Assembly: GCA_965223545.1 (NCBI GenBank)
Contig: OZ245006.1
Location: forward strand, 4,128,001 to 4,192,000
Source of the DNA: Planctomycetota bacterium
Lineage (GTDB): Bacteria; Planctomycetota; UBA1135; UBA2386
DNA length: 64,000 nucleotides
Direction of reading: 5' to 3'
Made by a program: the position numbers and the translations under genes. The number at the start of each line of letters is the position of its first letter. The stretch's first letter is position 1. The notes under the pieces were generated by a model. It did not search any database, had not been told where the DNA came from, and was given only the letters and a program-made list of their open reading frames with translations. Below, in pieces: positions 1 to 64,000 of the stretch.

Positions 1-1
1 G

Positions 2-673
2 GCCGGCAATCGGCCCCGTCGGCTCGCTGAACGCCGTGCGTTGCCTCATCTGTTCGCGGCAGAACTTCTCGACTTCCGGCGCTAGTGGAATCTCGAGCCA
101 CTCGAAAATCGCGCGCGCTTGCCCGAGGTCGTCGCCGACCAGGTCCTCGTGCCGCAGTTCGAGATACTGCCGGTTCCCGACCGCTGTCCCGAAGTCGGCA
201 GCCGTCTGTACGTGTCCGACCGCGATCGAATGCGCTTGCTCGGGCGTCGCCCACGGCCGCCCGCCCGCGTCGTGGCGTTTCTGCAGCAACGACGCCACAA
301 CCGCCCTCGGGTCGCGCACGATGTGGATATAGCGAGACGCCGGAAAGAACTCGTGGATTCGTGTCAGCGTCTCCGGATGCGCCGCGTAGCGCGGGTTCTT
401 GTCGCCCCAGTAGCAGGCTTCGGAGTCCAGTGATCGATAGAACTTGCGGATTTGGTCGGGGAGTTCGCGACGCAGGAACGCGACGAACTCGGCGCGGTGC
501 TGTGACACGACACTGTCGTCGGACGCGAGATCGAAGGAACGCCGCATCCAGTTCAGGATCCTGGATTCACGCGTCAGAACGATCCGGGGGTGGGCGTTGA
601 CGAGCGCGCGGAGATAGGTCGTGCCGGAACGCGGCGCGCCGAGAATCAAGATGGGGTCTGGGCTCGAGAACAT
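2..673 (-). CDS. Sulfotransferase family protein (3' end runs off the window)
   Basis: Not in the ORF track; translated by hand from ATG 673: MFSSPDPILILGAPRSGTTYL...WGDKNP...IHIVRDPRAVVASLL. These are the 5'-PSB and 3'-PB PAPS-binding motifs. GGAG-type RBS upstream. Confidence 0.85.
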   Translation of the reverse strand, partial: MFSSPDPILILGAPRSGTTYLRALVNAHPRIVLTRESRILNWMRRSFDLASDDSVVSQHRAEFVAFLRRELPDQIRKFYRSLDSEACYWGDKNPRYAAHPETLTRIHEFFPASRYIHIVRDPRAVVASLLQKRHDAGGRPWATPEQAHSIAVGHVQTAADFGTAVGNRQYLELRHEDLVGDDLGQARAIFEWLEIPLAPEVEKFCREQMRQRTAFSEPTGPIAG

Positions 674-925
674 CTCCACCTTCGGCTGTCGGGTGCGACC
701 GATCCGTGCCCGTGCCCGGCATGGGCCTGGTGCAGACAGCGAACCAGCACCTCGACGATATCCGCTCGCCGTTGGTGGCGACCTCCCGGTCACGCTGACG
801 CTCGCTCTCGCGGTAAGCTGGCGGGCGGACCGGGACCTGGACCGGATCCCGTCCAGCTGCTGACCAGGCGAGCGATCGGCGCGAAGGCTGGCTGCAATGC
901 CCCGCTCGGCAGTGCCTACGGCTCC

Positions 926-1573
926 ATGGCGATCGACATCCTCTACCACGACGAGCACCTGCTGGTGGCCGACAAGCCGACCGCCGTCCTCGTCGTGCCG
1001 GCGCCGGGGCGGCGTGGCGAGACCGTGCTGGCGCGGCTGGGCAAACAAGTGGGCGCTCGACTGCACGCCGTGCATCGTCTCGACGAGGACACCACGGGTG
1101 TGCTCGTCGTGGCGCGGACGACCGCCGCGAAGGCGGCACTCGAGCCCTTGTTCCGCCGCCATCAGGTCGAGCGGATCTATCTCGCGCTGGTGCGGCGCGC
1201 GCCGCAGCCGCCGGCGGGCCGGATCGAGTCGCGGTTGCGCGAGGATGCGCGCGGCGTGGTGCGCTCGGTGGCGCGTGGGGGTGAGCGGGCGGTCACCCAC
1301 TACGAGACGTTGGCCAAGAGGCTGGGCGCGGCGCTGGTGCGCTGCCGGCTGGAGACCGGGCGGCGCAATCAGATCCGCGCCCATCTGGCAGAGCTGGGCA
1401 GTCCTATCTTGGGAGACCGCAAGTACGGCGATCGGGGAGCGGCCTCGCGGCCGCTGCTGCACGCGCAGCGGATCGAGTTCCGCCACCCGCTGGCCGAGCG
1501 CCAGGTGTGCGTCGAGGCCGCACCGCCGGCGGCGTTCCGCGAGGCAGCGCAGGGCCTCCTCGAAGCGCCGTAG
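926..1573 (+). CDS. RluA-family RNA pseudouridine synthase
   Basis: ILYHDEHLLVADKP, catalytic HRLDEDTTG, LETGRRNQIRAHL, ILGDRKYG. Confidence 0.92.
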   Translation: MAIDILYHDEHLLVADKPTAVLVVPAPGRRGETVLARLGKQVGARLHAVHRLDEDTTGVLVVARTTAAKAALEPLFRRHQVERIYLALVRRAPQPPAGRIESRLREDARGVVRSVARGGERAVTHYETLAKRLGAALVRCRLETGRRNQIRAHLAELGSPILGDRKYGDRGAASRPLLHAQRIEFRHPLAERQVCVEAAPPAAFREAAQGLLEAP

Positions 1574-1629
1574 AGCAGGGTTCACGGCGGTTTCCGGGGC
1601 GTGCTGTCAGTATCCTTTCGCGGTCCCCG

Positions 1630-2799
1630 TTGCCCCACGCCGTCGTCAGCTCCCTCCCGACGCTGCCCAAAGCGGCGGCGTCCGAAGCCGCCCAACCAGT
1701 GCTGGCGCGCCTGTCGTACGTGCTGGCGTGGGGCTTCTTGCTGTTCGCGCTCCTCTTGTTCTGCAGCGGCGGCTGGCAGGCCTTCGCCACCGATCCAGCG
1801 CCGCGCCACGCGATCGTCGCCGGCGTGCTGTTCTTGCTGGCGGGTGAGCTGGCGCGGCGGCACCACACGGGTCTGGCGGCGGCTTGTATCGGCGCCGGGC
1901 TGGCCTCGGCAGTGCTCGGCTTCGCGGTGCGGCCCGTGCCACTTGGCGTCAGCTTGGTCGCCTGCGGTGCCGGCGCGATCTTGGCGCGCGGTGCCTGGGG
2001 TGAGCGCGAGCTGCGGCGGCGGCTGAACGCCACCGAGGAGTCGGCAGCCGAGCTGCGCGGCCTCCTCGAGCACGCATTGCGCGTGGGCACGGCGGGCGAC
2101 TTGGCGGCGCTGGTCGCCCACCAAGTGCGCAATCAGCTGCAGCTGATCGACGGCGAAGCGGTGCTCGCCCAGCTGGATGGTGCCGAGGGGCTGGCGCCGC
2201 GGTTGCGCTGCATCCGCGAGGCGACGGCGAAGTCGGCCGACCTGATGACGCAGTTGCTGACGCTCGCGCACCCCGGCCGCGGCGAGGTCCGCCACGTCGA
2301 TCTGTCCGGGCAGGTGGTGGAGCTGGCCGAGCGCTTGCGTGGGTTGTTGCCACAATCGATCGGCCTGGCCGTCGAGCCGGCGATCGAACGGGTGACCGTC
2401 GCCCTCGACCCGCGCGATCTCGAGCACGCGGTCCTCAACCTCGTCATCAATGCCAAGCACGCGATGCCGGACGGCGGCGAGCTGGTGCTGACCGTCCGGG
2501 TCGGCGAGGAGCACGTGGCGCTCACCGTGCGGGACACCGGGTGCGGGATCCCGCCGGCGATGCTGGAGCACGTGTGCAAGCCCTACGTGACGACCAAGCC
2601 GCGCGGGGAGGGCACCGGTTTGGGGCTCGCCGCGGTGCGTCGCTTCGTCGAGGAGGCCGGCGGAACCCTGCGGGTGCAGAGTGCGCTCGGCGAGGGGAGC
2701 GCGTTCGAGATGCGGTTTCCGATCGCGCGCGCGGACGGTGAGCGCGATGCCGGCGCGGCGGTGCGCGGTCGCACCGCGCGGCAGCCGACCGGCACGTAG
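1630..2799 (+). CDS. Membrane sensor histidine kinase (start uncertain)
   Basis: N-terminal TM helices; H-box VAHQVRNQL, N-box NLVINAKHAM, DTGCGI, TTKPRGEGTGLGL. Confidence 0.85.
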   Translation: MPHAVVSSLPTLPKAAASEAAQPVLARLSYVLAWGFLLFALLLFCSGGWQAFATDPAPRHAIVAGVLFLLAGELARRHHTGLAAACIGAGLASAVLGFAVRPVPLGVSLVACGAGAILARGAWGERELRRRLNATEESAAELRGLLEHALRVGTAGDLAALVAHQVRNQLQLIDGEAVLAQLDGAEGLAPRLRCIREATAKSADLMTQLLTLAHPGRGEVRHVDLSGQVVELAERLRGLLPQSIGLAVEPAIERVTVALDPRDLEHAVLNLVINAKHAMPDGGELVLTVRVGEEHVALTVRDTGCGIPPAMLEHVCKPYVTTKPRGEGTGLGLAAVRRFVEEAGGTLRVQSALGEGSAFEMRFPIARADGERDAGAAVRGRTARQPTGT

Positions 2800-2804
2800 C
2801 CGCC

Positions 2805-3131
2805 CTACGGCGACGCCAGCGACACCGCGCGGCCGAGCCGCTCCGACAGCACGCCCGCCAGCACCTGCTCGAGCGGACCGCGCCCCTTGGTGTCGACCCA
2901 CCGTTCGCCGTCGTGCTCGAAGTGCCACGCGGTGGCGCCGGCGGCCAACCAGATCTGATGCGCCGCGGTCTGCCGGTTCATGATGCACTTGCCGCCGTCG
3001 GCGAACTCCATCGTCAGCACGCCCATGGCGAGGTCGACGTCCACCTCGTCGGGATCAAATTGTTCGAGCTGCGTGAGCACGGACTCCATGAAGCGGTCCG
3101 CGTCGCGCTGGAATTCGAGGTCGGTGCGCAT
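2805..3131 (-). CDS. cyaY: Frataxin-like iron donor CyaY
   Basis: GVLTMEF...IMNRQTAAHQIWLA...WHF frataxin signature with acidic N-terminal helix. Confidence 0.88.
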   Translation of the reverse strand: MRTDLEFQRDADRFMESVLTQLEQFDPDEVDVDLAMGVLTMEFADGGKCIMNRQTAAHQIWLAAGATAWHFEHDGERWVDTKGRGPLEQVLAGVLSERLGRAVSLASP

Positions 3132-3146
3132 CGATAGGCCGGCCAC

Positions 3147-3187
3147 AAAAAAAGAGTGGCCGAAGATCGCGAGGATCTTCGGCCACT
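3147..3187 (-). terminator. Intrinsic terminator
   Basis: Perfect 14-bp stem AGTGGCCGAAGATC/GATCTTCGGCCACT (3155-3168/3174-3187), 5-nt loop, T7 tract on the minus strand (A run 3147-3153). Confidence 0.88.
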
Positions 3188-3192
3188 ACTTA

Positions 3193-3305
3193 GTTCCCGG
3201 CCAGTATTGCCCTCTCGAATTCACCGTGGGCCTCCCTGCCGGGGTCCGCGGTGAACGCGGCCGGGAACGCTCGTCCCATGCACCCATGTAGACGTTCGAG
3301 AGAGC
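3193..3305 (-). ncRNA. Candidate structured RNA (family not recognised) upstream of the terminator and cyaY
   Basis: Several complementary segments: 3295-3305/3209-3219 (11 bp with one G-U on the minus strand), 3220-3226/3249-3255, and 3193-3202/3259-3268 (10 bp perfect). Confidence 0.45.
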
Positions 3306-3345
3306 GTTTCTTTCCCGATTGAGTTCAGGTTTTTTGCAGATCGGG

Positions 3346-4368
3346 CTAAAGGCCCGTTTTGGTGACGGCTCGCTGCAGCCACTCGTCGAGCAGATCGGCG
3401 ACCGTGACGCCGTCGGCGTCGGCCTCGAAGGACAGCACGACACGGTGGCGAAGTGCTGCCAGCATGGGGGCTTGCAAGTCCTCGAGCGAGACGCTGGCGC
3501 GCTGGTCGAGGAGGGCGCGCACCTTGGCGGCCAAAATGATCGCCTGGCCGGCCCGGGGACTTGCTCCATAGCGGACCAGCCGTTTGGTGCGCGCGTCCGC
3601 GGGGGCCCGCTCGGGGTCGGTGGCCGCCAGCAGCTCGGCGACCAGCCGCACCAACGGCTCGGCGCACAACACCTGGCGCGCGAGGGCGCGCAGCTCGAGC
3701 AGCTCGTCGCCGGCGAGCACCCGGCGCAGCACCGGTGGTTCGTCGCTGGTGGTGTCGTCGAGGATCCTGACCACGTCGTCCAGGGCGGGAGTGCGCACCA
3801 CCAGCTTGAACATGAATCGGTCGAGCTGGGCCTCGGGTAGCGGAAACGTGCCCTCGAGCTCGATCGGGTTCTGCGTGGCGATCACCACGAACGGCGACGG
3901 CAGCGCGTGGGTCGCGGTGCCGACCGTCACCGCGTGCTCCTGCATGGCCTGCAGCAGCGCGGACTGCGTCTTCGGCGTGGCCCGGTTGATCTCGTCGGCG
4001 AGCACCAAGTTGGCGAACAGTGGTCCCGGCTGGAAGCGGAACTGGCGGCCGTGCTCGGCCTCCTCCAGGATCATCGTGCCGGTGACGTCGGCGGGCATCA
4101 GGTCGGGGGTGAACTGCACCCGCGAGTACTCGAGTCCGAGACAGCTGGCCAACGAGCGCGCCAGCAGGGTCTTGCCCAGACCTGGCAGCCCCTCCAGCAA
4201 GACGTGGCCGCCGGCGACCAGCGCGATCAGCAAGTCGTCGATCAGCGCATCCTGGCCGTGGACCACGCGCTGGATCTCGGCGCGCAGCACGCGCACGCGG
4301 TCGGTGAGCGCCGCGACGCGGTCGCGCAGCGCGGCGCCGGGGTCGGTGGCGGATCGAGAGTCGGCCAT
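3346..4368 (-). CDS. MoxR-family AAA+ ATPase
   Basis: GHVLLEGLPGLGKT, RVQFTPDLMPADVTG, LADEINRATPKTQSALL, ATQNPIELEGTFPLPEAQLDRF. Confidence 0.95.
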   Translation of the reverse strand: MADSRSATDPGAALRDRVAALTDRVRVLRAEIQRVVHGQDALIDDLLIALVAGGHVLLEGLPGLGKTLLARSLASCLGLEYSRVQFTPDLMPADVTGTMILEEAEHGRQFRFQPGPLFANLVLADEINRATPKTQSALLQAMQEHAVTVGTATHALPSPFVVIATQNPIELEGTFPLPEAQLDRFMFKLVVRTPALDDVVRILDDTTSDEPPVLRRVLAGDELLELRALARQVLCAEPLVRLVAELLAATDPERAPADARTKRLVRYGASPRAGQAIILAAKVRALLDQRASVSLEDLQAPMLAALRHRVVLSFEADADGVTVADLLDEWLQRAVTKTGL

Positions 4369-4419
4369 GCGCGCGATTGTAGGTGCGCGGCCGCGCAGGG
4401 CGTTGGTTAGACTCCGTTC

Positions 4420-5568
4420 GTGCCGTCGTCGAAGTGGCTTGCAGTGATGGTGTTGGCGATGACGCTCGCCGGTTGCGGCGGCATTTCGCCGCGACCCGCC
4501 GTGCTGGCGGCCCGCGAGCCCACCGCCGTGACCCTGGACGAGGACCAGCAGCGCCGACTGGCGGCGCACGTGCAGCAGGCCCTGACCCACGTCGGCGCCG
4601 AGGAGTGGCAGCTGGCTCGGCGCGCCGCGCGCGCGGCGCTCGCCCTCGACCCGCGTTGTGCCCGGGCGCACGCCGTGCTCGGTCGCTGCCGGATGGCGGC
4701 GGCGATGGCGATCGACCCGCCCGACCTGCCGACCTGGCGGCAGGCCGAGGGCGACCTCGCGCTGGCCGCGCGCCTCGCGCCGACCGATGCCGAGATCGCG
4801 CTGTTGCACGCCGACCTGCTCACCGCCGACGGCCACTGGAGCGCGGCGCGCACCGCGCTCACCGGTGCCCTCGCCGCGCAGCCCGATCATCTCGAGCTGC
4901 TGCGCAGGGCCGGCCGGTTGAGCTACGAGCTCGGCGACGAGCGGGGCGCGGTGCCGCTGCTCGAGCGGTTGGTCGACCGGCAGCCGGCGGCGGAAGAGCG
5001 CTTCATGCTGGCGCGGTGTCGGTTGCAGATCGCCGAGACCGCGGTGCGCGAGGGCGTCGCCGCCGGCGAGCGCGACCCGCTGGTGCGCGCCGCGATCGCC
5101 GAGTTCGCGCGCTATCGCGACGCCGTGCCGCAGGATGCCGAGGGTCACGCCGGCGAGGCCTTCGCCCGGCTGCTCGCGCTGCGCGCCGGCGGCGGCGGCG
5201 GCCCGGCGGCCGAAGCGGCCGAGGCGGCCGCGCTCGACGCGATCGACGCCCTGCTGGCGACCGCGTCGCGGCTGGACCCCGGCGCCCCACAGCACTGGTT
5301 CAACCGCGGCGTGGTCGCCGAGATGCGCGGCGACCCCGACACCGCGCGCAGCCGGTTCAGTCGCGCTCTCGAGAGCAACCCGCGCTACCTGCCGGCGCTC
5401 CTCAACCTGGCGGCCAGCCTCGCCGCCGACGGCCGCGGCGACGAAGCGGTCGCCTACGTCCGCCGCGCGCTGGACCTGCAGCCCACCGATGACGAGCGCC
5501 GGCGGCTGCTCGAGTTTCTCGACCGCCAAGAGGGCGACTCCACCGACTCAGCGGGGCTACGGCCGTAA
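4420..5568 (+). CDS. TPR-repeat lipoprotein
   Basis: Signal peptide with lipobox LAGC; TPR-like helices (ALALDPRCARAH, WFNRGVV, ALLNLA). Confidence 0.75.
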   Translation: MPSSKWLAVMVLAMTLAGCGGISPRPAVLAAREPTAVTLDEDQQRRLAAHVQQALTHVGAEEWQLARRAARAALALDPRCARAHAVLGRCRMAAAMAIDPPDLPTWRQAEGDLALAARLAPTDAEIALLHADLLTADGHWSAARTALTGALAAQPDHLELLRRAGRLSYELGDERGAVPLLERLVDRQPAAEERFMLARCRLQIAETAVREGVAAGERDPLVRAAIAEFARYRDAVPQDAEGHAGEAFARLLALRAGGGGGPAAEAAEAAALDAIDALLATASRLDPGAPQHWFNRGVVAEMRGDPDTARSRFSRALESNPRYLPALLNLAASLAADGRGDEAVAYVRRALDLQPTDDERRRLLEFLDRQEGDSTDSAGLRP

Positions 5569-5718
5569 CCAAACTCGGATGCCGCTCTTGCCGGAGCGGT
5601 ATCGAAGTCCTGACGACGACCGGCCTTCGGAAAGGTTGTCGCCGCGCGAAGATTCTCGGCCCCGGACGCTCAGCGCGCTAGGGTTTCTGCCCCGCCCAAC
5701 GACTCCTTCGAGGCACTC

Positions 5719-6492
5719 ATGGCACTACTGGAAGGCAAGATCGCCGTCGTGTTCGGCGTCGCCAACAAGCGTTCGATCGCCTGGGGCATCACCAAGGCGC
5801 TCGCCGATCACGGGGCCAAACTGGCGCTCAACTACCAGAACGACCGTATGCGGCCGGCGGTGGAGAAGCTGGCCGAAGAGCTGGATCAGGAGCCCTACCT
5901 GGCGGAGTGCGACGTCACCGATGGCCGGCAGATCGAGACGTTCTTCGGGGGGGTCGGTGCCGAGCTGGGGGGTGTGGACGCGCTGGTGCACTGCATCGCG
6001 TTCGCCAAGCGCGAGGAGCTCGGCGGCCACTTCGTCGAAACCAGCCTCGACGGCTATCAGCTGGCGCAACACGTGTCGGCCTACTCCCTGGTCGAGCTCG
6101 CCCGTCACGCGGCGCCACTGATGGACGGCCGTGACGGCGCGGTGGTGTCGCTGTCGTACTACGGCGCCGAAAAGGTGGTGCCCAACTACAACGTCATGGG
6201 CGTGGCCAAGGCGGCGCTCGAGGCGTCGACGCGCTACCTGGCCGCCGACCTCGGGCCGCGCGGCATCCGCGTCAACGCCATCTCCGCGGGCCCGATCAAG
6301 ACCCTGTCGGCGATGGGCGTGAGTGACTTCGGCTCGCTGCTCGAGAGCATCGCGCAGAAGTCGCCGCTGCGGCGCAACGTCTCGCAGGACGACGTCGGTC
6401 AGACCGCGGTGTTCTTGCTGTCGGACATGGCCCGGGGCATCACCGGCCAGACGGTCTACGTCGACGCCGGCTACTCGATCATGGGCGCCTGA
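5719..6492 (+). CDS. fabI: Enoyl-ACP reductase
   Basis: GVANKRSIAWGI, YNVMGVAKAALE, VNAISAGPIKTL. Confidence 0.96.
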   Translation: MALLEGKIAVVFGVANKRSIAWGITKALADHGAKLALNYQNDRMRPAVEKLAEELDQEPYLAECDVTDGRQIETFFGGVGAELGGVDALVHCIAFAKREELGGHFVETSLDGYQLAQHVSAYSLVELARHAAPLMDGRDGAVVSLSYYGAEKVVPNYNVMGVAKAALEASTRYLAADLGPRGIRVNAISAGPIKTLSAMGVSDFGSLLESIAQKSPLRRNVSQDDVGQTAVFLLSDMARGITGQTVYVDAGYSIMGA

Positions 6493-6517
6493 GGTCGGTC
6501 CTCCGCGCGGAGCCGGC

Positions 6518-7588
6518 TCAGCCGCGCGCGGCCAAGAACAACGCGGCCTTGGCGAATACCTTGCGCGCCGCGGTGGTCCATGGCACCAGCGCATCGTCCG
6601 GTCTGGCGGCCGTCAAGTTGGGACCGGGGCGGATCGGGTGCTGGGCCTGGTGCACGATCAAGCGGATACGGTGGTGGGTGATGGAGTGCCGCACCGTGGT
6701 GACCACCGGCCCCACTCGGGTCGAGATGCCGAACCGCGCGCGCAGCGCGGACTCGAGGTCTCCTGGGTTCGGCGCCGGCACCAACAGACCGGCGCCGGGG
6801 AGTTCGAGCTGGCCTTGGTTGACCTCGCCCTCGGCGATGCGCGTGCCGAGCACCCGGCCGCGCGACACCGGCACCAGCAGGGCGCGGGCGACGACCTCGA
6901 CCATGGCGCGGCGGCGGGGCACCGCCGGCAGCTGGTCGACGATCCCGCGGGCCCGCGCCACGCAATCCACCGCCAGGGGGCAGTCGTCGCAGCGCGGCGT
7001 CTTGGGAGTGCACACCGTCGCGCCGAGTTCCATCAGGGCCTGGTTGAAGTCGCCAGGCCGTCGCTGGTCGAGCCAGTCGGCGGCGGTGGCGCGGATCTCG
7101 CCGGCCGCCGGTTGCCGCTTCGGTGGATCCTCGATGGCGCGGTGTCGGGCGAGCACGCGCTCGACGTTGCCGTCGACCGCTGGCACAGCGAGGCCGAACG
7201 CGATCGAGCCGATGGCGCCCGCGGTGTACTCACCGACGCCGGGCAGGCTGCGCAGCCCGTCGACCGACGCCGGCACCTCGCCGCCGTGCTCCGCGATCAG
7301 CCGCTGGGCGGCCGCCCGCAGCAGGCGCGCGCGGTTGTAGTAGCCCAGGCCGCGCCATGCCGCGAGCAGGGTGTCGTCGCTGGCTTCGGCCAGGGCTGCC
7401 GGTGTCGGAAACTTCTGCAAGAACGCGGGATACAACCGCGCAACAACCTCGACCCGGGTCTGCTGCAGCATGATCTCGCTGACCCAGATGGCCCACGGGT
7501 CGCGCTGCTCGCGCCACGGCAGTGCCCGGTGGTGCGCGTCGTACCAGGCCAGCAGCCGCCGGGTCGGACTCGTGCGCACGGTTCCCAC
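6518..7588 (-). CDS. mutY: A/G-specific adenine glycosylase
   Basis: LPWR...VSEIMLQQT, WRGLGYY, HhH LPGVGEYTA, VDGNVERV, Fe-S CTPKTPRCDDCPLAVDC. Confidence 0.93.
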   Translation of the reverse strand: MGTVRTSPTRRLLAWYDAHHRALPWREQRDPWAIWVSEIMLQQTRVEVVARLYPAFLQKFPTPAALAEASDDTLLAAWRGLGYYNRARLLRAAAQRLIAEHGGEVPASVDGLRSLPGVGEYTAGAIGSIAFGLAVPAVDGNVERVLARHRAIEDPPKRQPAAGEIRATAADWLDQRRPGDFNQALMELGATVCTPKTPRCDDCPLAVDCVARARGIVDQLPAVPRRRAMVEVVARALLVPVSRGRVLGTRIAEGEVNQGQLELPGAGLLVPAPNPGDLESALRARFGISTRVGPVVTTVRHSITHHRIRLIVHQAQHPIRPGPNLTAARPDDALVPWTTAARKVFAKAALFLAARG

Positions 7589-7675
7589 CCGCTTGATTAT
7601 GGCGACGTTACCCCAGCAGAATCCAGGACTTGCGCAAATCGGTTGCGTTCCCCCGGCGGCGGCCGCGCAGCGCGA

Positions 7676-8512
7676 CTACCGCGCACCTTCGCCAGTGTCA
7701 GCGCCGGCGCTCGAATCGCGCTCGAGCCCCAGGCGGGCGCGGAGGTCGGCCTCGGCGCGCTCCAGCTTCTGCTCGAGCTCGGCGCCGTCGTGGTGTTCGC
7801 CGTAGAGCGTGATCCGGATCCCGTCACCACCGTCCGGCCCCGACAGCCGGGCGCGGCTGTGGGTGCCCGGGTAGCGGCGCGAGAGATCGGCCAGGACCCG
7901 ACTGAGCGCCGACTCGTCCCGGCCGGGGTATTCGATCCGGCGCACCAGCTTGTGCACGCCACGGCTGGCGGTGGAGATTTCGGGCAGCACGTACAGATCG
8001 AACATGCGCTGCATCTCCTGCGGTACCCCGGGCAGCATGAACAGACGAGTGGGGCCGACCTCGAGCGAGACCGCGGGGCCGGCGCCGATCGGGTTCTCGA
8101 GCGCGGTGGCGCCTTCGGGCAGCATCGCCATCTTGAGCCGGTCCTCGTTGAGGTCGGGGTTGCGGACGATGCCCTTCGCGTAGAGGCGCCGGTAGGCGGT
8201 CGCCAGCATGCCGGCGGCGGCCTCGTCGCGCGCCAGCGGCAGGCCGCATGCCTCGGCGACGCTCTCGCGGGTGTTGTCGTCGTGCCCCGGGCCCATGCCC
8301 CCGGTGGTCAGCAGGTAGCGCGGCTGCTGCGCGATCGCCGCGCGGAAGGCCGGCACCATGGCCTCGGCGTGGTCGTCCAGCACCTGGATGCCGAGCACGC
8401 GGCAGCCCGCGTCGGTCAGCTTGCCCGCCATGAAGTTCGCGTTGCGGTCGAGGACGAGACCCTCGAGAAGCTCGCGGCCGACGCAGAAGATGGTGGCGGT
8501 GTGATCGTGCAA
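7676..8512 (-). CDS. CinA N-terminal / MoCF-biosynthesis-like (COG1058) protein; start uncertain
   Basis: VGRELLEGLVLDRN, TTGGMGPGHDDNT, LENPIGAGP, LPGVPQEM. Confidence 0.85.
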   Translation of the reverse strand: MHDHTATIFCVGRELLEGLVLDRNANFMAGKLTDAGCRVLGIQVLDDHAEAMVPAFRAAIAQQPRYLLTTGGMGPGHDDNTRESVAEACGLPLARDEAAAGMLATAYRRLYAKGIVRNPDLNEDRLKMAMLPEGATALENPIGAGPAVSLEVGPTRLFMLPGVPQEMQRMFDLYVLPEISTASRGVHKLVRRIEYPGRDESALSRVLADLSRRYPGTHSRARLSGPDGGDGIRITLYGEHHDGAELEQKLERAEADLRARLGLERDSSAGADTGEGAR

Positions 8513-8635
8513 GCGGACGGTCCAGAGGGGCGGAATCGCCCCGCGAAGATACCGCAACGCGCGCGTTGATAGCCACATTCGGGCGCGCGAAGATAGGAGC
8601 AGACAACCCGGCTCCGGCCCGCGGCAGCACAGCCC

Positions 8636-11179
8636 ATGAGCGATTCGTCCCCTCCGACCTCCGGCGGCACCATCACCGATCTCCAGCTCGAGCAGGAGAT
8701 GCGGGAAAGCTATCTAAACTACTCGATGAGCGTGATTTACAGTCGCGCTCTGCCGGACGTGCGCGACGGGCTCAAGCCGAGCCAGCGGCGGATCCTGGTC
8801 GCGATGAACGACCTGAATCTCGGCCCGCGCGCCAAGCACCGCAAGTGTGCCAAGATCTGCGGCGACACGTCGGGCAACTACCACCCGCACGGCGAGTCGG
8901 TGGTCTACCCGACCTTGGTGGGTTTGGCGCAGCCGTTCACCACCCGCTATCCGCTGGTCGACAGCCAGGGCAACTTCGGCGCCATCGACGGCAGTCCGCC
9001 GGCGGCGATGCGCTACACCGAGGCGCGGATGGGCGCGGCCGCGGTGCACATCCTCGAGGATCTCGACAAGGAGACCGTCGAGTTCCGTCCCAACTACGAC
9101 GACCGCCTCAACGAGCCGGAGTACCTGCCGTCCAAGTTCCCCAACTTGCTGTGCAATGGCTCCACCGGCATCGCCGTCGGCATGGCGACCAGCCTGCCGC
9201 CGCACAACCTGCGCGAGGTCGCGTCCGCGATCAAGCTGGTGCTCGACAACCCCAGGGTCAGCGTCGACGAGATCATGCAGGTGCTGCCGGGACCCGACTT
9301 CCCGACCGGCGGGACGATCATGGGCCGCTCGGGTCTGCGCGCCGCCTACTTGACCGGCCGGGCCAACATCCAAGTGCGCGGCACCTACCACATCGAGGAG
9401 CGGCGCAACCGCAAGCAGATCGTCTTCACCGAGGTGCCCTACCAGGTGAAGATCAACACCATCCTCGAGCGCATCGTGCACCTGGCCAAGACCGGTCAGA
9501 TCGACACGATCGCCGACGTCAACGACGAGACCAGCGACCGGGTCGGCCTGCGACTGGTGGTCGAGCTCAAGCGCGGCGTCGACGACGAGAGCGTGACGCT
9601 CAACCAGCTGTTCAAGCTGAGCCCGCTGCAGAGCACGTTCAGCATCATCAATCTGGCGATCGATCGCGGCCAGCCGCGCACGCTCGGTATCAGGCCCCTG
9701 CTCGAGGCGTACCGCGACCACCGCTTCGACGTGATCCGCCGCCGGACCCGCTACCTGCTGCGGCGGGCGGAGGAGCGGCTGCACATCCTCGAGGGTCTGC
9801 GCATCGCCGTCGCCAACATCGACGAGGTGGTCGAGACCATCAAGACGTCGTCCAGCACCGACGAGGCGCGCACGAGGCTGCGCGAGCGTTTCGAGCTCAC
9901 CGACCTGCAGGCCCGCGCTATCCTCGACATGCGGCTGCGGACGCTGACCGGGCTGGAGATCGAGAAGCTGCAGGCCGAGTACGACGAGGTCCGCGAGAAG
10001 ATCGCCTACTACAAGGAGATCCTGGAGAACGAGTCGGTGGTGGTGCGTCTGGTCAAGAAGGACCTCGACGAGATGGTCTCGGCGTTCGGCGACGAGCGGC
10101 GCACCAAGATCTCCGAGGAGGAAGTGCAGAGCTTCGTCGACGAGGACCTGATCGCCGAGGAGATGATGGTGGTGACGGTCAGCCACCAGGGCTACATCAA
10201 GCGCACCCCGCTCGATCAGTACCGCAGCCAGGGGCGCGGGGGCAAGGGTGTGCAGGCGGGCGAGACCAAGGAGGGCGACTTCTTGGCGCAGCTGTTCGTC
10301 GCCAGCACGCACGACTACTTCTTGTTCTTCAGCGACCGCGGCCGGGTCTACTGGCGCAAGGTCTATCAGCTGCCGCAGTTCAGCCGCACTGCGCGCGGCC
10401 GTTCACTGGCCAACGTGGTGCAGACCCAGGTCGAGGACGAGCGCATCACCAAGATCCTGCGCGTCGAGGACTTCGACGACCGCTTCCTGCTGACGGCGAC
10501 GGAGAACGGCCTGATCAAGAAGACGCCGCTCGAGGCCTACAGTCGGCCCAAGCGGGGCGGCATCATCGCGGTGGGGCTCGACGACGCCGACCGGCTGATC
10601 GGCGTCGGGCTGGCGCGCAAGGGCGAGTCCATCGTGCTCGGCACCGCCGGCGGCATGGCGATCCGCTTCGACGAGGGCGATGTTCGCGCGATGGGGCGCA
10701 GCGCTCGTGGAGTGCGCGGCATCAAGCTCAAAGACGGCGACCAGGTCGTCGACATGGTGATCACCGACGAGGGCCGCAAGCTGCTGACGATCTGCGAGAA
10801 CGGCTACGGCAAGCGCACGCCGGTGGAGGACTACCGGGTGCAGGGTCGCGGTGGCCAGGGCCTGATCGACATCCGCACCACGGAGCGCAACGGCAAGGTG
10901 GTCGAGCTGCTGGCGGTCGGGGATCACGACGAGCTGATGATGGTCTCCGCCGCCGGGCAGATCGTGCGCACGCCGGTCTCCGGCATCAGCGTGGTCGGAC
11001 GCAACACCCAAGGAGTGCGCTGCATCACCTTGGCGGACGACGATCGCCTGGTCTCGTGCGCGCTCGTCGCCAACGAAGAACCCGGAGGTGATCTCGATCC
11101 GGCCCCCGATGGGGCTGCCGGCGGGGCGCCCGGTGGCGACCCCGATGCGCCCGCCGCGCCGGAGCCGAGCGAGGAGTGA
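8636..11179 (+). CDS. gyrA: DNA gyrase subunit A
   Basis: RALPDVRDGLKP, YHPHG, catalytic AAMRYTE, GyrA-box QGRGGKG, C-terminal beta-pinwheel repeats. Confidence 0.97.
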   Translation: MSDSSPPTSGGTITDLQLEQEMRESYLNYSMSVIYSRALPDVRDGLKPSQRRILVAMNDLNLGPRAKHRKCAKICGDTSGNYHPHGESVVYPTLVGLAQPFTTRYPLVDSQGNFGAIDGSPPAAMRYTEARMGAAAVHILEDLDKETVEFRPNYDDRLNEPEYLPSKFPNLLCNGSTGIAVGMATSLPPHNLREVASAIKLVLDNPRVSVDEIMQVLPGPDFPTGGTIMGRSGLRAAYLTGRANIQVRGTYHIEERRNRKQIVFTEVPYQVKINTILERIVHLAKTGQIDTIADVNDETSDRVGLRLVVELKRGVDDESVTLNQLFKLSPLQSTFSIINLAIDRGQPRTLGIRPLLEAYRDHRFDVIRRRTRYLLRRAEERLHILEGLRIAVANIDEVVETIKTSSSTDEARTRLRERFELTDLQARAILDMRLRTLTGLEIEKLQAEYDEVREKIAYYKEILENESVVVRLVKKDLDEMVSAFGDERRTKISEEEVQSFVDEDLIAEEMMVVTVSHQGYIKRTPLDQYRSQGRGGKGVQAGETKEGDFLAQLFVASTHDYFLFFSDRGRVYWRKVYQLPQFSRTARGRSLANVVQTQVEDERITKILRVEDFDDRFLLTATENGLIKKTPLEAYSRPKRGGIIAVGLDDADRLIGVGLARKGESIVLGTAGGMAIRFDEGDVRAMGRSARGVRGIKLKDGDQVVDMVITDEGRKLLTICENGYGKRTPVEDYRVQGRGGQGLIDIRTTERNGKVVELLAVGDHDELMMVSAAGQIVRTPVSGISVVGRNTQGVRCITLADDDRLVSCALVANEEPGGDLDPAPDGAAGGAPGGDPDAPAAPEPSEE

Positions 11180-11183
11180 AGCG

Positions 11184-11627
11184 ATGGGACCCCTTCAGCA
11201 ACGGCTCACCGACGACATGAAGACGGCGCTCAAGGCGGGCGACAAGCCCCGCTTGGCCGTGCTCCGCTTGATGATCGCGGCGCTCAAGGATGTGCAGCTG
11301 AAGGTCGCGCGCGACGACCTCACCGAGGCGGAGGAGACCGAGGTGCTGCAGAAGGCGGTCAAAGCGCGTCGCGACGCCGTGGCCCAGGCGCGCGAGCTCG
11401 GCCGGCAAGACGTGGTCGACGCCGAGTCGGCCGAGATCGAGGTGATCCAGGGCTACTTGCCGCAGATGTTATCGGGCGATGCGCTGATGGCGGCCGTGCG
11501 CGAAGTGGCGGCCGCGGTCGACTACTCGGGGCCGCGCGACACCGGCGCGTTCATGAAGGAGTTCATGGCTCGCTACAAGGGGCGCGCCGAGGGTCGCGAA
11601 GTGCAAGCCGCGCTCAAGCAGCTGTAG
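11184..11627 (+). CDS. GatB/YqeY domain protein
   Basis: LQQRLTDDMKTALKAGDK..L..LR, EIEVIQGYLPQMLS. Confidence 0.9.
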   Translation: MGPLQQRLTDDMKTALKAGDKPRLAVLRLMIAALKDVQLKVARDDLTEAEETEVLQKAVKARRDAVAQARELGRQDVVDAESAEIEVIQGYLPQMLSGDALMAAVREVAAAVDYSGPRDTGAFMKEFMARYKGRAEGREVQAALKQL

Positions 11628-11653
11628 CGAGCGACCGCCAGCGGCGCCCGCCC

Positions 11654-12460
11654 TCACCACGGGATCCGCAGCGGTGTCGCGCCGGGCACGCACGCGTAGC
11701 CCGAGAAGTCGGTGACGCCCGCTTCGCGCAGGACGTCTTCGTCGAGCAAGGCTTGGCCGGTGCGCTGTGCCGGATCGGTCTTGACGATCGCGACCGTGGC
11801 GTCGGCGACGATGTCGGCCTTGCGCCAGTCGCGCTCCTGTCCCAGCCCCAAGTTCTTGGTCGCCAAGCTCTCGATCAGCGTCACCGGCCAGAGCGAATTG
11901 ACCGCGATGCCGCTGCCGGCGAGCTCGCCCGCCAGGCCGTGCGTGATCATCGTCATGCCGAACTTGGAGATCATGTACGCGATGCGGCCCGCACACATGC
12001 GCGGCTCGATCGGCGGCGCCATGTTGACGATGTGGCCGAAGCCGGCCGCGCGCATCGACGGCAGCACGGCCTGGCAGGCGTAGAACGGGCCGCGGCAGTT
12101 GACGTCCATCACCAGGTCGAAGCGCTTGGCGGGGGTCTCCTCGATCGGTTTCCACCAAGCGGCGCCGGCGTTGTTGATCAGAATGTCGATGCGGCCGAAC
12201 TTCGCCAGCGCCTGCTCCACGGCCGCCTCGATCTGCTCGACCTGGCGCACGTCGGTCTGCACCGGCAGGGCGCGGCGACCGAGCGCCTCGACCTCGGCGG
12301 CGACGTCGACGATCGTCCCGGGGAGGACTCGGTGCGGCGTCATGGATTTGGCGGCCAGCACGACGTCACAGCCCTCGCGCGCCAGCGCCAGGGCGACGGC
12401 GCGGCCGATGCCGCGGCTGGCGCCGGTGATGAGAGCCACTCGGTCGGTCAGGTCGTTCAT
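11654..12460 (-). CDS. SDR oxidoreductase (HSDL2-like)
   Basis: ITGASRGIG, LPGTI, INNAG, YMISKFGM (YxxxK), NSLWP. Confidence 0.9.
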   Translation of the reverse strand: MNDLTDRVALITGASRGIGRAVALALAREGCDVVLAAKSMTPHRVLPGTIVDVAAEVEALGRRALPVQTDVRQVEQIEAAVEQALAKFGRIDILINNAGAAWWKPIEETPAKRFDLVMDVNCRGPFYACQAVLPSMRAAGFGHIVNMAPPIEPRMCAGRIAYMISKFGMTMITHGLAGELAGSGIAVNSLWPVTLIESLATKNLGLGQERDWRKADIVADATVAIVKTDPAQRTGQALLDEDVLREAGVTDFSGYACVPGATPLRIPW

Positions 12461-12513
12461 CGCGATTGTTTGCCGCCCCGTCGTTCGCGCCGACACGCTA
12501 CAATGCCCGCACC

Positions 12514-13053
12514 ATGCGCGCCGCTACCATTCTGCTGTTCGGTCTCTCTCTGACGGCCTGCAACGAGCCGCCGACGGCGACGTCGCAGCCGGTTGCCGGC
12601 GGGCTCGACGCCGCTGTGCCCCGCACCGAGGCATTGGGCGCCAAGCTCAGCGCCGACCGATACGAATTGATCGCCGATGGCGTCTACGAGGGCCCGGCGC
12701 TCGACGTCGCCGACGTTTTGGCCGAGCCGGCGCGCTTCGCCGGTGATCAGCCGCTGCGCCTGGCGGGCGAGATCGTGTCCGTCTGTCAGAACAAGGGTTG
12801 TTGGCTGCGCATGGGCTCGGATGAGACCAACCTCTTCGTCAAGTTCGGCCAGTGCGACCGCTATGTGCCCAAGGACGCCGCCGGCCGCGCGGTGTTGGTC
12901 GAGGGTCTGCTGACGATGGAGGAGGTATCGGTCGACGAGCAGCGCCACTTGCTCGAAGACGCCGGCAAGCACGAAGAGGCGGCGCAGGTGAGTGCCCCGG
13001 TGCGCCAGCCGCGCTTCCAGGCCAGCGGAGCCGCCATCGCCAAGGCGCAGTGA
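12514..13053 (+). CDS. DUF4920-like lipoprotein
   Basis: Lipobox LTAC; VCQNKGCW motif; TACAAT -10-like hexamer at 12499-12504. Confidence 0.75.
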   Translation: MRAATILLFGLSLTACNEPPTATSQPVAGGLDAAVPRTEALGAKLSADRYELIADGVYEGPALDVADVLAEPARFAGDQPLRLAGEIVSVCQNKGCWLRMGSDETNLFVKFGQCDRYVPKDAAGRAVLVEGLLTMEEVSVDEQRHLLEDAGKHEEAAQVSAPVRQPRFQASGAAIAKAQ

Positions 13054-13189
13054 CCCCGATTGGGCGGGTGCCGAGGCGAAAGCGCGGAGTTTCGCGGTCC
13101 CCCCCGCGCTGTGGGGTTGGCGGTGCCGCCCCACCGCCCGCGCCGGGTTAGGATTCTCGGCCCACCGCCCGCTCGTCCAGGAGCCCCCC

Positions 13190-14608
13190 GTGCAACCGAT
13201 CTCTACTATCCTCGCCCTGCTCGGTGCCGCGCTGCCGGCGCAGGACCCGCCCTCGACCGATGCGGCGCTGGTCGGCGAAGCGCCGATCGCCGAACCCGCC
13301 GATGGCATCCGGATCGATGGTGTCGCGCTGGACAATGCCCGCTGCATCCACGATCCGCGCGGTGTTCTGCAGGTCTCCGGCAAGCTGGACGGGGTGCGCC
13401 GCGCGTGGCGGATTCGTTTTCCCGAGCTCGCGCTGTTGGAGCCCGAGGTGCACGAGATCGGGAAGAGAGAGGATCAAGTCCGCGTGCTGGTCTTTCACGC
13501 CGATCGCGCCGCTCCCGCGCAAACGGGCGAGACGGGCGGGGATGGGGTGGGTGCCCCGGCTGCACCGGCGCGGGTGTGGGAGCCGATGTCGAACGGGCGG
13601 TTGGTGGTCACGCGCCACGATCTCGATCGCTTCGAGGGAGCCATCAAGTGGCGTGACGAGAGCAAGCTGCGCACGGTCGAGGTCTCATCAGCGGTGGAGG
13701 TGCGCCGCGTTCGGCAGCCGTCGGTGATCGGCGCGCCCGAGGAGCAGCCTGCGTCGCCGGCGCCGGCCGACCAGCCCGCCCCGGAGGACTTGGTGTTCTG
13801 TGCCATCGGCAACACCGGCACCGGCATGCCGGGGGCGGCGCGCGTGGTGTCCCAGATCGCGGACCTGGCCGCGAGTGGTCCGCTCGACATGGTGTTGCTC
13901 ACCGGCAACGTGCTGGGGCCCAACGGCGTGCAGTCGCGCGATGACGGTGCCTGGCAGACCTACTTCGAACACCTGTTCGACCGCCAGCGGCTGGACGTGC
14001 CCTTCTACGTCGCGCTCGGCGCGCAGGAGCGCGAGGGCGACGAGTCGGCGATGATCAACTACGGCGGCTTCGGCACGCGCTGGACGTTCCCCAAGTTCAG
14101 CTACTCGTTCGAGCTCGAGAGCCATGGCCAGAAGTTCTTGTTCGTCAGCGCCGACACGATCTCGATGGTGCAGGACTTGACCGACCCCCTCGCCCGGGCG
14201 GCCAACCGTTTCGTCACCCAACCCGTCGACCAGCGCGAAGCCGATTGGAAGATCGTGTTCGGCCACCTGCCGCTCTTCAGCGGTGGCCCCATCGGCAGGG
14301 ACCCAGCGTCGGCCGAGCTGCGCAAGCGACAGATCAACTGGTTCGAGAAGGGCGGCGTCGATCTCTACATCGGTGGCGCCGACCACACCATCGAGCTCAT
14401 CGGTCCTCACCGCGGCACGTTCCACGTCAATGCCGGTGGCGGTGGTGGACCGGAGACGGCCGATCCGGTGCACTGGCAGGACGACACGGTGTACGCGTTC
14501 ACCGGTGGTGGCTTCGTGTGGTTCCGCTTCGACGGCAAGCAGCTCGAGGTCTCCCTGCGGGACATCGATGGTGTGGTGCGCTACACGCACTACATCACCA
14601 AGTCGTAG
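13190..14608 (+). CDS. Secreted calcineurin-like / purple-acid-phosphatase-fold protein with degenerate metal ligands
   Basis: Signal peptide. The C-terminal domain follows the PAP pattern (FCAIGNTG, LLTGNV, PFYVALGAQE, WKIVFGHLP, YIGGADH). Confidence 0.75.
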   Translation: MQPISTILALLGAALPAQDPPSTDAALVGEAPIAEPADGIRIDGVALDNARCIHDPRGVLQVSGKLDGVRRAWRIRFPELALLEPEVHEIGKREDQVRVLVFHADRAAPAQTGETGGDGVGAPAAPARVWEPMSNGRLVVTRHDLDRFEGAIKWRDESKLRTVEVSSAVEVRRVRQPSVIGAPEEQPASPAPADQPAPEDLVFCAIGNTGTGMPGAARVVSQIADLAASGPLDMVLLTGNVLGPNGVQSRDDGAWQTYFEHLFDRQRLDVPFYVALGAQEREGDESAMINYGGFGTRWTFPKFSYSFELESHGQKFLFVSADTISMVQDLTDPLARAANRFVTQPVDQREADWKIVFGHLPLFSGGPIGRDPASAELRKRQINWFEKGGVDLYIGGADHTIELIGPHRGTFHVNAGGGGGPETADPVHWQDDTVYAFTGGGFVWFRFDGKQLEVSLRDIDGVVRYTHYITKS

Positions 14609-14630
14609 ACCGCCGGCGGAACTCAGTCCC

Positions 14631-15179
14631 TTGCCGCTTCAGCCCTGGCAGCATCTCGGCGAAGAGCGGTTGGTGCGCTTCAAGGTGTTCGACGTCGCGC
14701 GCTGTCGGCGCCGGTCACCGCGCACCGGTGCCGAGATCGACATGTTCACGATCCGCACCCTCGACTGGGTGCACATCGTGCCGGTCACCACCGATGGCCG
14801 CTTCGTTCTCGTGCGCCAGTACCGACACGGTTCGTGCGCGTTCTCGGTCGAGCTGCCGGGCGGCGCGATCAGCGAGCCGGGCGAGTCGCCGGAGCAGGCC
14901 GCCGTGCGGGAGTTGCTGGAGGAGACCGGCTACGCCCCACGACGCATGCTGTCGTTGGGCTCGGTCAACCCCAACCCCGCTCTGTTCGGCAACCGGTGCT
15001 ACACGTTCTTGGCGGAAGACTGCGACCGCGTGGCCGAGCCGCAGCTCGATCTCGGCGAAGACCTGGAGGTTCTGACCGTGACGCGCGGTGAGCTCGACGC
15101 GCTGGTGCGGCGGGGCGAGGTCGACCACGCGCTGGTCTGTGCCGGCATGTATTTGTACGACTTGCGCGCGCGCGGCTGA
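14631..15179 (+). CDS. NUDIX hydrolase (ADP-ribose pyrophosphatase-like)
   Basis: VRQYRHG, Nudix box GGAISEPGESPEQAAVRELLEETGY. Confidence 0.9.
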   Translation: MPLQPWQHLGEERLVRFKVFDVARCRRRSPRTGAEIDMFTIRTLDWVHIVPVTTDGRFVLVRQYRHGSCAFSVELPGGAISEPGESPEQAAVRELLEETGYAPRRMLSLGSVNPNPALFGNRCYTFLAEDCDRVAEPQLDLGEDLEVLTVTRGELDALVRRGEVDHALVCAGMYLYDLRARG

Positions 15180-15193
15180 GCGGGCCGCACGTG

Positions 15194-15877
15194 CTACCAG
15201 CGGCGGACGGTGCCGTCGGTCTCCCCGACCAAGACCCGGCCGGCCATGCCGACGAACAAGCCGTTGTCGATGACACCGGGAATCGCGTTGAGCGTGCGCT
15301 CCAGCTCGGCCGGCTCGGTGATGTGTTTGAACTTGCAGTCGAGTACGTAGTTGTCGTTGTCGGTGCGCGCTGGCACGCCGTGCTCCGCGTTGCGCAGCAC
15401 CGCCTCGACGCCGAGCCGCGCGATCGCGCGAGCGGCTTGTCGCCAGCCGAACGGCATCACTTCGACGGGCAGGGCGAAGGTGCTGCCGAGACGTTCGACC
15501 ACCTTGTTGGCGGACACCACGACCACCAGCTCGTCCGCCGCCGCGGCGACGATCTTCTCGCGGACCAGCGCACCGCCGCCACCCTTGATCAGGACCTTGG
15601 CGCCATCCACTTCGTCCGCGCCGTCGATGGCGAGGTCCAGCGCGTCGATCGACTCCAGGTCGCCGAGGGGTAGACCCAGCTCCCGCGCGCGCCGCGCGGT
15701 CGCCTCGCTGGTCGGAACCCCGATGACATCGAGGCCTTCGTCGCGGACGCGCTGCTGGAGCCGGTCCAGAACGTGCACGAACGTCGAGCCGGTGCCGAAG
15801 CCGACGCGCATGCCGGATTCGACGAGCTCGGCGGCGGCATGGCCCGCCGCCTTCTTGGCCAGGTCGGTGGCTTGCAT
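15194..15877 (-). CDS. rpiA: Ribose-5-phosphate isomerase A
   Basis: GFGTGST, DLAIDGADEVD, IKGGGGALVREKIV, TDNDNY. Confidence 0.96.
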   Translation of the reverse strand: MQATDLAKKAAGHAAAELVESGMRVGFGTGSTFVHVLDRLQQRVRDEGLDVIGVPTSEATARRARELGLPLGDLESIDALDLAIDGADEVDGAKVLIKGGGGALVREKIVAAAADELVVVVSANKVVERLGSTFALPVEVMPFGWRQAARAIARLGVEAVLRNAEHGVPARTDNDNYVLDCKFKHITEPAELERTLNAIPGVIDNGLFVGMAGRVLVGETDGTVRRW

Positions 15878-15959
15878 GGCGGTGGGCATCATGCGCAATT
15901 CACAGCCGAGGGCCGGCGTAAAACCCCCCTCTTGCCCTGGCCCGCCGCGTGGCGCAATA

Positions 15960-15974
15960 TGAGACTGGATCTCA
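15960..15974. promoter_or_regulatory. Fur-like palindromic operator upstream of feoAB
   Basis: TGAGA-CTGGA-TCTCA (15 bp, 7-1-7 geometry) 40 bp upstream of feoA. Confidence 0.45.
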
Positions 15975-16014
15975 ACTGACCGGCCGGTCTTGGCCGATCT
16001 CACCTACACCCTGA

Positions 16015-16260
16015 ATGCAGCCCTTGACCCACGTGACCCTCGATACCCTGGCGCCCGGAGCGACCGGAATCGTTCTGCGCGTCGACGGCGGTGACGCGAT
16101 CGCCGAGCGTCTCGAAGCCCTCGGGTTTTGGACCGGTACCCCGGTCTCGGTGGCGCGCTGTGCTCCGTTCGGTGACCCGGTCGAGTATCGGTTGCGCGGA
16201 TTCCGGCTCGCGCTGCGCCGGGTCGAGGCGGCGCGTGTTCTGGTGACCGCGGGCACCTGA
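16015..16260 (+). CDS. feoA: Ferrous iron transport protein A
   Basis: RLEALGFWTG...APFGDPVEYRLRG..LALRR.EA; adjacent to feoB. Confidence 0.92.
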   Translation: MQPLTHVTLDTLAPGATGIVLRVDGGDAIAERLEALGFWTGTPVSVARCAPFGDPVEYRLRGFRLALRRVEAARVLVTAGT

Positions 16261-16261
16261 G

Positions 16262-18256
16262 GTGCCTGCCCGATCGACAGACAATAGATTGGACTCCGTC
16301 GCCGAGACGTCGAAGCCGCCGCTCGAGGTCGCGCTGGTCGGCCGGCAGAACACCGGCAAGACCTCGCTGCTGATGCACCTGACCGGCACCGCGCAGCGGC
16401 CGGTCAACTTCCCCGGTAGCTCGGTGGAGCGCGTACTGGGCCGCCTCGTCGTCGAGGGGCGTCCGCTCGAGATCTCCGACTTGCCCGGCATCTCCTCGAT
16501 GCGCGGCGTCAGCCCGGACGAGCAGGTGAGCCTCGAGTTCCTGCGCGGACCGGCGACCAACCGCGTCGTGTGCGCGGTGCTCGACGCCTCCAAGCTCAGC
16601 GTCGAGATCGGGCTGCTCAAGCAGGTGATGGGCCTCGGCCAACCCGTCGTGGTCGCCCTCAACAAGAGCGATGTGGCGCGCGCCGAGGGGCGCGAGGTGG
16701 ACACCGCGGCGTTGGCAAGCGAGCTCGGCATCGCGGTGGTCGAAACCGATGGACTGCGTGGCAAGGGCGTCGCCGAGCTGTGCTCCGCGCTGGTCGCGGC
16801 CGCCGACGGCGGTGCATGCCGTGTGCCGGAGTCGAGCGCCGACGCCATCGCGGCGCGCGTGCAGGCGCCGCCGACCGCATCGCGGCGCACGGCGAGCGAT
16901 GTCATCGACTCGATCGTCCTGCACCGCATCTTCGGGGTTCCGATCCTGATGCTCGTCACGCTGGGCATGTTCCAGGTGGTGTTCACGGTGGCGGACCCGT
17001 TCGTCACCTGGATCGAGCAGCTGCAGGACACACTGACGTCGGCGATCTCGTCGGTGGTGCCGCGCGGCGCGCTGCGCAGCTTCATCAACGACGGGCTGGT
17101 CAACGGCGTCGGATCGGTGCTGGTGTTTCTGCCGCAGATCGCGCTGCTGATCGCCCTCGTCACGCTGCTCGAAGCCAGCGGCTACATGGCGCGCGCGGCG
17201 TTCATTCTCGACCGGTTGTTGCGCCGGTTCGGTTTGAGCGGCCGCAGCTTCGTGCCGCTGACGACCTCGTTCGCCTGTGCCATCCCCGGCATCTTGGCGA
17301 GCCGCATCATCACCAACGAACGCGACCGGATCGCGACGATCGTGGTCTCGCCGCTGATGTCGTGCTCGGCGAGGCTGCCGGTGTACGTCGTGCTGATCGG
17401 CGCGTTCTTTCCGGTCGGCTACCGCGGCCTCACGCTGTTCGGGCTCTACTTGTTGGGCATCGTCACCGCGGTGATCGTCGCACTGATCCTGCGCCGCACG
17501 GTGCTGCGTGGACCCGAGTCGCTGTTCATGATGGAGCTGCCGACCTATCAGCGGCCGTCACTGCGGGTGATCTGGTCGCAGCTGCGGGCGGCGTGCACCG
17601 AGTTCATTCGGCTCGCCGGCACCGTCATTCTGGTGACCTCCGTCCTCATCTGGCTGCTCAGCTACTACCCCAGACCGGCGCACATCCACGAGACCTTCGA
17701 AGCGCGCCGCGCAGCCGTGGCCGACGAGCCCAACCCGCAGCGCAAAGCGCGCCTGATGCTCTACTACGAGCGCCGGGAGCAGGCGGTCTATCTGCGCCAG
17801 TCGTACCTGGCGACCATCGGCAAGACCATTCAACCAGTGTTCGCGCCCGCCGGCTTCGATTGGCCGATCACGGTTGGAGTGTTGGCTGCGTTTCCGGCGC
17901 GCGAGCTGATCGTGCCGACTCTCGGCATCCTCTACAGCCGTGGGCGCGTGGACCCGGCGGAGTTCGATCTCGATGCCTTGAACGCGAAGGCCGAGCCAAC
18001 CGGCCTGCGCGGCAAGCTCCGCACGGCGAAGCGCGACGGCGGCAGGGTGCGCTCGTTCTCGACCCTGGTCGCATTGTCGTTGATGGTGTTCTTCGCTCTG
18101 TGCAGCCAGTGTGTGGCTACTTTGGGCGCGATCCGCCGCGAGACTCATACGTGGCGCTGGCCATTGTTCACGTTCGTCTACATGACCGGTTTGGCTTGGC
18201 TGGCGGCGGTCGCGGTCTATCAGACCGGCCGCGCGTTCGGATTCGGCCCCGATTAG
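16262..18256 (+). CDS. feoB: Ferrous iron transport protein B
   Basis: G1 GRQNTGKT, DLPG, NKSD; membrane domain LEASGYMARAAF, MSCSARLPVY, FMMELPTY. Confidence 0.95.
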   Translation: MPARSTDNRLDSVAETSKPPLEVALVGRQNTGKTSLLMHLTGTAQRPVNFPGSSVERVLGRLVVEGRPLEISDLPGISSMRGVSPDEQVSLEFLRGPATNRVVCAVLDASKLSVEIGLLKQVMGLGQPVVVALNKSDVARAEGREVDTAALASELGIAVVETDGLRGKGVAELCSALVAAADGGACRVPESSADAIAARVQAPPTASRRTASDVIDSIVLHRIFGVPILMLVTLGMFQVVFTVADPFVTWIEQLQDTLTSAISSVVPRGALRSFINDGLVNGVGSVLVFLPQIALLIALVTLLEASGYMARAAFILDRLLRRFGLSGRSFVPLTTSFACAIPGILASRIITNERDRIATIVVSPLMSCSARLPVYVVLIGAFFPVGYRGLTLFGLYLLGIVTAVIVALILRRTVLRGPESLFMMELPTYQRPSLRVIWSQLRAACTEFIRLAGTVILVTSVLIWLLSYYPRPAHIHETFEARRAAVADEPNPQRKARLMLYYERREQAVYLRQSYLATIGKTIQPVFAPAGFDWPITVGVLAAFPARELIVPTLGILYSRGRVDPAEFDLDALNAKAEPTGLRGKLRTAKRDGGRVRSFSTLVALSLMVFFALCSQCVATLGAIRRETHTWRWPLFTFVYMTGLAWLAAVAVYQTGRAFGFGPD

Positions 18257-18300
18257 GGGGACTTGCGAGGCGCGTCGTCCCGCAGCACACTCGAAACACC

Positions 18301-18438
18301 GTGGACTGGCACGTGACTTGGCAGGATCCAGTGGCGCTGGCCGCCGCGGCGGCCACGGTTTGGCTGGCGTGGCGCGGCATGCGGAGGCGTTCGGCGTCCG
18401 GCTGCGATCGCTGCCCGATGCGCGAGCAGCACCGCTGA
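18301..18438 (+). CDS. FeoB-associated small Cys-rich membrane protein
   Basis: MDWHVTWQDPVALAAAAATVWLAWRGMRRRSASGCDRCP: one TM helix followed by GCxxC, directly after feoB. Confidence 0.65.
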   Translation: MDWHVTWQDPVALAAAAATVWLAWRGMRRRSASGCDRCPMREQHR

Positions 18439-18443
18439 TTTCG

Positions 18444-19667
18444 ATGAACTCTCGATCCACGACCGCCGTTCGCAGCCGCATCGACCGTCGCCCACCGAAG
18501 AGAAGTCGCCGGCGCTCCACCGGCGGTTTGCCGATCTCGTTGAAGGTCGTCCTGCCGTTGTTGTTGGCGGCGGGCGGTGGCTACAAGGCGTGGGACGCGT
18601 GGGCCGCGACGCGGGCGACCATCGTGGTCGTCGCGGCGGAAGCCGAAGCGCCGCCAAAGGGCGAGATCGAGTTCTTCGCCTACGACGATTCGGGTGCGGC
18701 GCGCTCGCCTGGCGAGTCCATCGGGCGGCTCGCATTCGACGGTGGTCGTGCCACCGTGGGGCCCGATCTGGTGCCGGGCACTGCATTGGCGCGGGTGAGC
18801 GTCGATGGCTTTGGCGTCAGCTACGCCTTGATGCGGGCGGGCGACCAGGTGCGGTGTGAGCTCGGCTTTCCCCAACGGCTTGCCGGTGAGGTCTTGGATT
18901 CCGGCGGCGCGCCGGTGGCCGAGGCGGCGGTCCTGGGGCTGGGCGGTGGGCCGCACGGTGTCCTGTTGGCCGAGGCTGTGACGGACGCCCGCGGGGGCTT
19001 CACCCTCGGTGGCTTCTCGGCGTCCGTCGACACCATCTACGTGCGAGTGCTGGCGCCCGGGCACGCAGTGGCCGGCGTGGAGTGGTGGCTGCGCGGCGAT
19101 CAGGCGCGGACCATCGAGCTGCAGCGAACGTCGCCGGTGACCGGCCGACTGGAGTCGTTTGTCGACGGGCAGCCGATCGACGGGGTTCGACTGCAGGCGC
19201 ACCAGCTGCCCGGGGTCGCCGTGCAGAGCAACGCCGCCGGCCAGTTCACGATCGATCATCTGCCCCGCGAGCAGCGCGTGCGCTTGATCGCGACATCGCT
19301 GCCGCCGTCGATCACCCACCCGGAAACTGTCGTGGTCGCGGGTGCGCGCGCGGTGCAGCTGCCCTTGTTTCGCGCGGCCCGTCTGCGCGGTCGCGTGATC
19401 GACGCCGGCACCGGCCAGGCGATTCCCCGCGCCCGCGTCGTGCACGATCACGGCCCCCGCGGCGGCGAGACCGCGATCTGCGACGCGCTGGGAGAGTTCG
19501 AGATCGGTGCCCTTCCACCCGGCCGCATCGCGTTGCGCGCGCTCATCCCAGTGCCCTCCCGCGATGCCGCAGGCCGCAGCCGAACGCGCTGGCAGGAGAC
19601 CCCACACGTGATCGAGGTGATCGACGGCCAACCACCCGCCGACATCGAGATCCGCATCTATCGATAA
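18444..19667 (+). CDS. Membrane-anchored carboxypeptidase-regulatory-like repeat protein
   Basis: N-terminal TM; repeated G.V.D..G.PV..A.V / TDA.G.F beta-sandwich motifs. Confidence 0.7.
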   Translation: MNSRSTTAVRSRIDRRPPKRSRRRSTGGLPISLKVVLPLLLAAGGGYKAWDAWAATRATIVVVAAEAEAPPKGEIEFFAYDDSGAARSPGESIGRLAFDGGRATVGPDLVPGTALARVSVDGFGVSYALMRAGDQVRCELGFPQRLAGEVLDSGGAPVAEAAVLGLGGGPHGVLLAEAVTDARGGFTLGGFSASVDTIYVRVLAPGHAVAGVEWWLRGDQARTIELQRTSPVTGRLESFVDGQPIDGVRLQAHQLPGVAVQSNAAGQFTIDHLPREQRVRLIATSLPPSITHPETVVVAGARAVQLPLFRAARLRGRVIDAGTGQAIPRARVVHDHGPRGGETAICDALGEFEIGALPPGRIALRALIPVPSRDAAGRSRTRWQETPHVIEVIDGQPPADIEIRIYR

Positions 19668-19753
19668 GTACGGAGTCAGACTCGATTTTCTCGCTTCGCT
19701 TCGCCCCGCCGCTCCCCTTGCCGGCCCGTGGGGTGTGAGCGCACGATGGGCGA

Positions 19754-20308
19754 ATGCGACCGATCCCCCACGCGTCGTCGCCCTCGCGACGGCGCACCCT
19801 CCTCGTCTCGGCGGCACTGCTGGCGGCGGCTGCGAGTTGGCAGGATCCCGAGCGGCCGCCGCCGGTGCCGCAGCCTCCCGCGGGCGCAACGCCGCTGCCG
19901 CCCGTGCGGGACGCGCCGCGCACCGCGGTCGAGCGCGAGGATCTGCTGCAGGAGTTCGCGCCCCGGCACCCGATCGAAGGCACCTACGCGCTGCGCGCGT
20001 TCGTCGACGGTGCAGTCGTCGCCGCTGCGCGCGGCTATCTGATGATCGGCCGCCGTCACGTCTCGATCCACTTGCACTCGGATCGGGGAGATGCCCCGCC
20101 GGCAGTGCAGTCGGCGTTTCGCAGCTACGAGCTGGACGACGATCGGTTGGTCATGACCAGCCTCTTGGGTCTGCGCAACGAACTCGATGGGGACATCGTG
20201 CTCGAGCGGGCGGGAGCGATGCGCAGCGCGCGCTACCGGCTGATGGGGTCGAAGCTGTCGCTGCAGCTGGGCGGCGGCCGCGCCTTGGAGTTCGACCGGA
20301 TCGAGTAG
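19754..20308 (+). CDS. Hypothetical exported protein
   Basis: RR plus hydrophobic N-terminus, Pro-rich linker, beta-rich domain; coding-like codon usage. Confidence 0.6.
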   Translation: MRPIPHASSPSRRRTLLVSAALLAAAASWQDPERPPPVPQPPAGATPLPPVRDAPRTAVEREDLLQEFAPRHPIEGTYALRAFVDGAVVAAARGYLMIGRRHVSIHLHSDRGDAPPAVQSAFRSYELDDDRLVMTSLLGLRNELDGDIVLERAGAMRSARYRLMGSKLSLQLGGGRALEFDRIE

Positions 20309-20324
20309 CCTTTTTCGAGCGGTC

Positions 20325-21887
20325 TCAGCGGCGGCGGCGCAGCAGCTGGCGGGGATCGGGTCCACCGATCGCGACCAGGAACGCGCCGAAGGCGAGGCCA
20401 CCGGCCACCACCGGCAGCGCGATCAGCAGAGCCCCGCGCGCCCAGCGGAACTCGGGCGCGGGAATGCTCTGCACGGCGAACACCACGAGCGCCATCGCCA
20501 CCGCGGCCGCGGCGACGCGCAGCAGCCACGGTGCCATCACCGGCGGCACGGTGCAGCGTTGCGCGACTTTCCGTGCCAGCAGCACGGCGTTGAGGGCCGA
20601 GCACGCCGTGGTGGCCAGCGTCAGCCCGGGCACACCGAGGCGCAGCACACCGACGAAGATCACGTTGAGAAGCAGGTTGCAGGGCACCAGCCAGGCCGCG
20701 ACTCGCGCCGGCGTCGCGGTGTCGCCGAAGGCGAACAGAACGCGCGCGTACAGCTGGGCGACAGCCAGGAACGGCAGACCGATGACCAAGCACACCGTCG
20801 TCCGCGCCGACCACCGGGCGTCGTCGGCGTCGTACTCGCCGCCGACGAAGAACACTTCCATGAAGTCGCCGGCGATCAGGCACAAGCCGAGCGCCGCGGG
20901 CACCGAGAGGGTCAGCGTGGTGCGCAACGTCGCCCCGATCCGTGACGACAGCTGCTCGAGCTCGCCGCGCGAGGCGTGCACGGCAAACTGCGGGAACACC
21001 GCCGTCGCCAGCGCCAGCCCAGTCAGGGCGTGGGGGAACAACAGCAGCCGGTTGGCCATGTAGACGTGGCTGTTGGCGCCGGGTGCGATCCAGTAGTAGG
21101 CGATGGCCTGATCGAGCAGGGTGTTGATCTGCAGCACCGACATGCCGACGAGGGTCGGCAACATGCTGCGAAACACCGCGCGCGCCGGATCACCGGGCGG
21201 CGGCCACTGCGGGCGGCCAAAGCCGCCGATGCGCCACAGCAGCCAGCCGGTGCTACCGACTTGCAGGACGCCGGCGCCGATCAAGAACAGCGCCGTGATG
21301 GTGACCGCCGCCGCGGGATCGTCGGGGTGCAGCGCGCAGCCGACCACCAGGCCGCCGATCCACGCAATGTTGAGGACCACGGGCATGGCGGCGGGCAGCG
21401 CGAACCGGTCGTGCGCGTTCAGCGCCCCGCTGTAGACCGCAGTGGTGCAGACCAACACGACGTAGGGGAACAGGATCGCGAGCAAGCGCGCGAGCAACGC
21501 GCCGCTCTCCGCACCGCTGACGCCGTTCGCCTGATCGTCCGCCAGCCAGTGCGCAGGGATCATGCACACCGTCGCCACGACCAACACGGCCAGCGCGGTG
21601 AGTCCGACGATCAACGCCCCGGTCACCGACGCGAGCAGCCGCCGGGCGCGCGCTTCGCCCTCGGCGTCGAGGGTGCGCGAGTACGCCGGGATGAACGAAG
21701 CCGACAGGGCGCCTTCCCCCATCAGCCGGCGCAGCAGGTTGGGCACCATCCAGGCGAGGATGAACGTGCCCATGGTCCAGCTCGTGCCCAGTAGCCGAAA
21801 CATGAACACGTCGCGCACGAAGCCCAGCACGCGCGACAGCAGAGTGAACGCCGAGACCGCCGAGGCGGCGCGCAGCGTGCGACTCAC
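20325..21887 (-). CDS. murJ: Lipid II flippase MurJ (MviN)
   Basis: TLLSRVLGFVRD, PNLLRRLMGEGALSASFIP, many TM helices; GTG start overlaps the upstream stop. Confidence 0.92.
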   Translation of the reverse strand: MSRTLRAASAVSAFTLLSRVLGFVRDVFMFRLLGTSWTMGTFILAWMVPNLLRRLMGEGALSASFIPAYSRTLDAEGEARARRLLASVTGALIVGLTALAVLVVATVCMIPAHWLADDQANGVSGAESGALLARLLAILFPYVVLVCTTAVYSGALNAHDRFALPAAMPVVLNIAWIGGLVVGCALHPDDPAAAVTITALFLIGAGVLQVGSTGWLLWRIGGFGRPQWPPPGDPARAVFRSMLPTLVGMSVLQINTLLDQAIAYYWIAPGANSHVYMANRLLLFPHALTGLALATAVFPQFAVHASRGELEQLSSRIGATLRTTLTLSVPAALGLCLIAGDFMEVFFVGGEYDADDARWSARTTVCLVIGLPFLAVAQLYARVLFAFGDTATPARVAAWLVPCNLLLNVIFVGVLRLGVPGLTLATTACSALNAVLLARKVAQRCTVPPVMAPWLLRVAAAAVAMALVVFAVQSIPAPEFRWARGALLIALPVVAGGLAFGAFLVAIGGPDPRQLLRRRR

Positions 21888-22906
21888 CGCCGCGCCCTGC
21901 GCAACCGAACGGCGAGGTGCCAGGCGACCAGGCCGCCGACGATCGCGGCGCTGGTCCAGTGCAGGATGCCGATGTGCTCGTGCTGGTGGCCGGCGCGGGC
22001 GGCGGGCGCGATGCCCCATGCTGCATAGATCGCGTCCAGCAGTGCCCCGAAGGCGAGGCTGGTGATCGCGATCGTCGCGCAGTAGACCACGGCGGCGCGC
22101 CGGCCGAGCATGTTGACGACCGCGCTGATGGTCATCAAGTTGGTCGCCGGCCCGGCGAGCAAGAAGACCAGGGCGGCGCCGGGCGAGAAGCCGGCGACGA
22201 TCAGCGCCGCGGCGATCGGCGTCGCCGCGGTGGCGCAGACATAGACCGGGATGCCGAGCCCGAGCAGCACGAGCATCTGCACGAACGGCGATCCGATCGC
22301 GGCGGTCACGGCGGTCGGGACGTCCAGCCACACGGTCAAGGCGGCGGTGATCAAGATGGCGGGCAGGAGGTAGACCGCGACCTCGGCAAACAAGTCGTCG
22401 AATGCGTAGCGGAGTCCGCCCCTGATGCCACGCGCGTCCCCGGTGATGTCTTCTTCACCGTGCTCGCAACATCCGTCGGCGCTGTCGGCGGCAGTCTGCG
22501 GGGGCGTCGAGAGCCGTTCGACCGCGACTCCGCTGGCGATCGCGGTGATCAGCGCGGCGACGGGTCGAAACACCACCATCAACGGATGCAGCACGGCGAC
22601 GGAGGTTGCGATCGAATCGACGCCGGTCTCCGGGGTGGCGACCAAGAACGACGCGGTGGCCCCGCGGCTGGCGCCGCGCTTGCGCAGCTCGACCGCGACC
22701 GGGACGACCCCGCACGAACAGAGCGGTAGGGGAATCCCGATCGCGGCGCCCGCGACGATGCCCCGAAGGCCCGTGCCGCCGAGAGCACGCGCCATGATGC
22801 GCGGTGGTACGAACGCGTGCAGCAGGCCGGCCACCGTGAACCCCAGCAGCAAGAAAGGGGCGAGGCTCGCGAGCACCTCGATGAAAGCCTGGAGAAGCGA
22901 AGACAC
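21884..22906 (-). CDS. SO_0444-like / DUF318 heavy-metal permease
   Basis: GIPLPLCSCGVVP, FLVATPETGVDS, YVCATAATP, LLAGPATN. Confidence 0.88.
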   Translation of the reverse strand: MSSLLQAFIEVLASLAPFLLLGFTVAGLLHAFVPPRIMARALGGTGLRGIVAGAAIGIPLPLCSCGVVPVAVELRKRGASRGATASFLVATPETGVDSIATSVAVLHPLMVVFRPVAALITAIASGVAVERLSTPPQTAADSADGCCEHGEEDITGDARGIRGGLRYAFDDLFAEVAVYLLPAILITAALTVWLDVPTAVTAAIGSPFVQMLVLLGLGIPVYVCATAATPIAAALIVAGFSPGAALVFLLAGPATNLMTISAVVNMLGRRAAVVYCATIAITSLAFGALLDAIYAAWGIAPAARAGHQHEHIGILHWTSAAIVGGLVAWHLAVRLRRARR

Positions 22907-23101
22907 TGGGTGCTGGGGAGGACTCGGAACGCTGTTCCAGGGAGCACGGGGCCGTGCACGGGCCACTGTTAGAATGGGCTCGCCCGCCGGCCTTTCCAAG
23001 ACCCATCCTCTCGCCGCCCCCGTCCTGATGCTCAGGCTCTCGCCTCTCCTCATGCCCTGTCTCGCGGTTGCCCCTCGTTCTTGCAACCGCGGTGCGCACC
23101 G

Positions 23102-23749
23102 GTGAGCCGGCAGTCGAGCCGTCGCGTTTTCGTCGGCGACATTCAGGGATGCTTACAGCCGCTGCACGCGTTGTTGCGTGCGGTGGAGTTCCGGCCGGGG
23201 GTCGACCGATTGATGCCGGTCGGCGACCTCGTCGCCAAGGGCCCCGACTCCGACGGCGTGCTGGCTCTGCTGCGCTCGTTGGGGGCAGAGCCCGTGCTCG
23301 GCAATCACGACCTGAGCTGGTTGACGCGCGGCACCGTTCGCGACCCGGCGGATCGGGCATGGCTGCGCGCGCAGCCGGTGGTGCGCGTCGAGCCCGACAT
23401 CATCGTCGTGCACGCCGGTCTCCATCCGCATTGGCAAGAAGACCAGCTGCTGGAGTTGACCCCCGAAGAGATCGACTTCGCCGTCAACGTGCGCTACTGC
23501 GACGCAGACGGCCAGCGACCGGCGACCGATTGGCCACCGCCGGAGCCGCCGTTCGTGCCCTGGGACGAGCACTACCGCTTGTCCAAGCGCGTCGTCTTCG
23601 GCCACTGGGCACGGCGTGGCCTGGTGCAGACCGACCGCGTCGTCGGCCTGGACACGGGTTGCGTCTATGGCAAGACGCTCAGCGCGTGGATCGCCGAAGA
23701 AGACCGCATAGTCCAAGTGCCGGGGCTGTCCCCGCCACTCGTGCCATGA
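23102..23749 (+). CDS. ApaH-like metallophosphoesterase
   Basis: VGDIQGC, VGDLVAKGPDS, LGNHD, VHAG, VFGHW, LDTGCVYG. Confidence 0.9.
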   Translation: MSRQSSRRVFVGDIQGCLQPLHALLRAVEFRPGVDRLMPVGDLVAKGPDSDGVLALLRSLGAEPVLGNHDLSWLTRGTVRDPADRAWLRAQPVVRVEPDIIVVHAGLHPHWQEDQLLELTPEEIDFAVNVRYCDADGQRPATDWPPPEPPFVPWDEHYRLSKRVVFGHWARRGLVQTDRVVGLDTGCVYGKTLSAWIAEEDRIVQVPGLSPPLVP

Positions 23750-23752
23750 CGC

Positions 23753-25228
23753 TCACACCCGCACGTTGTCGCACGACTTGGTGTGCGCCGGCACGCCGGC
23801 GATGTACGTGCACGTGAAGTTGAGCTCGGTCGCCGTGCCGTCGGTCCCGCCGGGCGCAGTCAAGTTGGTCAGCATGTTGCCGTGCAGCAGCGCGCGCGGC
23901 GTCGTTCCGCTGGCCTCGGCGACGACGATGCCCCATTGCAGGTTGGTGCCGTCTCCGCGCACCAAGTTGTTGGCGACGATGACCTCGGCGAAGTAGTTGT
24001 CGGTCCCCGCCACGATGCCGACCGGAGTGCTGGCCTCGATGACGTTGCCGACCACGACGGTCTGCGACTCGACCTTGAGAGCGGAAGGGCAACCGGTCGG
24101 GTTGTACTGTCGGTAGCACCCCACGCCGTCGATCTTGCGCAACGTGTTGCCCTTGCACACCGCCAGCCGTCCGCCGTTGTTCCAGTTGGTGATGTTGATG
24201 CCCCGGCCGGCCGATTCGACGACGTTGTCGGCGACGACCGCGGCGAACCCGTCGGCACTCAGTGACGACCCCGTCGCCTCGACCCAGATCGCGGTCTCGC
24301 CGCAACAGCTGCAGTTGTTGCCCACGAACTGCGTCGCCTCGCATTCGTTGGCGCGGAGTGCGGAGTACGCGCAGTTGTAGATCCGGTTGTTGGCCGCGAG
24401 CACGTTGTGGGCCTTGTAGAGGCTGACTCCGTTGCCGTAGGGCCCGAGTGTCAAGTCGGAGTCGATGTCGTGGATGTGATTGCCGGTGATCACCGCGCCA
24501 TCGACGCCGGGCGAGCTGTGGAAGATGCGGATGCCGTTGCCCTTGCGTTCGCCTGTCGATGTGGCTTCGACGCCGCACGCGGCGATCTCGTTGTCGGTGA
24601 TGTGGAGGTTGGAGGCGTTCTGCGCCCGGATGCCGGTCTCGGTGATGTCGTGGACGTGGCACTGGCTCACGGCACCTCCGTTGGTGCTGTTGAACCGCAT
24701 CCCCTCGCGCGCGCTATTGCGCACGGCGCAGCGCACGAAGCGGACGTCGTCGGAGCTGGCGATCTGCACCAGTCCGCTACTGTTGAACGCGACCCGGCCG
24801 CCGCCTGTGGCTTCGCGGCCGTCGAAGGTCAGGCCGGATACGGTGCACCCGGCGGTGCCACTCGGCAGGTCAATGGTCAGCAAGTTGGCCGGCGTGCCGA
24901 TGCCCGCCAGGTGTAGGACGCTCTTGCCGGGCACGCCTTCCAGAAAGACGGAGTCGTCCACGCTGAGATTGCGCGCGCGGTAGTGGCCGGCGGGGAAGTA
25001 CACGACCTTGCCCTGGGACTCGGCGTCGTCGATTGCCGACTGGATCGCCGCGCTGTCGTCGGTCGTGCCGTTGCCGGTCGCGCCGTACGGGCTCTCCTTG
25101 ACATTGAGGCGAGTGCCCGGCGACGCGGGCGGGGGGGCGGCGACCTGCGAGCGCGCGGTCGTGCCGAGCACGGTTGCGCCCAAGAAGCCGGAAGATGCGA
25201 CGACGAGATCGCGGCGGTTGAGACCCAT
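23753..25228 (-). CDS. Tat-exported right-handed beta-helix protein (TIGR03808-like)
   Basis: MGLNRRDLV Tat motif; YGATGNGTTDDSAAIQ pectate-lyase-3-like start; PbH repeats; YGNGV, CAYSALR, GETAIW, NWNNGGRLAVCKGN. Confidence 0.8.
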   Translation of the reverse strand: MGLNRRDLVVASSGFLGATVLGTTARSQVAAPPPASPGTRLNVKESPYGATGNGTTDDSAAIQSAIDDAESQGKVVYFPAGHYRARNLSVDDSVFLEGVPGKSVLHLAGIGTPANLLTIDLPSGTAGCTVSGLTFDGREATGGGRVAFNSSGLVQIASSDDVRFVRCAVRNSAREGMRFNSTNGGAVSQCHVHDITETGIRAQNASNLHITDNEIAACGVEATSTGERKGNGIRIFHSSPGVDGAVITGNHIHDIDSDLTLGPYGNGVSLYKAHNVLAANNRIYNCAYSALRANECEATQFVGNNCSCCGETAIWVEATGSSLSADGFAAVVADNVVESAGRGINITNWNNGGRLAVCKGNTLRKIDGVGCYRQYNPTGCPSALKVESQTVVVGNVIEASTPVGIVAGTDNYFAEVIVANNLVRGDGTNLQWGIVVAEASGTTPRALLHGNMLTNLTAPGGTDGTATELNFTCTYIAGVPAHTKSCDNVRV

Positions 25229-25359
25229 GGGTACCTCACGGAGTGGAGGGAGTTGGCGAGAACCCGACCAATGGGCGAGCGGACGGAGTGCAAGCGGGCC
25301 GACTTTTTGTCGCCGTTCTCGAACCGCGACTGCGGACGGCGGGCACCATTGACTCGACG

Positions 25360-26289
25360 ATGGGCTCGAGACCCGACCACGCCGACCTCACCTCCCACTT
25401 CGAGTTCGCCCGCCGGCTGGCGGCGCAGCTCGTCGGTGATACCGACCGCGACGATGTCGCGCAGGAGGCGATGGCAGCGGCCCTCTCCAAGCCGCCGCGG
25501 GATCCCGGCGCGGGGCGCGCGTTCGTCGCCTCGATCGTGCGCCGAGTCGCCGGGCGCACGAGACGCCGGCGGAGTCGGCGGCAGCGTCGGGAGCGCGCGG
25601 TCGCGCGGCCGGAATCGGTGTCGGCGGCCGACGAGTTGGCCGCGGCCATGGAGTTGCATCGGATGGTCGTCGACGAGGTCATGCAGCTGCCGGCGCCCCA
25701 GCGTGAGGTCGTGCTGTTGCGATTCGTCGAAGACCTGTCGGCGCGGGAGGTGGCGGCTCGCTTGGGCCTTCCACTGGAGACCGTGCGCACGCGGCTCAAG
25801 CGCGCTCTGGCTCTGTTGCGTGGCCGCCTCGATGGCCGGATCCGAGACTGGCGTGCGATCCTCGCCGGTCTGCTGACCGTGCCGCGCGAACGGTCGCCGC
25901 GCGGTGTCCCCGTTTGGCTGCCGATCGCCGGGGTTGCGGTGGCTGCCATCGCCCTCCTCGGCCTATGGCTGGTTGCGCCCACCGATCCTGGGGCCGGCGC
26001 AGGGCCGGCCGCCCCCGCCGAGCCTGCCGGCTTTCGCCTCTATGTCAACGTGGGCCGAGATCAGATCGAGCTTCTGGAACAGGTCACGGTCCGGGTGCGC
26101 GACGGCGATGGGCTGGTGGCCGAGCACCGGATCGTCGGGCGGGGGCCGTACTGGATCGAGGTACCGGGGCCGGGGGCGTACTCGGTCCAGCTGGCGGAGG
26201 TCAGCGGGTATGCGCTGCCACAACCAGTCGCGGTCGTGGTTCGGCCCGCAGGCTTGTCACACACCGCCGTGGACTTGCGAAAGACCTGA
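25360..26289 (+). CDS. ECF sigma factor with C-terminal TM and extracytoplasmic extension
   Basis: Region 2 DDVAQEA; region 4 LPAPQREVVLLRFVEDLSAREVAARLGLPLETVRTRLKRAL; then a TM helix. Confidence 0.85.
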   Translation: MGSRPDHADLTSHFEFARRLAAQLVGDTDRDDVAQEAMAAALSKPPRDPGAGRAFVASIVRRVAGRTRRRRSRRQRRERAVARPESVSAADELAAAMELHRMVVDEVMQLPAPQREVVLLRFVEDLSAREVAARLGLPLETVRTRLKRALALLRGRLDGRIRDWRAILAGLLTVPRERSPRGVPVWLPIAGVAVAAIALLGLWLVAPTDPGAGAGPAAPAEPAGFRLYVNVGRDQIELLEQVTVRVRDGDGLVAEHRIVGRGPYWIEVPGPGAYSVQLAEVSGYALPQPVAVVVRPAGLSHTAVDLRKT

Positions 26290-26339
26290 GGAGCTTGGGC
26301 GGCGTGGTTGTTTCTGTTGACTGGAAGGAGCGAAGTTCG

Positions 26340-27332
26340 ATGAGCGTCTTGCGATCGTGTTGTGGATTGGCCGTCTCGTGTTTGCCGGTGACGACGGTCG
26401 CGGCACAAGCCGATCCCGGTGCACCCGGTGTCGTGGCCGCGGCGTTCGAGATCGGACTGGCCGAGCCTCGTGCGCTGGAGCTCCCCGAGACCGGTGTCGA
26501 AGCGGTGGCGCGTGCCGCGGACGTCGAAGTCGATGTGGTGGAGCGGGCGAAGCTGTTCGCGGCGACGCACGGCGAGCGCGACGTTCGCTTGGCCCGCGTC
26601 GAAGTGCCCCAGTCCTCGCCGCCGGCGTGGGCGGTGATCGCGCTCGGCGCAGACCGCTCGTTCGTTGCCGCGGCGGTCGTCGACGCCGGTGGCGCGGTCA
26701 TCGACGAGTGGCGTCACTTCATGCGAGGGCTGAAGTTCCACGACGTGCCGAGACTGGAGGGCGCCGCGCCGCGGTCGGCGCTGGCGGCGCGACGCGCCGC
26801 GGCCGAGGGCGGCGCTGGCGTGGACGCGCGGCTGACCGTCGCGCTGCTCGACATGCTGCAGCACATGAACGCGCAGGCCGCGGTCTTCAACCTGCCGAAG
26901 AACCCCGATCGCGACCCCGGCGAGGAGTCGCGGATGATGGCGGCAGAGTTCGCCGCCGTGGCGGAGCTCGCACCGGGGATGGCTCCGGTGTTGGGGGGAG
27001 CGGCAGAGCGGTTTGTGGCGATTGCGCGGGATGCCTCGGCTTCCGCCGCCGCGCTGGCAGACGCGGCCGACGCAAGGGATCGGCAGGCGGCGCGCGAGCA
27101 CCAGCGCGCGGTCATGCGCTCCTGCAAGGCCTGCCACGATTTGCCGGCGCAGGGCGGTCAAGAGCTGCGGGAGCTGTCGACGCGCCATCGCGTACGGCTC
27201 GGGATCGGCGATGGCTACTACCAAGTCGGACACGATCTTCGCATTCGCCATCCCGATCGACAGCGCGCACAACGAGTGGCCGATGCGCTGCGGGTGGGGG
27301 CCCTGCTGATCGACGCCGCTGCGGCGCAATAG
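26340..27332 (+). CDS. Exported c-type cytochrome (cytochrome c'-like C-terminal helix bundle)
   Basis: Signal peptide; SCKACHD heme motif after helical segments. Confidence 0.65.
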   Translation: MSVLRSCCGLAVSCLPVTTVAAQADPGAPGVVAAAFEIGLAEPRALELPETGVEAVARAADVEVDVVERAKLFAATHGERDVRLARVEVPQSSPPAWAVIALGADRSFVAAAVVDAGGAVIDEWRHFMRGLKFHDVPRLEGAAPRSALAARRAAAEGGAGVDARLTVALLDMLQHMNAQAAVFNLPKNPDRDPGEESRMMAAEFAAVAELAPGMAPVLGGAAERFVAIARDASASAAALADAADARDRQAAREHQRAVMRSCKACHDLPAQGGQELRELSTRHRVRLGIGDGYYQVGHDLRIRHPDRQRAQRVADALRVGALLIDAAAAQ

Positions 27333-27388
27333 GCGTTCGCGGGCGGCAACGTGCGCCAGCGGGTATCGTTGCCGCCGCGGAGGTCGCG

Positions 27389-29827
27389 ATGCAGAACCGC
27401 TGGTTGATCGGTGTGCTGTTCCTCGCCCTGTGTGGCGCCGTGGTGTTCGGTCTGTGGCGGGGGTTCGCCGGCGAACCCGTCGTGCCGCAAGCACCGTCGC
27501 GGGGTGGTGACAACGCGCCCGCGTCGGCGTTGCAGGGCGACGTCGAGGAGGTTGCCGGAGGCGGTGGGGTCGATGCGGCGACCGACGAGGACCGGCGCGT
27601 CGCGGCGGCGGGAGCCGCGACGCAGGCGGGGCCCACCGCGACTTTGCGTGTGCACGCCCGTTGGCCGGGGCCTGCGCCGGCGGCCGATGTGATGATCTAC
27701 TTGCGGCGCGGCGAGCGGGGCTTGCCCTACACGGCCTTCGCGCGGGCGCGCACCGACGCCGAAGGCGTGGCGGTGTTCTCCGGCGTGGTGCCCGGCAAGC
27801 TCCGCTTGGCGTCGGACCGCGGCGACCGCACGACGATCGACGTGGCGGCGGGCGAACAAGATGTCGACTTCGATCTCGAAGGCGGTGTCGCCGTGGTGGG
27901 GACCGTGCGCGATGCCGATGGCGCCGGGGTCGCTGGAGCCGAGATCTGGCTGCAGACGTCCAGCACCGGTTGGAGCGGCGGGCGCGTGGTCGCGATCAGC
28001 GCTGCGGACGGCACGTTCGAGCTCGAGCAGATCGGTCCGAGCCTGTCGATCGGTGCGCTCGCCGGTGGCTTCACGCGTTCTACGCTCGTGGATCTCGACG
28101 TCGTCGAAAAGGACCCGCCTCCCGCGCGCGTCGATCTGCAGCTCGGACCGCCCGGGGGTGGGTTGGCCGGCGTGGTGACCGATGTGGACGGAGCGCCGGT
28201 GGAAGGCGCACTGGTCGCCGCCGGCGCCAATCCACGCCACCTGGACTACCGCGGTGACCGCGTGATCGAGCAGTGGACAGTGCGTCACGCCGAGACCGAT
28301 GCCGAAGGCCGGTTCTCCATCCCCGGGCTGCCCACCGGAGCGATGCCGGTGGCGGTGCGAGCCGCGGGATTCGGGCTGTGGCGCGACGAAGTGCGCATCG
28401 AGACCGGTGGCACCACGACGATCCACCCGCGACTTGCCGCGAGCGCGACTGTCGCCGGCGTTGTGCGCGAGACCGACGGCAGCCCGATTGCCAATGCGCG
28501 CGTGCGCGTCTACGACGTCGCGCCGCGCACGCCGTTCCTCGCCGGGGGGCAAATCGACTTCGACGAGATCTTTGGCTATCGCGGAGCGGTGAGCGACGCC
28601 GAGGGCCGCTATCGCATCGACGGAGTCACACCGGGAACGGCGCACGCGTTTGCCCAGCGGCCGCGCGGTCGCGGTCGCGATGGTGTTTCCGTGGCGTACG
28701 TGCGCACCGAGCTTGCGGTCCCCGCAGGAGCCGAGATCGAGTGGGACCCGGTCATCGACAATGGTCGCTCGATCGAGGGCGTCGTGCTCTATCGCGACGG
28801 ACACCCGATGCCGGGTCTGTTCATCACTCTGGCTGACGAGCGCAGCGAGATGGAGCACGTGATCGTCAGCGATTCCAAGGGCGTGTTTCGCTTCCACTGT
28901 CTCGACGACACGAGCTACGAGGTTCGAGTGCAGCTCTGGGATCCGCCCAAAGGCGAGCCACCGCTGAGACAGGCCGGCGTCGTCCCCGATCGCGGTCGCA
29001 TCGAGTTGCGGGTTGGCTATGACAAGCCCGTCAAGGAGGAGCCGGGGCGAGTGACCGGCCGCATCGACGATGCCGGCCAGCGCATCTCCAATCCCCTGGC
29101 CGCCCGCGTCGTGATGCACTCGGACCAGCGATGGTTTCGCGAAGACGGCAAGATCGAGAATGGTGCGTTCAGCTTCGACGACGTAACGCCTTGCCGGTTC
29201 CGCCTCAGCTTGATGGAAGGCGAGCAAGCGTTGGCGTACAGCGACTGGTTCGAGCTTCCCGCCGGTGGGGTGGTCGACGCGGGCGTGCTGCGCACCGAGC
29301 CGGCCGGGGCCGTGCGGATTCTCCTGAATCGCGGAGACGGCGCCGACATGCTGGAGCCCAAGCTGTACCTCAAGGAGGTGGGATCGCCGCGCAGCACCGT
29401 GGTGGCGGTCGGTCGACGCAGCGAGTGTCTGGTCGAAAACCTGACTCCCGGCGACTACGAGGTCACGGGGTATTTCCGCGGGATGGTCCCACTGCGCGGC
29501 ACACTGACGGTCACCGTGGGAAGTGTGGCCGACGCCACCTTCGCGCTGCGGCGCGGTGCCTCGTGCACGATCGAGGTGTGGTGGCCGGAGGGCCACAGCG
29601 GCTCCACGCGACGCGGCTATCGATTCGTCGACGCGGATGGCGCCACCCTGCACGAGTTCGAGAGCGCGCTGCACACGATGCCGACGCGGCCGTACGAGCT
29701 GCGCGCGACGTTGCCACCTGGCGTCTTCCGGCTGGAGTTCTGGACCGATGACGATCTGCGCGGCGAGCTCGAGTTGACGGTGCCCGACAGCTACGAAGAG
29801 GTGAAGCAGCGGATGGACCTGCGGTAA
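27389..29827 (+). CDS. Membrane-anchored carboxypeptidase-regulatory-like repeat protein
   Basis: GGAGG RBS; N-terminal TM; multiple GxVxDxDGxPVxGA / TDAEGRF repeats. Confidence 0.8.
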   Translation: MQNRWLIGVLFLALCGAVVFGLWRGFAGEPVVPQAPSRGGDNAPASALQGDVEEVAGGGGVDAATDEDRRVAAAGAATQAGPTATLRVHARWPGPAPAADVMIYLRRGERGLPYTAFARARTDAEGVAVFSGVVPGKLRLASDRGDRTTIDVAAGEQDVDFDLEGGVAVVGTVRDADGAGVAGAEIWLQTSSTGWSGGRVVAISAADGTFELEQIGPSLSIGALAGGFTRSTLVDLDVVEKDPPPARVDLQLGPPGGGLAGVVTDVDGAPVEGALVAAGANPRHLDYRGDRVIEQWTVRHAETDAEGRFSIPGLPTGAMPVAVRAAGFGLWRDEVRIETGGTTTIHPRLAASATVAGVVRETDGSPIANARVRVYDVAPRTPFLAGGQIDFDEIFGYRGAVSDAEGRYRIDGVTPGTAHAFAQRPRGRGRDGVSVAYVRTELAVPAGAEIEWDPVIDNGRSIEGVVLYRDGHPMPGLFITLADERSEMEHVIVSDSKGVFRFHCLDDTSYEVRVQLWDPPKGEPPLRQAGVVPDRGRIELRVGYDKPVKEEPGRVTGRIDDAGQRISNPLAARVVMHSDQRWFREDGKIENGAFSFDDVTPCRFRLSLMEGEQALAYSDWFELPAGGVVDAGVLRTEPAGAVRILLNRGDGADMLEPKLYLKEVGSPRSTVVAVGRRSECLVENLTPGDYEVTGYFRGMVPLRGTLTVTVGSVADATFALRRGASCTIEVWWPEGHSGSTRRGYRFVDADGATLHEFESALHTMPTRPYELRATLPPGVFRLEFWTDDDLRGELELTVPDSYEEVKQRMDLR

Positions 29828-29843
29828 CCCCGTCGCGGCGCGT

Positions 29844-30842
29844 TCAGCCCGCCGTCAGCAGGCCGTGCTCGATGAGCACGTCGCGGACGATCGGCTGCAA
29901 GAGGGCGGCCAGGCCCGCGTTGGCGTATCCCGCGAAGGCGACGTTGGTCGTCGTGTCGAGCGGCGCGTCGAGCGCGCCGCCGTCGGGCGCGGTGACGACG
30001 CAACCCGCCTCGGTCGCGATCAGCGCGGTGCAGAGATCGTACGGGCGGCTGCAGAGGGACGATGGGACGCCGAGCGCGCGGTGCACGAGCGGGCGGACGT
30101 CGAGGACGAATCGGTCGCGGCCCAGGGCCAGCTCGGCGAGCTGGCCGCCCGAAGAGATGTACTGGTCGGTGTAGATCTCGGCCTTGTCCGGGTTCCAGCC
30201 GCCGTGTGCGCGGCGCAAGATCTCCTCCTCGACGCGGGCGGTGAGCTCCTTGCCTCCCTGAAAGAAGTTGGCGACCGAGGCGAACCCGTGCGCCAGGTCG
30301 GTGCGCGCGGTCGGCACCACCGGCAGCGCCGCGCGATCGCCATCGGCAAACCATTCGCGCCAACCCTGTGCACCGCCGCCCCGTTTGGCCCACAGCACGT
30401 CGCCACACGCGGCGCGCGACGTCGGCAGCTCGGTCATCACCGCGCACTGCAGGTCGGAAAGCCGGGTCTCGGCCCCGCGCTCTGGCGCGACCGCGGCCAA
30501 GCACCACGCCGACCGCTTATCGTACATCAACCCGCGCGTGCCATCGATCGGATCGAAGATCACCCGCAGCTCCGGCCCCGAGGCCCCGGGCCTGCCGAAC
30601 AATCGCCCGCCCTCGGGCTCGATTCCCTCGGCCACCAGCACGAAGCACTGCTGCTTGCCCCAAGCCTCGCACCGCGGCAACAAGACCTCCTCCGCCACCA
30701 CGTCGATGCCGAAGATCGTGTCGCCAAGATCGTCCCGCGCACTCCGGCTCAGCTGCGCCGCGCTCTGCGCGACCAGACTCGCGCGCAGCGCCTCGCGCAC
30801 GGCGCGCTGGATCTCGATCAACCGCGGAATCGCATCCCGCAT
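29844..30842 (-). CDS. Inositol monophosphatase / FIG superfamily protein
   Basis: DTIFGID, LVAEG, FDPIDGTRGL, PYD motifs. Confidence 0.8.
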   Translation of the reverse strand: MRDAIPRLIEIQRAVREALRASLVAQSAAQLSRSARDDLGDTIFGIDVVAEEVLLPRCEAWGKQQCFVLVAEGIEPEGGRLFGRPGASGPELRVIFDPIDGTRGLMYDKRSAWCLAAVAPERGAETRLSDLQCAVMTELPTSRAACGDVLWAKRGGGAQGWREWFADGDRAALPVVPTARTDLAHGFASVANFFQGGKELTARVEEEILRRAHGGWNPDKAEIYTDQYISSGGQLAELALGRDRFVLDVRPLVHRALGVPSSLCSRPYDLCTALIATEAGCVVTAPDGGALDAPLDTTTNVAFAGYANAGLAALLQPIVRDVLIEHGLLTAG

Positions 30843-30848
30843 GAGACC

Positions 30849-30857
30849 TGGTATGCT
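30849..30857 (+). promoter_or_regulatory. Extended -10 promoter of the tRNA
   Basis: TG-G-TATGCT ending 9 nt before the tRNA 5' end. Confidence 0.55.
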
Positions 30858-30866
30858 CGCCGCAAA

Positions 30867-30939
30867 GGGTCCTTAGCTCAACGGTTAGAGCAGCCGGCTC
30901 ATAACCGGTAGGTTGTGGGTTCGAATCCCGCAGGGCCCA
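30867..30939 (+). tRNA. tRNA with CAT anticodon, probably tRNA-Ile2 (lysidine); CCA not encoded
   Basis: Acceptor GGGTCCT/AGGGCCC+A, D arm AGCTCAACGGTTAGAGC, anticodon arm GCCGG-CTCATAA-CCGGT, T loop GGTTCGAATCC. Lacks initiator features and resembles Ile2 sequences. Confidence 0.93.
30920..30939 (+). repeat. attL core (in tRNA 3' end)
   Basis: TTCGAATCCCGCAGGGCCCA, identical to 45582-45601. Confidence 0.95.
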
Positions 30940-31008
30940 TGTCCGCGGAGGGGTGTGGACGGGAGCGAGAGCGCGTCTCGCATTGGTTCTCGAAAGCGGG
31001 GGTGGGGC

Positions 31009-31030
31009 GTGTGCACTCTGGTGTGCACTC
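31009..31030 (+). repeat. Tandem GTGTGCACTC pair, putative integrase arm-type sites (left)
   Basis: GTGTGCACTC at 31009 and 31021; the same 12-bp-spaced pair occurs at 45409/45421. Confidence 0.75.
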
Positions 31031-31205
31031 TGGTGCCCCGGAGGCGCAGGTGGCGGCCGCCACCATGGCCCTTAAATGCCGCCGCCCCCACAGCCGGCAA
31101 GCACGCAGGGGCGAACAGGTTTACGGACGCCGCGCCGAAGCGCGACGTTCGGCAGCGTAGGGCGGCCGGCAGCCCGACGCAAGCGCTGACCAACAGGGGC
31201 TCGCG

Positions 31206-32573
31206 ATGAGCGCCGCCCCCAAACTTGCGACGGCCGCGCATCGCCGCCGTGTGCAGTGGGTTCCGTTGCCTCTCGGAGATCGGCACCCGGCAGCAGAATT
31301 GCTCGCGCTTGTGCGTGCCGACGTACCCGTGCCGGCGTCGCCGTCTGCGGTGGCCCATCGGCTCGGTTGCTCAGCGCGCACCGTGCGCCGTGGCATTCTG
31401 GCGGCGATGGACGACCGACTCCTCGAGGAGCACGGTGGCGTGCTCGTTCCGGGTGCGGAGTGGTCGCGCTGGTGGCACGGACGCGCGTGGGCGCCGCTGC
31501 CCATGCAGATGCTCCGGGAGGGCACCGCGGCCACTCGCCGAGCTGCAGCCGCCCTCCTGGGCGAGGCTCAGCGCGATCGTCGGGGGGTGCCTACGATCGA
31601 CGAGCTCGCGGCACGCGTCGGGGGCGGTCGCCACACGATCTACGCGGGGCTCGACCTGCTGGTGGAAGCGGGGCTGGCGGAGCCGGTCCGCTGCCATCGC
31701 CGAGGGGTTCGACTGACCCGGTTCCGGGTCACGAGTGATCTCCGGTGGTCCACTGCGCTCGCCCCTGAGCGGGCGGCAGAGCTTGGCCAACTGGCCGCCC
31801 GCCGATCGTCGGATGCCTCCCGACTGCGGGACTCTCGGGGCCGATTTGCCGCTACCGGACATGGACAAACCAGCACTCCGGGACGTGGACAAACGAGCAC
31901 GCCCCCACTACAGACTTCCAAGGAAGTACAGCCCCCACAGGCTCGCCCGCGGCTCGCAGCCGGTGGCGAGCAATCTTCTCGAAAGGGATTCAGTGGTCTG
32001 ATCGCCGTCCCCGAGGTCGTCGGTCCCGAGGCCGTCGCCGCCGCTCTCGAGCGCGTGCGCCCAGAGGGGCGGGTGTCGATCCTGGAACCCTCGCGGCCCG
32101 GTCGCCGACCGCCGCCGAAGCGCGATGCCCCGACGATCTCGGCCGCCGAACTGCGGGACGGTCTTCGCCGATCGGGCGTGCTCGAGCGGCTCGTGGCAAA
32201 GGTCCAAACTACGACCGACCCTGCAGGCACGTGCCGTGAGCTGCTGGGGCTAGCACTGGTTTTCACGGCGGGCAGTGCTAGTCGATCGGCAAGGAAGCGA
32301 AGCGAACTCGCTCGGGGGCTTGTCGCATACCGAGGCCCAAACGCGCCCGTTGAGCTGTTGGTGCTGATCTTGCACTTGGCCGCAGCATCCCCATGGAACA
32401 TCGGCGGCGCGCTTCGAGCCAAGAGGCTGCCCCGACTGATCAGCGGAGGGCTCGACCTGGCGCTTCTCGAGGACGAGGCGCCGTCGCTCGATGGTGCGTG
32501 CGCTCGGTTGCTGGCGGCTTGGGAGCGGGATGGACGGAAAGGTGCGCAGGTACGAGCAGGAGTGAGCAGATGA
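31206..32573 (+). CDS. Putative replication initiator (two HTH/wHTH motifs)
   Basis: SPSAVAHRLGCSARTVRR and PTIDELAARVGGGRHTIYAGLDLLVEAGL; internal GQTSTP repeat; ATGA-coupled to the next gene. Confidence 0.6.
   Translation: MSAAPKLATAAHRRRVQWVPLPLGDRHPAAELLALVRADVPVPASPSAVAHRLGCSARTVRRGILAAMDDRLLEEHGGVLVPGAEWSRWWHGRAWAPLPMQMLREGTAATRRAAAALLGEAQRDRRGVPTIDELAARVGGGRHTIYAGLDLLVEAGLAEPVRCHRRGVRLTRFRVTSDLRWSTALAPERAAELGQLAARRSSDASRLRDSRGRFAATGHGQTSTPGRGQTSTPPLQTSKEVQPPQARPRLAAGGEQSSRKGFSGLIAVPEVVGPEAVAAALERVRPEGRVSILEPSRPGRRPPPKRDAPTISAAELRDGLRRSGVLERLVAKVQTTTDPAGTCRELLGLALVFTAGSASRSARKRSELARGLVAYRGPNAPVELLVLILHLAAASPWNIGGALRAKRLPRLISGGLDLALLEDEAPSLDGACARLLAAWERDGRKGAQVRAGVSR
31857..31904 (+). 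repeat. 24-bp tandem repeat inside the rep-like gene (iteron-like)
   Basis: GGACATGGACAAACCAGCACTCCG / GGACGTGGACAAACGAGCACGCCC, 20/24 identical. Confidence 0.7.
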
Positions 32574-33520
32574 CGACCAATGACGACAACCGAACGTTGA
32601 CCGACGAAGAAGTGCAGGAACTCCGACAACTGAAGGAACTCCTGCCTGAGCAGACGTACGGAGGCTACACAGCTCATCCGGCAGCAGAGCTGTTCCCTGG
32701 ACTTCCAGGTGACGAGCTAGGGGAGCTGGCGCAGGACATCGCGAAGAACGGGCAGAGGTTCCCGATCTTCTTGTGGCGCGGGCAGGTCTTGGATGGCCGG
32801 AGTCGGCTTTCAGCGTGCGCGCAAGTTGGGGTGGAGCCGTGGACGGAGGATGTCACCGAGCAAGTCGCGGACCCGTTCGAGTTCTCGGTTTCGGCCAACC
32901 TTCACCGCCGGCACCTGACGATTGGCCAGCGGGCCGTGATCGCCCAAGTTCTGGAACAGCGCTACAAGGAGCAAGCTGCGTCCGCCAGCACTCGGGGGGC
33001 GTTGGGTGGAAGGGGTCGCAAGAAAGCTGTTGTCAAATCTGACAACAGCTTTCCTGGCGAGGCGAGTAGCGCGAGCAATGGGCCTGCGAACCATTCCCGG
33101 GCCAGAGCGGCAAGACGCATGCGCATCAGTGAGGGGGCAGTTGCTCAGGTCAACATGATCAAGGAGGGTGCGCCGGATCTTCTTCCCGAGGTCGCATCAG
33201 GAGGGCGCTCCATCAACTCCGCCTTGACCGAGATGAGAGCTCGCGAGCCACAAGGCCAACCGAAACGGAGTGCCAAGCGTCGCGCTGAGCATCGCAAGAA
33301 GGCCGCCCCCGCGACCACCGGCGTCGTCGCTGATGAGGTGATGCTCAAGGTGATCGATCGCTTTCGCGAGTCGGCTGAGTCACCCGGTACGAAGCTGCAG
33401 GCCGCTGAGGAGTTCTTGCGCTTCCTGCGCAAGTCGGCGGAGTTGGATCCCGCCGTCGTGGCGCTCCTCGATGTTGCGTTGCCGCTGCTGGCGCGCGCTG
33501 GTGCTGAGACCAGCGCGTGA
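32570..33520 (+). CDS. Phage-type ParB/Srx N-terminal domain protein with HTH
   Basis: HPAAELFP...ELAQDIAKNGQRFPI...VLDGRSRLSAC...SANLHRRHLTIGQRA; ATG 32570 overlaps the rep stop. Confidence 0.8.
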   Translation: MTTNDDNRTLTDEEVQELRQLKELLPEQTYGGYTAHPAAELFPGLPGDELGELAQDIAKNGQRFPIFLWRGQVLDGRSRLSACAQVGVEPWTEDVTEQVADPFEFSVSANLHRRHLTIGQRAVIAQVLEQRYKEQAASASTRGALGGRGRKKAVVKSDNSFPGEASSASNGPANHSRARAARRMRISEGAVAQVNMIKEGAPDLLPEVASGGRSINSALTEMRAREPQGQPKRSAKRRAEHRKKAAPATTGVVADEVMLKVIDRFRESAESPGTKLQAAEEFLRFLRKSAELDPAVVALLDVALPLLARAGAETSA

Positions 33521-33695
33521 CCCGCGCCCGGTTTCATCGGGGGGAAACGGAGCCCAATGTGGGTGTTCCTGTAGCCCGCTTTGACGGTGAGAAGCGGTCG
33601 GGTTTGCTGACGGAGGATTCTCTGGGTGCGTGGATGGGCCGCAACACCAGTCGTCAATTCAGGTTATGCCTCCTGAAACGACAAACGTTGCGATT

Positions 33696-33738
33696 TTGAG
33701 GATCCTCACTTGAAGTTGAGGATCCTCACTCATAACCT
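33696..33738 (+). promoter_or_regulatory. Two palindromic operators overlapping a sigma70-type promoter
   Basis: TGAGGATCCTCA at 33697-33708 and 33717-33728; TTGAAG(33710-15)-N17-TAACCT(33733-38). Confidence 0.75.
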
Positions 33739-33746
33739 GCTTGGAG

Positions 33747-34229
33747 ATGGCACGAACGAACTTCTACATCAAGGACGAGGTCCGCGAGCGCATGCGGGAG
33801 GCGAGTCACGTGAACTGGTCACGGGTGGCCTCCGCAGCGATCGAAGCCAAGCTCGCGGAGCTGAACCGCGAGAAAGAGATAGCTATGACCGATCAGCAAG
33901 TCGTCGACCGCATCCGGGCGAGCAAGAACATGCAAGAAGACACCGACCAGAAGGAAGGATTCGACGCGGGCGTCCAGTGGGCAAAGCTGGCGGCCGAGTG
34001 GCGGCACTTCGAGCGCCTCAGCAAGATCAACTCTGCCGACTCGCCTGATGACTACCCAGGTGACTGGCTGTGGGAGACCGTCATCGGCCCGGACGAGGGC
34101 AGCCGACCTCGTCGCGACGACGTGGAGGCGCTGTTCGGCGAGGGGATCGCGGATCCGTCGCACTCGTTCGTGGAGGGCTTCATCGAGGGCGCCCTGACCG
34201 TCTTCGAGAACGTCAAGGAGCAGCTCTAA
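33747..34229 (+). CDS. Ribbon-helix-helix (CcdA/CopG-like) N-terminus plus unknown acidic domain
   Basis: MARTNFYIKDEVRERM...VNWSRVASAAIEAKL is a beta-helix-helix pattern. Confidence 0.75.
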   Translation: MARTNFYIKDEVRERMREASHVNWSRVASAAIEAKLAELNREKEIAMTDQQVVDRIRASKNMQEDTDQKEGFDAGVQWAKLAAEWRHFERLSKINSADSPDDYPGDWLWETVIGPDEGSRPRRDDVEALFGEGIADPSHSFVEGFIEGALTVFENVKEQL

Positions 34230-34235
34230 GCCGTG

Positions 34236-34595
34236 ATGATCGATCAGCAAGTCCTCGACCGCCTTCGGGAGAGTAAGAGCATGCAAGAAGACCTCGACCT
34301 GCACGCCGGGTTCCACTCTGGCGTCGACTGGGCCAAGCAAACGGCCGAGTGGGTGCATCTAGAGCGCCTTAGCAAGATTTGCCCAACCGACCTGCCCGGC
34401 GATGGCGCCGGAGATTGGCTTTGGAGCGAGATCATGGCGCCAGGAGAGAGTCGGAGTGGCAGTGTTCCCCGCGAGGAACTTGATGCGTGCTACGGCCTTT
34501 CCGAGAACGCTCACGATGCTTCGCATTTGTTCTTGGCCGGATTCATCGAAGGCGCCGAGGCCGTCTTTGCGAACGTCAAGGAGCAGATCATTTAG
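34236..34595 (+). CDS. Stand-alone paralog of the C-terminal domain of the upstream gene
   Basis: MIDQQVLDRLRESKSMQED...ERLSKI...GDWLW...GFIEGA..VFANVKEQ aligns with MTDQQVVDRIRASKNMQED...ERLSKI...GDWLW...GFIEGA..VFENVKEQ. Confidence 0.8.
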   Translation: MIDQQVLDRLRESKSMQEDLDLHAGFHSGVDWAKQTAEWVHLERLSKICPTDLPGDGAGDWLWSEIMAPGESRSGSVPREELDACYGLSENAHDASHLFLAGFIEGAEAVFANVKEQII

Positions 34596-34720
34596 GGCTC
34601 CCGGGAGCGAGGTTGGGGCCGCCGACACGCGGTCCCCTGCTGTGAGGATGTGGTAGCTCATCGCTACGGACTGCGATGAACTCTCGCGGCAGCTTGTTCT
34701 GACTCAGCTCTCGGCATGCC

Positions 34721-34758
34721 GGGGCCGCGCACACGTGCAGGGTGCGCGGCCCCTTTTT
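34721..34758 (+). terminator. Intrinsic terminator
   Basis: Perfect 12-bp stem GGGGCCGCGCAC/GTGCGCGGCCCC, 9-nt loop, TTTTT. Confidence 0.85.
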
Positions 34759-34790
34759 GGTTCCGACGCCGGCTCCTACAGCGACGACGG

Positions 34791-35429
34791 CTACTGAGCG
34801 GCAAGCGCATCTACAAGTTTCGCGGCGGCCAGCACGTTCGCTGCGAACATGCCGCCGAGAGCCCCGGCCAGCCTTGCTGCAGACGCTCGTGCTGCCTTGC
34901 GCTCGTTCTCGAGGCCTTCGATGTAGTCACGGAGGCTCCAATGGATCTCAAACCCTGGAACTTCGCGAACGGGGTCCAGCAGGAACCAGCTCTTTGCAAG
35001 GACGATAAAGCGGTCGGCCTGGATCCCCCCAGGTCCGCCCGACATGTACAGAACCCGGAGCCCATCGACTCCTGAACCCGGGATGGGCCGGCTAGAGGCA
35101 CGCTCGTCGCCGGGACGTCGGTCGACGAACTGGACGCACTGACTCTTCACCAGCCAGGTGATCTGCTTGTAGCGCGCAGAAAAGCCCTCAGCGGCCGCGT
35201 AGCTGTGCAGTGCACCAGACAGGCCCAGTAGTAGCTGGACCCCGATCTGAATGTTGAGGGTCCATTCCGCAACGGTTGGCCAGCTCGCTGCCTTGGTGCT
35301 CACCAAGATCGTTCCGAGCAAGGTGACGGTGCCACCCGCGAAGAGAGCCCAACTCAGCACCCGTACTAAGGTGCTCAGCCTTGGTGGGCGCTTTGCTTGC
35401 TCGCTCAACCCGCTGCTCATGTCGCTCAT
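34791..35429 (-). CDS. Hypothetical membrane protein (accessory cargo; the only antisense gene in the element)
   Basis: 212-aa ORF with two N-terminal hydrophobic helices and a hydrophobic C-terminus; lower-GC codons. Confidence 0.55.
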   Translation of the reverse strand: MSDMSSGLSEQAKRPPRLSTLVRVLSWALFAGGTVTLLGTILVSTKAASWPTVAEWTLNIQIGVQLLLGLSGALHSYAAAEGFSARYKQITWLVKSQCVQFVDRRPGDERASSRPIPGSGVDGLRVLYMSGGPGGIQADRFIVLAKSWFLLDPVREVPGFEIHWSLRDYIEGLENERKAARASAARLAGALGGMFAANVLAAAKLVDALAAQ

Positions 35430-35848
35430 TGGTTGCCTACGCTAACGTCTCGGGGGTGGCTTGACCCACACCCTACCGGTCCACGAAAGCTCTGGCGCTC
35501 TCAGGCGAGCCAAGAGCGAACCGAGCGACTTCGTGGACTGATCGACGAGCCAAGGGAAGGCGACCCAAGCAGCGACTGGCTCAGCGGTCTGGTCGCCGCC
35601 ATCCCGCAGCTCGAGCGCGTGATCGATGAGGACTCACCGATCGAGGTGGCGTTCTTCGAGTTTGTGATCGCGGGCTTTCTAAGCGGTGCAGTGCCCGAGG
35701 CGATGGAGTGCGAGGAGTGAGCCGGTCCCGGTCGAAGACGATTGTTGTTGGCAATCTCGCGGCAAAGTCTCGTCAATAACTCTTATAGTCGGCTTTTTCG
35801 GGGTCGCGGGGTCTACAACTCGCTTGTTGGTTGTGGCATATCAGACGC

Positions 35849-38593
35849 ATGCCGACCGTTGAGCAGCTGCGACTTGACATTGACGCGCGGGGGGCTGCGC
35901 GAGGCGGACGCGAGGCAGCCCGAGCCACCGATCGAGTTGCGGCGAGCGCGAAGCGCGCCGATCGCGCCGTCAACAAGTTCGACGGTGAGCTGCGCACGAT
36001 GGGCCAGACGACTCGCTCGCTGCTCGGCCCGTTGCTCGGTCTGGGAGGCGCGTTCACCGGTATCGCCGCCGCACGCTCGGCATTCGGCACGCTCTCGAGC
36101 TTCGACGGTGGGGTTGCGTCGCTGCGTGCGCTGACCGAGGCGACATCCGCGAGCGCCGAGCTAGCCACAGCGGAGATGGTCGAGCTCGAAGAGGCCGCGC
36201 GCGGCGTAGGCGCTTCCACGCGCTTCTCTACAAACGAGGCGATCACGGGCCTCGAGGGTCTGCGGCGTGCTGGTCTCTCGACCCGAGAGGCAATCGCGGC
36301 CATTGGACCTGCTGCGGACATCGCGGTCGTTGGCAAGCTAGGCTTCGCCGAAGCGGCCGATCTAGCAGCTGCGACGATGCGGCAATTCCAACTGCCGGCC
36401 GGGGAGATCCGAGTCGCGCTGGAGCAGCTGAACGCGGCCGCGGTGCGCTCGAACACCGGCGTCGCGGAGCTGAAAGAAGGCTTTCGAGTTGCTGCCCCCC
36501 TCGCGCATCAACTCGGTGCCGACGTCGCCGAGGTCGGCGGCATCCTCGGCATACTCGCAGACTCTGCGATCAAGGGCTCGGAAGGCGGAACCAAGTTCGC
36601 GTCATCGATGGCGGCGTTGCTGGCGCCAAGCCGTGAGGCTCAAGAGATCCTCGATGGCGTTGGCCTTTCCGCCGATCGAATCGCCGCCTCGCTTGGCGAT
36701 CCCGCGCACTTGTTCCGTGAGTTGGGGCAGGCAGGACTCTCGGCCTCTGAGTCAGTTCGCATCTTCGGCCGCGAGAACGCCGCCGCCGCCGCCATTTTGC
36801 AAGAGAACGCGGACCGTGCGATCGAACTCACAGCCGCGATCCGAGAGTCGAGCGGCGAGATGCGCCAGATGGCGGAGACCAGCGCCGACTCGCTCCAGGG
36901 GAAGGCCACGGAGCTCGAGAGCGCCATCGAGGCATTGACGATCGCGCTTGGTCAGAGCGGGCTCACAGCCGCGCTCACGTCGACGGTCGAGGGCATGACC
37001 GCCGTCGTCCGCGAGTTGGGCGGGCTCGACAAGTCGATGGCGTCCGCGAGCCTCACTGTGTCGACGACCGCCGACGCCGTGCGGACTCTTGCGCTTGTTC
37101 TTGGTGGTGCAGGGCTCGTGGCCGCACTCGGGAAAGCCCAGGCCGCGATGACGGCTCTGGACGCGGCGACGAAGATCAACCCGGTGCTCTTGTGGGGGAC
37201 GGCGATCGGCGTCGCAGCGTCAACCGTTCTCGAGTTCACCAGCAACGCGGCCAAGGCAGAAGAGGCTGCGGCCCAGCTCAATGCCGAGCTTGCGCGACTC
37301 GACAAGCAACGTGAGACCAACATCGCGGGCTTCCTGGGCAAGTTGGAGCCTGACCTGTCCGGTGTGCGCAGCGGGGCAGACATCTTGCAGGATGTGCTCG
37401 GAAGCAGTGTGCTGCCGAGTCCGGACGAGTTTCGCCAGCGCTTGCAGGAGGGGCTGGGGCAATCGCGCGAGATCATCGGCGAGGAGATCCGGGGGCTCCA
37501 ACAGACGTTGGACAACCTGTTCGAGGCGCTGGGTGATCGCTCGGTAAGCGCGCGTCAGCAGGACGCGTTTCGCGAAGGCATCGAGCAGACGAAGGCAGAG
37601 ATCGAGGGCCTCATCGCAAAGTACGATGAGCTGACGCAGACGAACGCTGCCGCTCTTCAAGCGGAGTTCGATCGGCAGAAGGCGATCGCTGACGCCGAGC
37701 AGGCGCGACAAGCCGCGGTCGCCGCAGCTGAGGCCGAGAAGGCGGCGATCGAGGCGACTGCAACCACGTTGCAGGAGATCACGGACCAGCTTCGGCTCGA
37801 GGCCGAGCTTGCGGGGTTGAACGCGGCCGAGCGCGCGCGGCTCCTGGCCACTCGCCAGGTCGAAGAGATCATCGCTGCCTCAGGCATCACCAGTGAGGAG
37901 GAGCGTAACCGCCTGCTCAAGGAGCAGATCGATCTCGTCAACGAGTTGATCGACCTGCGGTCGCAACGTGAGGAGGAAGCCCGGCGCGCCGACGACGAGA
38001 GGTTTCAGGCGAGCGTGCCGCAGCTTCGCGGGACCTACAGCGAGGTCGGTCAGCGGCCGCTCTCACAGGAGAGCGAACTCGCGTTGGGGCAGGTCGGCAA
38101 ATCCGCTGGCCGGGCGATCTCTGAGGGTCTTTTGGAAGTCATCGAGGGTTCCGGTGATCTCGAAGACATTGGCAAGTCGATCCTCCGACAGATCTCGGAG
38201 AGCGCTTACGAGAACTTCGTCACGAAGCCGCTTGCCAACCTGGGACAGGAGCTCCTGATCGCGCTGGGCGAGGGAGTCGGAAACGCGCTCTCGGGCAACA
38301 CGTCTGCAAGCTTGCTCGGCGGGAGCCCCGCATCGTCTTCCTCGAACCCCTATTCCGGATCGCAGGGTGTTTCGCCGCCGGCGCGCGCCTTGTTCGAGCC
38401 CCGCGTGCCTCTCCCGTTCTCTGGAGCACCGACGTTCCCGGATGGCTCTCGCGTTGGCGCGTCTCCGCAGGGCCAGCCAAGTCGCAGCACCGCTCCTACG
38501 ACCATCATCGTGCAAAGCATCGACCAGGCTGTGCGTACGAAACGCCAGATCGATGAGCAGCGCCGCCGCGACATCATGGGGAGGCGTCGGTGA
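35849..38593 (+). CDS. Phage tail tape-measure protein (914 aa)
   Basis: LRLDIDA start; TP901-type core (LEEAARGVGASTRFSTNEA...LRRAGLS...AAVRSNTGVAEL...LADSAIKGSEGGT...IFGRE...MAETSADSLQG..TELESA); TM-like stretch; coiled coil; lambda-H-like C-terminus (DIGKSILRQI...TKPL). Confidence 0.92.
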   Translation: MPTVEQLRLDIDARGAARGGREAARATDRVAASAKRADRAVNKFDGELRTMGQTTRSLLGPLLGLGGAFTGIAAARSAFGTLSSFDGGVASLRALTEATSASAELATAEMVELEEAARGVGASTRFSTNEAITGLEGLRRAGLSTREAIAAIGPAADIAVVGKLGFAEAADLAAATMRQFQLPAGEIRVALEQLNAAAVRSNTGVAELKEGFRVAAPLAHQLGADVAEVGGILGILADSAIKGSEGGTKFASSMAALLAPSREAQEILDGVGLSADRIAASLGDPAHLFRELGQAGLSASESVRIFGRENAAAAAILQENADRAIELTAAIRESSGEMRQMAETSADSLQGKATELESAIEALTIALGQSGLTAALTSTVEGMTAVVRELGGLDKSMASASLTVSTTADAVRTLALVLGGAGLVAALGKAQAAMTALDAATKINPVLLWGTAIGVAASTVLEFTSNAAKAEEAAAQLNAELARLDKQRETNIAGFLGKLEPDLSGVRSGADILQDVLGSSVLPSPDEFRQRLQEGLGQSREIIGEEIRGLQQTLDNLFEALGDRSVSARQQDAFREGIEQTKAEIEGLIAKYDELTQTNAAALQAEFDRQKAIADAEQARQAAVAAAEAEKAAIEATATTLQEITDQLRLEAELAGLNAAERARLLATRQVEEIIAASGITSEEERNRLLKEQIDLVNELIDLRSQREEEARRADDERFQASVPQLRGTYSEVGQRPLSQESELALGQVGKSAGRAISEGLLEVIEGSGDLEDIGKSILRQISESAYENFVTKPLANLGQELLIALGEGVGNALSGNTSASLLGGSPASSSSNPYSGSQGVSPPARALFEPRVPLPFSGAPTFPDGSRVGASPQGQPSRSTAPTTIIVQSIDQAVRTKRQIDEQRRRDIMGRRR

Positions 38594-38880
38594 CCGACGG
38601 ACAGAACGCGACGCTGCAGGACGCGGTCACGACGATCGTCGGGCAGCTCATGGCGTGGGCCGCGGAAGTGCGCAAGCTTCGACCCGCTGAGCGCGACGGT
38701 CGCATTGCGGAGATGCGGCAGCGGATGAGCGTGTTCGCCGCGGCTCAGCACCAAGCGCTGGAGGAAGCCAGTGCAGCCGGCGACAGGGAGGGCATCGCAA
38801 GCCACTCGCTCATGTCGTCCATGGCCGAGCGACTCGCGGAACAGCTGGGCGACTGGCTCGATCAGCCCAATCGAAACTGA
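38590..38880 (+). CDS. Hypothetical helical protein coupled to the TMP gene
   Basis: GTGA overlap with the TMP stop; GGGAGG RBS. Confidence 0.7.
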   Translation: MTDGQNATLQDAVTTIVGQLMAWAAEVRKLRPAERDGRIAEMRQRMSVFAAAQHQALEEASAAGDREGIASHSLMSSMAERLAEQLGDWLDQPNRN

Positions 38881-38922
38881 GGGCCCATAAGGCCAATTGA
38901 GGAAACGTCAGGACGAGACACG

Positions 38923-39909
38923 ATGCCACGACGCCAGCAGACCGTTGCACAGGCGCGCGCCGAGCAGGCACGCGAAGCCCAAGCCGATCGAGACCGCCAC
39001 GACGCGGCCAAGGAGCGCGACCTTCGCGCGCGCGCATGGGTGCACTGGGGCCAGGGCTCGGCACGCCTCGCTCTCGCGGAGGGCGACACGAGCTCGGCCA
39101 GCTTCTTCGCCAGCAAACTCGCGGCGCCGCACCGCGAACTCACGGCCGAGCTGGCGAGGATTCGCGACGATTCGCGGCTGACCGCCGAGGGCAAGCGCGA
39201 TGCTGTCGCGGCGGTGGCCAAGCGGATCCGTGCGCGCTTCGACGACAGCGGCGATCCGCTGCACGTTGTGCGGCGCAAGATCGAGCAGCACGCGGCACAG
39301 GCCAAGGACGCGACGGCCGCCCTCCAAAGTCTCGTGCGGCAGCGAGCTCTCGGAGTTCGCCGGGAGAACTTCTACGATTCGGCTCGAGCGATCGCTGACT
39401 CCGAAGCGTTCGCGCGGCTCGCTGCGAAGGAACAGGTGGCGCGCATCGCCGATGCCGAAGCATCCGGCGACGTCCGCACCTTGTTGGCTGCCGCTGAGGC
39501 CTCGGCGTGGTCCGGTGTCGTCGAGGAGTGCAGGGAGCGCACCATGCGGACGCTCACGTCGTTGGTCGCCGGCGAGGAGGCGCGCGAGGTTGAGACCCTG
39601 TCGGCACAAGCGACCATCGCCGAGCAACAGCTCGCCGCAGCGCTTGGTGGCCTCGAGCTGCTGGCGGCGGCACCACGGCTCGGGCTCGGCAAGGGGCGTG
39701 ATGGCGACGACGTTCTCGCTGACGCCAGCCTGGTGAGTGCGGGGTACCTCCTCAAAGCCGACGCGGAAGGCGTGTCGCCCGACTTGCTCGATCCCACACC
39801 ACTGACTTCCGAACGGCGGCCGCAGACGGCGGAAGATCGCTTGCAGGAGCACTACGAACGACAAGTCGAGCGTCAGGTGGGCCCCGCCGTTGGCGCAGAC
39901 GCGCCGTGA
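38923..39909 (+). CDS. Hypothetical Ala-rich coiled-coil protein (328 aa)
   Basis: Long ORF with AGGA RBS, same strand as the operon; no recognisable family. Confidence 0.7.
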   Translation: MPRRQQTVAQARAEQAREAQADRDRHDAAKERDLRARAWVHWGQGSARLALAEGDTSSASFFASKLAAPHRELTAELARIRDDSRLTAEGKRDAVAAVAKRIRARFDDSGDPLHVVRRKIEQHAAQAKDATAALQSLVRQRALGVRRENFYDSARAIADSEAFARLAAKEQVARIADAEASGDVRTLLAAAEASAWSGVVEECRERTMRTLTSLVAGEEAREVETLSAQATIAEQQLAAALGGLELLAAAPRLGLGKGRDGDDVLADASLVSAGYLLKADAEGVSPDLLDPTPLTSERRPQTAEDRLQEHYERQVERQVGPAVGADAP

Positions 39910-39944
39910 CTGGCAAGGAATCTTCAATCGGAGGTTACACAGCG

Positions 39945-40358
39945 ATGACAGCACAGCAGAAGTACGACGCCATGCGCGCGCACGCGCCCTCACAACCAGT
40001 CCCTCCTGACGGGAAGCCTCTGGCCGGTGAAGTGGTTTGGGACCTCGCGCAAGCGCGTTGGCGACGGCTTCCGGCGGTTGATGCCAGGGAAGGCGTGGCC
40101 GTCGGCATCTACGCACGCAAGAGCCCGAGCGGAGTCACGACAGCCAACCCCGCTGGCAAGGCTTGGGTGCGCGACGTCGCATCCGCAGCGACCTACTTCG
40201 TCGATGCGAACGACGCCGAGGAGATGATCGCCGCTGGCCTCGCCGAGATCGTCGACGCGCACGAGGAGCGCGAGCGGGCCGAGGCAGCCGTCGCCGCGGA
40301 AGAGGCGGCCGGCCGCGATGCGATGGCGAATGTTCGCGCGGCACGAGGAGGACCGTAG
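39945..40358 (+). CDS. Hypothetical phage-type protein
   Basis: GGAGG RBS; motif YFVDANDAEEMIAAGLAEIV resembles small proteins of phage head gene clusters. Confidence 0.65.
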   Translation: MTAQQKYDAMRAHAPSQPVPPDGKPLAGEVVWDLAQARWRRLPAVDAREGVAVGIYARKSPSGVTTANPAGKAWVRDVASAATYFVDANDAEEMIAAGLAEIVDAHEERERAEAAVAAEEAAGRDAMANVRAARGGP

Positions 40359-40547
40359 GTGCCCGACGAGCCGGAGAGGCTACGGCGCTTGAGTCCGCGG
40401 CGGGGTGTCGCCCAGTTCATGAGTGTCGAGGAGCTGGTTGAGGAAATGCGGCGGCGCTATCCCGACCAGTTCTTCCGCGGCTCCGAGCTCGAGTGGCGTC
40501 AGCGAACGACTGTTGTCGCGCGGAGGCGCGCGAGGCGCTGGCGGTGA
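40359..40547 (+). CDS. Small hypothetical protein
   Basis: GAGGAGG RBS; abuts the previous stop and overlaps the next start (GTGA). Confidence 0.5.
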   Translation: MPDEPERLRRLSPRRGVAQFMSVEELVEEMRRRYPDQFFRGSELEWRQRTTVVARRRARRWR

Positions 40548-41014
40548 GCGACCGCGACGAGCGGGGCAGGTTCAAGCCGGGCTGCCGCGGCGGTCCGGGC
40601 GCGGGCAACGTCCGGTATGTCACCGTGATGCGGGCCGCGATTCGCGAGGCGGTCAACGCCGGCGAGGTGCGGGAGGTGCTGCGAGCGATGCTGACGGCCG
40701 CGAAGAAGGGCGACACGGCCGCGTCAAAGTTGCTTCTCGAGTACGGCCTGGGGAAGCCGACGGCGATCGCTGCGGACCCCACAGGCGTCGAGCTGCCGAA
40801 GCTCGACAGCGTCAGCGCATGCGTCGAGGCCGGCGAGCGGCTCACCGCGGCCGTCTTGCGTGGTGAGCTCGCAGCGGCCGATGCCGAGCGGCTGGCTCGG
40901 ATCATCGACGTCGCCCAGCGCGGGCTCGAGGCGATGGAGGTCGGCGCACGGCTTGATGAGATCGAGGGCGCGCGCGTCTTCTTGAAGCTCGAGGCGGGAG
41001 GTCTTCGTGCCTAG
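40544..41014 (+). CDS. DUF5681-like / small terminase-like protein
   Basis: RDERGRFKPGCRGGPG N-terminus, then helical AAKKGDTAASKLLLEYGLGKP. Confidence 0.65.
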   Translation: MSDRDERGRFKPGCRGGPGAGNVRYVTVMRAAIREAVNAGEVREVLRAMLTAAKKGDTAASKLLLEYGLGKPTAIAADPTGVELPKLDSVSACVEAGERLTAAVLRGELAAADAERLARIIDVAQRGLEAMEVGARLDEIEGARVFLKLEAGGLRA

Positions 41015-41351
41015 TTGGCGGCAGCGGCTGCGTCGCTTGGGGCCGCAGATCGATGACCTCGAGCAGAGCGCATGGTGCGTTCGCGCGGCTCGCGGCGTGC
41101 CCTCCTCGAGCGATCGCGAGGAGAGTTGGCGGCTTCGCATGGACTTGTTCGGCGTGATGGCGTTCCTGGACTACCCGCACGAACCAAACCACGAACCTGC
41201 TCCGGACGTCGCCGAGGCCACCGCAGCGGTTCTGGGCCTCGATTGGCCCGAGCACGAGCCCCACCCGCGCGGCTTGACGCTGCAGCAGCTGCGCGGCCAC
41301 CTGAACGTCCTACGGATGGAGCTACCGCACCATGAAGACGGCCACGCCTGA
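41007..41351 (+). CDS. Hypothetical protein
   Basis: GGGAGG RBS; overlaps both neighbours. Confidence 0.6.
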   Translation: MPSWRQRLRRLGPQIDDLEQSAWCVRAARGVPSSSDREESWRLRMDLFGVMAFLDYPHEPNHEPAPDVAEATAAVLGLDWPEHEPHPRGLTLQQLRGHLNVLRMELPHHEDGHA

Positions 41352-41538
41352 TCGTCGCGACCGGACATCGGTCGCTCTCCCTCGCCGTCTCCGCGACGAG
41401 TTGCACCGGACCGCAGCATCAATCTCAGAGGCCCGTGGCGGCAGCCGCGTCGCGTTGGCCGAAGTCATCGCGCTCGGCGTCCGCGAGCTGAGTCGACGCT
41501 GCCCGTCGTGCTGGCGACCACCCGAAGCGCATAACTGA
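41332..41538 (+). CDS. Small RHH-like DNA-binding protein
   Basis: RTSVALPRRLRDEL...ALAEVIALGV; last gene before the terminator. Confidence 0.55.
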   Translation: MKTATPDRRDRTSVALPRRLRDELHRTAASISEARGGSRVALAEVIALGVRELSRRCPSCWRPPEAHN

Positions 41539-41553
41539 ACTCACTCCAGGAGT

Positions 41554-41602
41554 GCGGGCGTCGCCTTGGCCTCGGCGGTCGGGGCGGCGCCCGCTTTTTC
41601 TT
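41554..41602 (+). terminator. Intrinsic terminator ending the TMP operon
   Basis: GCGGGCGTCGCCTTGGCC...GGTCGGGGCGGCGCCCGC stem (with G-U pairs) followed by TTTTTCTT. Confidence 0.8.
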
Positions 41603-41611
41603 GCCAGACTC

Positions 41612-41640
41612 TTGACACGCCAGCGCCGTTCTGATAACGC
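41612..41640 (+). promoter_or_regulatory. Candidate sigma70 promoter for the recombinase operon
   Basis: Perfect TTGACA (41612-17), 17-bp spacer containing TGn, imperfect -10 TAACGC. Confidence 0.5.
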
Positions 41641-41746
41641 TCATTGCGTCCACGCTGAGATCGGCTCGGCACTCGGACAAAGAATCGGCCCCCGGGGGTG
41701 CGCTAACACCCACCGAGAGCCTAACCCGCAAAGTGAGGAAAGCACG

Positions 41747-42028
41747 ATGCAGGCTGAGCGTAAACCTAGCGCTCTCGTTGGTTTCGGCCAACTGTTGGCT
41801 TCGCGTCTCGAGGAACTCGAGCGCAAGCACCCCAACCCCGACCACGCCGCGCGGATCGAGGAGCTCGTCAACGAGCTGGCGAGACGCTTTGAGATGCATC
41901 CGGAGATCGACGCGAGCACCTCGGCGCCGGCGTGGCGCCTTGTCGACACGATGACCGCACACGACATCGCGCGGCTTCGGGTTCGCACCGTCACGATGCT
42001 GCAGCCGATCGAGGGAGGTTCGCGATGA
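41747..42028 (+). CDS. Hypothetical protein (93 aa)
   Basis: GAGGAA RBS; ATGA-coupled to the recombinase. Confidence 0.65.
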   Translation: MQAERKPSALVGFGQLLASRLEELERKHPNPDHAARIEELVNELARRFEMHPEIDASTSAPAWRLVDTMTAHDIARLRVRTVTMLQPIEGGSR

Positions 42029-43023
42029 CCGCCATCGCACTCGCGGCACCCGCTCCCGACCCGCGCGACGTTCCTGCGGTGCTTCAGCGCGAGCTGGGCG
42101 AGGACTGGTTGCGCGGCAAGAGCCCTGCGACCATCGCGGCATACCGCGGCGACCTTCGGCAGTTGGCGCTCTGGCTCGAGCTGCCCGGCGGAGAACAGGC
42201 CACGCTCGGCTACGTGACGCGACTCAGCTCTGTCGCGTTGAATGGGCTGGCTTTGCGCTGGCGCGGCGCGATGACCGAAGCGGGCCTGTCCAGCTCGACC
42301 ACCAATCGCAGGCTCGCATCGCTTCGTTCAGCGGTCAGGTTCGCGCGCATGCTCGGCATGACGTCGGCGACGATCGATGTCGCTGGCGTCCGACCTGAGC
42401 CTCGACGCGACAGCCGAGGCCCGACCGCAACCGAATTTCGAACGATGCTCGAGGCGCTCGAGCGGCGGCCCGATCACGCGCGCAAGTTGCGCCTTCGAGC
42501 GATGCTGCTTTGCCTTGGCGTGCTTGGTTTGCGTCGTGGCGAAGTCCTCGGTCTCGACCGTGAACACTGGGCCGACGGTCGCCTCATGGTGAAGCCGAAG
42601 GGTAGGCGAGAACGTCATCCCCTGACGGTGCCCCCGCTGGTGGCAACGGCGCTCGACCGATGGTGTGCGTCGTGGCCTGCGGAGGATGGGCCGCTGTTCG
42701 TCACGCTGCGCGGACGCACGACGGGTGCACGACTGTCGGCGACGGCGTTTGCCGGCTCGCTCAAGGTGCTTGGTCGCCAGGCAGGGCTCGAGCGTCCAGT
42801 GCGGCCACACGGCTTGCGACACTGCGCCGTCACGTGTGCGCTCGACACGCGCGACGGCGACTTGCGCGCCGTGAGGCGCTTTTCACGCCACGCGTCGCTC
42901 TCGATGCTGCTCGTCTACGACGACGATCGAACCGACACGTTCGGCGAGATTGCGCGCGCCGTCGAGGCCGCGCTCGTTCCGCAGGCCGTCGTCGAAGCGA
43001 CGAACGCGAAGGGAGGCGCGTGA
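42025..43023 (+). CDS. Tyrosine recombinase (Xer/resolvase-like, no arm-binding domain)
   Basis: SAM-like N-domain (SPATIAAYRGDL, SSSTTNRRLASLRS); catalytic R (GLRRGE), K (KPKG), HGLRH, FSRH, Y (VYDD). Confidence 0.92.
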   Translation: MTAIALAAPAPDPRDVPAVLQRELGEDWLRGKSPATIAAYRGDLRQLALWLELPGGEQATLGYVTRLSSVALNGLALRWRGAMTEAGLSSSTTNRRLASLRSAVRFARMLGMTSATIDVAGVRPEPRRDSRGPTATEFRTMLEALERRPDHARKLRLRAMLLCLGVLGLRRGEVLGLDREHWADGRLMVKPKGRRERHPLTVPPLVATALDRWCASWPAEDGPLFVTLRGRTTGARLSATAFAGSLKVLGRQAGLERPVRPHGLRHCAVTCALDTRDGDLRAVRRFSRHASLSMLLVYDDDRTDTFGEIARAVEAALVPQAVVEATNAKGGA

Positions 43024-43517
43024 TGGGCTGGGTCGGTGCGCGTGAACTCACCCCGGAAGAGATGGCGAAGATCAGCGAGCGGAACCGCGACCAGCTTGGA
43101 CCGCACGCGCACGAACAGCTGGCCGAAGCTCTGTTCGATGAACTCCGCGAGGTGTCGGACGCGTCGCGCGGCGACGTTGATCCCGGCACCTTCGTGCTGG
43201 CGGCGCTGGCCCGTGCGGCGCCAGGCGTCGCGAGCGGACTTGACTTCGCGATGAACTACTACCGGCATGAGCCCGAGGTGCTCAACGTCCTGGTGGGCGC
43301 TTTAACGCTGGCCGGCGACTATGAGTACATCCGGGGCAACCTGGCCGATGCGGACCCCGCGATTCGCCGTGCCCAACAGTCGGCCCTGTGGATGCTCAAG
43401 GGCATCGAGGCGGCTTTCCCAGCCGATCAGTTCGAGCCCAATCCTGGCGAAGCGCTGAGCCAACACGAGGCGCGTTTCCGAATCGACCATCAGCGTGCCG
43501 GCGGGGCCGACTTCTGA
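43023..43517 (+). CDS. Hypothetical protein (164 aa)
   Basis: GGGAGG RBS; TGATG overlap with the recombinase stop. Confidence 0.7.
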   Translation: MGWVGARELTPEEMAKISERNRDQLGPHAHEQLAEALFDELREVSDASRGDVDPGTFVLAALARAAPGVASGLDFAMNYYRHEPEVLNVLVGALTLAGDYEYIRGNLADADPAIRRAQQSALWMLKGIEAAFPADQFEPNPGEALSQHEARFRIDHQRAGGADF

Positions 43518-43987
43518 TGTGCGGCGGCGCGTCGGTCCGTGTTCCGGCGCGTCGCCACCCGCTCGCGCCGCATAAGCGCGATTCAGCCTTGTCGCTCGCC
43601 GGGCGGCGGCGAGGGCGCATTCGGCGCTCGCTGTTGCGCCGCGGACCGCGCTTCGCCATGGCGCCGAATGCAGCAGCCAGACGCTGCCCATCGCAGAAAG
43701 CGAAAAAAAGTTGGGGCGCACTCGTCGGCCGCCCGAGCGAACGGGTGCAACGGCAACTCTGTGCCAACCGGGAACGGGCGAGAAGGGGGTAAGTGCCTTG
43801 AGCGTGTCGGCCTACGTCACTTGGCGACGTCCTACGCCATTCCGCGTGGGCCCGTGCCGCGGCAACGTCGTGTCAAGAAGAGGATCAAACTCAACACCGA
43901 AGACTCGGCAAGACGTCGGTGGACCACTCTAGACGCGCCTTTGCGTGGCCTGGCGCTCTTGCCCTGAGCGAGGCAGTTTGAACTTCC

Positions 43988-44197
43988 ATGATCTCGATCT
44001 CACCCGCACAGCAGTTGCTCACTGTCGACCAGGTTGCGGTCGTCCTGCAGATCTCACGTCGCACGGTGTTTCGGCTGTCCGCCGATCCACGGAGTGGCTT
44101 CCCGCCCAAGTTGCGCATCCGGGGCTCGACTCGGTTTCGCAAATCGGACGTCCTTCGCTTCTGCCAGACTGGGGGCAGGGAGAGCGTCGAGAGCTGA
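43988..44197 (+). CDS. Excisionase / AlpA-like HTH (recombination directionality factor)
   Basis: LLTVDQVAVVLQISRRTVFRL...FPPKLRIRGSTRFRKSDV; TGATG-coupled to the integrase. Confidence 0.88.
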   Translation: MISISPAQQLLTVDQVAVVLQISRRTVFRLSADPRSGFPPKLRIRGSTRFRKSDVLRFCQTGGRESVES

Positions 44198-45522
44198 TGG
44201 GTCGGAGCGGCACGAATCCGTACCGCCGCCGAGGCTCGCCGTATTGGCAGATCCTCTACCGCGATGCTGAAGGACGGAAGCGACGCGAATCGACAAAGAC
44301 CGGTGACATTGTGATCGCTCGCGCAATCCTCGCGGAGCGAGTCAAGGAGGCTGCGCAAGGGCGTGTCGGGCATCGTGACGAATACGCGGCTACGCGCCGG
44401 GCGGACGTCGACGATCTGATCGAAGCGTTCTGTGAGGCCCGTCTGGGGCGAGGGATCACGCAGAAGCGGGTCAGCGATCTAGCTCGCTTCCTGCGTTCCG
44501 TGTGCTCGCGGGCCAGCGTGCGCCGTCTGGACGACGTGGACGTGGCTCGCGTGGAGCGAGTCTTGGCGACGATCCGACGGGAGCGTTCCGTCTGCACCCG
44601 GGACCACCATGCAGCCGCCCTACGAACGTTTGGCTTATGGCTCGTTCGCAGTGATCGTTGGCCAACCGATCCCTTCGCAGCGATCGAAACGCACACGCGG
44701 ACCGAAGCCGATCGCAAGTTCGACCGCCGAGCGCTTCGGCTCGAAGAGCTGGAGCTGCTTGCCGCAGCCGCCCCGCAGCGAGCAGTGCAGCGCTGGGTCG
44801 CGACGCACCCTCCCGGGTCGGACGACGATGAGGCCAAGCGGGCCTCGACGATCGAGGAACTCGAGCGGCGTGGTAGAGAGCGGGGACTGCTGTACTTGTT
44901 CCTCGCGTACACTGGCATGCGTCGAACCGCCTGTCAGCGGTTGCGATGGCGGGACGTCGTTCTCGACGGCGAACACCCTCGCGTCGTGATCCGGGCAGAG
45001 ACACAGAAGGGTCGGCGAGATCACTTCGTGCCGTTGGCTCCTTGGTTGGTGAGTGCGCTACCCGAACGCCGCCGCGAGCGTGCGCTCTGGGGTCGCCACC
45101 CGAATGGTGGTCCGCTGTCGGGGCCGGTGAGAGACAGCGACCCGCTGTTTCATGTGCCCGACAAGCTCGCGGAGCTCTTGCGCCACGACGCCGAGTTTGC
45201 GGGTTTGGGTGATCGAGACCCCACGTGGGATCGCCTCGATGCCCACGCGCTGCGCAAGTCCTGCGCGACGCTGCTGGTGGAGGCCGGAATGCCGCCCGCG
45301 ATTGCCCAGAAGGTGCTGGGGCACAAACGCATCACCACCACGATGAAGTACTACGCACGCATCGGCGACGACCTCGTACGTTCCGAGTTGGCTCGCCTGC
45401 CTGCTCCCGTGTGCACTCCCGTGTGCACTCAACCAGTTCCCGGTGAGTCAACGCATGGCACACCAGGACACACCGAGGGCGACGACGATCCGCCCCAAAC
45501 CGATGAAACGAAGACTGGATAG
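44197..45522 (+). CDS. int: Phage-type tyrosine integrase
   Basis: N-terminal arm-binding-like beta domain (YWQILYRDAEGRKRRESTKT); YTGMRR, K, HALRKS, LGH, YY; ends 59 bp before attR. Confidence 0.95.
   Translation: MGRSGTNPYRRRGSPYWQILYRDAEGRKRRESTKTGDIVIARAILAERVKEAAQGRVGHRDEYAATRRADVDDLIEAFCEARLGRGITQKRVSDLARFLRSVCSRASVRRLDDVDVARVERVLATIRRERSVCTRDHHAAALRTFGLWLVRSDRWPTDPFAAIETHTRTEADRKFDRRALRLEELELLAAAAPQRAVQRWVATHPPGSDDDEAKRASTIEELERRGRERGLLYLFLAYTGMRRTACQRLRWRDVVLDGEHPRVVIRAETQKGRRDHFVPLAPWLVSALPERRRERALWGRHPNGGPLSGPVRDSDPLFHVPDKLAELLRHDAEFAGLGDRDPTWDRLDAHALRKSCATLLVEAGMPPAIAQKVLGHKRITTTMKYYARIGDDLVRSELARLPAPVCTPVCTQPVPGESTHGTPGHTEGDDDPPQTDETKTG
45409..45430 (+). repeat. Tandem GTGTGCACTC pair, putative arm-type sites (right; inside the int 3' end)
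   Basis: GTGTGCACTC at 45409 and 45421. Confidence 0.75.
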
Positions 45523-45581
45523 CCCAATCGGGCGCGAAGTGGCACACTGTGTCACGGATGTGGAGAGGACTACGCGATTCC

Positions 45582-45601
45582 TTCGAATCCCGCAGGGCCC
45601 A
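45582..45601 (+). repeat. attR core (duplicated tRNA 3' end)
   Basis: TTCGAATCCCGCAGGGCCCA. Confidence 0.95.
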
Positions 45602-45635
45602 CGATCGCGCGGGGCTGGGAACGGAAGCGAGAGCG

Positions 45636-46106
45636 ATGTACTTCTGGGACATTCAAGCACTCCGGCGCGACCTCTCGTCGAGAGCCACTTCGCCGCCGGG
45701 CATCGGCTATCTCTCTGCGTTGCTGCTCGTTCCTCCACTGGTCCATTTCACCGTGGATTTCATTGTTGGATTCGACCAGGTGTACGCGAGTCGCCCTAAC
45801 GTCGTTGATAGCACGTCAGAGCTCGCGTACGTCGCGGTGATTCTCGCAGGTCTTTGGTACTGCTGGATGAGAAAGCGCACTCGGGACGACTTCCTGCTGA
45901 GGGCGACGTGCTTGGCGTGGCCGTGCTTCGTACGGGTCCACGTGGTGTTGCTGCCTTCGGTCGTCCTGATTCCGATGGTGGTTCCCCAGTGGTTCACCAG
46001 TGAGTCCAGCACCTGGTTCTTCTATCTGCCGGACTATGGCGGAGCAGCGGCGGTCGGGTTCATGACCGGGAATCACATGGCAGGGCTGTCTTCGGTGGAA
46101 GCGTAG
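45636..46106 (+). CDS. Hypothetical multi-TM membrane protein
   Basis: MYFWDIQALRRDL start; 3-4 hydrophobic helices; lower GC than the flanks. Confidence 0.65.
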   Translation: MYFWDIQALRRDLSSRATSPPGIGYLSALLLVPPLVHFTVDFIVGFDQVYASRPNVVDSTSELAYVAVILAGLWYCWMRKRTRDDFLLRATCLAWPCFVRVHVVLLPSVVLIPMVVPQWFTSESSTWFFYLPDYGGAAAVGFMTGNHMAGLSSVEA

Positions 46107-46284
46107 GGGAGCTGGCCGCCGTCGCCGGTCTCGCGCCACGCGATGCAATCACTCGCGTAGGTCGTCGGAGGTTGCCCGTACCAGGGGAGATTCTCCCGTT
46201 TGTGCCGAATGGTACCGAAAGCGTCGTGAGGGCGGGGTCGCGGTCCAGCTTGTCGCCATGCCGGTCGTCGGCGAGGATGCGGCG

Positions 46285-48009
46285 ATGCTCGACCGATCCG
46301 CTCGCGGTTGCCTCACGGTGTTTCTCGGCTGCGCGCTCTCGTGCCCACTGGACGCGCAGGCGAGCCAAGAGGAGTTCTTCGGGCTCGATCGGATCTGGGA
46401 CGTGCACATCACCGTGGACTCGGCGGATTGGAAGCAGCTGTTTCCCTCGGCGAGCCAGTCGCCGACGCGGCTGTTCGGCAAGTTCCCGTATCGGCCGGCG
46501 GCGGTGACGATTGGCGCGCATCGATTCGAGAACGTCGGGTTTCGGATGAAGGGCAACGCGACGTTCTTGGCCACGGGGGGCACGTTGAAGCGGTCACTCA
46601 AGATCGATTTCGACCGGTTCGTCGATGGGCAGCGGTTCTTGGGCATGGGCAAGCTCAATCTGCAGTGCAATGCGCTCGACGGGACGCAGATCAAAGAAGC
46701 GGTCAGCTACTCGATCTACCGCGCCTGTGGGGTTCCCGCCGGACGGACGGCGTTCGCGCGGGTCTACGTCACCATGCCGGATGTGCTCGAAAAGGCGTAC
46801 GTCGGCCTCTACACGGTCGTGGAGCAGGTCGATCAACGGTTCGCCAAGCGCGTGCTGGGCAGTGAAGGGCTGATCCTCAAGCCCGATGGCGAGACCTTGG
46901 GCTACTACGGTGCCGCCTGGAACGACGACTACGAGGCGGCCTATCACCCGAAGAGTGCGGTGACCGACGCGCTCGCGCAGCCGCTCATCGCGACGGCCGA
47001 CCTGTTCGACGAGCCCGATGACGACGTGTTCGCGGCCGGGCTCGAGGCGGTGATGGACGTCGATGGATTCTTGGCCTACACGGCGGTGACGGCGATCTTG
47101 ATCAACAGCGACAGTCCGCTGACGGTCCCCGACAACCACTACCTGGTCGTGCCCGAGGCGACCAAGAAGGTGACGTGGGTGCCGTGGGACATGAACTGGA
47201 GCATGGGGGAGTACGGGCGGGTGACGCAGACTCCCCACCTCGAGCTGAGCGTGCTGCGGCCGACCGAGAAGGAGATCTTTTGGCGCGTGCTCGGCATTCC
47301 GAAGTTCGAGCAGCGCTACAGAGAGATCTTGGCGCGGTGCATCGAGGGGCCCTGCTCGGCCGAGGCCATGCGCGCGGCGGTCGAGCAAGCGGAGGCCACG
47401 GCGGGTGCCGCGCGGACCGCGGAGGAGGACCGCGACGCTCTCGTCACCGACGCCGGCGAGGAGTTGGGTGGCCGGCGACGCGATCACCGGATGCTGAGTG
47501 GGCGCGCCGGCGACAACGTCGAGGGGCTGATCGAGTTCGTCGAACGGCGCGCCGCCCTGGTCGCCGCCGAGCTGCGCGGCGAACACGAGGGCAAGCCGGC
47601 GCGCAATCTGTTCGGCACCGACGAGCGTATGCCGCGCGGGGATGGAGTCCGCGACGCGTTCATCGAGGTGGCGGGTCTCGATCCGGAGCGGGAGGCGTTC
47701 GATGGGGAGGCCCTCGACGCTGTCTTGGCTTCGGCGTTCGCGGCGCTGGACAGGGACAACTCCGATACCGTCGACGCCGAGGAGGTGGCCAGGGTCCTGC
47801 ACCGCAGGGCGCGCGCCGCCGGCATGGGGTTCCTCGCCCGCTTGGCGCCCGCGCGCGGCGAGCGTTCCGTCCGCTACCTGGACGGCGATGGCGATGGGCT
47901 GGTCGACGGGGGCGAGTGGGAGGCCGGTGTGCAGGCGTTGCAGCGCTATTGGGACCGGGATCTCGATGGTCGCTGGAGCCGTCGAGAGCTGGGTCTGTCC
48001 GCCCCGTGA
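46285..48009 (+). CDS. CotH kinase-family protein with C-terminal EF-hand-like motifs
   Basis: Signal peptide; VGFRMKGN, SLKIDF, GLYTVVEQVD, NHYL, PWDMNWS; DRDNSDTVDAEE and DGDGDGLVDGGE. Confidence 0.88.
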   Translation: MLDRSARGCLTVFLGCALSCPLDAQASQEEFFGLDRIWDVHITVDSADWKQLFPSASQSPTRLFGKFPYRPAAVTIGAHRFENVGFRMKGNATFLATGGTLKRSLKIDFDRFVDGQRFLGMGKLNLQCNALDGTQIKEAVSYSIYRACGVPAGRTAFARVYVTMPDVLEKAYVGLYTVVEQVDQRFAKRVLGSEGLILKPDGETLGYYGAAWNDDYEAAYHPKSAVTDALAQPLIATADLFDEPDDDVFAAGLEAVMDVDGFLAYTAVTAILINSDSPLTVPDNHYLVVPEATKKVTWVPWDMNWSMGEYGRVTQTPHLELSVLRPTEKEIFWRVLGIPKFEQRYREILARCIEGPCSAEAMRAAVEQAEATAGAARTAEEDRDALVTDAGEELGGRRRDHRMLSGRAGDNVEGLIEFVERRAALVAAELRGEHEGKPARNLFGTDERMPRGDGVRDAFIEVAGLDPEREAFDGEALDAVLASAFAALDRDNSDTVDAEEVARVLHRRARAAGMGFLARLAPARGERSVRYLDGDGDGLVDGGEWEAGVQALQRYWDRDLDGRWSRRELGLSAP

Positions 48010-48126
48010 CCCGGCGGGTCCGGCCTGTCCCGATCAGTCCGTTGCGGTGGGCAGTGCGGTCCGCGTTCGTGGACGATCGCCCCCGGACTTGCCCGCCGGC
48101 CGATTCTCCCTAACCTCCGCGGCCTC

Positions 48127-48912
48127 GTGTACACGATCCTGATCGCCGCCGGAATCGCACTGCTCGCCGCCGCCAGCGGTGTGCTGACCGGCATCTGGGG
48201 CTGGGTGGGGGCGATCTTCATCGCCCTCCTGGTGTTCGCCATCGTCTGGGTGCTGGCGGCGCGCCGCCTGATGCGCACCCTACAACCGCGCTTCGACCGC
48301 GTGCGCAAGCAGGCCGAGGCCGGGCAGGCCGACGCCGCGATGCAATCGCTCGAGGAGCTGTTGGCGATGGGGCCATGGATGCCGGGGCTCACCGGGCAGA
48401 TCCACGCGCAGCTCGGCACGCTGGCGCTGCACAACGGCAACGAGAAGAAGGCGCGCGAGCACCTTGCGCGGTCCAGCCGCCGCTCCGCCGAGGGGCAGCT
48501 GGTGCTCGCGTCGCTGCACCAGCGCAACGGCGACACCAAGGCGGCGCTCGACGTGCTGGCGCGGGCGGCGCCGTTCAACAAGTCGCACGGCCTGTTCCAC
48601 AACGTCTACGCCTACTTGCTGCACAAGGCCGACCGGGTGGACGAGGCCATCGCGCAGCTCAACCGGCTGCTGAAGAAGGCGCCCGATCACGCCATCGGCA
48701 AGGACAACCTGCTGCGCCTACAGAACGGGCAGAAGATGGACCTCAAGCCGTTCGGGCGCGAGTGGTTCGCGCTCGGCTTGGAGCGCCCCCCGGCCAGCAT
48801 GGGGGAGCTGCGCACCGCGCGGAAGGGCTTCCGTCAGGCTCCCAAGCAGAGCAAATCCGGCAAACCGGCGCGCGCGTCGAGGTCGAAGCCGAAGAAGCGG
48901 CGCAAGGGCTGA
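48127..48912 (+). CDS. Membrane-anchored TPR protein
   Basis: Two N-terminal TM helices, TPR-like helices, basic tail. Confidence 0.75.
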   Translation: MYTILIAAGIALLAAASGVLTGIWGWVGAIFIALLVFAIVWVLAARRLMRTLQPRFDRVRKQAEAGQADAAMQSLEELLAMGPWMPGLTGQIHAQLGTLALHNGNEKKAREHLARSSRRSAEGQLVLASLHQRNGDTKAALDVLARAAPFNKSHGLFHNVYAYLLHKADRVDEAIAQLNRLLKKAPDHAIGKDNLLRLQNGQKMDLKPFGREWFALGLERPPASMGELRTARKGFRQAPKQSKSGKPARASRSKPKKRRKG

Positions 48913-48929
48913 CGTGCGCCGCCGCGCGG

Positions 48930-49799
48930 TCAGGCCGCGCGGCGTTCGCGGCCGCGGCCCTCGGCCTCGTCGTACACGCTCTGCGGGTGCGGGCGCAGGT
49001 CCCAAACGACACCGATCTTGGCCAGCAGCGACAGGATCGAGTAGGTCGTGTCGATCTCCCACCAGTACATGCCTTGGCGGGCCGCACCGGGGCTGCGGTG
49101 GTGGTTGTTGTGCCAGCCCTCGCCGCCGGTGAGCAGCGCCAGCAGCCAGTTGTTGCGGCTGTCGTCGCGGGTCTCGAAGCGCCGCTTGCCGACGACGTGC
49201 GCCAGCGAGTTGATCATGAAGGTGGAGTGCCAGAGCACTACCGTGCTGATGAAGCCGCCCCACACCAGCCAGGACAGGCCTCCGGCAAAGAACAGCACGA
49301 CACACAGGAGCACGTAGGGCACGAGGTGCCAGCGGTTGAGCCAGCGCAGCTCCGGGAAACGAGCGTAGTCCTTGATGCGGTCGAAGTCGGTCGCCAAGTG
49401 CTCGCGGCACAAGATCCAACCGACGTGCGCCCACCAGAACCCGTGCTTCACCGGCGAATGCAGATCGCGTTCGGTGTCGGAATGGGTGTGGTGGCTGCGG
49501 TGGTGCGCGGCCCACCAGAGCACGCCCTTCTGCGCCGAAGACACGGCCAAGGTCGCCAGCAAGAACTGTCCGACGCGGCTGGTCTTGAACGAGCGGTGCG
49601 CGAAGTAGCGGTGGTAGCCGGCGGTGACGCCGAACATGCGCACGAAGTAGAGCCCGGCGCAGAGCAGGACTTCGGTCCAACCAAAGGGGACGAACAGCGC
49701 GAGCACGCACGCGACGTGCACGCCCAAGAACGGAATCGAGCCCGCCAGATCGAAGGTGGCGAGTGGTCTGGAAAAACCCGTATGCGTCGTGGTGGTCAT
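48930..49799 (-). CDS. Acyl-CoA (delta-9-type) desaturase
   Basis: His boxes GYHRYFAHRSF, HHRSHH, GEGWHNNHH. Confidence 0.93.
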   Translation of the reverse strand: MTTTTHTGFSRPLATFDLAGSIPFLGVHVACVLALFVPFGWTEVLLCAGLYFVRMFGVTAGYHRYFAHRSFKTSRVGQFLLATLAVSSAQKGVLWWAAHHRSHHTHSDTERDLHSPVKHGFWWAHVGWILCREHLATDFDRIKDYARFPELRWLNRWHLVPYVLLCVVLFFAGGLSWLVWGGFISTVVLWHSTFMINSLAHVVGKRRFETRDDSRNNWLLALLTGGEGWHNNHHRSPGAARQGMYWWEIDTTYSILSLLAKIGVVWDLRPHPQSVYDEAEGRGRERRAA

Positions 49800-49909
49800 G
49801 GCGTTTGCCGGATGGACTGCGAACTGAGGCAGCGCGTCTTTTTCGGCGGAACTCGCGCCGGCCATGGTCAAACCCGTGTCAACTTTCCGTGACACGGCCC
49901 CGGTCCATG

Positions 49910-50623
49910 TCATCGGTCGAACCGGTAGCCGGTGCCGCGGACCGTGACGATGTGCCGTGGCTGCCGCGGATCCTCCTCGAACAGGCGCCGCAGGCGGAGG
50001 ATGAAGTTGTCGACCGTGCGCGTCGTCAGGTCGCCCGGGGCTCCCCAGACCTCTTCCAGCAGCCGCGCGCGGCTCACCGGGCGCCCCTGCTCCTCGGCCA
50101 GGTAGCGCAGCAACAGTGCCTCGGTCCGGCTGAGCTGCACCTTTTCGCCCCGGGCGCCGATCGCGCGGAACGTCTTGAAGTTGACCCGGCACGAGCCGAA
50201 CTCGAGCACGTGCGCGCTGCGTTCCTCTTGGGCGTTCGTCGAGCGATGCCATGCCTGGCGCCGCAGCAGCACCCGCACGCGCGCCAGCAGTTCGTCCAGG
50301 TCGAACGGCTTGGTCATGTAGTCGTCGGCGCCGGCGTCCAGCGCGCGGATCATGTCCTCGGGGAGGTTGCGCGCGGTGAGCACGAGGACCGGCGTGAGGT
50401 TGCGCGACTGCCGCATGTGGCGCGCGATTTCGAGCCCGTTGCCGCCGGGCAGCATCAGATCGAGGATCGTCAGGTCGAACACCGGGGCGTCTTCGGCGTC
50501 GATCCAATGCATGGCCTGTGGCGCGGTGCGCGCCACGGTGACGTCGTAGCCGGAGCTGATGAGGTTGAACTCCAGCGCGTCGGCCAGGTGCTCCTCGTCT
50601 TCCACCAACAGGATGTGCGTCAA
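49910..50623 (-). CDS. OmpR-family response regulator
   Basis: ILLVEDE, ILDLMLP, GADDYMTKPF, TRTVDNFI..LR, TVRGTGYRF. Confidence 0.95.
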   Translation of the reverse strand: MTHILLVEDEEHLADALEFNLISSGYDVTVARTAPQAMHWIDAEDAPVFDLTILDLMLPGGNGLEIARHMRQSRNLTPVLVLTARNLPEDMIRALDAGADDYMTKPFDLDELLARVRVLLRRQAWHRSTNAQEERSAHVLEFGSCRVNFKTFRAIGARGEKVQLSRTEALLLRYLAEEQGRPVSRARLLEEVWGAPGDLTTRTVDNFILRLRRLFEEDPRQPRHIVTVRGTGYRFDR

Positions 50624-51588
50624 TCCATGTCCTCGGTCGTGTCGCGCTCGTAGTTGGAGATCTGCAAACCGATGGTGACGCCCTTGTCGCTACCTGCGGA
50701 GCGAGCGAACGCGGTCCAGCCGTGAGCTTCGGCGATCGAATGGACGATCGCCAGACCCAGCCCTGTGCCCTTGCGGCTGCGCCTCGGGTCGTCGTCCTCG
50801 ATCCGGTAGAAGCGGTCGAAGATCTTGCGGCGCTCACCCAGGGGCAAGCCGATGCCGCGGTCGCTCACCAACAGGTGCAGCGACCCCGGCGCGACCTCCT
50901 CCAGGCTGAGGCGAATCCGGCAGCGGTCTTCGGGCGAGTACTTGACCGCATTGTCGACCAGGTTGTCGAGCAGCTGCCGGAGCAGGGCCCGGTCGATGTC
51001 GACGATGAACTCGTTGCCCGGCTCGACCTCGATTGTGCGCCGCAGGCCGGCGCGTTCGAACGTAGCCTGGCTGCGCTCGGTATAGGTCACCAAGAACGCG
51101 CGCAGCGGCACGGCCTCCGTGCGGCAGGTCATGCTCTGCTGGTCGATCTGCGCCGCCCGCAAGACGTTGCCAATCAGGGCGGAGAGTCGGTCCACGTCCT
51201 CCATCAGCGCCGCCAAGAACTTCTGCCGGTGGGTATCGCTGACGCCGGGGCGCGACAGCGTTTGCGCCTGGAGCTTGATGGACTGCAGCGGCGAGTTGAG
51301 CTCGTGCGAGACGCTGGCCAAGAAGTTCTGCTGCCGTCTGCCCCAGCGGATCTCGGCGAACATCTGCGCCGCAAAGATCGACACCAACACGATGATCGCC
51401 AGGAACAACGTGCTGCCCACCGCGATGAAGGTCGTGTGGAACGGCCCTGACGTGTCGCTGGCGGCGAGCTCTTCGATGCGGCGGTAGTCGTGTACCAGCA
51501 CGACGTTCCACAGCACGGTCAGCGTGATGGTCAGAACCAGGACGACGACGAAGATGACGACCGGACCCTTGATCGAACGCCTGGCCAT
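50620..51588 (-). CDS. Sensor histidine kinase
   Basis: 2 TM helices; SVSHELNSPL, NLVDNAVKYS, DRGIG, FDRFYR, GTGLGL. Confidence 0.93.
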   Translation of the reverse strand: MARRSIKGPVVIFVVVLVLTITLTVLWNVVLVHDYRRIEELAASDTSGPFHTTFIAVGSTLFLAIIVLVSIFAAQMFAEIRWGRRQQNFLASVSHELNSPLQSIKLQAQTLSRPGVSDTHRQKFLAALMEDVDRLSALIGNVLRAAQIDQQSMTCRTEAVPLRAFLVTYTERSQATFERAGLRRTIEVEPGNEFIVDIDRALLRQLLDNLVDNAVKYSPEDRCRIRLSLEEVAPGSLHLLVSDRGIGLPLGERRKIFDRFYRIEDDDPRRSRKGTGLGLAIVHSIAEAHGWTAFARSAGSDKGVTIGLQISNYERDTTEDMD

Positions 51589-51702
51589 GGTGCGGACATT
51601 GTGCCTTGTTGGGCGTGGTCGGAGCAGCGACTCCGGGGATTCCTCAAGGTCCCCTTCGTGCCGACCCGACAGGGTGATTGGCTCTCTTTGCCAGGCGTTG
51701 CC

Positions 51703-52839
51703 ATGAAGCTCATCACCGAACAGGCCGGTCCGGTCCACGTCACGGCCACGGCGAGGCTCTGCGTCGACGCGGTCGGCGGCCTGCACGCCTGCGCCACGGC
51801 GGCGACGGCGTGGGGCGAGGTCATTGGCTATCTCGTCACCTACGGCGCGCCCGAGGGATTCCAGGCTCGGCTGAACAGCACCTTGATCGAGCTGGACAAC
51901 GCTCTGCGTCCGCTGCGGACGCTCGCGGGCCAACCCGAAACGGATGGTCCCGGCGCGGTGACTGAGGACTCGGAGAGCGCAACGGCCGGCCCGCAGGACG
52001 CGGTCGAGGCGACCGAAGCGCCCGCCGGCGACCTCCCGACGCCACCCTCTCCCGAGCCACCACCTCCGGTGGTCGCCGTCGCGTCCAGTCCGATGCCAAC
52101 CGCTCCGGTGGGGGCGCCGCCGATGGCCCCCCCCGTGGTCCACAGGCTGCCCGAGGTCGATGACGATGGCTGCCGGTGCGTGCTCAGCGCGACCGGCCCC
52201 GGTTTCTCGATCTCCGGTTTGATCGAGTTCCTCGGCCGCAGTGGCAAATCGGGCACGCTGCGCATGGCGACCGGCGGGGATGTCTTCACCCTGCGTCTCG
52301 TCGATGGCCAGCTGGTGCATGCGGAGTGCGAGCAGCGGCCGCCGAACGAGCGCCTGGGCGAGATTCTCGTCAGCCGCGGCGCCATGGATTCCACCCGGCT
52401 CCATCGCCTCCTCGAGCTCTGCTCCAGCGGTTGGGACGACGATCGCGTGCGGTTGGGCGAGCTGCTGGCGCGCGAGAACCTGATTTCCGAGACGGAGCTG
52501 TGCGACGCGCTCAGCGAGCAGGTGCGGCGGCTGTTCGCCCGCTTGTTCGCCGGCGAGGGGCACTGGTTCGGGTTCTACGAAGGACTGCCTTCGTACCCGC
52601 GCCTGCACGTCCAGCTGCGGCTGATGGAGCTGCTGCTGGACAGCTCGCGCGTCTACGACGAGAGCCTGCGCACGGGGCCGCCGCCCGGCGACGACGCTGC
52701 CGCCGATGACACTGCCGGCGGCGATGCGGCGGACGCGGCCAGGGCTGACGACGTCCCGACCGACGACCCCGTCGCCGCCGCGTTGGCGGAGGCGTCCGAT
52801 CTGCGCCGCTCGCGCGGTCTCGCCAGCCTCTGGGATTGA
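51703..52839 (+). CDS. DUF4388 (PatA-N-like) domain protein
   Basis: LIEFLGRSGKSGTL..., DGQLVHA, RLGEILV, RLGELL motifs after a Pro-rich linker. Confidence 0.75.
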   Translation: MKLITEQAGPVHVTATARLCVDAVGGLHACATAATAWGEVIGYLVTYGAPEGFQARLNSTLIELDNALRPLRTLAGQPETDGPGAVTEDSESATAGPQDAVEATEAPAGDLPTPPSPEPPPPVVAVASSPMPTAPVGAPPMAPPVVHRLPEVDDDGCRCVLSATGPGFSISGLIEFLGRSGKSGTLRMATGGDVFTLRLVDGQLVHAECEQRPPNERLGEILVSRGAMDSTRLHRLLELCSSGWDDDRVRLGELLARENLISETELCDALSEQVRRLFARLFAGEGHWFGFYEGLPSYPRLHVQLRLMELLLDSSRVYDESLRTGPPPGDDAAADDTAGGDAADAARADDVPTDDPVAAALAEASDLRRSRGLASLWD

Positions 52840-52858
52840 ACGAGGACCGGAACCGACC

Positions 52859-53410
52859 TCACGCCGGTGCCGGTCCAACCAGCTCGTCGAACCGAGGATC
52901 GCCGCGCAGCGCGTCGAGATCGCGCTCCTCGGCAGCGTGACGGCGGAACTCCTCGCTCATCCCGCAGGCGAGCGTCACCTCGTCGATCGCGCGCTCGGTA
53001 TCGCCGAGCAGCGCGAGATAGCAGGCCAAGTTGTAATGACCGATCGCCGATCGCCGCGACCGGCCGATCAGGCGCTGCATGCACTGGACTGCACCGTCGA
53101 TGCGGTCGATGCGCTTGAGGCACCAGGCTTCGGTCAGATCGAGCCAGTCGGGATCCTGATCGAAAGGGCGCAGCTCCTCGATCGCCGCCAGTGCTTCGTG
53201 ATAGCGATGCGAGTCGACCAATGCGCGAGTCTTGAAGTAGAGCCCGACCTGTCGCGCTCCGGGCTTGGCCAGCAGCGGTGGGATCCGCTCGAGCGCGGCT
53301 TGCGGGTCCCCGAGCTCGAGCCAGCCCTCGATCTCCAGTGCCAGTCGGCGGAGTGATTTGCGCACCGGCAGCTTCACCGCCGCATTTTCGTCGTCGGCTG
53401 CGGAGTGCAC
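52859..53410 (-). CDS. TPR protein
   Basis: EGWLELG, AWCLKR, HYNLACYLALLG, DLDALRGDPRF. Confidence 0.8.
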   Translation of the reverse strand: MHSAADDENAAVKLPVRKSLRRLALEIEGWLELGDPQAALERIPPLLAKPGARQVGLYFKTRALVDSHRYHEALAAIEELRPFDQDPDWLDLTEAWCLKRIDRIDGAVQCMQRLIGRSRRSAIGHYNLACYLALLGDTERAIDEVTLACGMSEEFRRHAAEERDLDALRGDPRFDELVGPAPA

Positions 53411-53431
53411 AAGGTGCCCCCGCGCTTGCGC

Positions 53432-54511
53432 TCAGCGCGTCTCGTGACCGCGCGCGCTGACCGGCACGATGTCGATCAGCGCATCGTCTTCGACCAGGAC
53501 CGCTTCGTCGGCGAGGTTGACGGTCGGGCAGACGTGCAGCGGCGCCAGCTGAATGAGGGTGCCGGGCGCCGGCGCGGGCTCGGCGTCGACGTGCAGCGGC
53601 AAATGCTCTTCGCTCGGTGTTTGCGGCGTCAACGAGGGCCAGCCCTCGACCTCTGCACACGGGTCGCCGGCAGCGGCGTCGATCGCCTTGGAGCCGGCGT
53701 CGCAGGTGACGCGGTCGCCACCGGTGCTGCTCACCACCCGGCTCAGCACGTGCACCGCCCGCGCAAACCCGTCCACGCCCAGCTGTTCGGTGCGCAGATC
53801 GGAGTAGACGATCGTGCCGGGACTGACGCGGTGCGAAAGACCCGAGAAGCCATCGAAGGCGAGCGCCTGACGGTAGGTGGGTGTTCCGCTGGTGATGATC
53901 TCCCGAGGTTCGAGCTCGAGCTCCGCGAGGACCCGCAGCAGCTCTCCGTAGATGCGCCCGCAGTGCGCGGCGCGGTCTTCGGGTGTCTCTTCCAGGACAT
54001 GGCCGTCGTAGAAGTGCACGCCTGCCAGCGCACCCTCGCAGACCCCCAGCGTCTGCCGCAGCCGGTCGCGCTCCGCGAGCGGAATGCCGGTCCGGTGATA
54101 GCCGGGGTCGAGATCGACGAACAGGCCGACCCGCGGCGCCGCGTGCCTGACTTCTTGTGCGTGTCCCGACTCTTCGGTGAGCACCGAGAGCCGGTGCTGG
54201 GGATGCTCCTTGGCGAGCGCGGCGATGCGCCGCAGATTGGCGCCGCGATGGGCGTAGGCAACGAGCAGGTCGACCGGAGCTTCGGCCCGCGCCAGCAGCA
54301 CGGCGGCCTCGCGGGTCGTGGCGCACTTGAAGTGGCGCACGCCGGCCTGCAGCAGGAGGTCCATGACCTGCCCGACCTTGCTGGTCTTGATGTGGGGGCG
54401 CCAGCGATCGATGCCCGCGTCGGCGATGGCGCGGGCGATGTTGGCTCGCACGCGGTCGAGGCGGATCAGCAGGGCCGGCGTCTGCAGGTTGTCGAACGCG
54501 GTCGGGTCCAA
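53432..54511 (-). CDS. D-threonine aldolase / DSD1-family PLP enzyme
   Basis: TPAL, WRPHIKT, HRTG, HFYDGH, DAGSKA, SEEH, HVCPTVNL. Confidence 0.88.
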   Translation of the reverse strand: MDPTAFDNLQTPALLIRLDRVRANIARAIADAGIDRWRPHIKTSKVGQVMDLLLQAGVRHFKCATTREAAVLLARAEAPVDLLVAYAHRGANLRRIAALAKEHPQHRLSVLTEESGHAQEVRHAAPRVGLFVDLDPGYHRTGIPLAERDRLRQTLGVCEGALAGVHFYDGHVLEETPEDRAAHCGRIYGELLRVLAELELEPREIITSGTPTYRQALAFDGFSGLSHRVSPGTIVYSDLRTEQLGVDGFARAVHVLSRVVSSTGGDRVTCDAGSKAIDAAAGDPCAEVEGWPSLTPQTPSEEHLPLHVDAEPAPAPGTLIQLAPLHVCPTVNLADEAVLVEDDALIDIVPVSARGHETR

Positions 54512-54534
54512 GGCAGCCGTCCCGCGTATTCCGG

Positions 54535-56718
54535 TCAGAGCAGGCGCTCGATGGCGTCGATGCGCACCGTGAAGCTGCCGTGCTCGGACGGCAGCTCGGC
54601 AGTGTCACCGATGATCTTGCCGAGCAGCGGCTGGGCTGCCGGCGCGAGGTAGTTGACGGTGTCTTCGTCGACGCAGTCCCATGGCCCGAGGACGCGGACC
54701 GTGCGGCTCTGGCCAGTGCCGGTGTCGGTGTAGGTCACGGCCGTGCCAGGGGCGACCACATCGGACGGCACGGCGACGTCCTCGATCAGCTTGGCCTTGC
54801 GCAGATCGGCGTCCATCATCGATGCCCGGCCAGTGAGGTTGCGCTGCTCCTCCATCGCGGCCTCCCACTCGCTGTTCTCGCTGAGGTCGCCGAGCTCGGC
54901 GGCCGCGCCGATCGCCTTGGCATTCGCCGGGATCAGCTCTTGCGTCAGCTTGTGGTACTCCTCGCGCTTGGCCTCGAGGCCGGCGCGCGTGACGTAGATG
55001 GCGTCCTCTTGCCAGTACGGCTTGTCCGGCTTCGCGGTCAGATCCGGGAAGCGCTTGGCCACCGCGCGCAGTACCGCGTCGTTGATGTCGGTGGGGAAGT
55101 CGGGCCCACCGCGCTCGCAGATGCCGAGGAAGGTCGACATGTCCTCGCGCGTGACGTCCTCGAGGATTCCCTGCAAGAAGCGTCGCCGGCCGGTGAGCAG
55201 GCTCGACACGCGGGTCAGCAGCCGCGCGGTTTGCTGTTCGCTGCGCGGGCGGTTGGCCAGCACTCGGGCGAGATGGAGCAAGACCCGCGCGACGGCGACC
55301 GGCTGGGGCGCATCGGGCTCTTCGGCGAAGTGTCCGTCGGCGAACGCGCGACCCAAGAGATAGGTCATGACCGGGTGGCGGCCCGGATACGGCGCCACCG
55401 ACGGCCACTGGCTCACCAGCTGACCGCCCTGGCCGCGGTCGACCAGCAGCTGGATCACCGGCTCGACGACGCTCACCGGCAGGCGGGTGGCGCGATCCGC
55501 GCAGAGCGGGGCCCAGTCTTCACCGAGCGCATCGGGCAGGATCCGCACCGCGTGCAGGCGCGCGTCCTGCGTGTGCAAGAGGTCGAAGTGGCTCGGCTCG
55601 AACGGGTCGTCGCCGTTGGCCAGCATCGCCCGCAGCTCGTCCGTCGCCGACGTCGTCGGGTGCGGTCGGTTGTGCTCCTCGAGCAGCAGGATGCCGTCGA
55701 GGAGATGTGCGTGGCTGCTGGTGCTGGACTGCGCCGCGGCGGCCAGGCGGTTGGCCGCCAGGTCGAGGATCGCGTCGCGGCTGCCCTGGTCCGAGGTGCG
55801 CTCCAACGACTCGCGCAGCAGACCGATCTCCTGGCCTAGATCGTCGCAATGGCGCAGCTTGCGCTCGACCTCGTCGGCCAGTGACAGCGGCCGCTTGCGC
55901 AGCTCGAACACCGGTCGGGTGGTGCTCCCCTCGACCTGCAGATACGGATCGACTGCCGCGGCGGCCTTGGCCTTCTTCCAGAAGGAGGCCCACTTCTTGG
56001 TCGGCACGATCGCCGGCGACAGCGATTGCTTGACCTCGGTGCTGGTCACCCGGCCGCGGTAGATCTTCGCGCATTTGCGAATCAAGATGGACGGCTCGTC
56101 GGCGACGAGCCGTTGCAGCTCGTCCATCTGCGTCAGCGCCATCGCGCGCAAGTCGTCTTCCGCCAGCGGGGTCATGCTGTCGAACGCCGTGGTCAGCGGT
56201 ACCTCGTGCGTGCGCCCCGAGGCGAAGCGAATGGTCAGCTCGCGCTGGTTGGGGTCGAAGGCTTCGATCAGTCCTTCACCCCAGCCGCCGCGGTGGTAGA
56301 CGACGTGGCCCTTGGTGTAGCGGCGCATCTTGTCGAACTGCTCGAGTGCCTCGCCAGTGACCGAGTCGCCGGCAACGCCCGAGAGCTCGGCCACCATCCC
56401 GTACCACGCCTCGTCGCCGAAGCGCTGCTGGATCAGCTCGAGGAGGCGTTGCGCGAACTTGTCGTTGTGTGCATCACGCCGCACCAACGCCATGCCGACG
56501 TCGATGGCAGCCTCGACGCGCTCGGAGCCGGCGAGCGATTCGGTCAGGCTCTCGGCCAAGGTCAGCGCGCGGCTGGCGTGGTCACGGTCGCACAGAGCGT
56601 TCAGTGCGCGACAGAACGGGGTAATCTCGGCAGGGTCGGTGGCGGCTTCGCTCCAGGCCAAGTCCAGCTCATCGAGCCGGTCCTCCTGCGCGAGTTCGAC
56701 GAGGCTGGTCTGCGTCAA
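54535..56718 (-). CDS. greA: Long GreA/GreB fusion protein (start uncertain)
   Basis: C-terminal Gre domain (AAELGDLSENSEWEAA, LGPWD, YLAPAAQPLLGK) after a large helical N-terminal region. Confidence 0.85.
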   Translation of the reverse strand: MTQTSLVELAQEDRLDELDLAWSEAATDPAEITPFCRALNALCDRDHASRALTLAESLTESLAGSERVEAAIDVGMALVRRDAHNDKFAQRLLELIQQRFGDEAWYGMVAELSGVAGDSVTGEALEQFDKMRRYTKGHVVYHRGGWGEGLIEAFDPNQRELTIRFASGRTHEVPLTTAFDSMTPLAEDDLRAMALTQMDELQRLVADEPSILIRKCAKIYRGRVTSTEVKQSLSPAIVPTKKWASFWKKAKAAAAVDPYLQVEGSTTRPVFELRKRPLSLADEVERKLRHCDDLGQEIGLLRESLERTSDQGSRDAILDLAANRLAAAAQSSTSSHAHLLDGILLLEEHNRPHPTTSATDELRAMLANGDDPFEPSHFDLLHTQDARLHAVRILPDALGEDWAPLCADRATRLPVSVVEPVIQLLVDRGQGGQLVSQWPSVAPYPGRHPVMTYLLGRAFADGHFAEEPDAPQPVAVARVLLHLARVLANRPRSEQQTARLLTRVSSLLTGRRRFLQGILEDVTREDMSTFLGICERGGPDFPTDINDAVLRAVAKRFPDLTAKPDKPYWQEDAIYVTRAGLEAKREEYHKLTQELIPANAKAIGAAAELGDLSENSEWEAAMEEQRNLTGRASMMDADLRKAKLIEDVAVPSDVVAPGTAVTYTDTGTGQSRTVRVLGPWDCVDEDTVNYLAPAAQPLLGKIIGDTAELPSEHGSFTVRIDAIERLL

Positions 56719-56892
56719 GGCGAATCGAGTTTCACGACGAGGGCGGATATCGGGCGGAAGAACATAGCCACCCGGACAGTCGCGGCCAACCCGCGAGCGC
56801 CGATCCTTGCCCGGCCGGGCGCATTTTGTGCCCCATGCTCCGCCGCGCGGCACCGGGGCGGGCCAACCCGCGGCCGGATATTGGGTGCCCGA

Positions 56893-57474
56893 TCAGTCCG
56901 TCAGCCGGCCGACCAACGTGTCCAGGTCGTTGGTCGTGCACGACTCGTCGTAGACCGCGAGGGGCACGTCGTCGATGATCTCTTCCGGGGCGACGAAGAT
57001 GACGTAGAACTCGGGTCCCAGCCGGCGCCGGAACGCGGCGATCTTGCTGAGGGTCAGGCCCTGGGTCTCGCTGGCGGCCTCGATGACCACGGTCTTGCCC
57101 TCCCGGCCGCGGCCGCGGAGGACCACCATCGGGGCGTATGCCGCGACCTTGCCGTCGTCCAGCTCGACCTCGAAGTGCCGGGGCGAGTGGCTATGGGTAA
57201 TCCCCGCCCTGGAAAGCTTGTCACACAGCGATTGCTCGATCTTCGAGCTCAGGACCCGGCCACCACAGCGGCCATAGCCGACGCCGCGGACGGTGCCGCC
57301 GCTCATCAAGACGTCGTCTTCGTCGTAGTCCAGCGTCGCCCGCGGGACCGAGGGAGCTTCCACGGCGGCTTTGGCGCGCGAGCGCGTGGAGCGCCGCGAA
57401 CGCGCCTTGACGGCCGACGCGCCGGCCGGCGTGGATGTGGAACGAGCCTTTTTGGTGACTGCTTTTCGAGCCAT
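56893..57474 (-). CDS. Hypothetical protein: basic N-terminal tail plus nuclease-like fold
   Basis: GGGAGG RBS; MARKAVTKKARS...; SKIEQ...LSRAGI...YAPMVVL...VIEA. Confidence 0.7.
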   Translation of the reverse strand: MARKAVTKKARSTSTPAGASAVKARSRRSTRSRAKAAVEAPSVPRATLDYDEDDVLMSGGTVRGVGYGRCGGRVLSSKIEQSLCDKLSRAGITHSHSPRHFEVELDDGKVAAYAPMVVLRGRGREGKTVVIEAASETQGLTLSKIAAFRRRLGPEFYVIFVAPEEIIDDVPLAVYDESCTTNDLDTLVGRLTD

Positions 57475-57756
57475 CGCAATCCTCCCGACCTAACGAGGAG
57501 CGAACCGCGGAAATGCGGATCGAGACCGATGTTTGTTTCCGCCCGGGTGCGAGTAGTGGGGAACGGCCGGTCACCCTAACGCAGCCCTTCGGGGAGCGAA
57601 AGTGGGGGGGTTCCCCGTCGGACGCGCCGCCGGGCGAGACGCCGCGCCGGGGAGCCGCACCCGCCGCGCCGAGATCGTCGTAAGTCATTGCTGCGAACAC
57701 CACAAACTGTTTCGGTTGACGGTTTGCCCCGGCTCGGCCATGGTCGGCGGTCGGTG

Positions 57757-58296
57757 ATGCGGTCGCCCCTGGGTCTGTTTGCCGTCGCGGTCTTTGCAGT
57801 GTTGGCCACCGGTCTCGCCATGCGGCTCTGGCCGTGGACGCCCGAGCGGGCGTTGCGCGCGATCCTCGACGGCGATCTCGATCGAGCGGGGCGGCAACGC
57901 GCGCTCGAAGCGGTGCTCGGCGCGGTCGCCGGGGCCGCCGATGCCAGTCCCCAGCGCCGGATCCAGGCCGGGATGGCCGCGCTCGAGCTGCAGCGGCGCG
58001 CCGACTTCGACGCTGTGCTCGGCGCCGGTGCCGCCCCGGGCGAGGTGCCGGCCGCGGTCCGCGACGCCGGTGCCGCGCTCGCCGCCGCGGCTCCTGCCGG
58101 TCAGTCGGCGCTCGACGAGCTGGCCCTGGGCGTGCCCTACCTCGAAGACCTGTTGCGCGCTTGGTTGTTGCTGCGGGACGGGCGTGCCGACCGGGCGATC
58201 GACGCCCTCGAGCGCGGCCGTCGCTCCGCGCAGTTGTACGAGGCGCAGGAAGTCGTCGCGCTGATCGACGAGCAGCTGCAAGCGCGGCGGGAGTGA
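57757..58296 (+). CDS. Hypothetical membrane-anchored helical protein
   Basis: N-terminal TM; fills the gap between flanking genes. Confidence 0.6.
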   Translation: MRSPLGLFAVAVFAVLATGLAMRLWPWTPERALRAILDGDLDRAGRQRALEAVLGAVAGAADASPQRRIQAGMAALELQRRADFDAVLGAGAAPGEVPAAVRDAGAALAAAAPAGQSALDELALGVPYLEDLLRAWLLLRDGRADRAIDALERGRRSAQLYEAQEVVALIDEQLQARRE

Positions 58297-58311
58297 GCGC
58301 GCGGGCGGCGG

Positions 58312-59871
58312 TCAGCCGGGACCGGCCGGCTGGGCCCGCCGCCGGAGTCGGTTGCCGACCGCCAACCGAACCTTGCGGCGGAGGTCGACGAGATAGGTCT
58401 CCAACTTGCGGGTCTCGCGGCCGCGCGCGGCGTTCCAGAGCAGCACGGGGACGCGCCACGGCCGGCGGGCGAAGGAGGCACCGTAGAAGTTGGCGAGGAT
58501 GCGGTACTTGAACAGCGTCAGCTGCCGCGCGGTGAGTGCCGTGCAGTAGTTGTTGGCCGGCAGCAGCCGTTCTTCGTTGGCGAAGATCGGCGTCATCAAG
58601 AAGTCGTCATCGAGCGCGATGCGCCCGCTGTCGCGGAGCTCGTGGTACAGCTGCGTGTTGGGGATCGGAAAGAAGAAGCCGACCGCGACGTCGTCGATGC
58701 CGGCCAGCGCCAACCGCCGCGCCAGGGCGGCGGTCTGCTGCAAGTCGTCGGCGGTGTCGTGCGGGAAGCCGATGACGATGAAGGCGGTGACGTTGAGCTT
58801 GTGGCGCACGGAGGCGCGCACTGCGTTCATCAACGACTCGGTCTTCATCTGTTTGCGGATCAACTTGCGGGTGCGCTCGCTGCCACTCTCCGGGGCCAGC
58901 GCCAGCGAGCGGCCGCCGGTGCGCGACAGCAGAGCCGCGACCTCGTCGTCGATGACTTCGCAGCGCGTGCCGGACGGAAACTGCCAGGTGATTCCCAGGG
59001 CGCGCCGCTCGAGCTCGCGGCAGAACGCCAGGATCCAGTCGCGCTTGAGGATCGCGGTCAAGTCCTGAAACGGGAAGTTGGTCGCGCCGTACGTGTCGTG
59101 GTAGTGCTGGATCTCGTCGACGACGTCGATGGGATCGCGCGGATACCACCGCGTGGTCCACATGCTCGGCGAGGAGCAGTACGTGCACTGGTAGGGGCAG
59201 CCTCGGGTCGCCAAGATCGGGATGGTCTTGCCGGCCTTGATGCCGTTGACGTAGTCGTGCGCGTTGTAGGTGTCGATGTCGAGCAGGTCCCAAGCGGGCC
59301 AGGCAATCGCGTCGACGTCGCGCCGGCGTGCGCGCGGCTTGCTGCTGCGCACCGGCTCGCCGTTGGCGTCGCGATAGACGATGCCGTCGACGGTGGCCAA
59401 ATCGGTGCCCTTCGCCAGCGCGTCCAGGAGCTCGACCGCGCCCTCTTCGCCCTCGCCCAGCACGATGCAGTCGATGGGGGCCTGCTGCATGGAGTGTTCG
59501 GGCAGGCCGGTGAAGTGCTCGCCCCCCGCGATCAGGATCGCCCCGGGACGCGCCGCTTTGATCTGGCGGATGATGTCGCGCACCAGGGGCCACGAGAAGG
59601 ACCACATGTTGGTGATGCCGATCACGTCGACGTCCGGTCGCAGTCGCTCGACGATCTGCTCGGTGCGCAGCCCCAGCGCGTAGAGCTGGGTGTTGCTGCG
59701 GCGGGTGACCTGTTCCGGCGCGGCGGCGACCGCGTCCAGAACGTCGACCTCGTGCCCCGCCTCGCGCAGCGCCGCCGCGACGTAGGCCAGACCGAGCGGC
59801 AGGCTCGGCCTCAGCGCGGTCATCGCGTGGACGTTGAGGTAGACCGGCGGATGGATCAGCTGGACCAGCAT
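58312..59871 (-). CDS. B12-binding radical SAM protein
   Basis: PLGLAYVAA, GGEHFT, GEGE, TRGCPYQCTYC. Confidence 0.93.
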   Translation of the reverse strand: MLVQLIHPPVYLNVHAMTALRPSLPLGLAYVAAALREAGHEVDVLDAVAAAPEQVTRRSNTQLYALGLRTEQIVERLRPDVDVIGITNMWSFSWPLVRDIIRQIKAARPGAILIAGGEHFTGLPEHSMQQAPIDCIVLGEGEEGAVELLDALAKGTDLATVDGIVYRDANGEPVRSSKPRARRRDVDAIAWPAWDLLDIDTYNAHDYVNGIKAGKTIPILATRGCPYQCTYCSSPSMWTTRWYPRDPIDVVDEIQHYHDTYGATNFPFQDLTAILKRDWILAFCRELERRALGITWQFPSGTRCEVIDDEVAALLSRTGGRSLALAPESGSERTRKLIRKQMKTESLMNAVRASVRHKLNVTAFIVIGFPHDTADDLQQTAALARRLALAGIDDVAVGFFFPIPNTQLYHELRDSGRIALDDDFLMTPIFANEERLLPANNYCTALTARQLTLFKYRILANFYGASFARRPWRVPVLLWNAARGRETRKLETYLVDLRRKVRLAVGNRLRRRAQPAGPG

Positions 59872-60032
59872 GCGAGTCGGGGGAGGGGCGGCCCCGGGGA
59901 TGGCGATCCGAGCATAGCGGCGGGCGGTGCGCGCAGCGGAGGCAAACGTCGCCGGCGTGGCGCGGTCCCCTGCGGGCCATGGCGCCGGCGGTTCGGGCGG
60001 CTTCCAGCGCCCCGCCGGCGGACCGCGCGGCG

Positions 60033-60821
60033 TCAGTCCAGCTCGAGGCCGCGTTCTTCTTCTTCCGTGATTCCCTCGCCGAAGCTCTGGCCCAAGTAGA
60101 CGCGCCGCACGTCTTCGTTGGCGATCACTTGTTGTGGCGAACCCTCGGCGATCACTTGACCCTGTGCCAGGATGTACGCGCGGTCGGAGATGCGCAGCGT
60201 CTCGGCGACGGCGTGGTCGGTGATCAGAATCGCGATCCCGCGCAGCGACAGGTCGCGCAGGATCTTCTGGATCTCCTCGACGGTGATCGGATCGATGCCG
60301 GCGAACGGCTCGTCCAACAAGAGCAGGCTCGGTTGGGTCGCCAATGCACGGCTGATCTCCAGCCGGCGGCGCTCGCCGCCGGACAGCGTCGCGCCCATCG
60401 ACGTGCGCAGGTGCGTCAGCTGCAGCTCCTCGAGCAGCGCCTCGGCGCGCGCCAGCCGCTCGGCGCGCGGCACGCGGCGTGCCTCGAGGACGGCGAGCAC
60501 GTTGTCGAGCACGCTCATGTTGCGGAACACCGAGGCCTCTTGGCTCAGGTAGCCCATGCCCCGGCGCGCGCGCCGATACATCGGCATGCGCGTGACGTTC
60601 TTCAGGGCGCGGTCGGCGGCGCCAAACATCACCTGGCCGGCGTCCGGGGTGATCATGCCGACCACCATGCGGAACGACGTCGTCTTGCCGGCCCCGTTCG
60701 GGCCGAGCAAGCCGACGATCTCACCACGACAGACGCTGAGACTGACGTCGTCGACCACCCGCCGGCGCCGATAGGTCTTGGTCAGTCCTTCGGCGCGAAG
60801 GATCTCGACCGCGGCGCTCAT
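60033..60821 (-). CDS. lptB: LPS export ABC ATPase
   Basis: GLLGPNGAGKTTSF, MPMYRRAR.GMGYL.QE.SVF, LSGGERRRLEI, LDEPFAGIDP, ITDH. Confidence 0.95.
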   Translation of the reverse strand: MSAAVEILRAEGLTKTYRRRRVVDDVSLSVCRGEIVGLLGPNGAGKTTSFRMVVGMITPDAGQVMFGAADRALKNVTRMPMYRRARRGMGYLSQEASVFRNMSVLDNVLAVLEARRVPRAERLARAEALLEELQLTHLRTSMGATLSGGERRRLEISRALATQPSLLLLDEPFAGIDPITVEEIQKILRDLSLRGIAILITDHAVAETLRISDRAYILAQGQVIAEGSPQQVIANEDVRRVYLGQSFGEGITEEEERGLELD

Positions 60822-62473
60822 CGAATGAAGCCGAGGCGGAACGGCGAGAACACCGGCCAGAAGCCGAGCACCGGCCGGCCGAGCACGTGCTCTCTGGGCA
60901 CGAAGTAGATGTGCTGCTCCGGCGCCGTCCAGGTCGAGTTGGACGCCAGGTCGAGGAACTGCATGTTGCCGGGATCGTACGCCGGTCCGAGCTTGCCTTC
61001 GAGCGCGAACACCTCGCCGTTGTCGTCGGTGAACGCGATGCGATCGGGCGCGCGGCCGGGGCTGCGCACGATCACCGGGTTCTCGTCGACGTCGGGCTTG
61101 CCGTTGAGGTCCCACGGTCGCTTGTTGCCCTTGATCACGCGCACGCTGTCGTCGGTCTGCGCCTTCAGCGGGTCGACCATCGTGCCGTCCTCGGTGACGC
61201 CGACCGACAGCACCTTCCACTGGCGCGAGTCGGCCGACGCCAGGGTGTTGTCGCCCATCATCAAGAAGTGGTCGGCCGGCACTTGGATCACGTGGTTGAG
61301 GATCGAGCGGTCCATGCCCTCGGGCACCAGGTTGAGCAGGTCGTCCTCGATGCCGGCGGTCACGTAGTGCAGGTCGCGTTCGACCTGTAGCTCCTCGAGG
61401 CGCAGCTCCTTGGCGCCGCGCACGTCCAGGCGCAGCGACACCTGGCCGGGTTCCAGCAGTCGCAGGACGCGGGCATCGCCGACCTCGAGCTGTGCTGCTT
61501 CGTCACCGTCGACCGCGGCGAGCAGCCGGTCGTCGAGGTGCGCGAAGGTGAGGTGCGTGGCCTCCCCCGCGGCGAGCGCGCAGTCGAACGCCTCGCTGAC
61601 CGCGACCTCCTCGTCGCCGCGCTGGATGCGCAGCACGGCCTTGCCGCCGCTCGCCCGCAGCTGGAAGCGGCGGACGGGGTGGCCGGCGGGCTCGAGCCGC
61701 AGCTCGACGGTGAGCTGCTCGGGTGCGGCCGTCGGCACGATGGTGAATCCGAAGCGCACGTCCTGCACTCCCTCGCGGCCGCCGCCGCTGTCGCCGGCAG
61801 CCATGATCTCGGCGGCGATGTAGCTCGGATATCCGTCGTAGATCTGGTTGGCGAGGCCTCGGTGCTGCAGGTCGGTGAACGTCAGCTGCGCGCGCCCGGC
61901 CGCCTTGCCGATCAGCGCCTCGCCGTCCTCGGTCCAGGTGCCGAACGTGCCTTCGAAGAACTTCGCCAGCACCGGCGGGGTGCCGCCGCGTTCGATCTCG
62001 ATCTCGCGCCGCAGCGGATAGACCGTCTTCCACAGCCCGGCTTGGATCGCGTCGGGCTTGCGGTGGACGTGCGCGACCTCGCCGCTCTCGTCGACGTGCC
62101 AGAGGTTGCCGCCGGCGATCCGCAGCCGGTCTCCGCCGACGCCGACGATGCGTTTGACGTAGTTCTGGTTGCGCCGGATCGGATAGCGGAACACGGCCGG
62201 ATCCCAGCGCTCGGGCTCGAACACCTCGTAGCGCAGCTTGTCGACCAGGATGCGGTCGAAGACGCCGGCCTCGGCCGAGCCCATCAGGGTCGGCTGCATC
62301 GACGACGTCGGAATCTGATACGCCTCGATCACCATCGGCTTGAGCAGGACCGCCGCCAGGATGGCGACGCCGAACGCCTCCAAGTTGTCGCGCCACGGGC
62401 GCTTGGGCTTGGCGACGGCGGTCTTCGGATCGGTCGCGGGGGCGGCGGCGCTCGCCGGGACGGTGTCGGTCAT
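60818..62473 (-). CDS. lepB: Signal peptidase I with large insertion
   Basis: IPTSSMQPTL (Ser), YVKRIVG (Lys), MMGDNTLASADSR; follows lepA. Confidence 0.92.
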   Translation of the reverse strand: MTDTVPASAAAPATDPKTAVAKPKRPWRDNLEAFGVAILAAVLLKPMVIEAYQIPTSSMQPTLMGSAEAGVFDRILVDKLRYEVFEPERWDPAVFRYPIRRNQNYVKRIVGVGGDRLRIAGGNLWHVDESGEVAHVHRKPDAIQAGLWKTVYPLRREIEIERGGTPPVLAKFFEGTFGTWTEDGEALIGKAAGRAQLTFTDLQHRGLANQIYDGYPSYIAAEIMAAGDSGGGREGVQDVRFGFTIVPTAAPEQLTVELRLEPAGHPVRRFQLRASGGKAVLRIQRGDEEVAVSEAFDCALAAGEATHLTFAHLDDRLLAAVDGDEAAQLEVGDARVLRLLEPGQVSLRLDVRGAKELRLEELQVERDLHYVTAGIEDDLLNLVPEGMDRSILNHVIQVPADHFLMMGDNTLASADSRQWKVLSVGVTEDGTMVDPLKAQTDDSVRVIKGNKRPWDLNGKPDVDENPVIVRSPGRAPDRIAFTDDNGEVFALEGKLGPAYDPGNMQFLDLASNSTWTAPEQHIYFVPREHVLGRPVLGFWPVFSPFRLGFIR

Positions 62474-64000
62474 TTGTCGTCGTCCGATTGCAGCACCACC
62501 AAGAACGCCTTCTGTGGGATCTCGACGTTGCCGACTTGTCGCATGCGCTTCTTGCCCGCCTTTTGCTTCTCGAGCAGCTTGCGCTTTCGGGTGATGTCAC
62601 CGCCGTAGCACTTGGCGGTGACGTTCTTGGACAGCGCGCGGATGTTCTCGCGCGCGACGATCTTGCCGCCGATCGCAGCCTGCAGGGCGACCTCGAACAG
62701 GTGTCTCGGGATCTCCTTGCGCAGCTTCTTGAGGATGGTCCGACCGCGGTTCTCGGCGTCGTCGCGATGGCACAGGAAAGACAGCGCGTCGACCTCGTTG
62801 CCGCTGACGAGGATGCGGACCTTGACCAGGTTGGAGGTCTGGTAGCCCTGCACCTCGTAGTCCATGGTGCCGAAGCCCCGCGTCATGGACTTCAGCTTGT
62901 CGTGGAAATCGAAGATGATCTCGGCGAACGGCATCTCGAACGAGAGCATGACGCGTTGGGCGCCATAATGCTCCGTGTTGAGATAAACACCGCGGCGCTC
63001 GGTGCAGAGCTTCATCACCGCGCCGATCGACGCGGTCGGCACCACGATGTTGCAGCGCACGATGGGCTCGAGGTACTCGTCGATGTGGGTGGCATCGGGC
63101 AGGTCGGCCGGCGAGTGGATCTCGACCGTCTCGCCGGTGGTCTTCACCACGCGGTAGGTCACGTTGGGTGCGGTCTGCACCAGGTCCATGTCCTCCTCGC
63201 GCTCGAGGCGCTGCTGGATGATCTCCATGTGCAGCAGACCCAAGAAGCCGCAGCGAAAACCGAAGCCGAGGGCGTCGGAAGTCTCCGGCTCGAAGTCGAA
63301 CGACGAGTCGTTGAGGCGCAGCTTCTCCAGGGACTTGCGCAGGTCTTCGAAGTCGCCCGGGTTGGTCGGATAGAAGCCGCAGAACACCATCGGCTTGGGC
63401 TCCTTGAAGCCCGGCAGCGCGCTGGCGCGCAGGCTTTCCTTGGCGTGGGTCAGGGTGTCGCCGACGACCACGTCCTGCAGGCGCTTGATGTTGGAGATCA
63501 GATAGCCGACTTCGCCGGCGGCCATCTCCTGCACCGGCGTCATGCGCGGTCGCAGGTGGCCGATCTCGAGCACTTCGTACTCGGTCTGCGTGCCGAGCAT
63601 GTAGATCATGTCGCCCTTCTTGATGGTGCCGTGCAGCACGCGCAAGTAGACGACGACGCCCCGATAGTCGTTGTACTCCGCGTCGAAGATCAGCGCTTGC
63701 AGCTTGCCGGCGGGATCGCCGGTCGGCGGCGGCACCAACTTGACGATGGCGGCGAGCACTTGGTCGACGTTTGCGCCGGTCTTGGCGGAGACCGCGATCG
63801 CGTCTTCGGCGGGGATGCAGATGGCGTCCTCGATCTCGGTGGCGACCTCCTCGGGCCGCGCGTGCGGCAGGTCCATCTTGTTGAGCACCGGCACGACGGC
63901 CAGCTGGGCCTGCTCGGCCAGGTGGGCGTTGACGACCGTTTGCGCCTCCACTCCCTGCGAGGCGTCGACCAGCAGTAGTGCGCCCTCGCAAGCCTGCAGG
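62470..64000 (-). CDS. lepA: Elongation factor 4 (5' end outside the window)
   Basis: LGFGFRCGFLGLLHMEI, KNVTAKCYGGDITRKRKLLEKQKAGKKRM. Confidence 0.97.
   Translation of the reverse strand, partial: LQACEGALLLVDASQGVEAQTVVNAHLAEQAQLAVVPVLNKMDLPHARPEEVATEIEDAICIPAEDAIAVSAKTGANVDQVLAAIVKLVPPPTGDPAGKLQALIFDAEYNDYRGVVVYLRVLHGTIKKGDMIYMLGTQTEYEVLEIGHLRPRMTPVQEMAAGEVGYLISNIKRLQDVVVGDTLTHAKESLRASALPGFKEPKPMVFCGFYPTNPGDFEDLRKSLEKLRLNDSSFDFEPETSDALGFGFRCGFLGLLHMEIIQQRLEREEDMDLVQTAPNVTYRVVKTTGETVEIHSPADLPDATHIDEYLEPIVRCNIVVPTASIGAVMKLCTERRGVYLNTEHYGAQRVMLSFEMPFAEIIFDFHDKLKSMTRGFGTMDYEVQGYQTSNLVKVRILVSGNEVDALSFLCHRDDAENRGRTILKKLRKEIPRHLFEVALQAAIGGKIVARENIRALSKNVTAKCYGGDITRKRKLLEKQKAGKKRMRQVGNVEIPQKAFLVVLQSDDDK

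Follow-up and report, generated by a model that had tools for sequence, protein, structure and literature searches.

A 14.66-kb element integrated in the chromosome of a Planctomycetota bacterium is, in our judgement, probably an integrative satellite of siphophages typified by a 77-kb prophage of the same chromosome, carrying a tape measure protein (TMP) in which the core has been swapped and the length kept. The element lies in the window, by which we mean the whole 64,000-nucleotide stretch analysed (features in Table 1). A sequence-only reading had suggested a helper-dependent satellite-type element in a planctomycete host rather than simple prophage debris, and the presence of a matching helper in the same chromosome supports this suggestion.

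Boundaries and gene content of the element

The two 20-bp att cores are perfect copies separated by 14,662 bp and are the only 2 copies in the whole 8.1-Mb genome, which bears out the insert first proposed; their target tRNA, although called as Met by ARAGORN, may be Ile2. A tandem 10-bp repeat pair marks both ends of the element and has no further copy on the chromosome; the two pairs are likely the integrase arm-type sites of attP, as judged from their sequence and placement. The element has a GC content of 66.2% (versus 69.7% for the chromosome) and a coding fraction of 88%. Logan contigs tile it gap-free at a depth equal to that of the flanks (run X3), which makes a collapse during assembly unlikely. 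Of 25 joints, the 15 listed include none corresponding to attP or attB, although rare forms are dropped from such contigs. The genome itself seems to be a bin of an uncultured organism.

Table 1. Features of the element, with coordinates in the window
Feature	Position	Strand	Remarks
Target tRNA, CAT anticodon	30867..30939	+	ARAGORN: Met
attL core, 20 bp	30920..30939	+	3' end of CAT tRNA
Tandem 10-bp direct-repeat pair	31009..31030	+	left end of element
Rep-like initiator, 455 aa	31206..32573	+	two winged-HTH domains; weak HTH_29/HTH_36 matches
Period-24 direct-repeat pair	31857..31900	+	inside rep; 16/18 match
ParB-like protein, 316 aa	32570..33520	+	PHROG 12047 (2e-5) and 4715; TIGR00180 weak
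14-bp near-palindrome, two copies	33696..33729		upstream of RHH gene; candidate operator
RHH-like regulator + C-terminal domain, 160 aa	33747..34229	+	homologue in 77-kb prophage (41%)
Tandem regulator copy, 119 aa	34236..34595	+	C-terminal domain only
Terminator-like hairpin	34721..34758	+	12-bp stem, T5
Antisense cargo gene, 212 aa	34791..35429	-	single N-terminal hydrophobic segment
Third regulator C-terminal-domain paralogue	35490..35720	+	5'-deleted; ~90 bp shorter than remnant's copy
TMP, 914 aa, TP901 type	35849..38593	+	PF10145 6e-29; TIGR01760 7e-40; PHROG TMP 6e-45
o96	38590..38880	+	translationally coupled to TMP by GTGA
o328	38923..39909	+	all-helical ORFan
o137	39945..40358	+	two beta-hairpin/helix repeats
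o62	40359..40547	+	17/32 residues identical to helper scaffold residues 196-227
o156	40544..41014	+	DUF5681-like candidate small terminase (ESM Atlas)
o114	41007..41351	+	no family assigned (Pfam, PHROGs, NCBIfam)
o68, small	41332..41538	+	no family assigned (Pfam, PHROGs, NCBIfam)
Strong intrinsic terminator	41554..41604	+	18-pair stem + T run
o93	41747..42028	+	ATGA-coupled to second recombinase
Second tyrosine recombinase, XerC-like	42025..43023	+	R170, H262, R265, H289, Y298
o164	43023..43517	+	TGATG-coupled to second recombinase
xis, excisionase-like HTH	43988..44197	+	TIGR01764 2e-6; PHROG 66
Integrase	44197..45522	+	R242, K271, H350, R353, H376, Y386; PF00589 1.7e-17
Second tandem 10-bp direct-repeat pair	45409..45430	+	right end of element
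attR core, 20 bp	45582..45601	+	perfect copy of attL core

The gene order given by the sequence-only reading stands, with three corrections of detail. Its 'RHH pair' holds for the first gene, which has an RHH-like N-terminus, while the second is a copy of the first one's C-terminal domain; its operon of the TMP plus six genes is present, with seven genes following the TMP if the 68-aa ORF counts; and its 'TerS-like' gene, o156, resembles DUF5681 in the ESM Atlas (0.94 to a DUF5681 cluster, 60% of members) but matches neither Pfam DUF5681 (PF18932) nor any PHROG TerS. The tight coupling of genes was confirmed as ATGA (rep/parB, o93/second recombinase), GTGA (TMP/o96, o62/o156) and TGATG (second recombinase/o164, xis/integrase) overlaps. 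Both terminators expected at operon ends were located, and terminator-like sites overall (10) show no excess over shuffled sequence (8.5 +/- 2.9). Both recombinases keep R, HxxR, H and Y, as had been said of them.

The reported lack of capsid, portal, TerL, tail tube and lysis genes also held: none was detected when 28 plus 57 ORFs from all six frames were searched against PHROGs, nor in Pfam and NCBIfam, and the same PHROG library detected capsid, portal and TerL in both co-resident phages. One shadow ORF matched 'virion structural protein' at E=0.029 (PHROGs). No connector (adaptor or stopper) or holin was matched in PHROGs, and around the TMP we found no TAC, tube, Dit or head-gene fragments in any frame.

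No primase or helicase was matched in Pfam, PHROGs or NCBIfam, and the replication gene is the Rep-like double winged-HTH initiator. The repeat pair inside it was equalled in 0/40 codon shuffles and, in 11 of 14 reps of the family, the best repeat likewise has a period of 23-24 (0/40 shuffles in 6 of the 14), making the pair candidate origin iterons on sequence grounds. The 14-bp near-palindrome has 2 copies genome-wide, both 5' of the RHH gene. The antisense cargo gene has no family match in Pfam or PHROGs; a remnant close to tRNA-Ser holds a copy with 73% identity.

Among the genes downstream of the TMP, o96 has no match in Pfam, PHROGs or NCBIfam and might, speculatively, be a TMP partner or an excluder of the helper TMP. 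A low-confidence model of o328 is not HK97-like in fold, and the resemblance of o137 to a gene of the helper head region is not significant. For o62 the helper scaffold is the top non-self match among 6354 ORFs (E=0.036; 62/90 nt), scores as high being reached in 2/600 shuffles and 1/217 small host ORFs; we regard it as a candidate scaffold mimic or relic. Homologues of o156 occur in 40 of 339 genomes, and no pac-like DNA common to element and helper was seen around the helper terS.

A resident siphoprophage and the TMP

The search for a siphophage helper in the same genome yielded an intact 77-kb siphoprophage at tRNA-Asn on the same chromosome (G000:C1:7775486-7852900), which carries int, xis, repressor, TerS, TerL, portal, scaffold, MCP, adaptor, neck, terminator, tube, TAC, TMP and baseplate genes, all full-length and free of IS. 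Clear homologues of its genes among the 18 element ORFs tested are limited to the TMP and two regulator genes; in full, the family uniting the RHH-like and C-terminal domains was found only in the element and this prophage among 339 genomes, plus one weak partial match. The genome also holds a second siphophage (39.6 kb, HK97-type) on contig C2, complete in its head and tail module, and two decayed sibling elements at tRNA-Ser and tRNA-Gln. The cargo gene adjoins a TMP 5' end in a second remnant, too.

The prophage TMP (901 aa, 13 residues shorter) is the sole close relative found for the element TMP, and the only match to its residues 1-130 among candidates scored from 5.8 billion proteins. 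Identity between the two is 91% over the first 76 residues, 35% in the middle and 66% over the last 70, and their hydrophobic segments lie at the same positions. For the same three parts, two further phages sharing this baseplate type gave 26/32/20% and 38/27/24%, and the C2 phage 24/23/31%. Synonymous sites differ to a similar degree throughout the gene (0.46 at the N-terminus, 0.51 in the middle), so the ends appear to have been kept by selection rather than recently swapped. Since a phage-to-phage TMP pair is also end-conserved (84/81/96%), conservation of the ends marks a working TMP and not a satellite-specific design. The proposal that the element alters helper tails is not borne out as a change in length, as the two TMPs differ by just those 13 residues. 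No homologue of the prophage TAC or baseplate hub was found in the element at E<0.05, and no PHROG chaperone was matched, though a highly diverged TAC might lie among the ORFans; without TAC or hub, nothing observed explains how the element TMP would be chosen over that of the helper.

Relatives in other genomes and competing explanations

Sibling elements with the same integrase family occupy a tRNA of the same type, and many (27/38) of the integrase-family loci have an xis homologue; the second recombinase has homologues in sibling elements as well. Profile matches to the rep family occur in 17 of 91 genomes, one branch lying in a phage-like region (G006). The families of int, xis and o156 are those of tRNA-Met-targeting PICI-like islands, and that of rep belongs to att-bounded islands of 9-18 kb; the replication, integration and TerS-like genes thus stem from satellite-type islands within the same bacterial family. 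A conserved family joining int, TMP and DUF5681, as once envisaged, was not found: the TMP is missing in 38/38 integrase-family loci, 20/20 DUF5681/int regions and 15/15 newly found rep-family places, and is best described as an occasional capture.

In relatives, 5 of 40 TMP loci examined have a small-element context. Att-bounded TMP islands occur in other genera at a tmRNA (G143:C32, 15.4 kb) and a tRNA-Leu (G097:C1, 17.4 kb), with partial ones in G130, G003:C170 and G247. Like the element, these islands combine int, rep, TerS (a candidate in the element) and TMP, and portal, TerL, MCP and tube went unmatched in them; the double-HTH rep family is common to the element, G143, G097 and G130 (element and G130 reps are 30% identical), and the integrase family to the element and G143. 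They differ in TMP type (PHROG 8462/9483), in a lambda-Nu1-type TerS (PHROG 57) and in an Ogr-like zinc finger, which points to a different helper lineage and an independent capture of the TMP. The TMP of G143 and that of a phage record of 39 kb are both 684 aa long and 93% identical; beyond this, similarity between island and phage is limited to short patches on xis-like, Ogr-like and TerS genes.

These distributions bear on the alternatives. It is unlikely that the TMP is an unused passenger captured by a PICI-like satellite of the same helper, or that the element is inactive and starting to decay; the absence of the TMP from the integrase-family loci and the newly found rep-family places, the lack of a TAC, the broken regulator paralogue next to the TMP, the decayed siblings and the absence of excision among the Logan joints listed would fit, but the 2.7-kb TMP frame is open, intact and coupled to the next gene, its ends are conserved in protein sequence although synonymous difference stands at 46%, and 5 of the 40 TMP loci in relatives have a small-element context. 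Distinctly unlikely is a decoy or poison whose conserved ends would admit it to the assembly of helper tails, with dead tails as the outcome, thereby protecting the host population or handicapping the helper. The model for this would be Tai, Tab and Rta, blockers of tail assembly, interference of this sort being common in PICIs and P4-like satellites (PMC11364771), and an end-matched TMP without its own chaperone or hub would suit such a role; the full length of the protein, the helper-like placement of its hydrophobic segments, its operon shared with the TerS-like gene and the need of a satellite of the 77-kb prophage for working tails all argue otherwise.

We consider it very unlikely that the element arose once, by deletion, from a temperate phage akin to the 77-kb prophage. 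The TMP, the regulator family and perhaps o62 are closest to that prophage and a rep branch lies in a phage-like region, but among the 18 ORFs tested only the TMP and the two regulator genes have clear homologues there, no structural remains flank the TMP (no TAC upstream, no Dit downstream), gene junctions are coupled, that of the TMP being to an unrelated ORF, the cargo gene and TMP 5' end recur side by side in a second remnant, and small islands are where the origins of int, xis, the TerS-like gene, rep and the second recombinase lie. That the helper is instead the C2 phage, or one absent from the genome, seems highly improbable: C2 has a complete head and tail module, and with a TMP middle just 35% identical the true partner is perhaps a relative of the 77-kb prophage, yet the match to the C2 TMP is confined to 62 residues at 27% identity, and for the other element genes C2 offers no convincing homologue.

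Proposed mode of action and comparison with known satellites

For a satellite of the 77-kb prophage type, helper induction would lead to excision through Int, Xis and the arm sites, possibly cued via the regulator family common to both. The element would replicate from the repeat pair inside rep, with the second recombinase resolving multimers, and the DUF5681-like small terminase would steer helper TerL, portal and capsids to element DNA, head assembly perhaps being modulated by o62, o328 and o137. The element TMP would dock on the helper baseplate and tail terminator by its conserved ends, using helper chaperones and tube, to give chimeric tails of near-equal length with a different central core; the 13 residues would amount to ~2 nm at 1.6 Å per residue, a figure quoted in the PLE11 paper (PMC12987554). 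The gain is likely a different DNA-ejection conduit, or immunity to targeting of the helper TMP, rather than control of tail length; the targeting could come from an element-encoded excluder, in the manner of Rta in PLE11, or from the host through a defence like SNIPE. More tentatively, and with considerable doubt, we put forward a new planctomycete satellite class with a double-wHTH initiator and tRNA-targeted integrases that repeatedly captures single virion parts of its own helper lineage, the captures being the TMP in the element, G143, G097 and G130, the tail tip in G155 and G226, and neck, decoration, protease or portal-like genes elsewhere, and the constant-length TMP swap changing the ejection core so that satellite particles, unlike those of the helper, escape TMP-targeting defences or helper exclusion.

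No AlpA, MerR or Stl model was matched in the element, which has an xis-type HTH and an RHH-like gene. The cf-PICIs encode packaging genes of their own. They also encode their own capsid (PMC12822802), whereas own capsid, portal and TerL are undetected in the element, and some carry tmp as it does (legend of Extended Data Fig. 10 in PMC12987554). PICIs (bioRxiv 2022.09.14.508007) are like the element in size, tRNA integration, integrase, xis-like HTH, replication gene, candidate TerS and antisense cargo, but their SatelliteFinder model forbids tail genes, one of which the element carries; of the PICI core the element has the integrase and no match to the primase-replicase module, and for a capsid-morphogenesis gene there is no library match, with o62 resembling the helper scaffold and o328 unassigned.

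The best reading is that the element works like PLEs and EPIPs and belongs to neither. Satellite-encoded tape measures, said by the sequence-only reading to be rare, are less so, as PLEs, EPIPs and some cf-PICIs carry tmp. PLEs (PMC12987554; bioRxiv 2025.01.29.635557) are integrated satellites with their own TMP, which enters chimeric tails thought or shown to be built with helper parts and is required for transduction (PMC12987554). The comparison is by gene content, no PLE-named family having been matched in library scans. The same sources describe PLEs of Vibrio cholerae with the lytic myovirus ICP1 as helper, in contrast to a temperate siphoprophage in a Planctomycetota host. PLEs encode TAC, and PLE11 also a baseplate hub (BhuB), neither detectable in the element; the PLE11 TMP is 20% identical to that of its helper versus 40% here, where terminal stretches are 88-91% identical, unlike the PLE pattern; and the PLE tail is ~10 nm shorter, whereas the element TMP keeps its length.

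EPIPs of Mycolicibacterium aichiense (PMC12822802) are ~11 kb and, like the element, combine TMP, TerS (in the element an ESM Atlas look-alike) and integrase with no tube or holin, their helper being a resident prophage of the same host, as we propose here. They differ in having a serine integrase rather than two tyrosine recombinases, a head-to-tail adaptor and stopper, and longer, variable tails without close helper homology, against a helper-matched TMP of equal length (PMC12822802).

In our literature searches we found no report of phage satellites in Planctomycetota. The PLE11 paper notes that what a satellite gains from encoding a tape measure has yet to be explained (PMC12987554). In both PLEs and EPIPs tail length is altered and additional tail or neck genes are present (PMC12987554; PMC12822802). 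In the element the TMP stands alone among tail genes, with the helper's length and ends and only a different core, and a second, independent pair in another genus (G143 and the 39-kb phage) likewise keeps its length. Such a constant-length swap separates the 'ruler' from the 'ejection conduit' and suggests that selection acts on the latter, and it would extend tail-manipulating satellites, with a named helper, to the Planctomycetota.

Boundaries and assembly of the element

The genome that holds the element (G000) comprises 8.1 Mb in two contigs, the window being G000:C1:4128001-4192000, and the positions of all features discussed are collected in the table. As the sequence-only reading had claimed, 14.66 kb lie between perfect 20-bp att cores; a search of the whole genome found two copies of the core only, the left one of which completes a CAT tRNA at its 3' end. 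Two copies of a 10-bp tandem repeat pair, one just inside attL and one near attR, occur nowhere else on the chromosome. In lambda-type attP, arm sites flank the core, and these repeat pairs would do likewise in the circularised element, where they may function in the same way. In addition, positions 30940-30973 inside attL resemble 45602-45635 outside attR (83% across 54 nt, with the core counted in), and it looks as though an old copy of the region downstream of the tRNA lay within the element.

The element has a GC content of 66.2% and is 88% coding. Searches of Pfam, PHROGs and NCBIfam identified a TP901-type tape measure protein (TMP, 914 aa), a ParB-like gene and an excisionase, and gave weak matches to winged-HTH domains in a rep-like gene. 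Both tyrosine recombinases have all their catalytic residues, as previously asserted, and the asserted lack of virion and lysis genes also held up: no PHROGs family for capsid, portal, TerL, tube or lysis was matched in 85 ORFs (28 + 57, all six frames), and as a positive control the same library detected genes of these types in two phages of this genome. No sigma-70 promoter match was found, a simple repeat finder gave no CRISPR array, PADLOC returned nothing convincing for 15 proteins, and no RNA dataset was listed as containing the element sequence.

The source sample is possibly sequencing run X3, whose Logan contigs cover the element in overlapping pieces (30883-35149, 35127-35638, 35609-35708 and 35689-48200) at a depth of 28-34 versus 29 at the left flank. 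A single contig runs unbroken across attR, so that a hidden, collapsed module, which the sequence-only reading had named as a ground for refutation, is unlikely. No attP or attB joint was seen among the 15 of 25 joints listed from Logan contigs, which drop rare forms. In a second sample (run X4) a depth of 14-16 over the element, the right flank and the tRNA-Ser remnant contrasts with 4 for a left-flank contig (28300-30912), perhaps through strain variation. Two runs from other studies (X5, X6) contain short near-identical pieces at low depth across 34702-47858 (element and right flank), some of which depart at points such as 38989 and 40251 and continue into dissimilar DNA.

Features of the element, of its genome (G000) and of related genomes. 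Bare positions count from the window start; gene calls outside the window come from a codon-score caller that may overlook genes.
Feature	Location	Size and attachment	Content
Element	30920-45601	14,662 bp, CAT tRNA
att cores	30920-30939; 45582-45601	20 bp
Tandem repeat pairs	31009-31030; 45409-45430	10 bp
Cargo gene	34791-35429		antisense
TMP gene	35849-38593
Helper prophage (L001-L004)	G000:C1:7775486-7852900	77.4 kb, 45-bp att sites, tRNA-Asn	complete siphoprophage
tRNA-Ser remnant (L005)	G000:C1:6909589-6918348		IS-riddled; 88% identical cargo region, broken TMP 5' end
tRNA-Gln remnant (L006)	G000:C1:7922032-7923670	1.5 kb, 23-bp att sites	two rep ends fused
L010 island	G000:C1:5321164-5339100	17.8 kb, 46-bp att, tRNA-Arg	PICI-like
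C2 phage (L007, L008)	G000:C2	39.6 kb	reads as whole HK97-type siphophage
tRNA-Pro island	G000:C1:2338000-2352936	14.8 kb
tRNA-Phe island	G000:C1:6538000-6594231	55.7 kb
TMP island	G143	15.4 kb, tmRNA, 30-bp core, both att sites
TMP island	G097	17.4 kb, tRNA-Leu, 55-bp core, both att sites
Rep-family element	G155		decoration-like, tail J (L088 below)
Rep-family element	G226		neck, scaffold-like, tail tip (L094 below)
Rep-family element	G118		PHROG 332 'head-tail adaptor' (L099 below)
Rep-family element	G190		o156 homologue alone
Small element	L088:2657-11959 (G155:C62)		central tail fibre J, TMP absent
Small element	L049 (G003:C170)		central tail fibre J, TMP
Small element	L094:6083-12277 (G226:C16)	15.7 kb, att-bounded	TerS, neck, scaffold-like, 1135-aa tail tip
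Small element	L099:9985-16255 (G118:C12)	14.8 kb, tmRNA	same integrase family, TerS, 549-aa PHROG 332 gene
Integrase-family island	L123:8041-11985 (G168:C2)		DUF5681-like gene, TerL homologue

The probable helper prophage and the tape measure match

The tape measure family PF10145 has three matches in the genome. The proposed check for a siphophage helper in the same genome turned up a prophage with a full morphogenesis set, comprising int, xis, repressor, TerS, TerL, portal, scaffold, MCP, adaptor, neck, terminator, tube, tail assembly chaperone (TAC), TMP and baseplate genes, all full-length and without IS. It also carries two Dit-like genes that enclose a toxin-antitoxin-like pair, and its early genes include a 1534-aa ORFan; its baseplate resembles the gene-transfer-agent type.

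Helper TMP (901 aa) and element TMP share 40% identity overall, yet 69 of 76 N-terminal residues and 22 of 25 at residues 846-870 are identical, versus 35% across 77-740. The match is specific, since N-terminal identity is 26% and 38% for two other phages whose baseplate is of the same type and 24% for the C2 phage, which we reject as helper on TMP identity; for residues 1-130 the helper TMP was the sole match among 8000 candidates scored. Synonymous differences are nearly equal in the N-terminus (0.46) and the middle (0.51, with saturation at about 0.6), which points to ends kept by selection rather than to a recent exchange. Because a phage-phage TMP pair is also end-conserved (84/81/96), this pattern indicates a working TMP and nothing beyond. 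Pattern scans found no relatives of the TMP in IMG/VR or in GTDB genomes, and among 41 related genomes the one match, a weak one, was to a myovirus TMP in G023.

A second tie to the helper is the RHH-plus-domain regulator, 41% identical to a gene in the prophage; across 339 genomes its profile matched the element, the helper and one weak partial sequence only, and the family was not found in viral contigs. The ORF o62 (element ORFs are named by their length in aa) shares 17 of 32 residues with the helper scaffold, its top non-self match among 6354 ORFs; in the controls, 2 shuffles out of 600 and 1 small host ORF out of 217 scored as high. This likeness is a moderate lead, as nine ORFs were tested and the shuffle control is lenient: a gapped helical match of o93 to helper TMP residues 462-511, which we discounted, beat 600 of 600 shuffles. 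We also rejected the resemblance of o137 to a helper gene that lies between those for decoration protein and adaptor (pairwise E=0.008) as a sign of homology, since 103 of 150 shuffles scored as high and profile tests failed. Helper queries found no TAC or baseplate hub homologue in the element. No homologues of o328 were found, its ESM Atlas matches being hypothetical clusters of low recognition; its single-sequence model is all helix (pLDDT 55) with no fold match, and it matched neither the scaffold profile nor the helper counterpart of the G143-type helical family (as distinct from the A3 family itself).

Other mobile DNA of this chromosome includes the tRNA-Ser remnant, which shares the cargo, a regulator paralogue and the TMP 5' end with the element, the paralogue retaining a 5' part missing from the window's copy. 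The L010 island has a xis-like HTH gene, a primase, a TerS-like gene (PHROG 4044, the family of the helper TerS) and an IS in its integrase but no TMP, and is possibly a second satellite of the same helper. The C2 phage looks circular, with its portal at the contig end and a TerL-sized gene at the start, and had no match to the integrase family PF00589. By reading of their ORFs, the tRNA-Pro and tRNA-Phe islands carry defence-like and metal-efflux-like cargo.

Related islands in other genomes

By sequence relationships, the remaining element genes derive from islands and not from the helper prophage. Of 251 genomes of the order, 33 contain the integrase family; where the surrounding region was read, its neighbours are xis, a primase-like gene, a second recombinase and o156 homologues, and the site is often a tRNA of the same type. 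Among 38 such loci from GTDB, 35 are titled Planctomycetota or Brocadiaceae. The element rep shares 30% identity with its counterpart in a TMP island of genome G130, and a four-sequence rep profile matched 17 of 91 genomes of the family, the four build genomes included. The 15 of 17 new places examined yielded six att-bounded elements of 8.8-18.2 kb, which combine TerS-like genes with varied virion parts. One rep (G006) sits in a region that by eye resembles a whole phage, and groups with the rep of the G097 tRNA-Leu island, away from the element's. No TMP lay within 10 kb of the 38 GTDB integrase loci (with a model that recovered 10 of 15 control TMP loci) or in the 15 rep-family places, and the earlier idea of conserved int+TMP+DUF5681 elements finds no support.

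In 11 of 14 reps the top-scoring repeat has a period of 23/24; it lies mostly near codon 220, and in six of the 14 it beats all 40 shuffles. The lambda origin lies inside its initiator gene O, and the repeat would be as expected for an origin so placed. Rep alignments found no viral contigs, and two metagenome contigs as long as the rep loci already known. The ESM Atlas linked o156 to DUF5681 proteins (0.94), the Pfam DUF5681 model gave no match, and one o156-type homologue (L123) is two genes away from a TerL that shares 39% identity with that of the helper; DUF5681 proteins may act as TerS.

TMP-bearing islands recur. Across 339 genomes PF10145 has 60 matching places, spread over 49 of them, and 40 of these places were examined (36 by ORF maps, four by tblastn): most are phage tail modules, seven are apparent false matches and five are small-element contexts. 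The G143 and G097 islands (19 and 21 ORFs) have integrase, TerS and TMP matches, with a head protease in G097, and no portal, TerL, MCP or tube was found in these ORFs. Their TMPs differ in type from the element's, which argues for TMP capture at least twice. The G143 TMP and that of a 39-kb IMG/VR phage record are both 684 aa long and share 93% identity, 39 of 49 differences falling within residues 251-500. Homology to this phage had seemed confined to the TMP gene, which is true of a 12-kb stretch only; when 13.5 kb of G143 are compared with the complete record, the TMP gene (91% nt) is joined by short stretches within xis-like, Ogr-like and TerS genes.

The small elements in G155, G226 and G118 named above, and one in G003, carry other virion genes. 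Those with a central tail fibre J might serve host-range swapping. The genes of L094, which stands in tandem with an 8.8-kb element, belong to the helper's phage type, and the PHROG 332 gene of L099 is perhaps a podophage-type portal.

Proposed way of life and comparison with known satellites

The element is very probably of satellite type and not debris, and we consider it reasonably likely to be a satellite of the 77-kb phage lineage. Beyond gene content, each step is what we infer: the element would excise and replicate, its own TerS-like protein would direct helper packaging, and its TMP would enter helper tails via its conserved ends. If capsids stay at full size, one helper head would hold about 5.3 copies of the element (77.4/14.66). 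Since the TMP exchange would alter tail length by about 2 nm, the benefit is expected in the TMP core, either as a different ejection conduit or as evasion of some factor that targets the helper TMP. According to PMC12987554, Rta of PLE11 targets TMPs, and SNIPE probably does so according to PMC13190303.

The element TMP could also be a decoy, akin to the tail-assembly interference that PMC11364771 describes as common in PICIs and P4-like satellites, although this is quite unlikely. It is unlikely, too, that the TMP is a passenger or the element inactive, the TMP ends having apparently been kept by selection. A deletion derivative of a sister phage, which would share the TMP and regulator likeness, seems distinctly improbable beside the island relationships of the remaining genes, and use of another helper is highly improbable given the specific TMP match.

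No report of a phage satellite in Planctomycetota was found in the literature searched, which covers few subscription journals, and, judged by title and abstract start, the PLE and EPIP papers were the only relevant ones it returned. PMC12822802 names a major capsid protein as one of the EPIP genes, though it calls capsid proteins lacking, and PLE-like elements and cf-PICIs with tmp are listed in Extended Data Fig. 10 of PMC12987554. The element would work like PLEs and EPIPs, but fails defining features of each, as well as of PICIs (as defined in bioRxiv 2022.09.14.508007) and cf-PICIs.

Follow-up and report, generated by a model that had tools for sequence, protein, structure and literature searches.

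A full-length tape-measure gene in a satellite-like element that shares its chromosome with a candidate helper prophage

Background

Tape measures encoded by phage satellites are no longer new, examples being already in print (PMC12987554, PMC12822802). The PLE satellites insert a tape measure of their own into tails derived from the phage ICP1 (Nature 2026, PMC12987554), and these Vibrio elements are reportedly the only ones in which a satellite tape measure has been demonstrated experimentally. The same source describes the tail assembly chaperone as conserved in all PLEs and a baseplate hub as present in some, PLE11 having both. The EPIPs of Mycolicibacterium aichiense (bioRxiv Dec 2025, PMC12822802) are likewise small prophage satellites with a tape measure, for which small terminase, adaptor, stopper, scaffold, capsid protein and serine integrase are also listed, and whose tails are longer than those of the helper. 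On the side of the helper, coliphage SUSP1 opposes F5 satellites by means of VIPR, a phage array of 5-nt units, each made up of three fixed and two guide bases, with a Vipr gene adjacent (bioRxiv 10.64898/2026.10.15.759431).

The locus described here resembles PLE11, PLE1 and PLE4 of ICP1 in being an integrated element without tube, sheath or fibres that carries a full, helper-related tape measure, and, as for the PLEs, the apparent conflict between helper and satellite centres on that protein (PMC12987554). Unlike the PLEs as described there, it has no chaperone or hub that we could find. The PLE tape measure is reported to be ~20% identical to that of ICP1 and 95 aa apart from it in length, whereas the two proteins compared here are ~40% identical, with near-identical ends, and 13 aa apart. 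Furthermore, ICP1 is a lytic myovirus, whereas the candidate helper is a temperate siphovirus-type prophage; no Rta-like inhibitor was identified here, and the present case is known from sequence alone. None of the additional genes listed for the EPIPs is recognisable in the element, and its ruler is of helper length, in contrast to EPIP tails. What the locus offers is nature's own minimal version, with a single tail gene, no chaperone or hub, and a candidate helper in the same chromosome.

The element and its borders

Plain coordinates refer to the window, which is the whole 64-kb stretch of DNA analysed, and those prefixed with C1: to the chromosome contig. The element spans 14.7 kb (30920-45601, or 0.18% of the genome) and is bounded by a tRNA-Met gene and a repeat of the 3' end of that tRNA (Table 1). 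Exact copies of the att 20-mer number only two in the window, an outcome seen in 0 of 100 shuffles. In the contigs of four public runs, where the stretch is present at 100% identity, no excision joint linking the att sites was found; the joints listed in those runs have short sides of 18-24 letters, together with one 102-nt replacement, which we read as a diverged relic copy.

Table 1. Features of the element, with the best guide matches from the prophage arrays
Feature	Coordinates	Strand	Remarks
tRNA-Met (CAT), integration target	30867..30939	+	ARAGORN; last 20 nt (30920-30939) are the left att copy
Weaker match of array C1:7791462	31115..31134	+	13/14; upstream of HTH gene
455-aa protein, weak HTH matches	31206..32573	+	Internally deleted copy behind tRNA-Gln, C1:7.922 Mb
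ParB-like protein	32393..33520	+	phrog_21315, E 2.4e-23; start codon uncertain
Tandem paralogs: 162-aa protein with VapB/RHH-like N-terminus, 120-aa protein	33741..34595	+	41% identical homolog in prophage early region
Divergent 212-aa gene	34791..35429	-	N-terminal part hydrophobic; tRNA-Ser relic has a copy with 73% identity
Small acidic ORF, doubtful	35433..35720	+	Kept in tRNA-Ser relic (88% DNA identity) but frameshifted there
AT-richer spacer	35721..35848	.	128 nt, 54% G+C; precedes tape-measure ATG
Tape-measure gene	35849..38593	+	914 aa; TP901 core, hydrophobic segments, helper-like ends
Match of 9-unit array C1:7792427	37790..37815	-	17/18; codons 648-656 of tape measure
Four ORFan genes (96, 328, 150, 62 aa)	38590..40547	+	Coupled to tape-measure gene
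Match of array C1:7791346, units 1-9	40485..40510	+	16/18; wobble-aligned to 62-aa ORF, just before DUF5681 gene
DUF5681-like protein	40544..41014	+	156 aa (173 aa if started at 40493); common to sister elements
Last two small operon genes (114, 68 aa)	41007..41538	+	Gene calls, layout
Terminator-like hairpin	41554..41594	+	18 pairs, then T-run; closes operon
XerC/D-like tyrosine recombinase	41932..43023	+	PF00589 and PF02899
Tyrosine integrase	43945..45522	+	Adjoins right att repeat; Pfam/PHROGs
Right att repeat	45582..45635	+	First 20 nt identical to 30920-39; 54 nt 83% alike

Family searches recognised no capsid, terminase or main tail genes in the element, most of its genes being ORFans without an assigned fold. 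Neither a hub gene nor a recognisable replicase emerged from Pfam or PHROGs, and tube and chaperone genes were not found by either, even at E values up to 5. For the 328-aa ORFan, a search of 1.84 billion representatives yielded no relative, and its Atlas neighbours are unnamed clusters; a database search with this protein and with the 173-aa form of the DUF5681-like protein returned only the queries themselves. The earlier note on this DNA had treated the locus as a satellite, and the description of a discrete, satellite-like element at tRNA-Met, with two predicted integrases, no recognisable head, terminase or tube genes and a candidate helper in the same chromosome, holds.

The tape-measure gene

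As had been proposed, the gene, with its 914 codons, encodes an intact tape measure of the TP901 type. Its frame starts at 35831 (TTG) or 35849 (ATG) and ends at 38593, giving 920 or 914 aa. TIGR01760 matches at E 7.4e-40 over aa 72-413 (model positions 5-346 of 349) with 137 bits against a cut-off of 28.8, so that the curated threshold is passed, and PF10145 matches at E 6.3e-29 (101.7 bits, cut-off 33.2). The protein matches 21 PHROG families at E<=0.001; 16 of these bear the label tape measure, and the best match has an E value of 6e-45. Hydrophobic segments lie at aa 57-75, 148-167, 408-434 and 443-464. In core domain, length class, hydrophobic segments and helical C-terminal half, the protein is like the canonical tape measures of the TP901 family (TIGR01760/PF10145); unlike theirs, its gene has no tube or chaperone genes before it and no distal tail genes after it. 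The lambda-H-like C-terminus that the earlier note had described finds no support: Pfam and NCBIfam searches returned no family for the C-terminal part, even when the last 214 aa were searched on their own at E<=0.05.

Two further claims about the upstream side proved correct. The spacer before the gene is richer in AT (54% G+C, where the element as a whole has 66% and its flanks have 68-70%), and in place of tube and chaperone genes there is a divergent minus-strand gene and a doubtful small ORF. The latter was considered as a possible chaperone and rejected, as BLASTP against the prophage chaperone and its extension gave E values of only 2.6 and 9.9. The claim that the tape-measure gene heads its own operon stands as far as layout goes. 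It is the first of eight genes that overlap or abut (gaps of -4, +42, -4, 0, -4, -8 and -20) and that end at a hairpin. Because no sigma-70-like promoter is predicted, however, its place at the head is taken from the arrangement of the genes alone.

A co-resident prophage with a related tape measure

The same chromosome harbours a complete-looking prophage of 77.5 kb with a perfect 45-bp att repeat and genes for TerS, TerL, portal, scaffold, capsid, adaptor, terminator, tube, chaperone, tape measure, tail tip and integrase. Its tape measure, encoded behind tube and chaperone genes as that of the element is not, is 37% identical to the latter over 95% coverage (E 1e-117). A 5.8-billion-protein collection yielded 7,996 candidates that were scored, of which 32 had E<=0.001; the prophage protein was the sole near-full-length relative among these, the other 31 covering 18-69% and the next best having an E value of 2e-21. 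Residues 740-914 alone match only the prophage tape measure (54% identity, E 7e-43). Across 162 phage records, no match covers at least 80% of the element's protein, the best among the matches listed covering 41%; a pattern scan of genome contigs gave no close relative elsewhere, and one of 90 genomes of the same family has a weak match. We infer from this relationship that the prophage is a candidate helper.

The similarity between the two genes is unevenly distributed. Their DNA likeness begins at the ATG and stops at the stop codon, and protein identity is 88% over aa 1-50, 60% over aa 751-800 and 68% over aa 851-914, with 23-40% over aa 151-700. The earlier note had proposed comparing the length of the ruler with that of the helper and estimating dN/dS among homologs. 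The first comparison gives 901 aa for the prophage and 914 aa for the element. The second, made on the element-prophage pair and hence unable to distinguish which lineage is constrained, gives 0.07 for codons 1-76 at a dS of 0.82, 0.20 for codons 751-800 and 0.22 for codons 851-914; for the centre, where dS has reached saturation (1.4-1.7), omega is ~0.5. Low dN/dS at that dS means that the ends have been kept by selection and not by recent copying; selection in the centre may be relaxed. The comparison clearly separates the portions of the ruler that are retained, at its two ends, from the centre, which can drift freely, and it offers a concrete set of candidate residues for the docking of a tape measure to tail tip and tail end.

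Guide-like arrays in the prophage

The prophage contains eight CGCNN arrays of 6-18 units each within 1.5 kb (C1:7791346-7792813). The cluster is unique in the genome, no array elsewhere exceeding 8 units, and lies directly behind a 239-aa gene whose best match among solved structures is SUSP1 Vipr, albeit a weak one (E 0.023 over 66 residues). The arrangement is like the published one in being a phage array of 5-nt units, here with a putative Vipr-like gene adjacent, and here too the guides match a resident satellite in a wobble-skipping register. The scaffold is CGC, whereas that published is GGY and, unlike the SUSP1 setting as described, the element has no solo array; no CGCNN array of at least 6 units was found in it. 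A homolog of the element's tandem paralogs (41% identical) is encoded in the prophage early region, adjoining the arrays.

Guides were decoded by the published VIPR rule (NN, skip one), borrowed from the E. coli system. Read in this way, the 9-unit array has its 17/18 site in the tape-measure gene and at no other place in the 8.07-Mb chromosome contig, on either strand, and 0 of 200 shuffled guides reached that score (maximum 15). All of the bases skipped at 37790-37815 are third codon positions, and the best score of the same guide in the prophage's own tape measure is 13/18. At the second site, units 2-9 of the array at C1:7791346 score 15/16, again the only such site in the contig. Eight-unit sub-guides with at most one mismatch identify six distinct genomic loci, two of which are in the tape-measure operon. 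The best targets are the tape-measure gene and the gene before that for the DUF5681-like protein, in contrast to the recombinase targeted by SUSP1 VIPR (bioRxiv 10.64898/2026.10.15.759431). Taken whole, six of the eight arrays do no better in the element than shuffled guides; the 18-unit array is among these six, and its units 1-9 nonetheless match the operon. The guide at C1:7791462 has 10 sites genome-wide, is equalled by 7 of 200 shuffled guides, and also matches the homologous site in a relic behind tRNA-Gln.

The match between a putative guide array of the prophage and the tape-measure gene speaks for this gene being of consequence to the phage. If the array truly silences it, two very recent discoveries, chimeric tails and VIPR, would be tied together, and the phage would tell its own ruler from that of its parasite by a stretch of nine codons.

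Possible roles of the tape measure

Each of the three options in the earlier note (satellite-specific tails, bypass of exclusion, poisoning of helper tails) is compatible with these data. The explanation that we favour, with about even confidence, is that the element's ruler competes with or replaces that of the prophage in tail assembly, likely yielding hybrid tails that serve the spread of the element. Its conserved N- and C-terminal parts would dock onto tail parts of the prophage, so that no tube, chaperone or hub of the element's own would be needed, and the near-equal ruler length would give tails of helper length, with ~135 nm predicted for either ruler at 0.15 nm per residue. The prophage may counter with a VIPR-like RNA-guided silencer directed against the centre of the element's gene, where the two rulers have diverged, which would leave its own ruler untouched. 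The complete scenario is a more tentative proposal, in which a minimalist satellite has kept a single structural gene, a ruler whose helper-fitting ends allow it to take over helper tails, and the helper answers with a CGC-scaffold VIPR guide against the divergent centre, its own ruler escaping. Were this true, the tail ruler would be a battleground of helper-satellite war in a non-model phylum.

The leading alternative, which we consider rather unlikely, is interference with tail assembly. Here the gene would be cargo encoding a "poison ruler" that enters the tail initiation complexes of the helper, or of related infecting phages, and diverts them into dead-end tails, protecting the host population. 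Among 90 genomes of the same family, 24 have ~40% identical relatives of the tyrosine integrase adjoining the right att repeat, and none of 18 integrase-related loci from other genomes carries a tape measure, which therefore does not belong to the core of this family of elements. ParB-like and DUF5681 genes are adjacent in three of seven sister loci, a ParB_N-methyltransferase occupying the position of the ParB-like gene in sister elements; here the tape-measure gene sits between the two, at the place where sisters have TIR, RHS or SNF2 cargo, with TIR/ThsB, CAP12-TIR, RHS or SNF2-methylase cargo lying close by in other sisters. Judged by this position, defence-type cargo could be equally possible. 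The lack of a chaperone or hub of its own is compatible with such a role, a prophage guide against the tape measure fits a phage-harming gene, and mobile elements that block tail assembly have been described (PMC11364771). Against it, PLEs are reported to use the same layout for the satellite's own virions (PMC12987554). Moreover, the full length of the protein (914 against 901 aa) and purifying selection at both of its ends exceed the apparent needs of a blocker, and none of 17 element proteins searched matches a PADLOC defence model.

A role on the entry side is improbable, and would be a refinement of the hybrid-tail explanation, not a true alternative to it. Hybrid tails would inject element DNA into helper lysogens, the divergent centre of the ruler escaping exclusion directed at the tape measure. 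Tape measures take part in DNA entry, the tape measure is reportedly the target of exclusion by HK97 gp15, and the pattern of conserved ends and diverged centre would suit such an escape; no exclusion gene was identified in the prophage, however.

Similarly improbable is an inert leftover, that is a gene acquired by recombination with a phage of the prophage lineage, or an element that is itself a decayed prophage, with no present function. Decay has certainly touched related copies in this genome. The module occurs a second time at tRNA-Ser, where two IS transposases and frameshifts have broken it and its tape measure is truncated, and a third relic, behind tRNA-Gln, represents the left end of the element. 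The tape-measure fragment at tRNA-Ser is about equally distant from the genes of the element and the prophage and so does not date the capture. Absence from sister elements and truncation of homologs had both been named in the earlier note as observations that would refute its proposal, and each is borne out in part, the former by the 18 sister loci and the latter by this copy. Stops are, in addition, rare in 70% G+C DNA. Nevertheless, 914 codons without a stop, compared with ~17 stops expected in random sequence of that composition by an arithmetic estimate, omega of 0.07-0.22 at the ends, tight start/stop overlaps with the downstream genes, and homology to the prophage limited exactly to the coding sequence do not suit a dead gene, against which a unique, wobble-aligned guide match in the prophage would have no reason to persist. 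In the least probable reading, the element would have no connection with phage particles and be of an integrative mobilisable or plasmid-like kind, its tape-measure-like protein acting in some other envelope-crossing process: two recombinases, a ParB-like gene and a majority of ORFans would accord with this, but no relaxase or secretion-system family matches in the element or in 72 sister ORFs, and the one relative that aligns with nearly the whole protein is a canonical tape measure whose gene follows those for tube and chaperone.

The DUF5681-like protein and packaging

Under the hybrid-tail explanation, the helper would package the element, perhaps aided by the products of the ParB-like and DUF5681 genes. 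The possibility that the DUF5681-like protein is a small terminase, of the kind by which PICI-type satellites redirect packaging, was examined and is not borne out by Pfam, fold, profile or TerS comparisons. For the window protein, Pfam reaches only E 1.1. An AF2 model built from eight sequences (pLDDT 70, pTM 0.46) gave nothing at E<=0.001, and no terminase fold, in Foldseek searches of PDB and viral libraries; its best VIA-align matches were generic helical proteins (Z 7.0). A PDB profile search with the protein returned nothing below E 0.2, comparison with the prophage TerS by BLASTP showed no likeness (E 0.22), and tblastn with a sister DUF5681 protein found no match in 50,697 phage records. 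In one sister locus (L047), the DUF5681 gene lies beside genes for a ParB_N-methyltransferase and the large terminase, TerL.

A tape-measure gene in a tRNA-Met island

The tape-measure gene lies in a 14.7-kb island of lower G+C content, here called the element, which is delimited by the last 20 nt of a tRNA-Met gene and an exact second copy of them, the only other one within the window. Besides the operon of the tape measure, the element encodes a 455-aa HTH-like protein, a ParB-like protein, two tandem paralogs, the first with a VapB/RHH-like N terminus, a XerC/D-like recombinase, and an integrase. Families for capsid, portal, terminase, tube, chaperone, lysis, and replicase functions were not found in it, even at permissive thresholds, and it matched none of the PADLOC defence models.

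Positions of the principal features in the window and, where marked C1, on the 8.07-Mb chromosome contig of the same genome
Feature	Position	Strand	Remarks
tRNA-Met gene	30867-30939		left border of the element
Second copy of tRNA-Met end	45582-45601		20 nt
Tandem paralogs	33741-34595		162 and 120 aa; DNA 74-80% alike over two stretches
Divergent gene upstream of the tape measure	34791-35429	-
Tape-measure gene	35831 (TTG) or 35849 (ATG) to 38593	+	920 or 914 aa, open frame
Gene for DUF5681-like protein	40544-41014		156 aa, or 173 aa from 40493
Operon-closing hairpin	41554-41594		18 pairs and T-run
tRNA-Ser relic	C1:6909472-6918400 (L008)		of the tape-measure module
Prophage	C1:7775442-7852941		77.5 kb
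Eight CGCNN arrays	C1:7791346-7792813		prophage; 6-18 units each
Second tape-measure gene	C1:7828798-7831503		prophage; 901 aa
tRNA-Gln relic	C1:7921925-7922861 (L014)		two adjacent tRNA-Gln genes, then the element's left end

An earlier note had described an intact, TP901-type tape measure with a lambda-H-like C terminus, preceded by an AT-richer intergenic region in place of the usual tube and chaperone genes. All of this stands except the C-terminal detail. The open frame contains an almost complete TP901 core (TIGR01760, 7.4e-40, aa 72-413), also matches PF10145 (6.3e-29, Pfam), and encodes four hydrophobic segments; 16 of the 21 PHROG families matched at E ≤ 0.001 are labelled tape measure, the best at 6e-45. 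The C-terminal part gave no family match, including when the last 214 aa were scanned separately, and the likeness to lambda H is thus unsupported. The 128 nt 5' of the ATG have 54% G+C, compared with 66% for the element and 68-70% for its flanks, and neither the divergent gene nor a doubtful small ORF, which also lies upstream, resembles tube or chaperone genes. Seven small genes lie downstream, their start/stop offsets being -4, +42, -4, 0, -4, -8, and -20 nt, and no σ70-type promoter was predicted for the operon. Its genes are mostly ORFans: a 328-aa product matched only itself among 1.84 billion representatives, as did the 173-aa protein in a word-indexed search.

Relationship to the tape measure of a co-resident prophage

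There are only two TP901-core genes in the genome, the second belonging to the candidate helper, a prophage flanked by two identical 45-bp copies of a tRNA-Asn 3' end with an adjoining integrase gene. The prophage has early and replication genes (methylase, primase, RecE-like exonuclease), packaging and head genes (small and large terminase, portal, head morphogenesis protein, scaffold, major capsid protein), and neck and tail genes (adaptor, neck protein, terminator, tube (PF18906), chaperone, tape measure, tail-tip proteins), so that its tape measure sits among textbook neighbours. Several oddities were seen in passing: a Doc-like toxin gene between two phrog_2913 genes breaks up the tail module, a 190-aa fragment-like class-I tRNA-synthetase domain protein is encoded before the terminase, and ORFs of 1534 and 1461 aa have no family matches.

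Among 7,996 scored candidates from 5.8 billion proteins, 32 relatives of the element tape measure were found at E ≤ 0.001, and the only one that covers the query is the prophage protein (coverage 95%, identity 37%, E 1e-117); the other 31 cover 18-69%, with a best E of 2e-21. For residues 740-914, the prophage protein was the sole match in 2,154 candidates (54% identity, E 7e-43). None of 162 matching phage records reached 80% query coverage, the best among the matches listed being 41%; 1 of 90 other genomes of the bacterial family gave a weak match, and a pattern scan of genome contigs found no relatives.

DNA likeness between the two genes extends from the ATG to the stop codon, and protein identity is concentrated at the ends: 88% over aa 1-50, 60% over 51-100, 23-40% over 151-700, 60% over 751-800, and 68% over 851-914. 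By the Nei-Gojobori method, ω is 0.07 for codons 1-76 (dS 0.82), 0.20 for 751-800, and 0.22 for 851-914, and about 0.5 for aa 151-700, where dS is saturated. This profile, together with the low ω at the ends, indicates that the ends stayed alike by purifying selection over a long divergence rather than by recent copying, and the average of 0.07 in codons 1-76 leaves little room for free drift in either lineage. By analogy with lambda, T5, and related tails, the conserved ends may be docking sites, with the C terminus in the tail tip.

Guide-like arrays of the prophage match the tape-measure operon

The prophage carries the only cluster of CGCNN arrays in the genome, which otherwise has just chance runs of 6-8 imperfect units, none of them in the element. 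The arrays begin 4 nt after a gene for a 239-aa protein, whose top solved-structure match is the SUSP1 protein Vipr, of the published phage guide-array system VIPR, at a weak E of 0.023. Decoded as in that system (two guide bases, then one target base skipped), the 9-unit array agrees with the minus strand of 37790-37815 at 17 of the 18 informative positions, a score unique in the contig on both strands and reached by none of 200 shuffled guides (maximum 15). The site falls in the poorly conserved central part of the element tape measure (codons 648-656), with each of the eight skipped bases at a wobble position; within the prophage's own tape-measure gene, the best score of this guide is 13/18.

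Units 1-9 of the 18-unit array match 40485-40510 at 16/18, and units 2-9 match the same site at 15/16, which is unique in the contig; this match is wobble-aligned to a 62-aa ORF just before the DUF5681-like gene. As whole-array guides, six arrays performed no better than shuffled guides, the 18-unit array among them despite the match of its units 1-9. In a control with 23 eight-unit sub-guides and one mismatch allowed, six distinct loci were hit genome-wide, two of them in the tape-measure operon, the element making up 0.18% of the genome. Weaker matches occur at 31115-31134 (13/14), the homologous site in the tRNA-Gln relic also being matched, and in the ParB-like gene (11/12). A further site, C1:7193899-7193927, is matched at 18/20 informative positions by units 8-17 of the 18-unit array, with neither a tRNA nor anything like an element protein within 30 kb; this array thus apparently contains another guide, directed at a target that is not in the element.

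A further link is a homolog, 41% identical to the 162-aa RHH-like protein, encoded in the prophage early region right after the arrays. It is the sole other relative of the tandem paralogs within the genome, and these could represent a regulator common to helper and element.

A putative satellite and its relatives

The preferred interpretation of the element is as a satellite-like parasite of the lineage to which the co-resident prophage belongs. On this reading its tape measure is kept functional and is predicted to enter helper-type tails, perhaps giving working hybrids, perhaps dead ends. Satellite tape measures were already described in 2026, and the element is a variation on that theme. 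PLE satellites carry their own tape measure and chaperone, and sometimes a hub, and build chimeric tails; Rta of PLE11 blocks the tape measure of ICP1, and PLE-like elements and cf-PICIs are noted by the authors to have putative tmp genes (PMC12987554). A tape measure is also present in the EPIPs of Mycolicibacterium (PMC12822802). In published work on phage-satellite tape measures and chimeric tails, supplements aside, we found no case of a lone tape measure or of one as a guide target. The reasons to take this locus to the bench are the matching guide of the candidate helper and the clearly mapped conserved ends.

The only whole copy of the element is at tRNA-Met. A relic at tRNA-Ser retains an 88%-identical copy of window 35025-35718, followed by N-terminal fragments of the tape-measure gene that are disrupted by frameshifts and two inserted IS transposase genes (DDE_3 and DDE_Tnp_1). 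An internally deleted relic at tRNA-Gln has 78-83% DNA identity to window 31049-31342 and 32423-32530. From these relics, the lineage has landed at three tRNA genes.

Of 90 other genomes of the family, 24 contain relatives of the integrase (~40% identity); of 210 genomes sampled across other families in the order, none does. Eighteen of 33 listed places were sampled as sister loci, preferring long contigs and taking ≤20 kb each on the element side. Homologs of the 173-aa protein (27-34% identical) are present at seven loci in six genomes; six of the seven match Pfam DUF5681 at E ≤ 5e-6, the window's protein being DUF5681-like just by atlas features (0.94) and a weak Pfam match (E 1.1). These seven sisters share a backbone of ParB_N with or without methyltransferase (6/7), DUF5681, XerC/D-like recombinase (6/7), primase/helicase-type replicase (6/7), and integrase; cargo differs among them (TIR/ThsB, CAP12-TIR, RHS, SNF2 with methylase). 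No tape measure was detected at any of the 18 loci (tblastn with both tape measures, E ≤ 1e-3; Pfam, 72 ORFs; PHROGs, 40 ORFs). Three sisters have the ParB-like and DUF5681 genes side by side. In the window these two are separated by a segment that runs from the RHH genes through the tape measure to the 62-aa gene. At one sister locus, L047, a large terminase gene (phrog_2, 4.5e-27) adjoins the DUF5681 and ParB_N-methylase genes, which hints that this pair derives from a packaging module.

Defence-type cargo was observed in the sister integrative elements L046 (genome G060), L055 (G039), and L047 and L048 (both G042), comprising TIR_2 with pentapeptide repeats and a ThsB-like TIR, a CAP12/Pycsar-type TIR, a 2302-aa RHS protein, and an SNF2 helicase with ResIII and methylase. 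In the window itself, an ECF-type sigma factor gene and then a gene for a 1156-aa protein with four CarboxypepD_reg domains lie left of tRNA-Met (25243-29827), and a CotH-kinase-family protein with EF-hand motifs is encoded directly to the right of the element (46258-48009).
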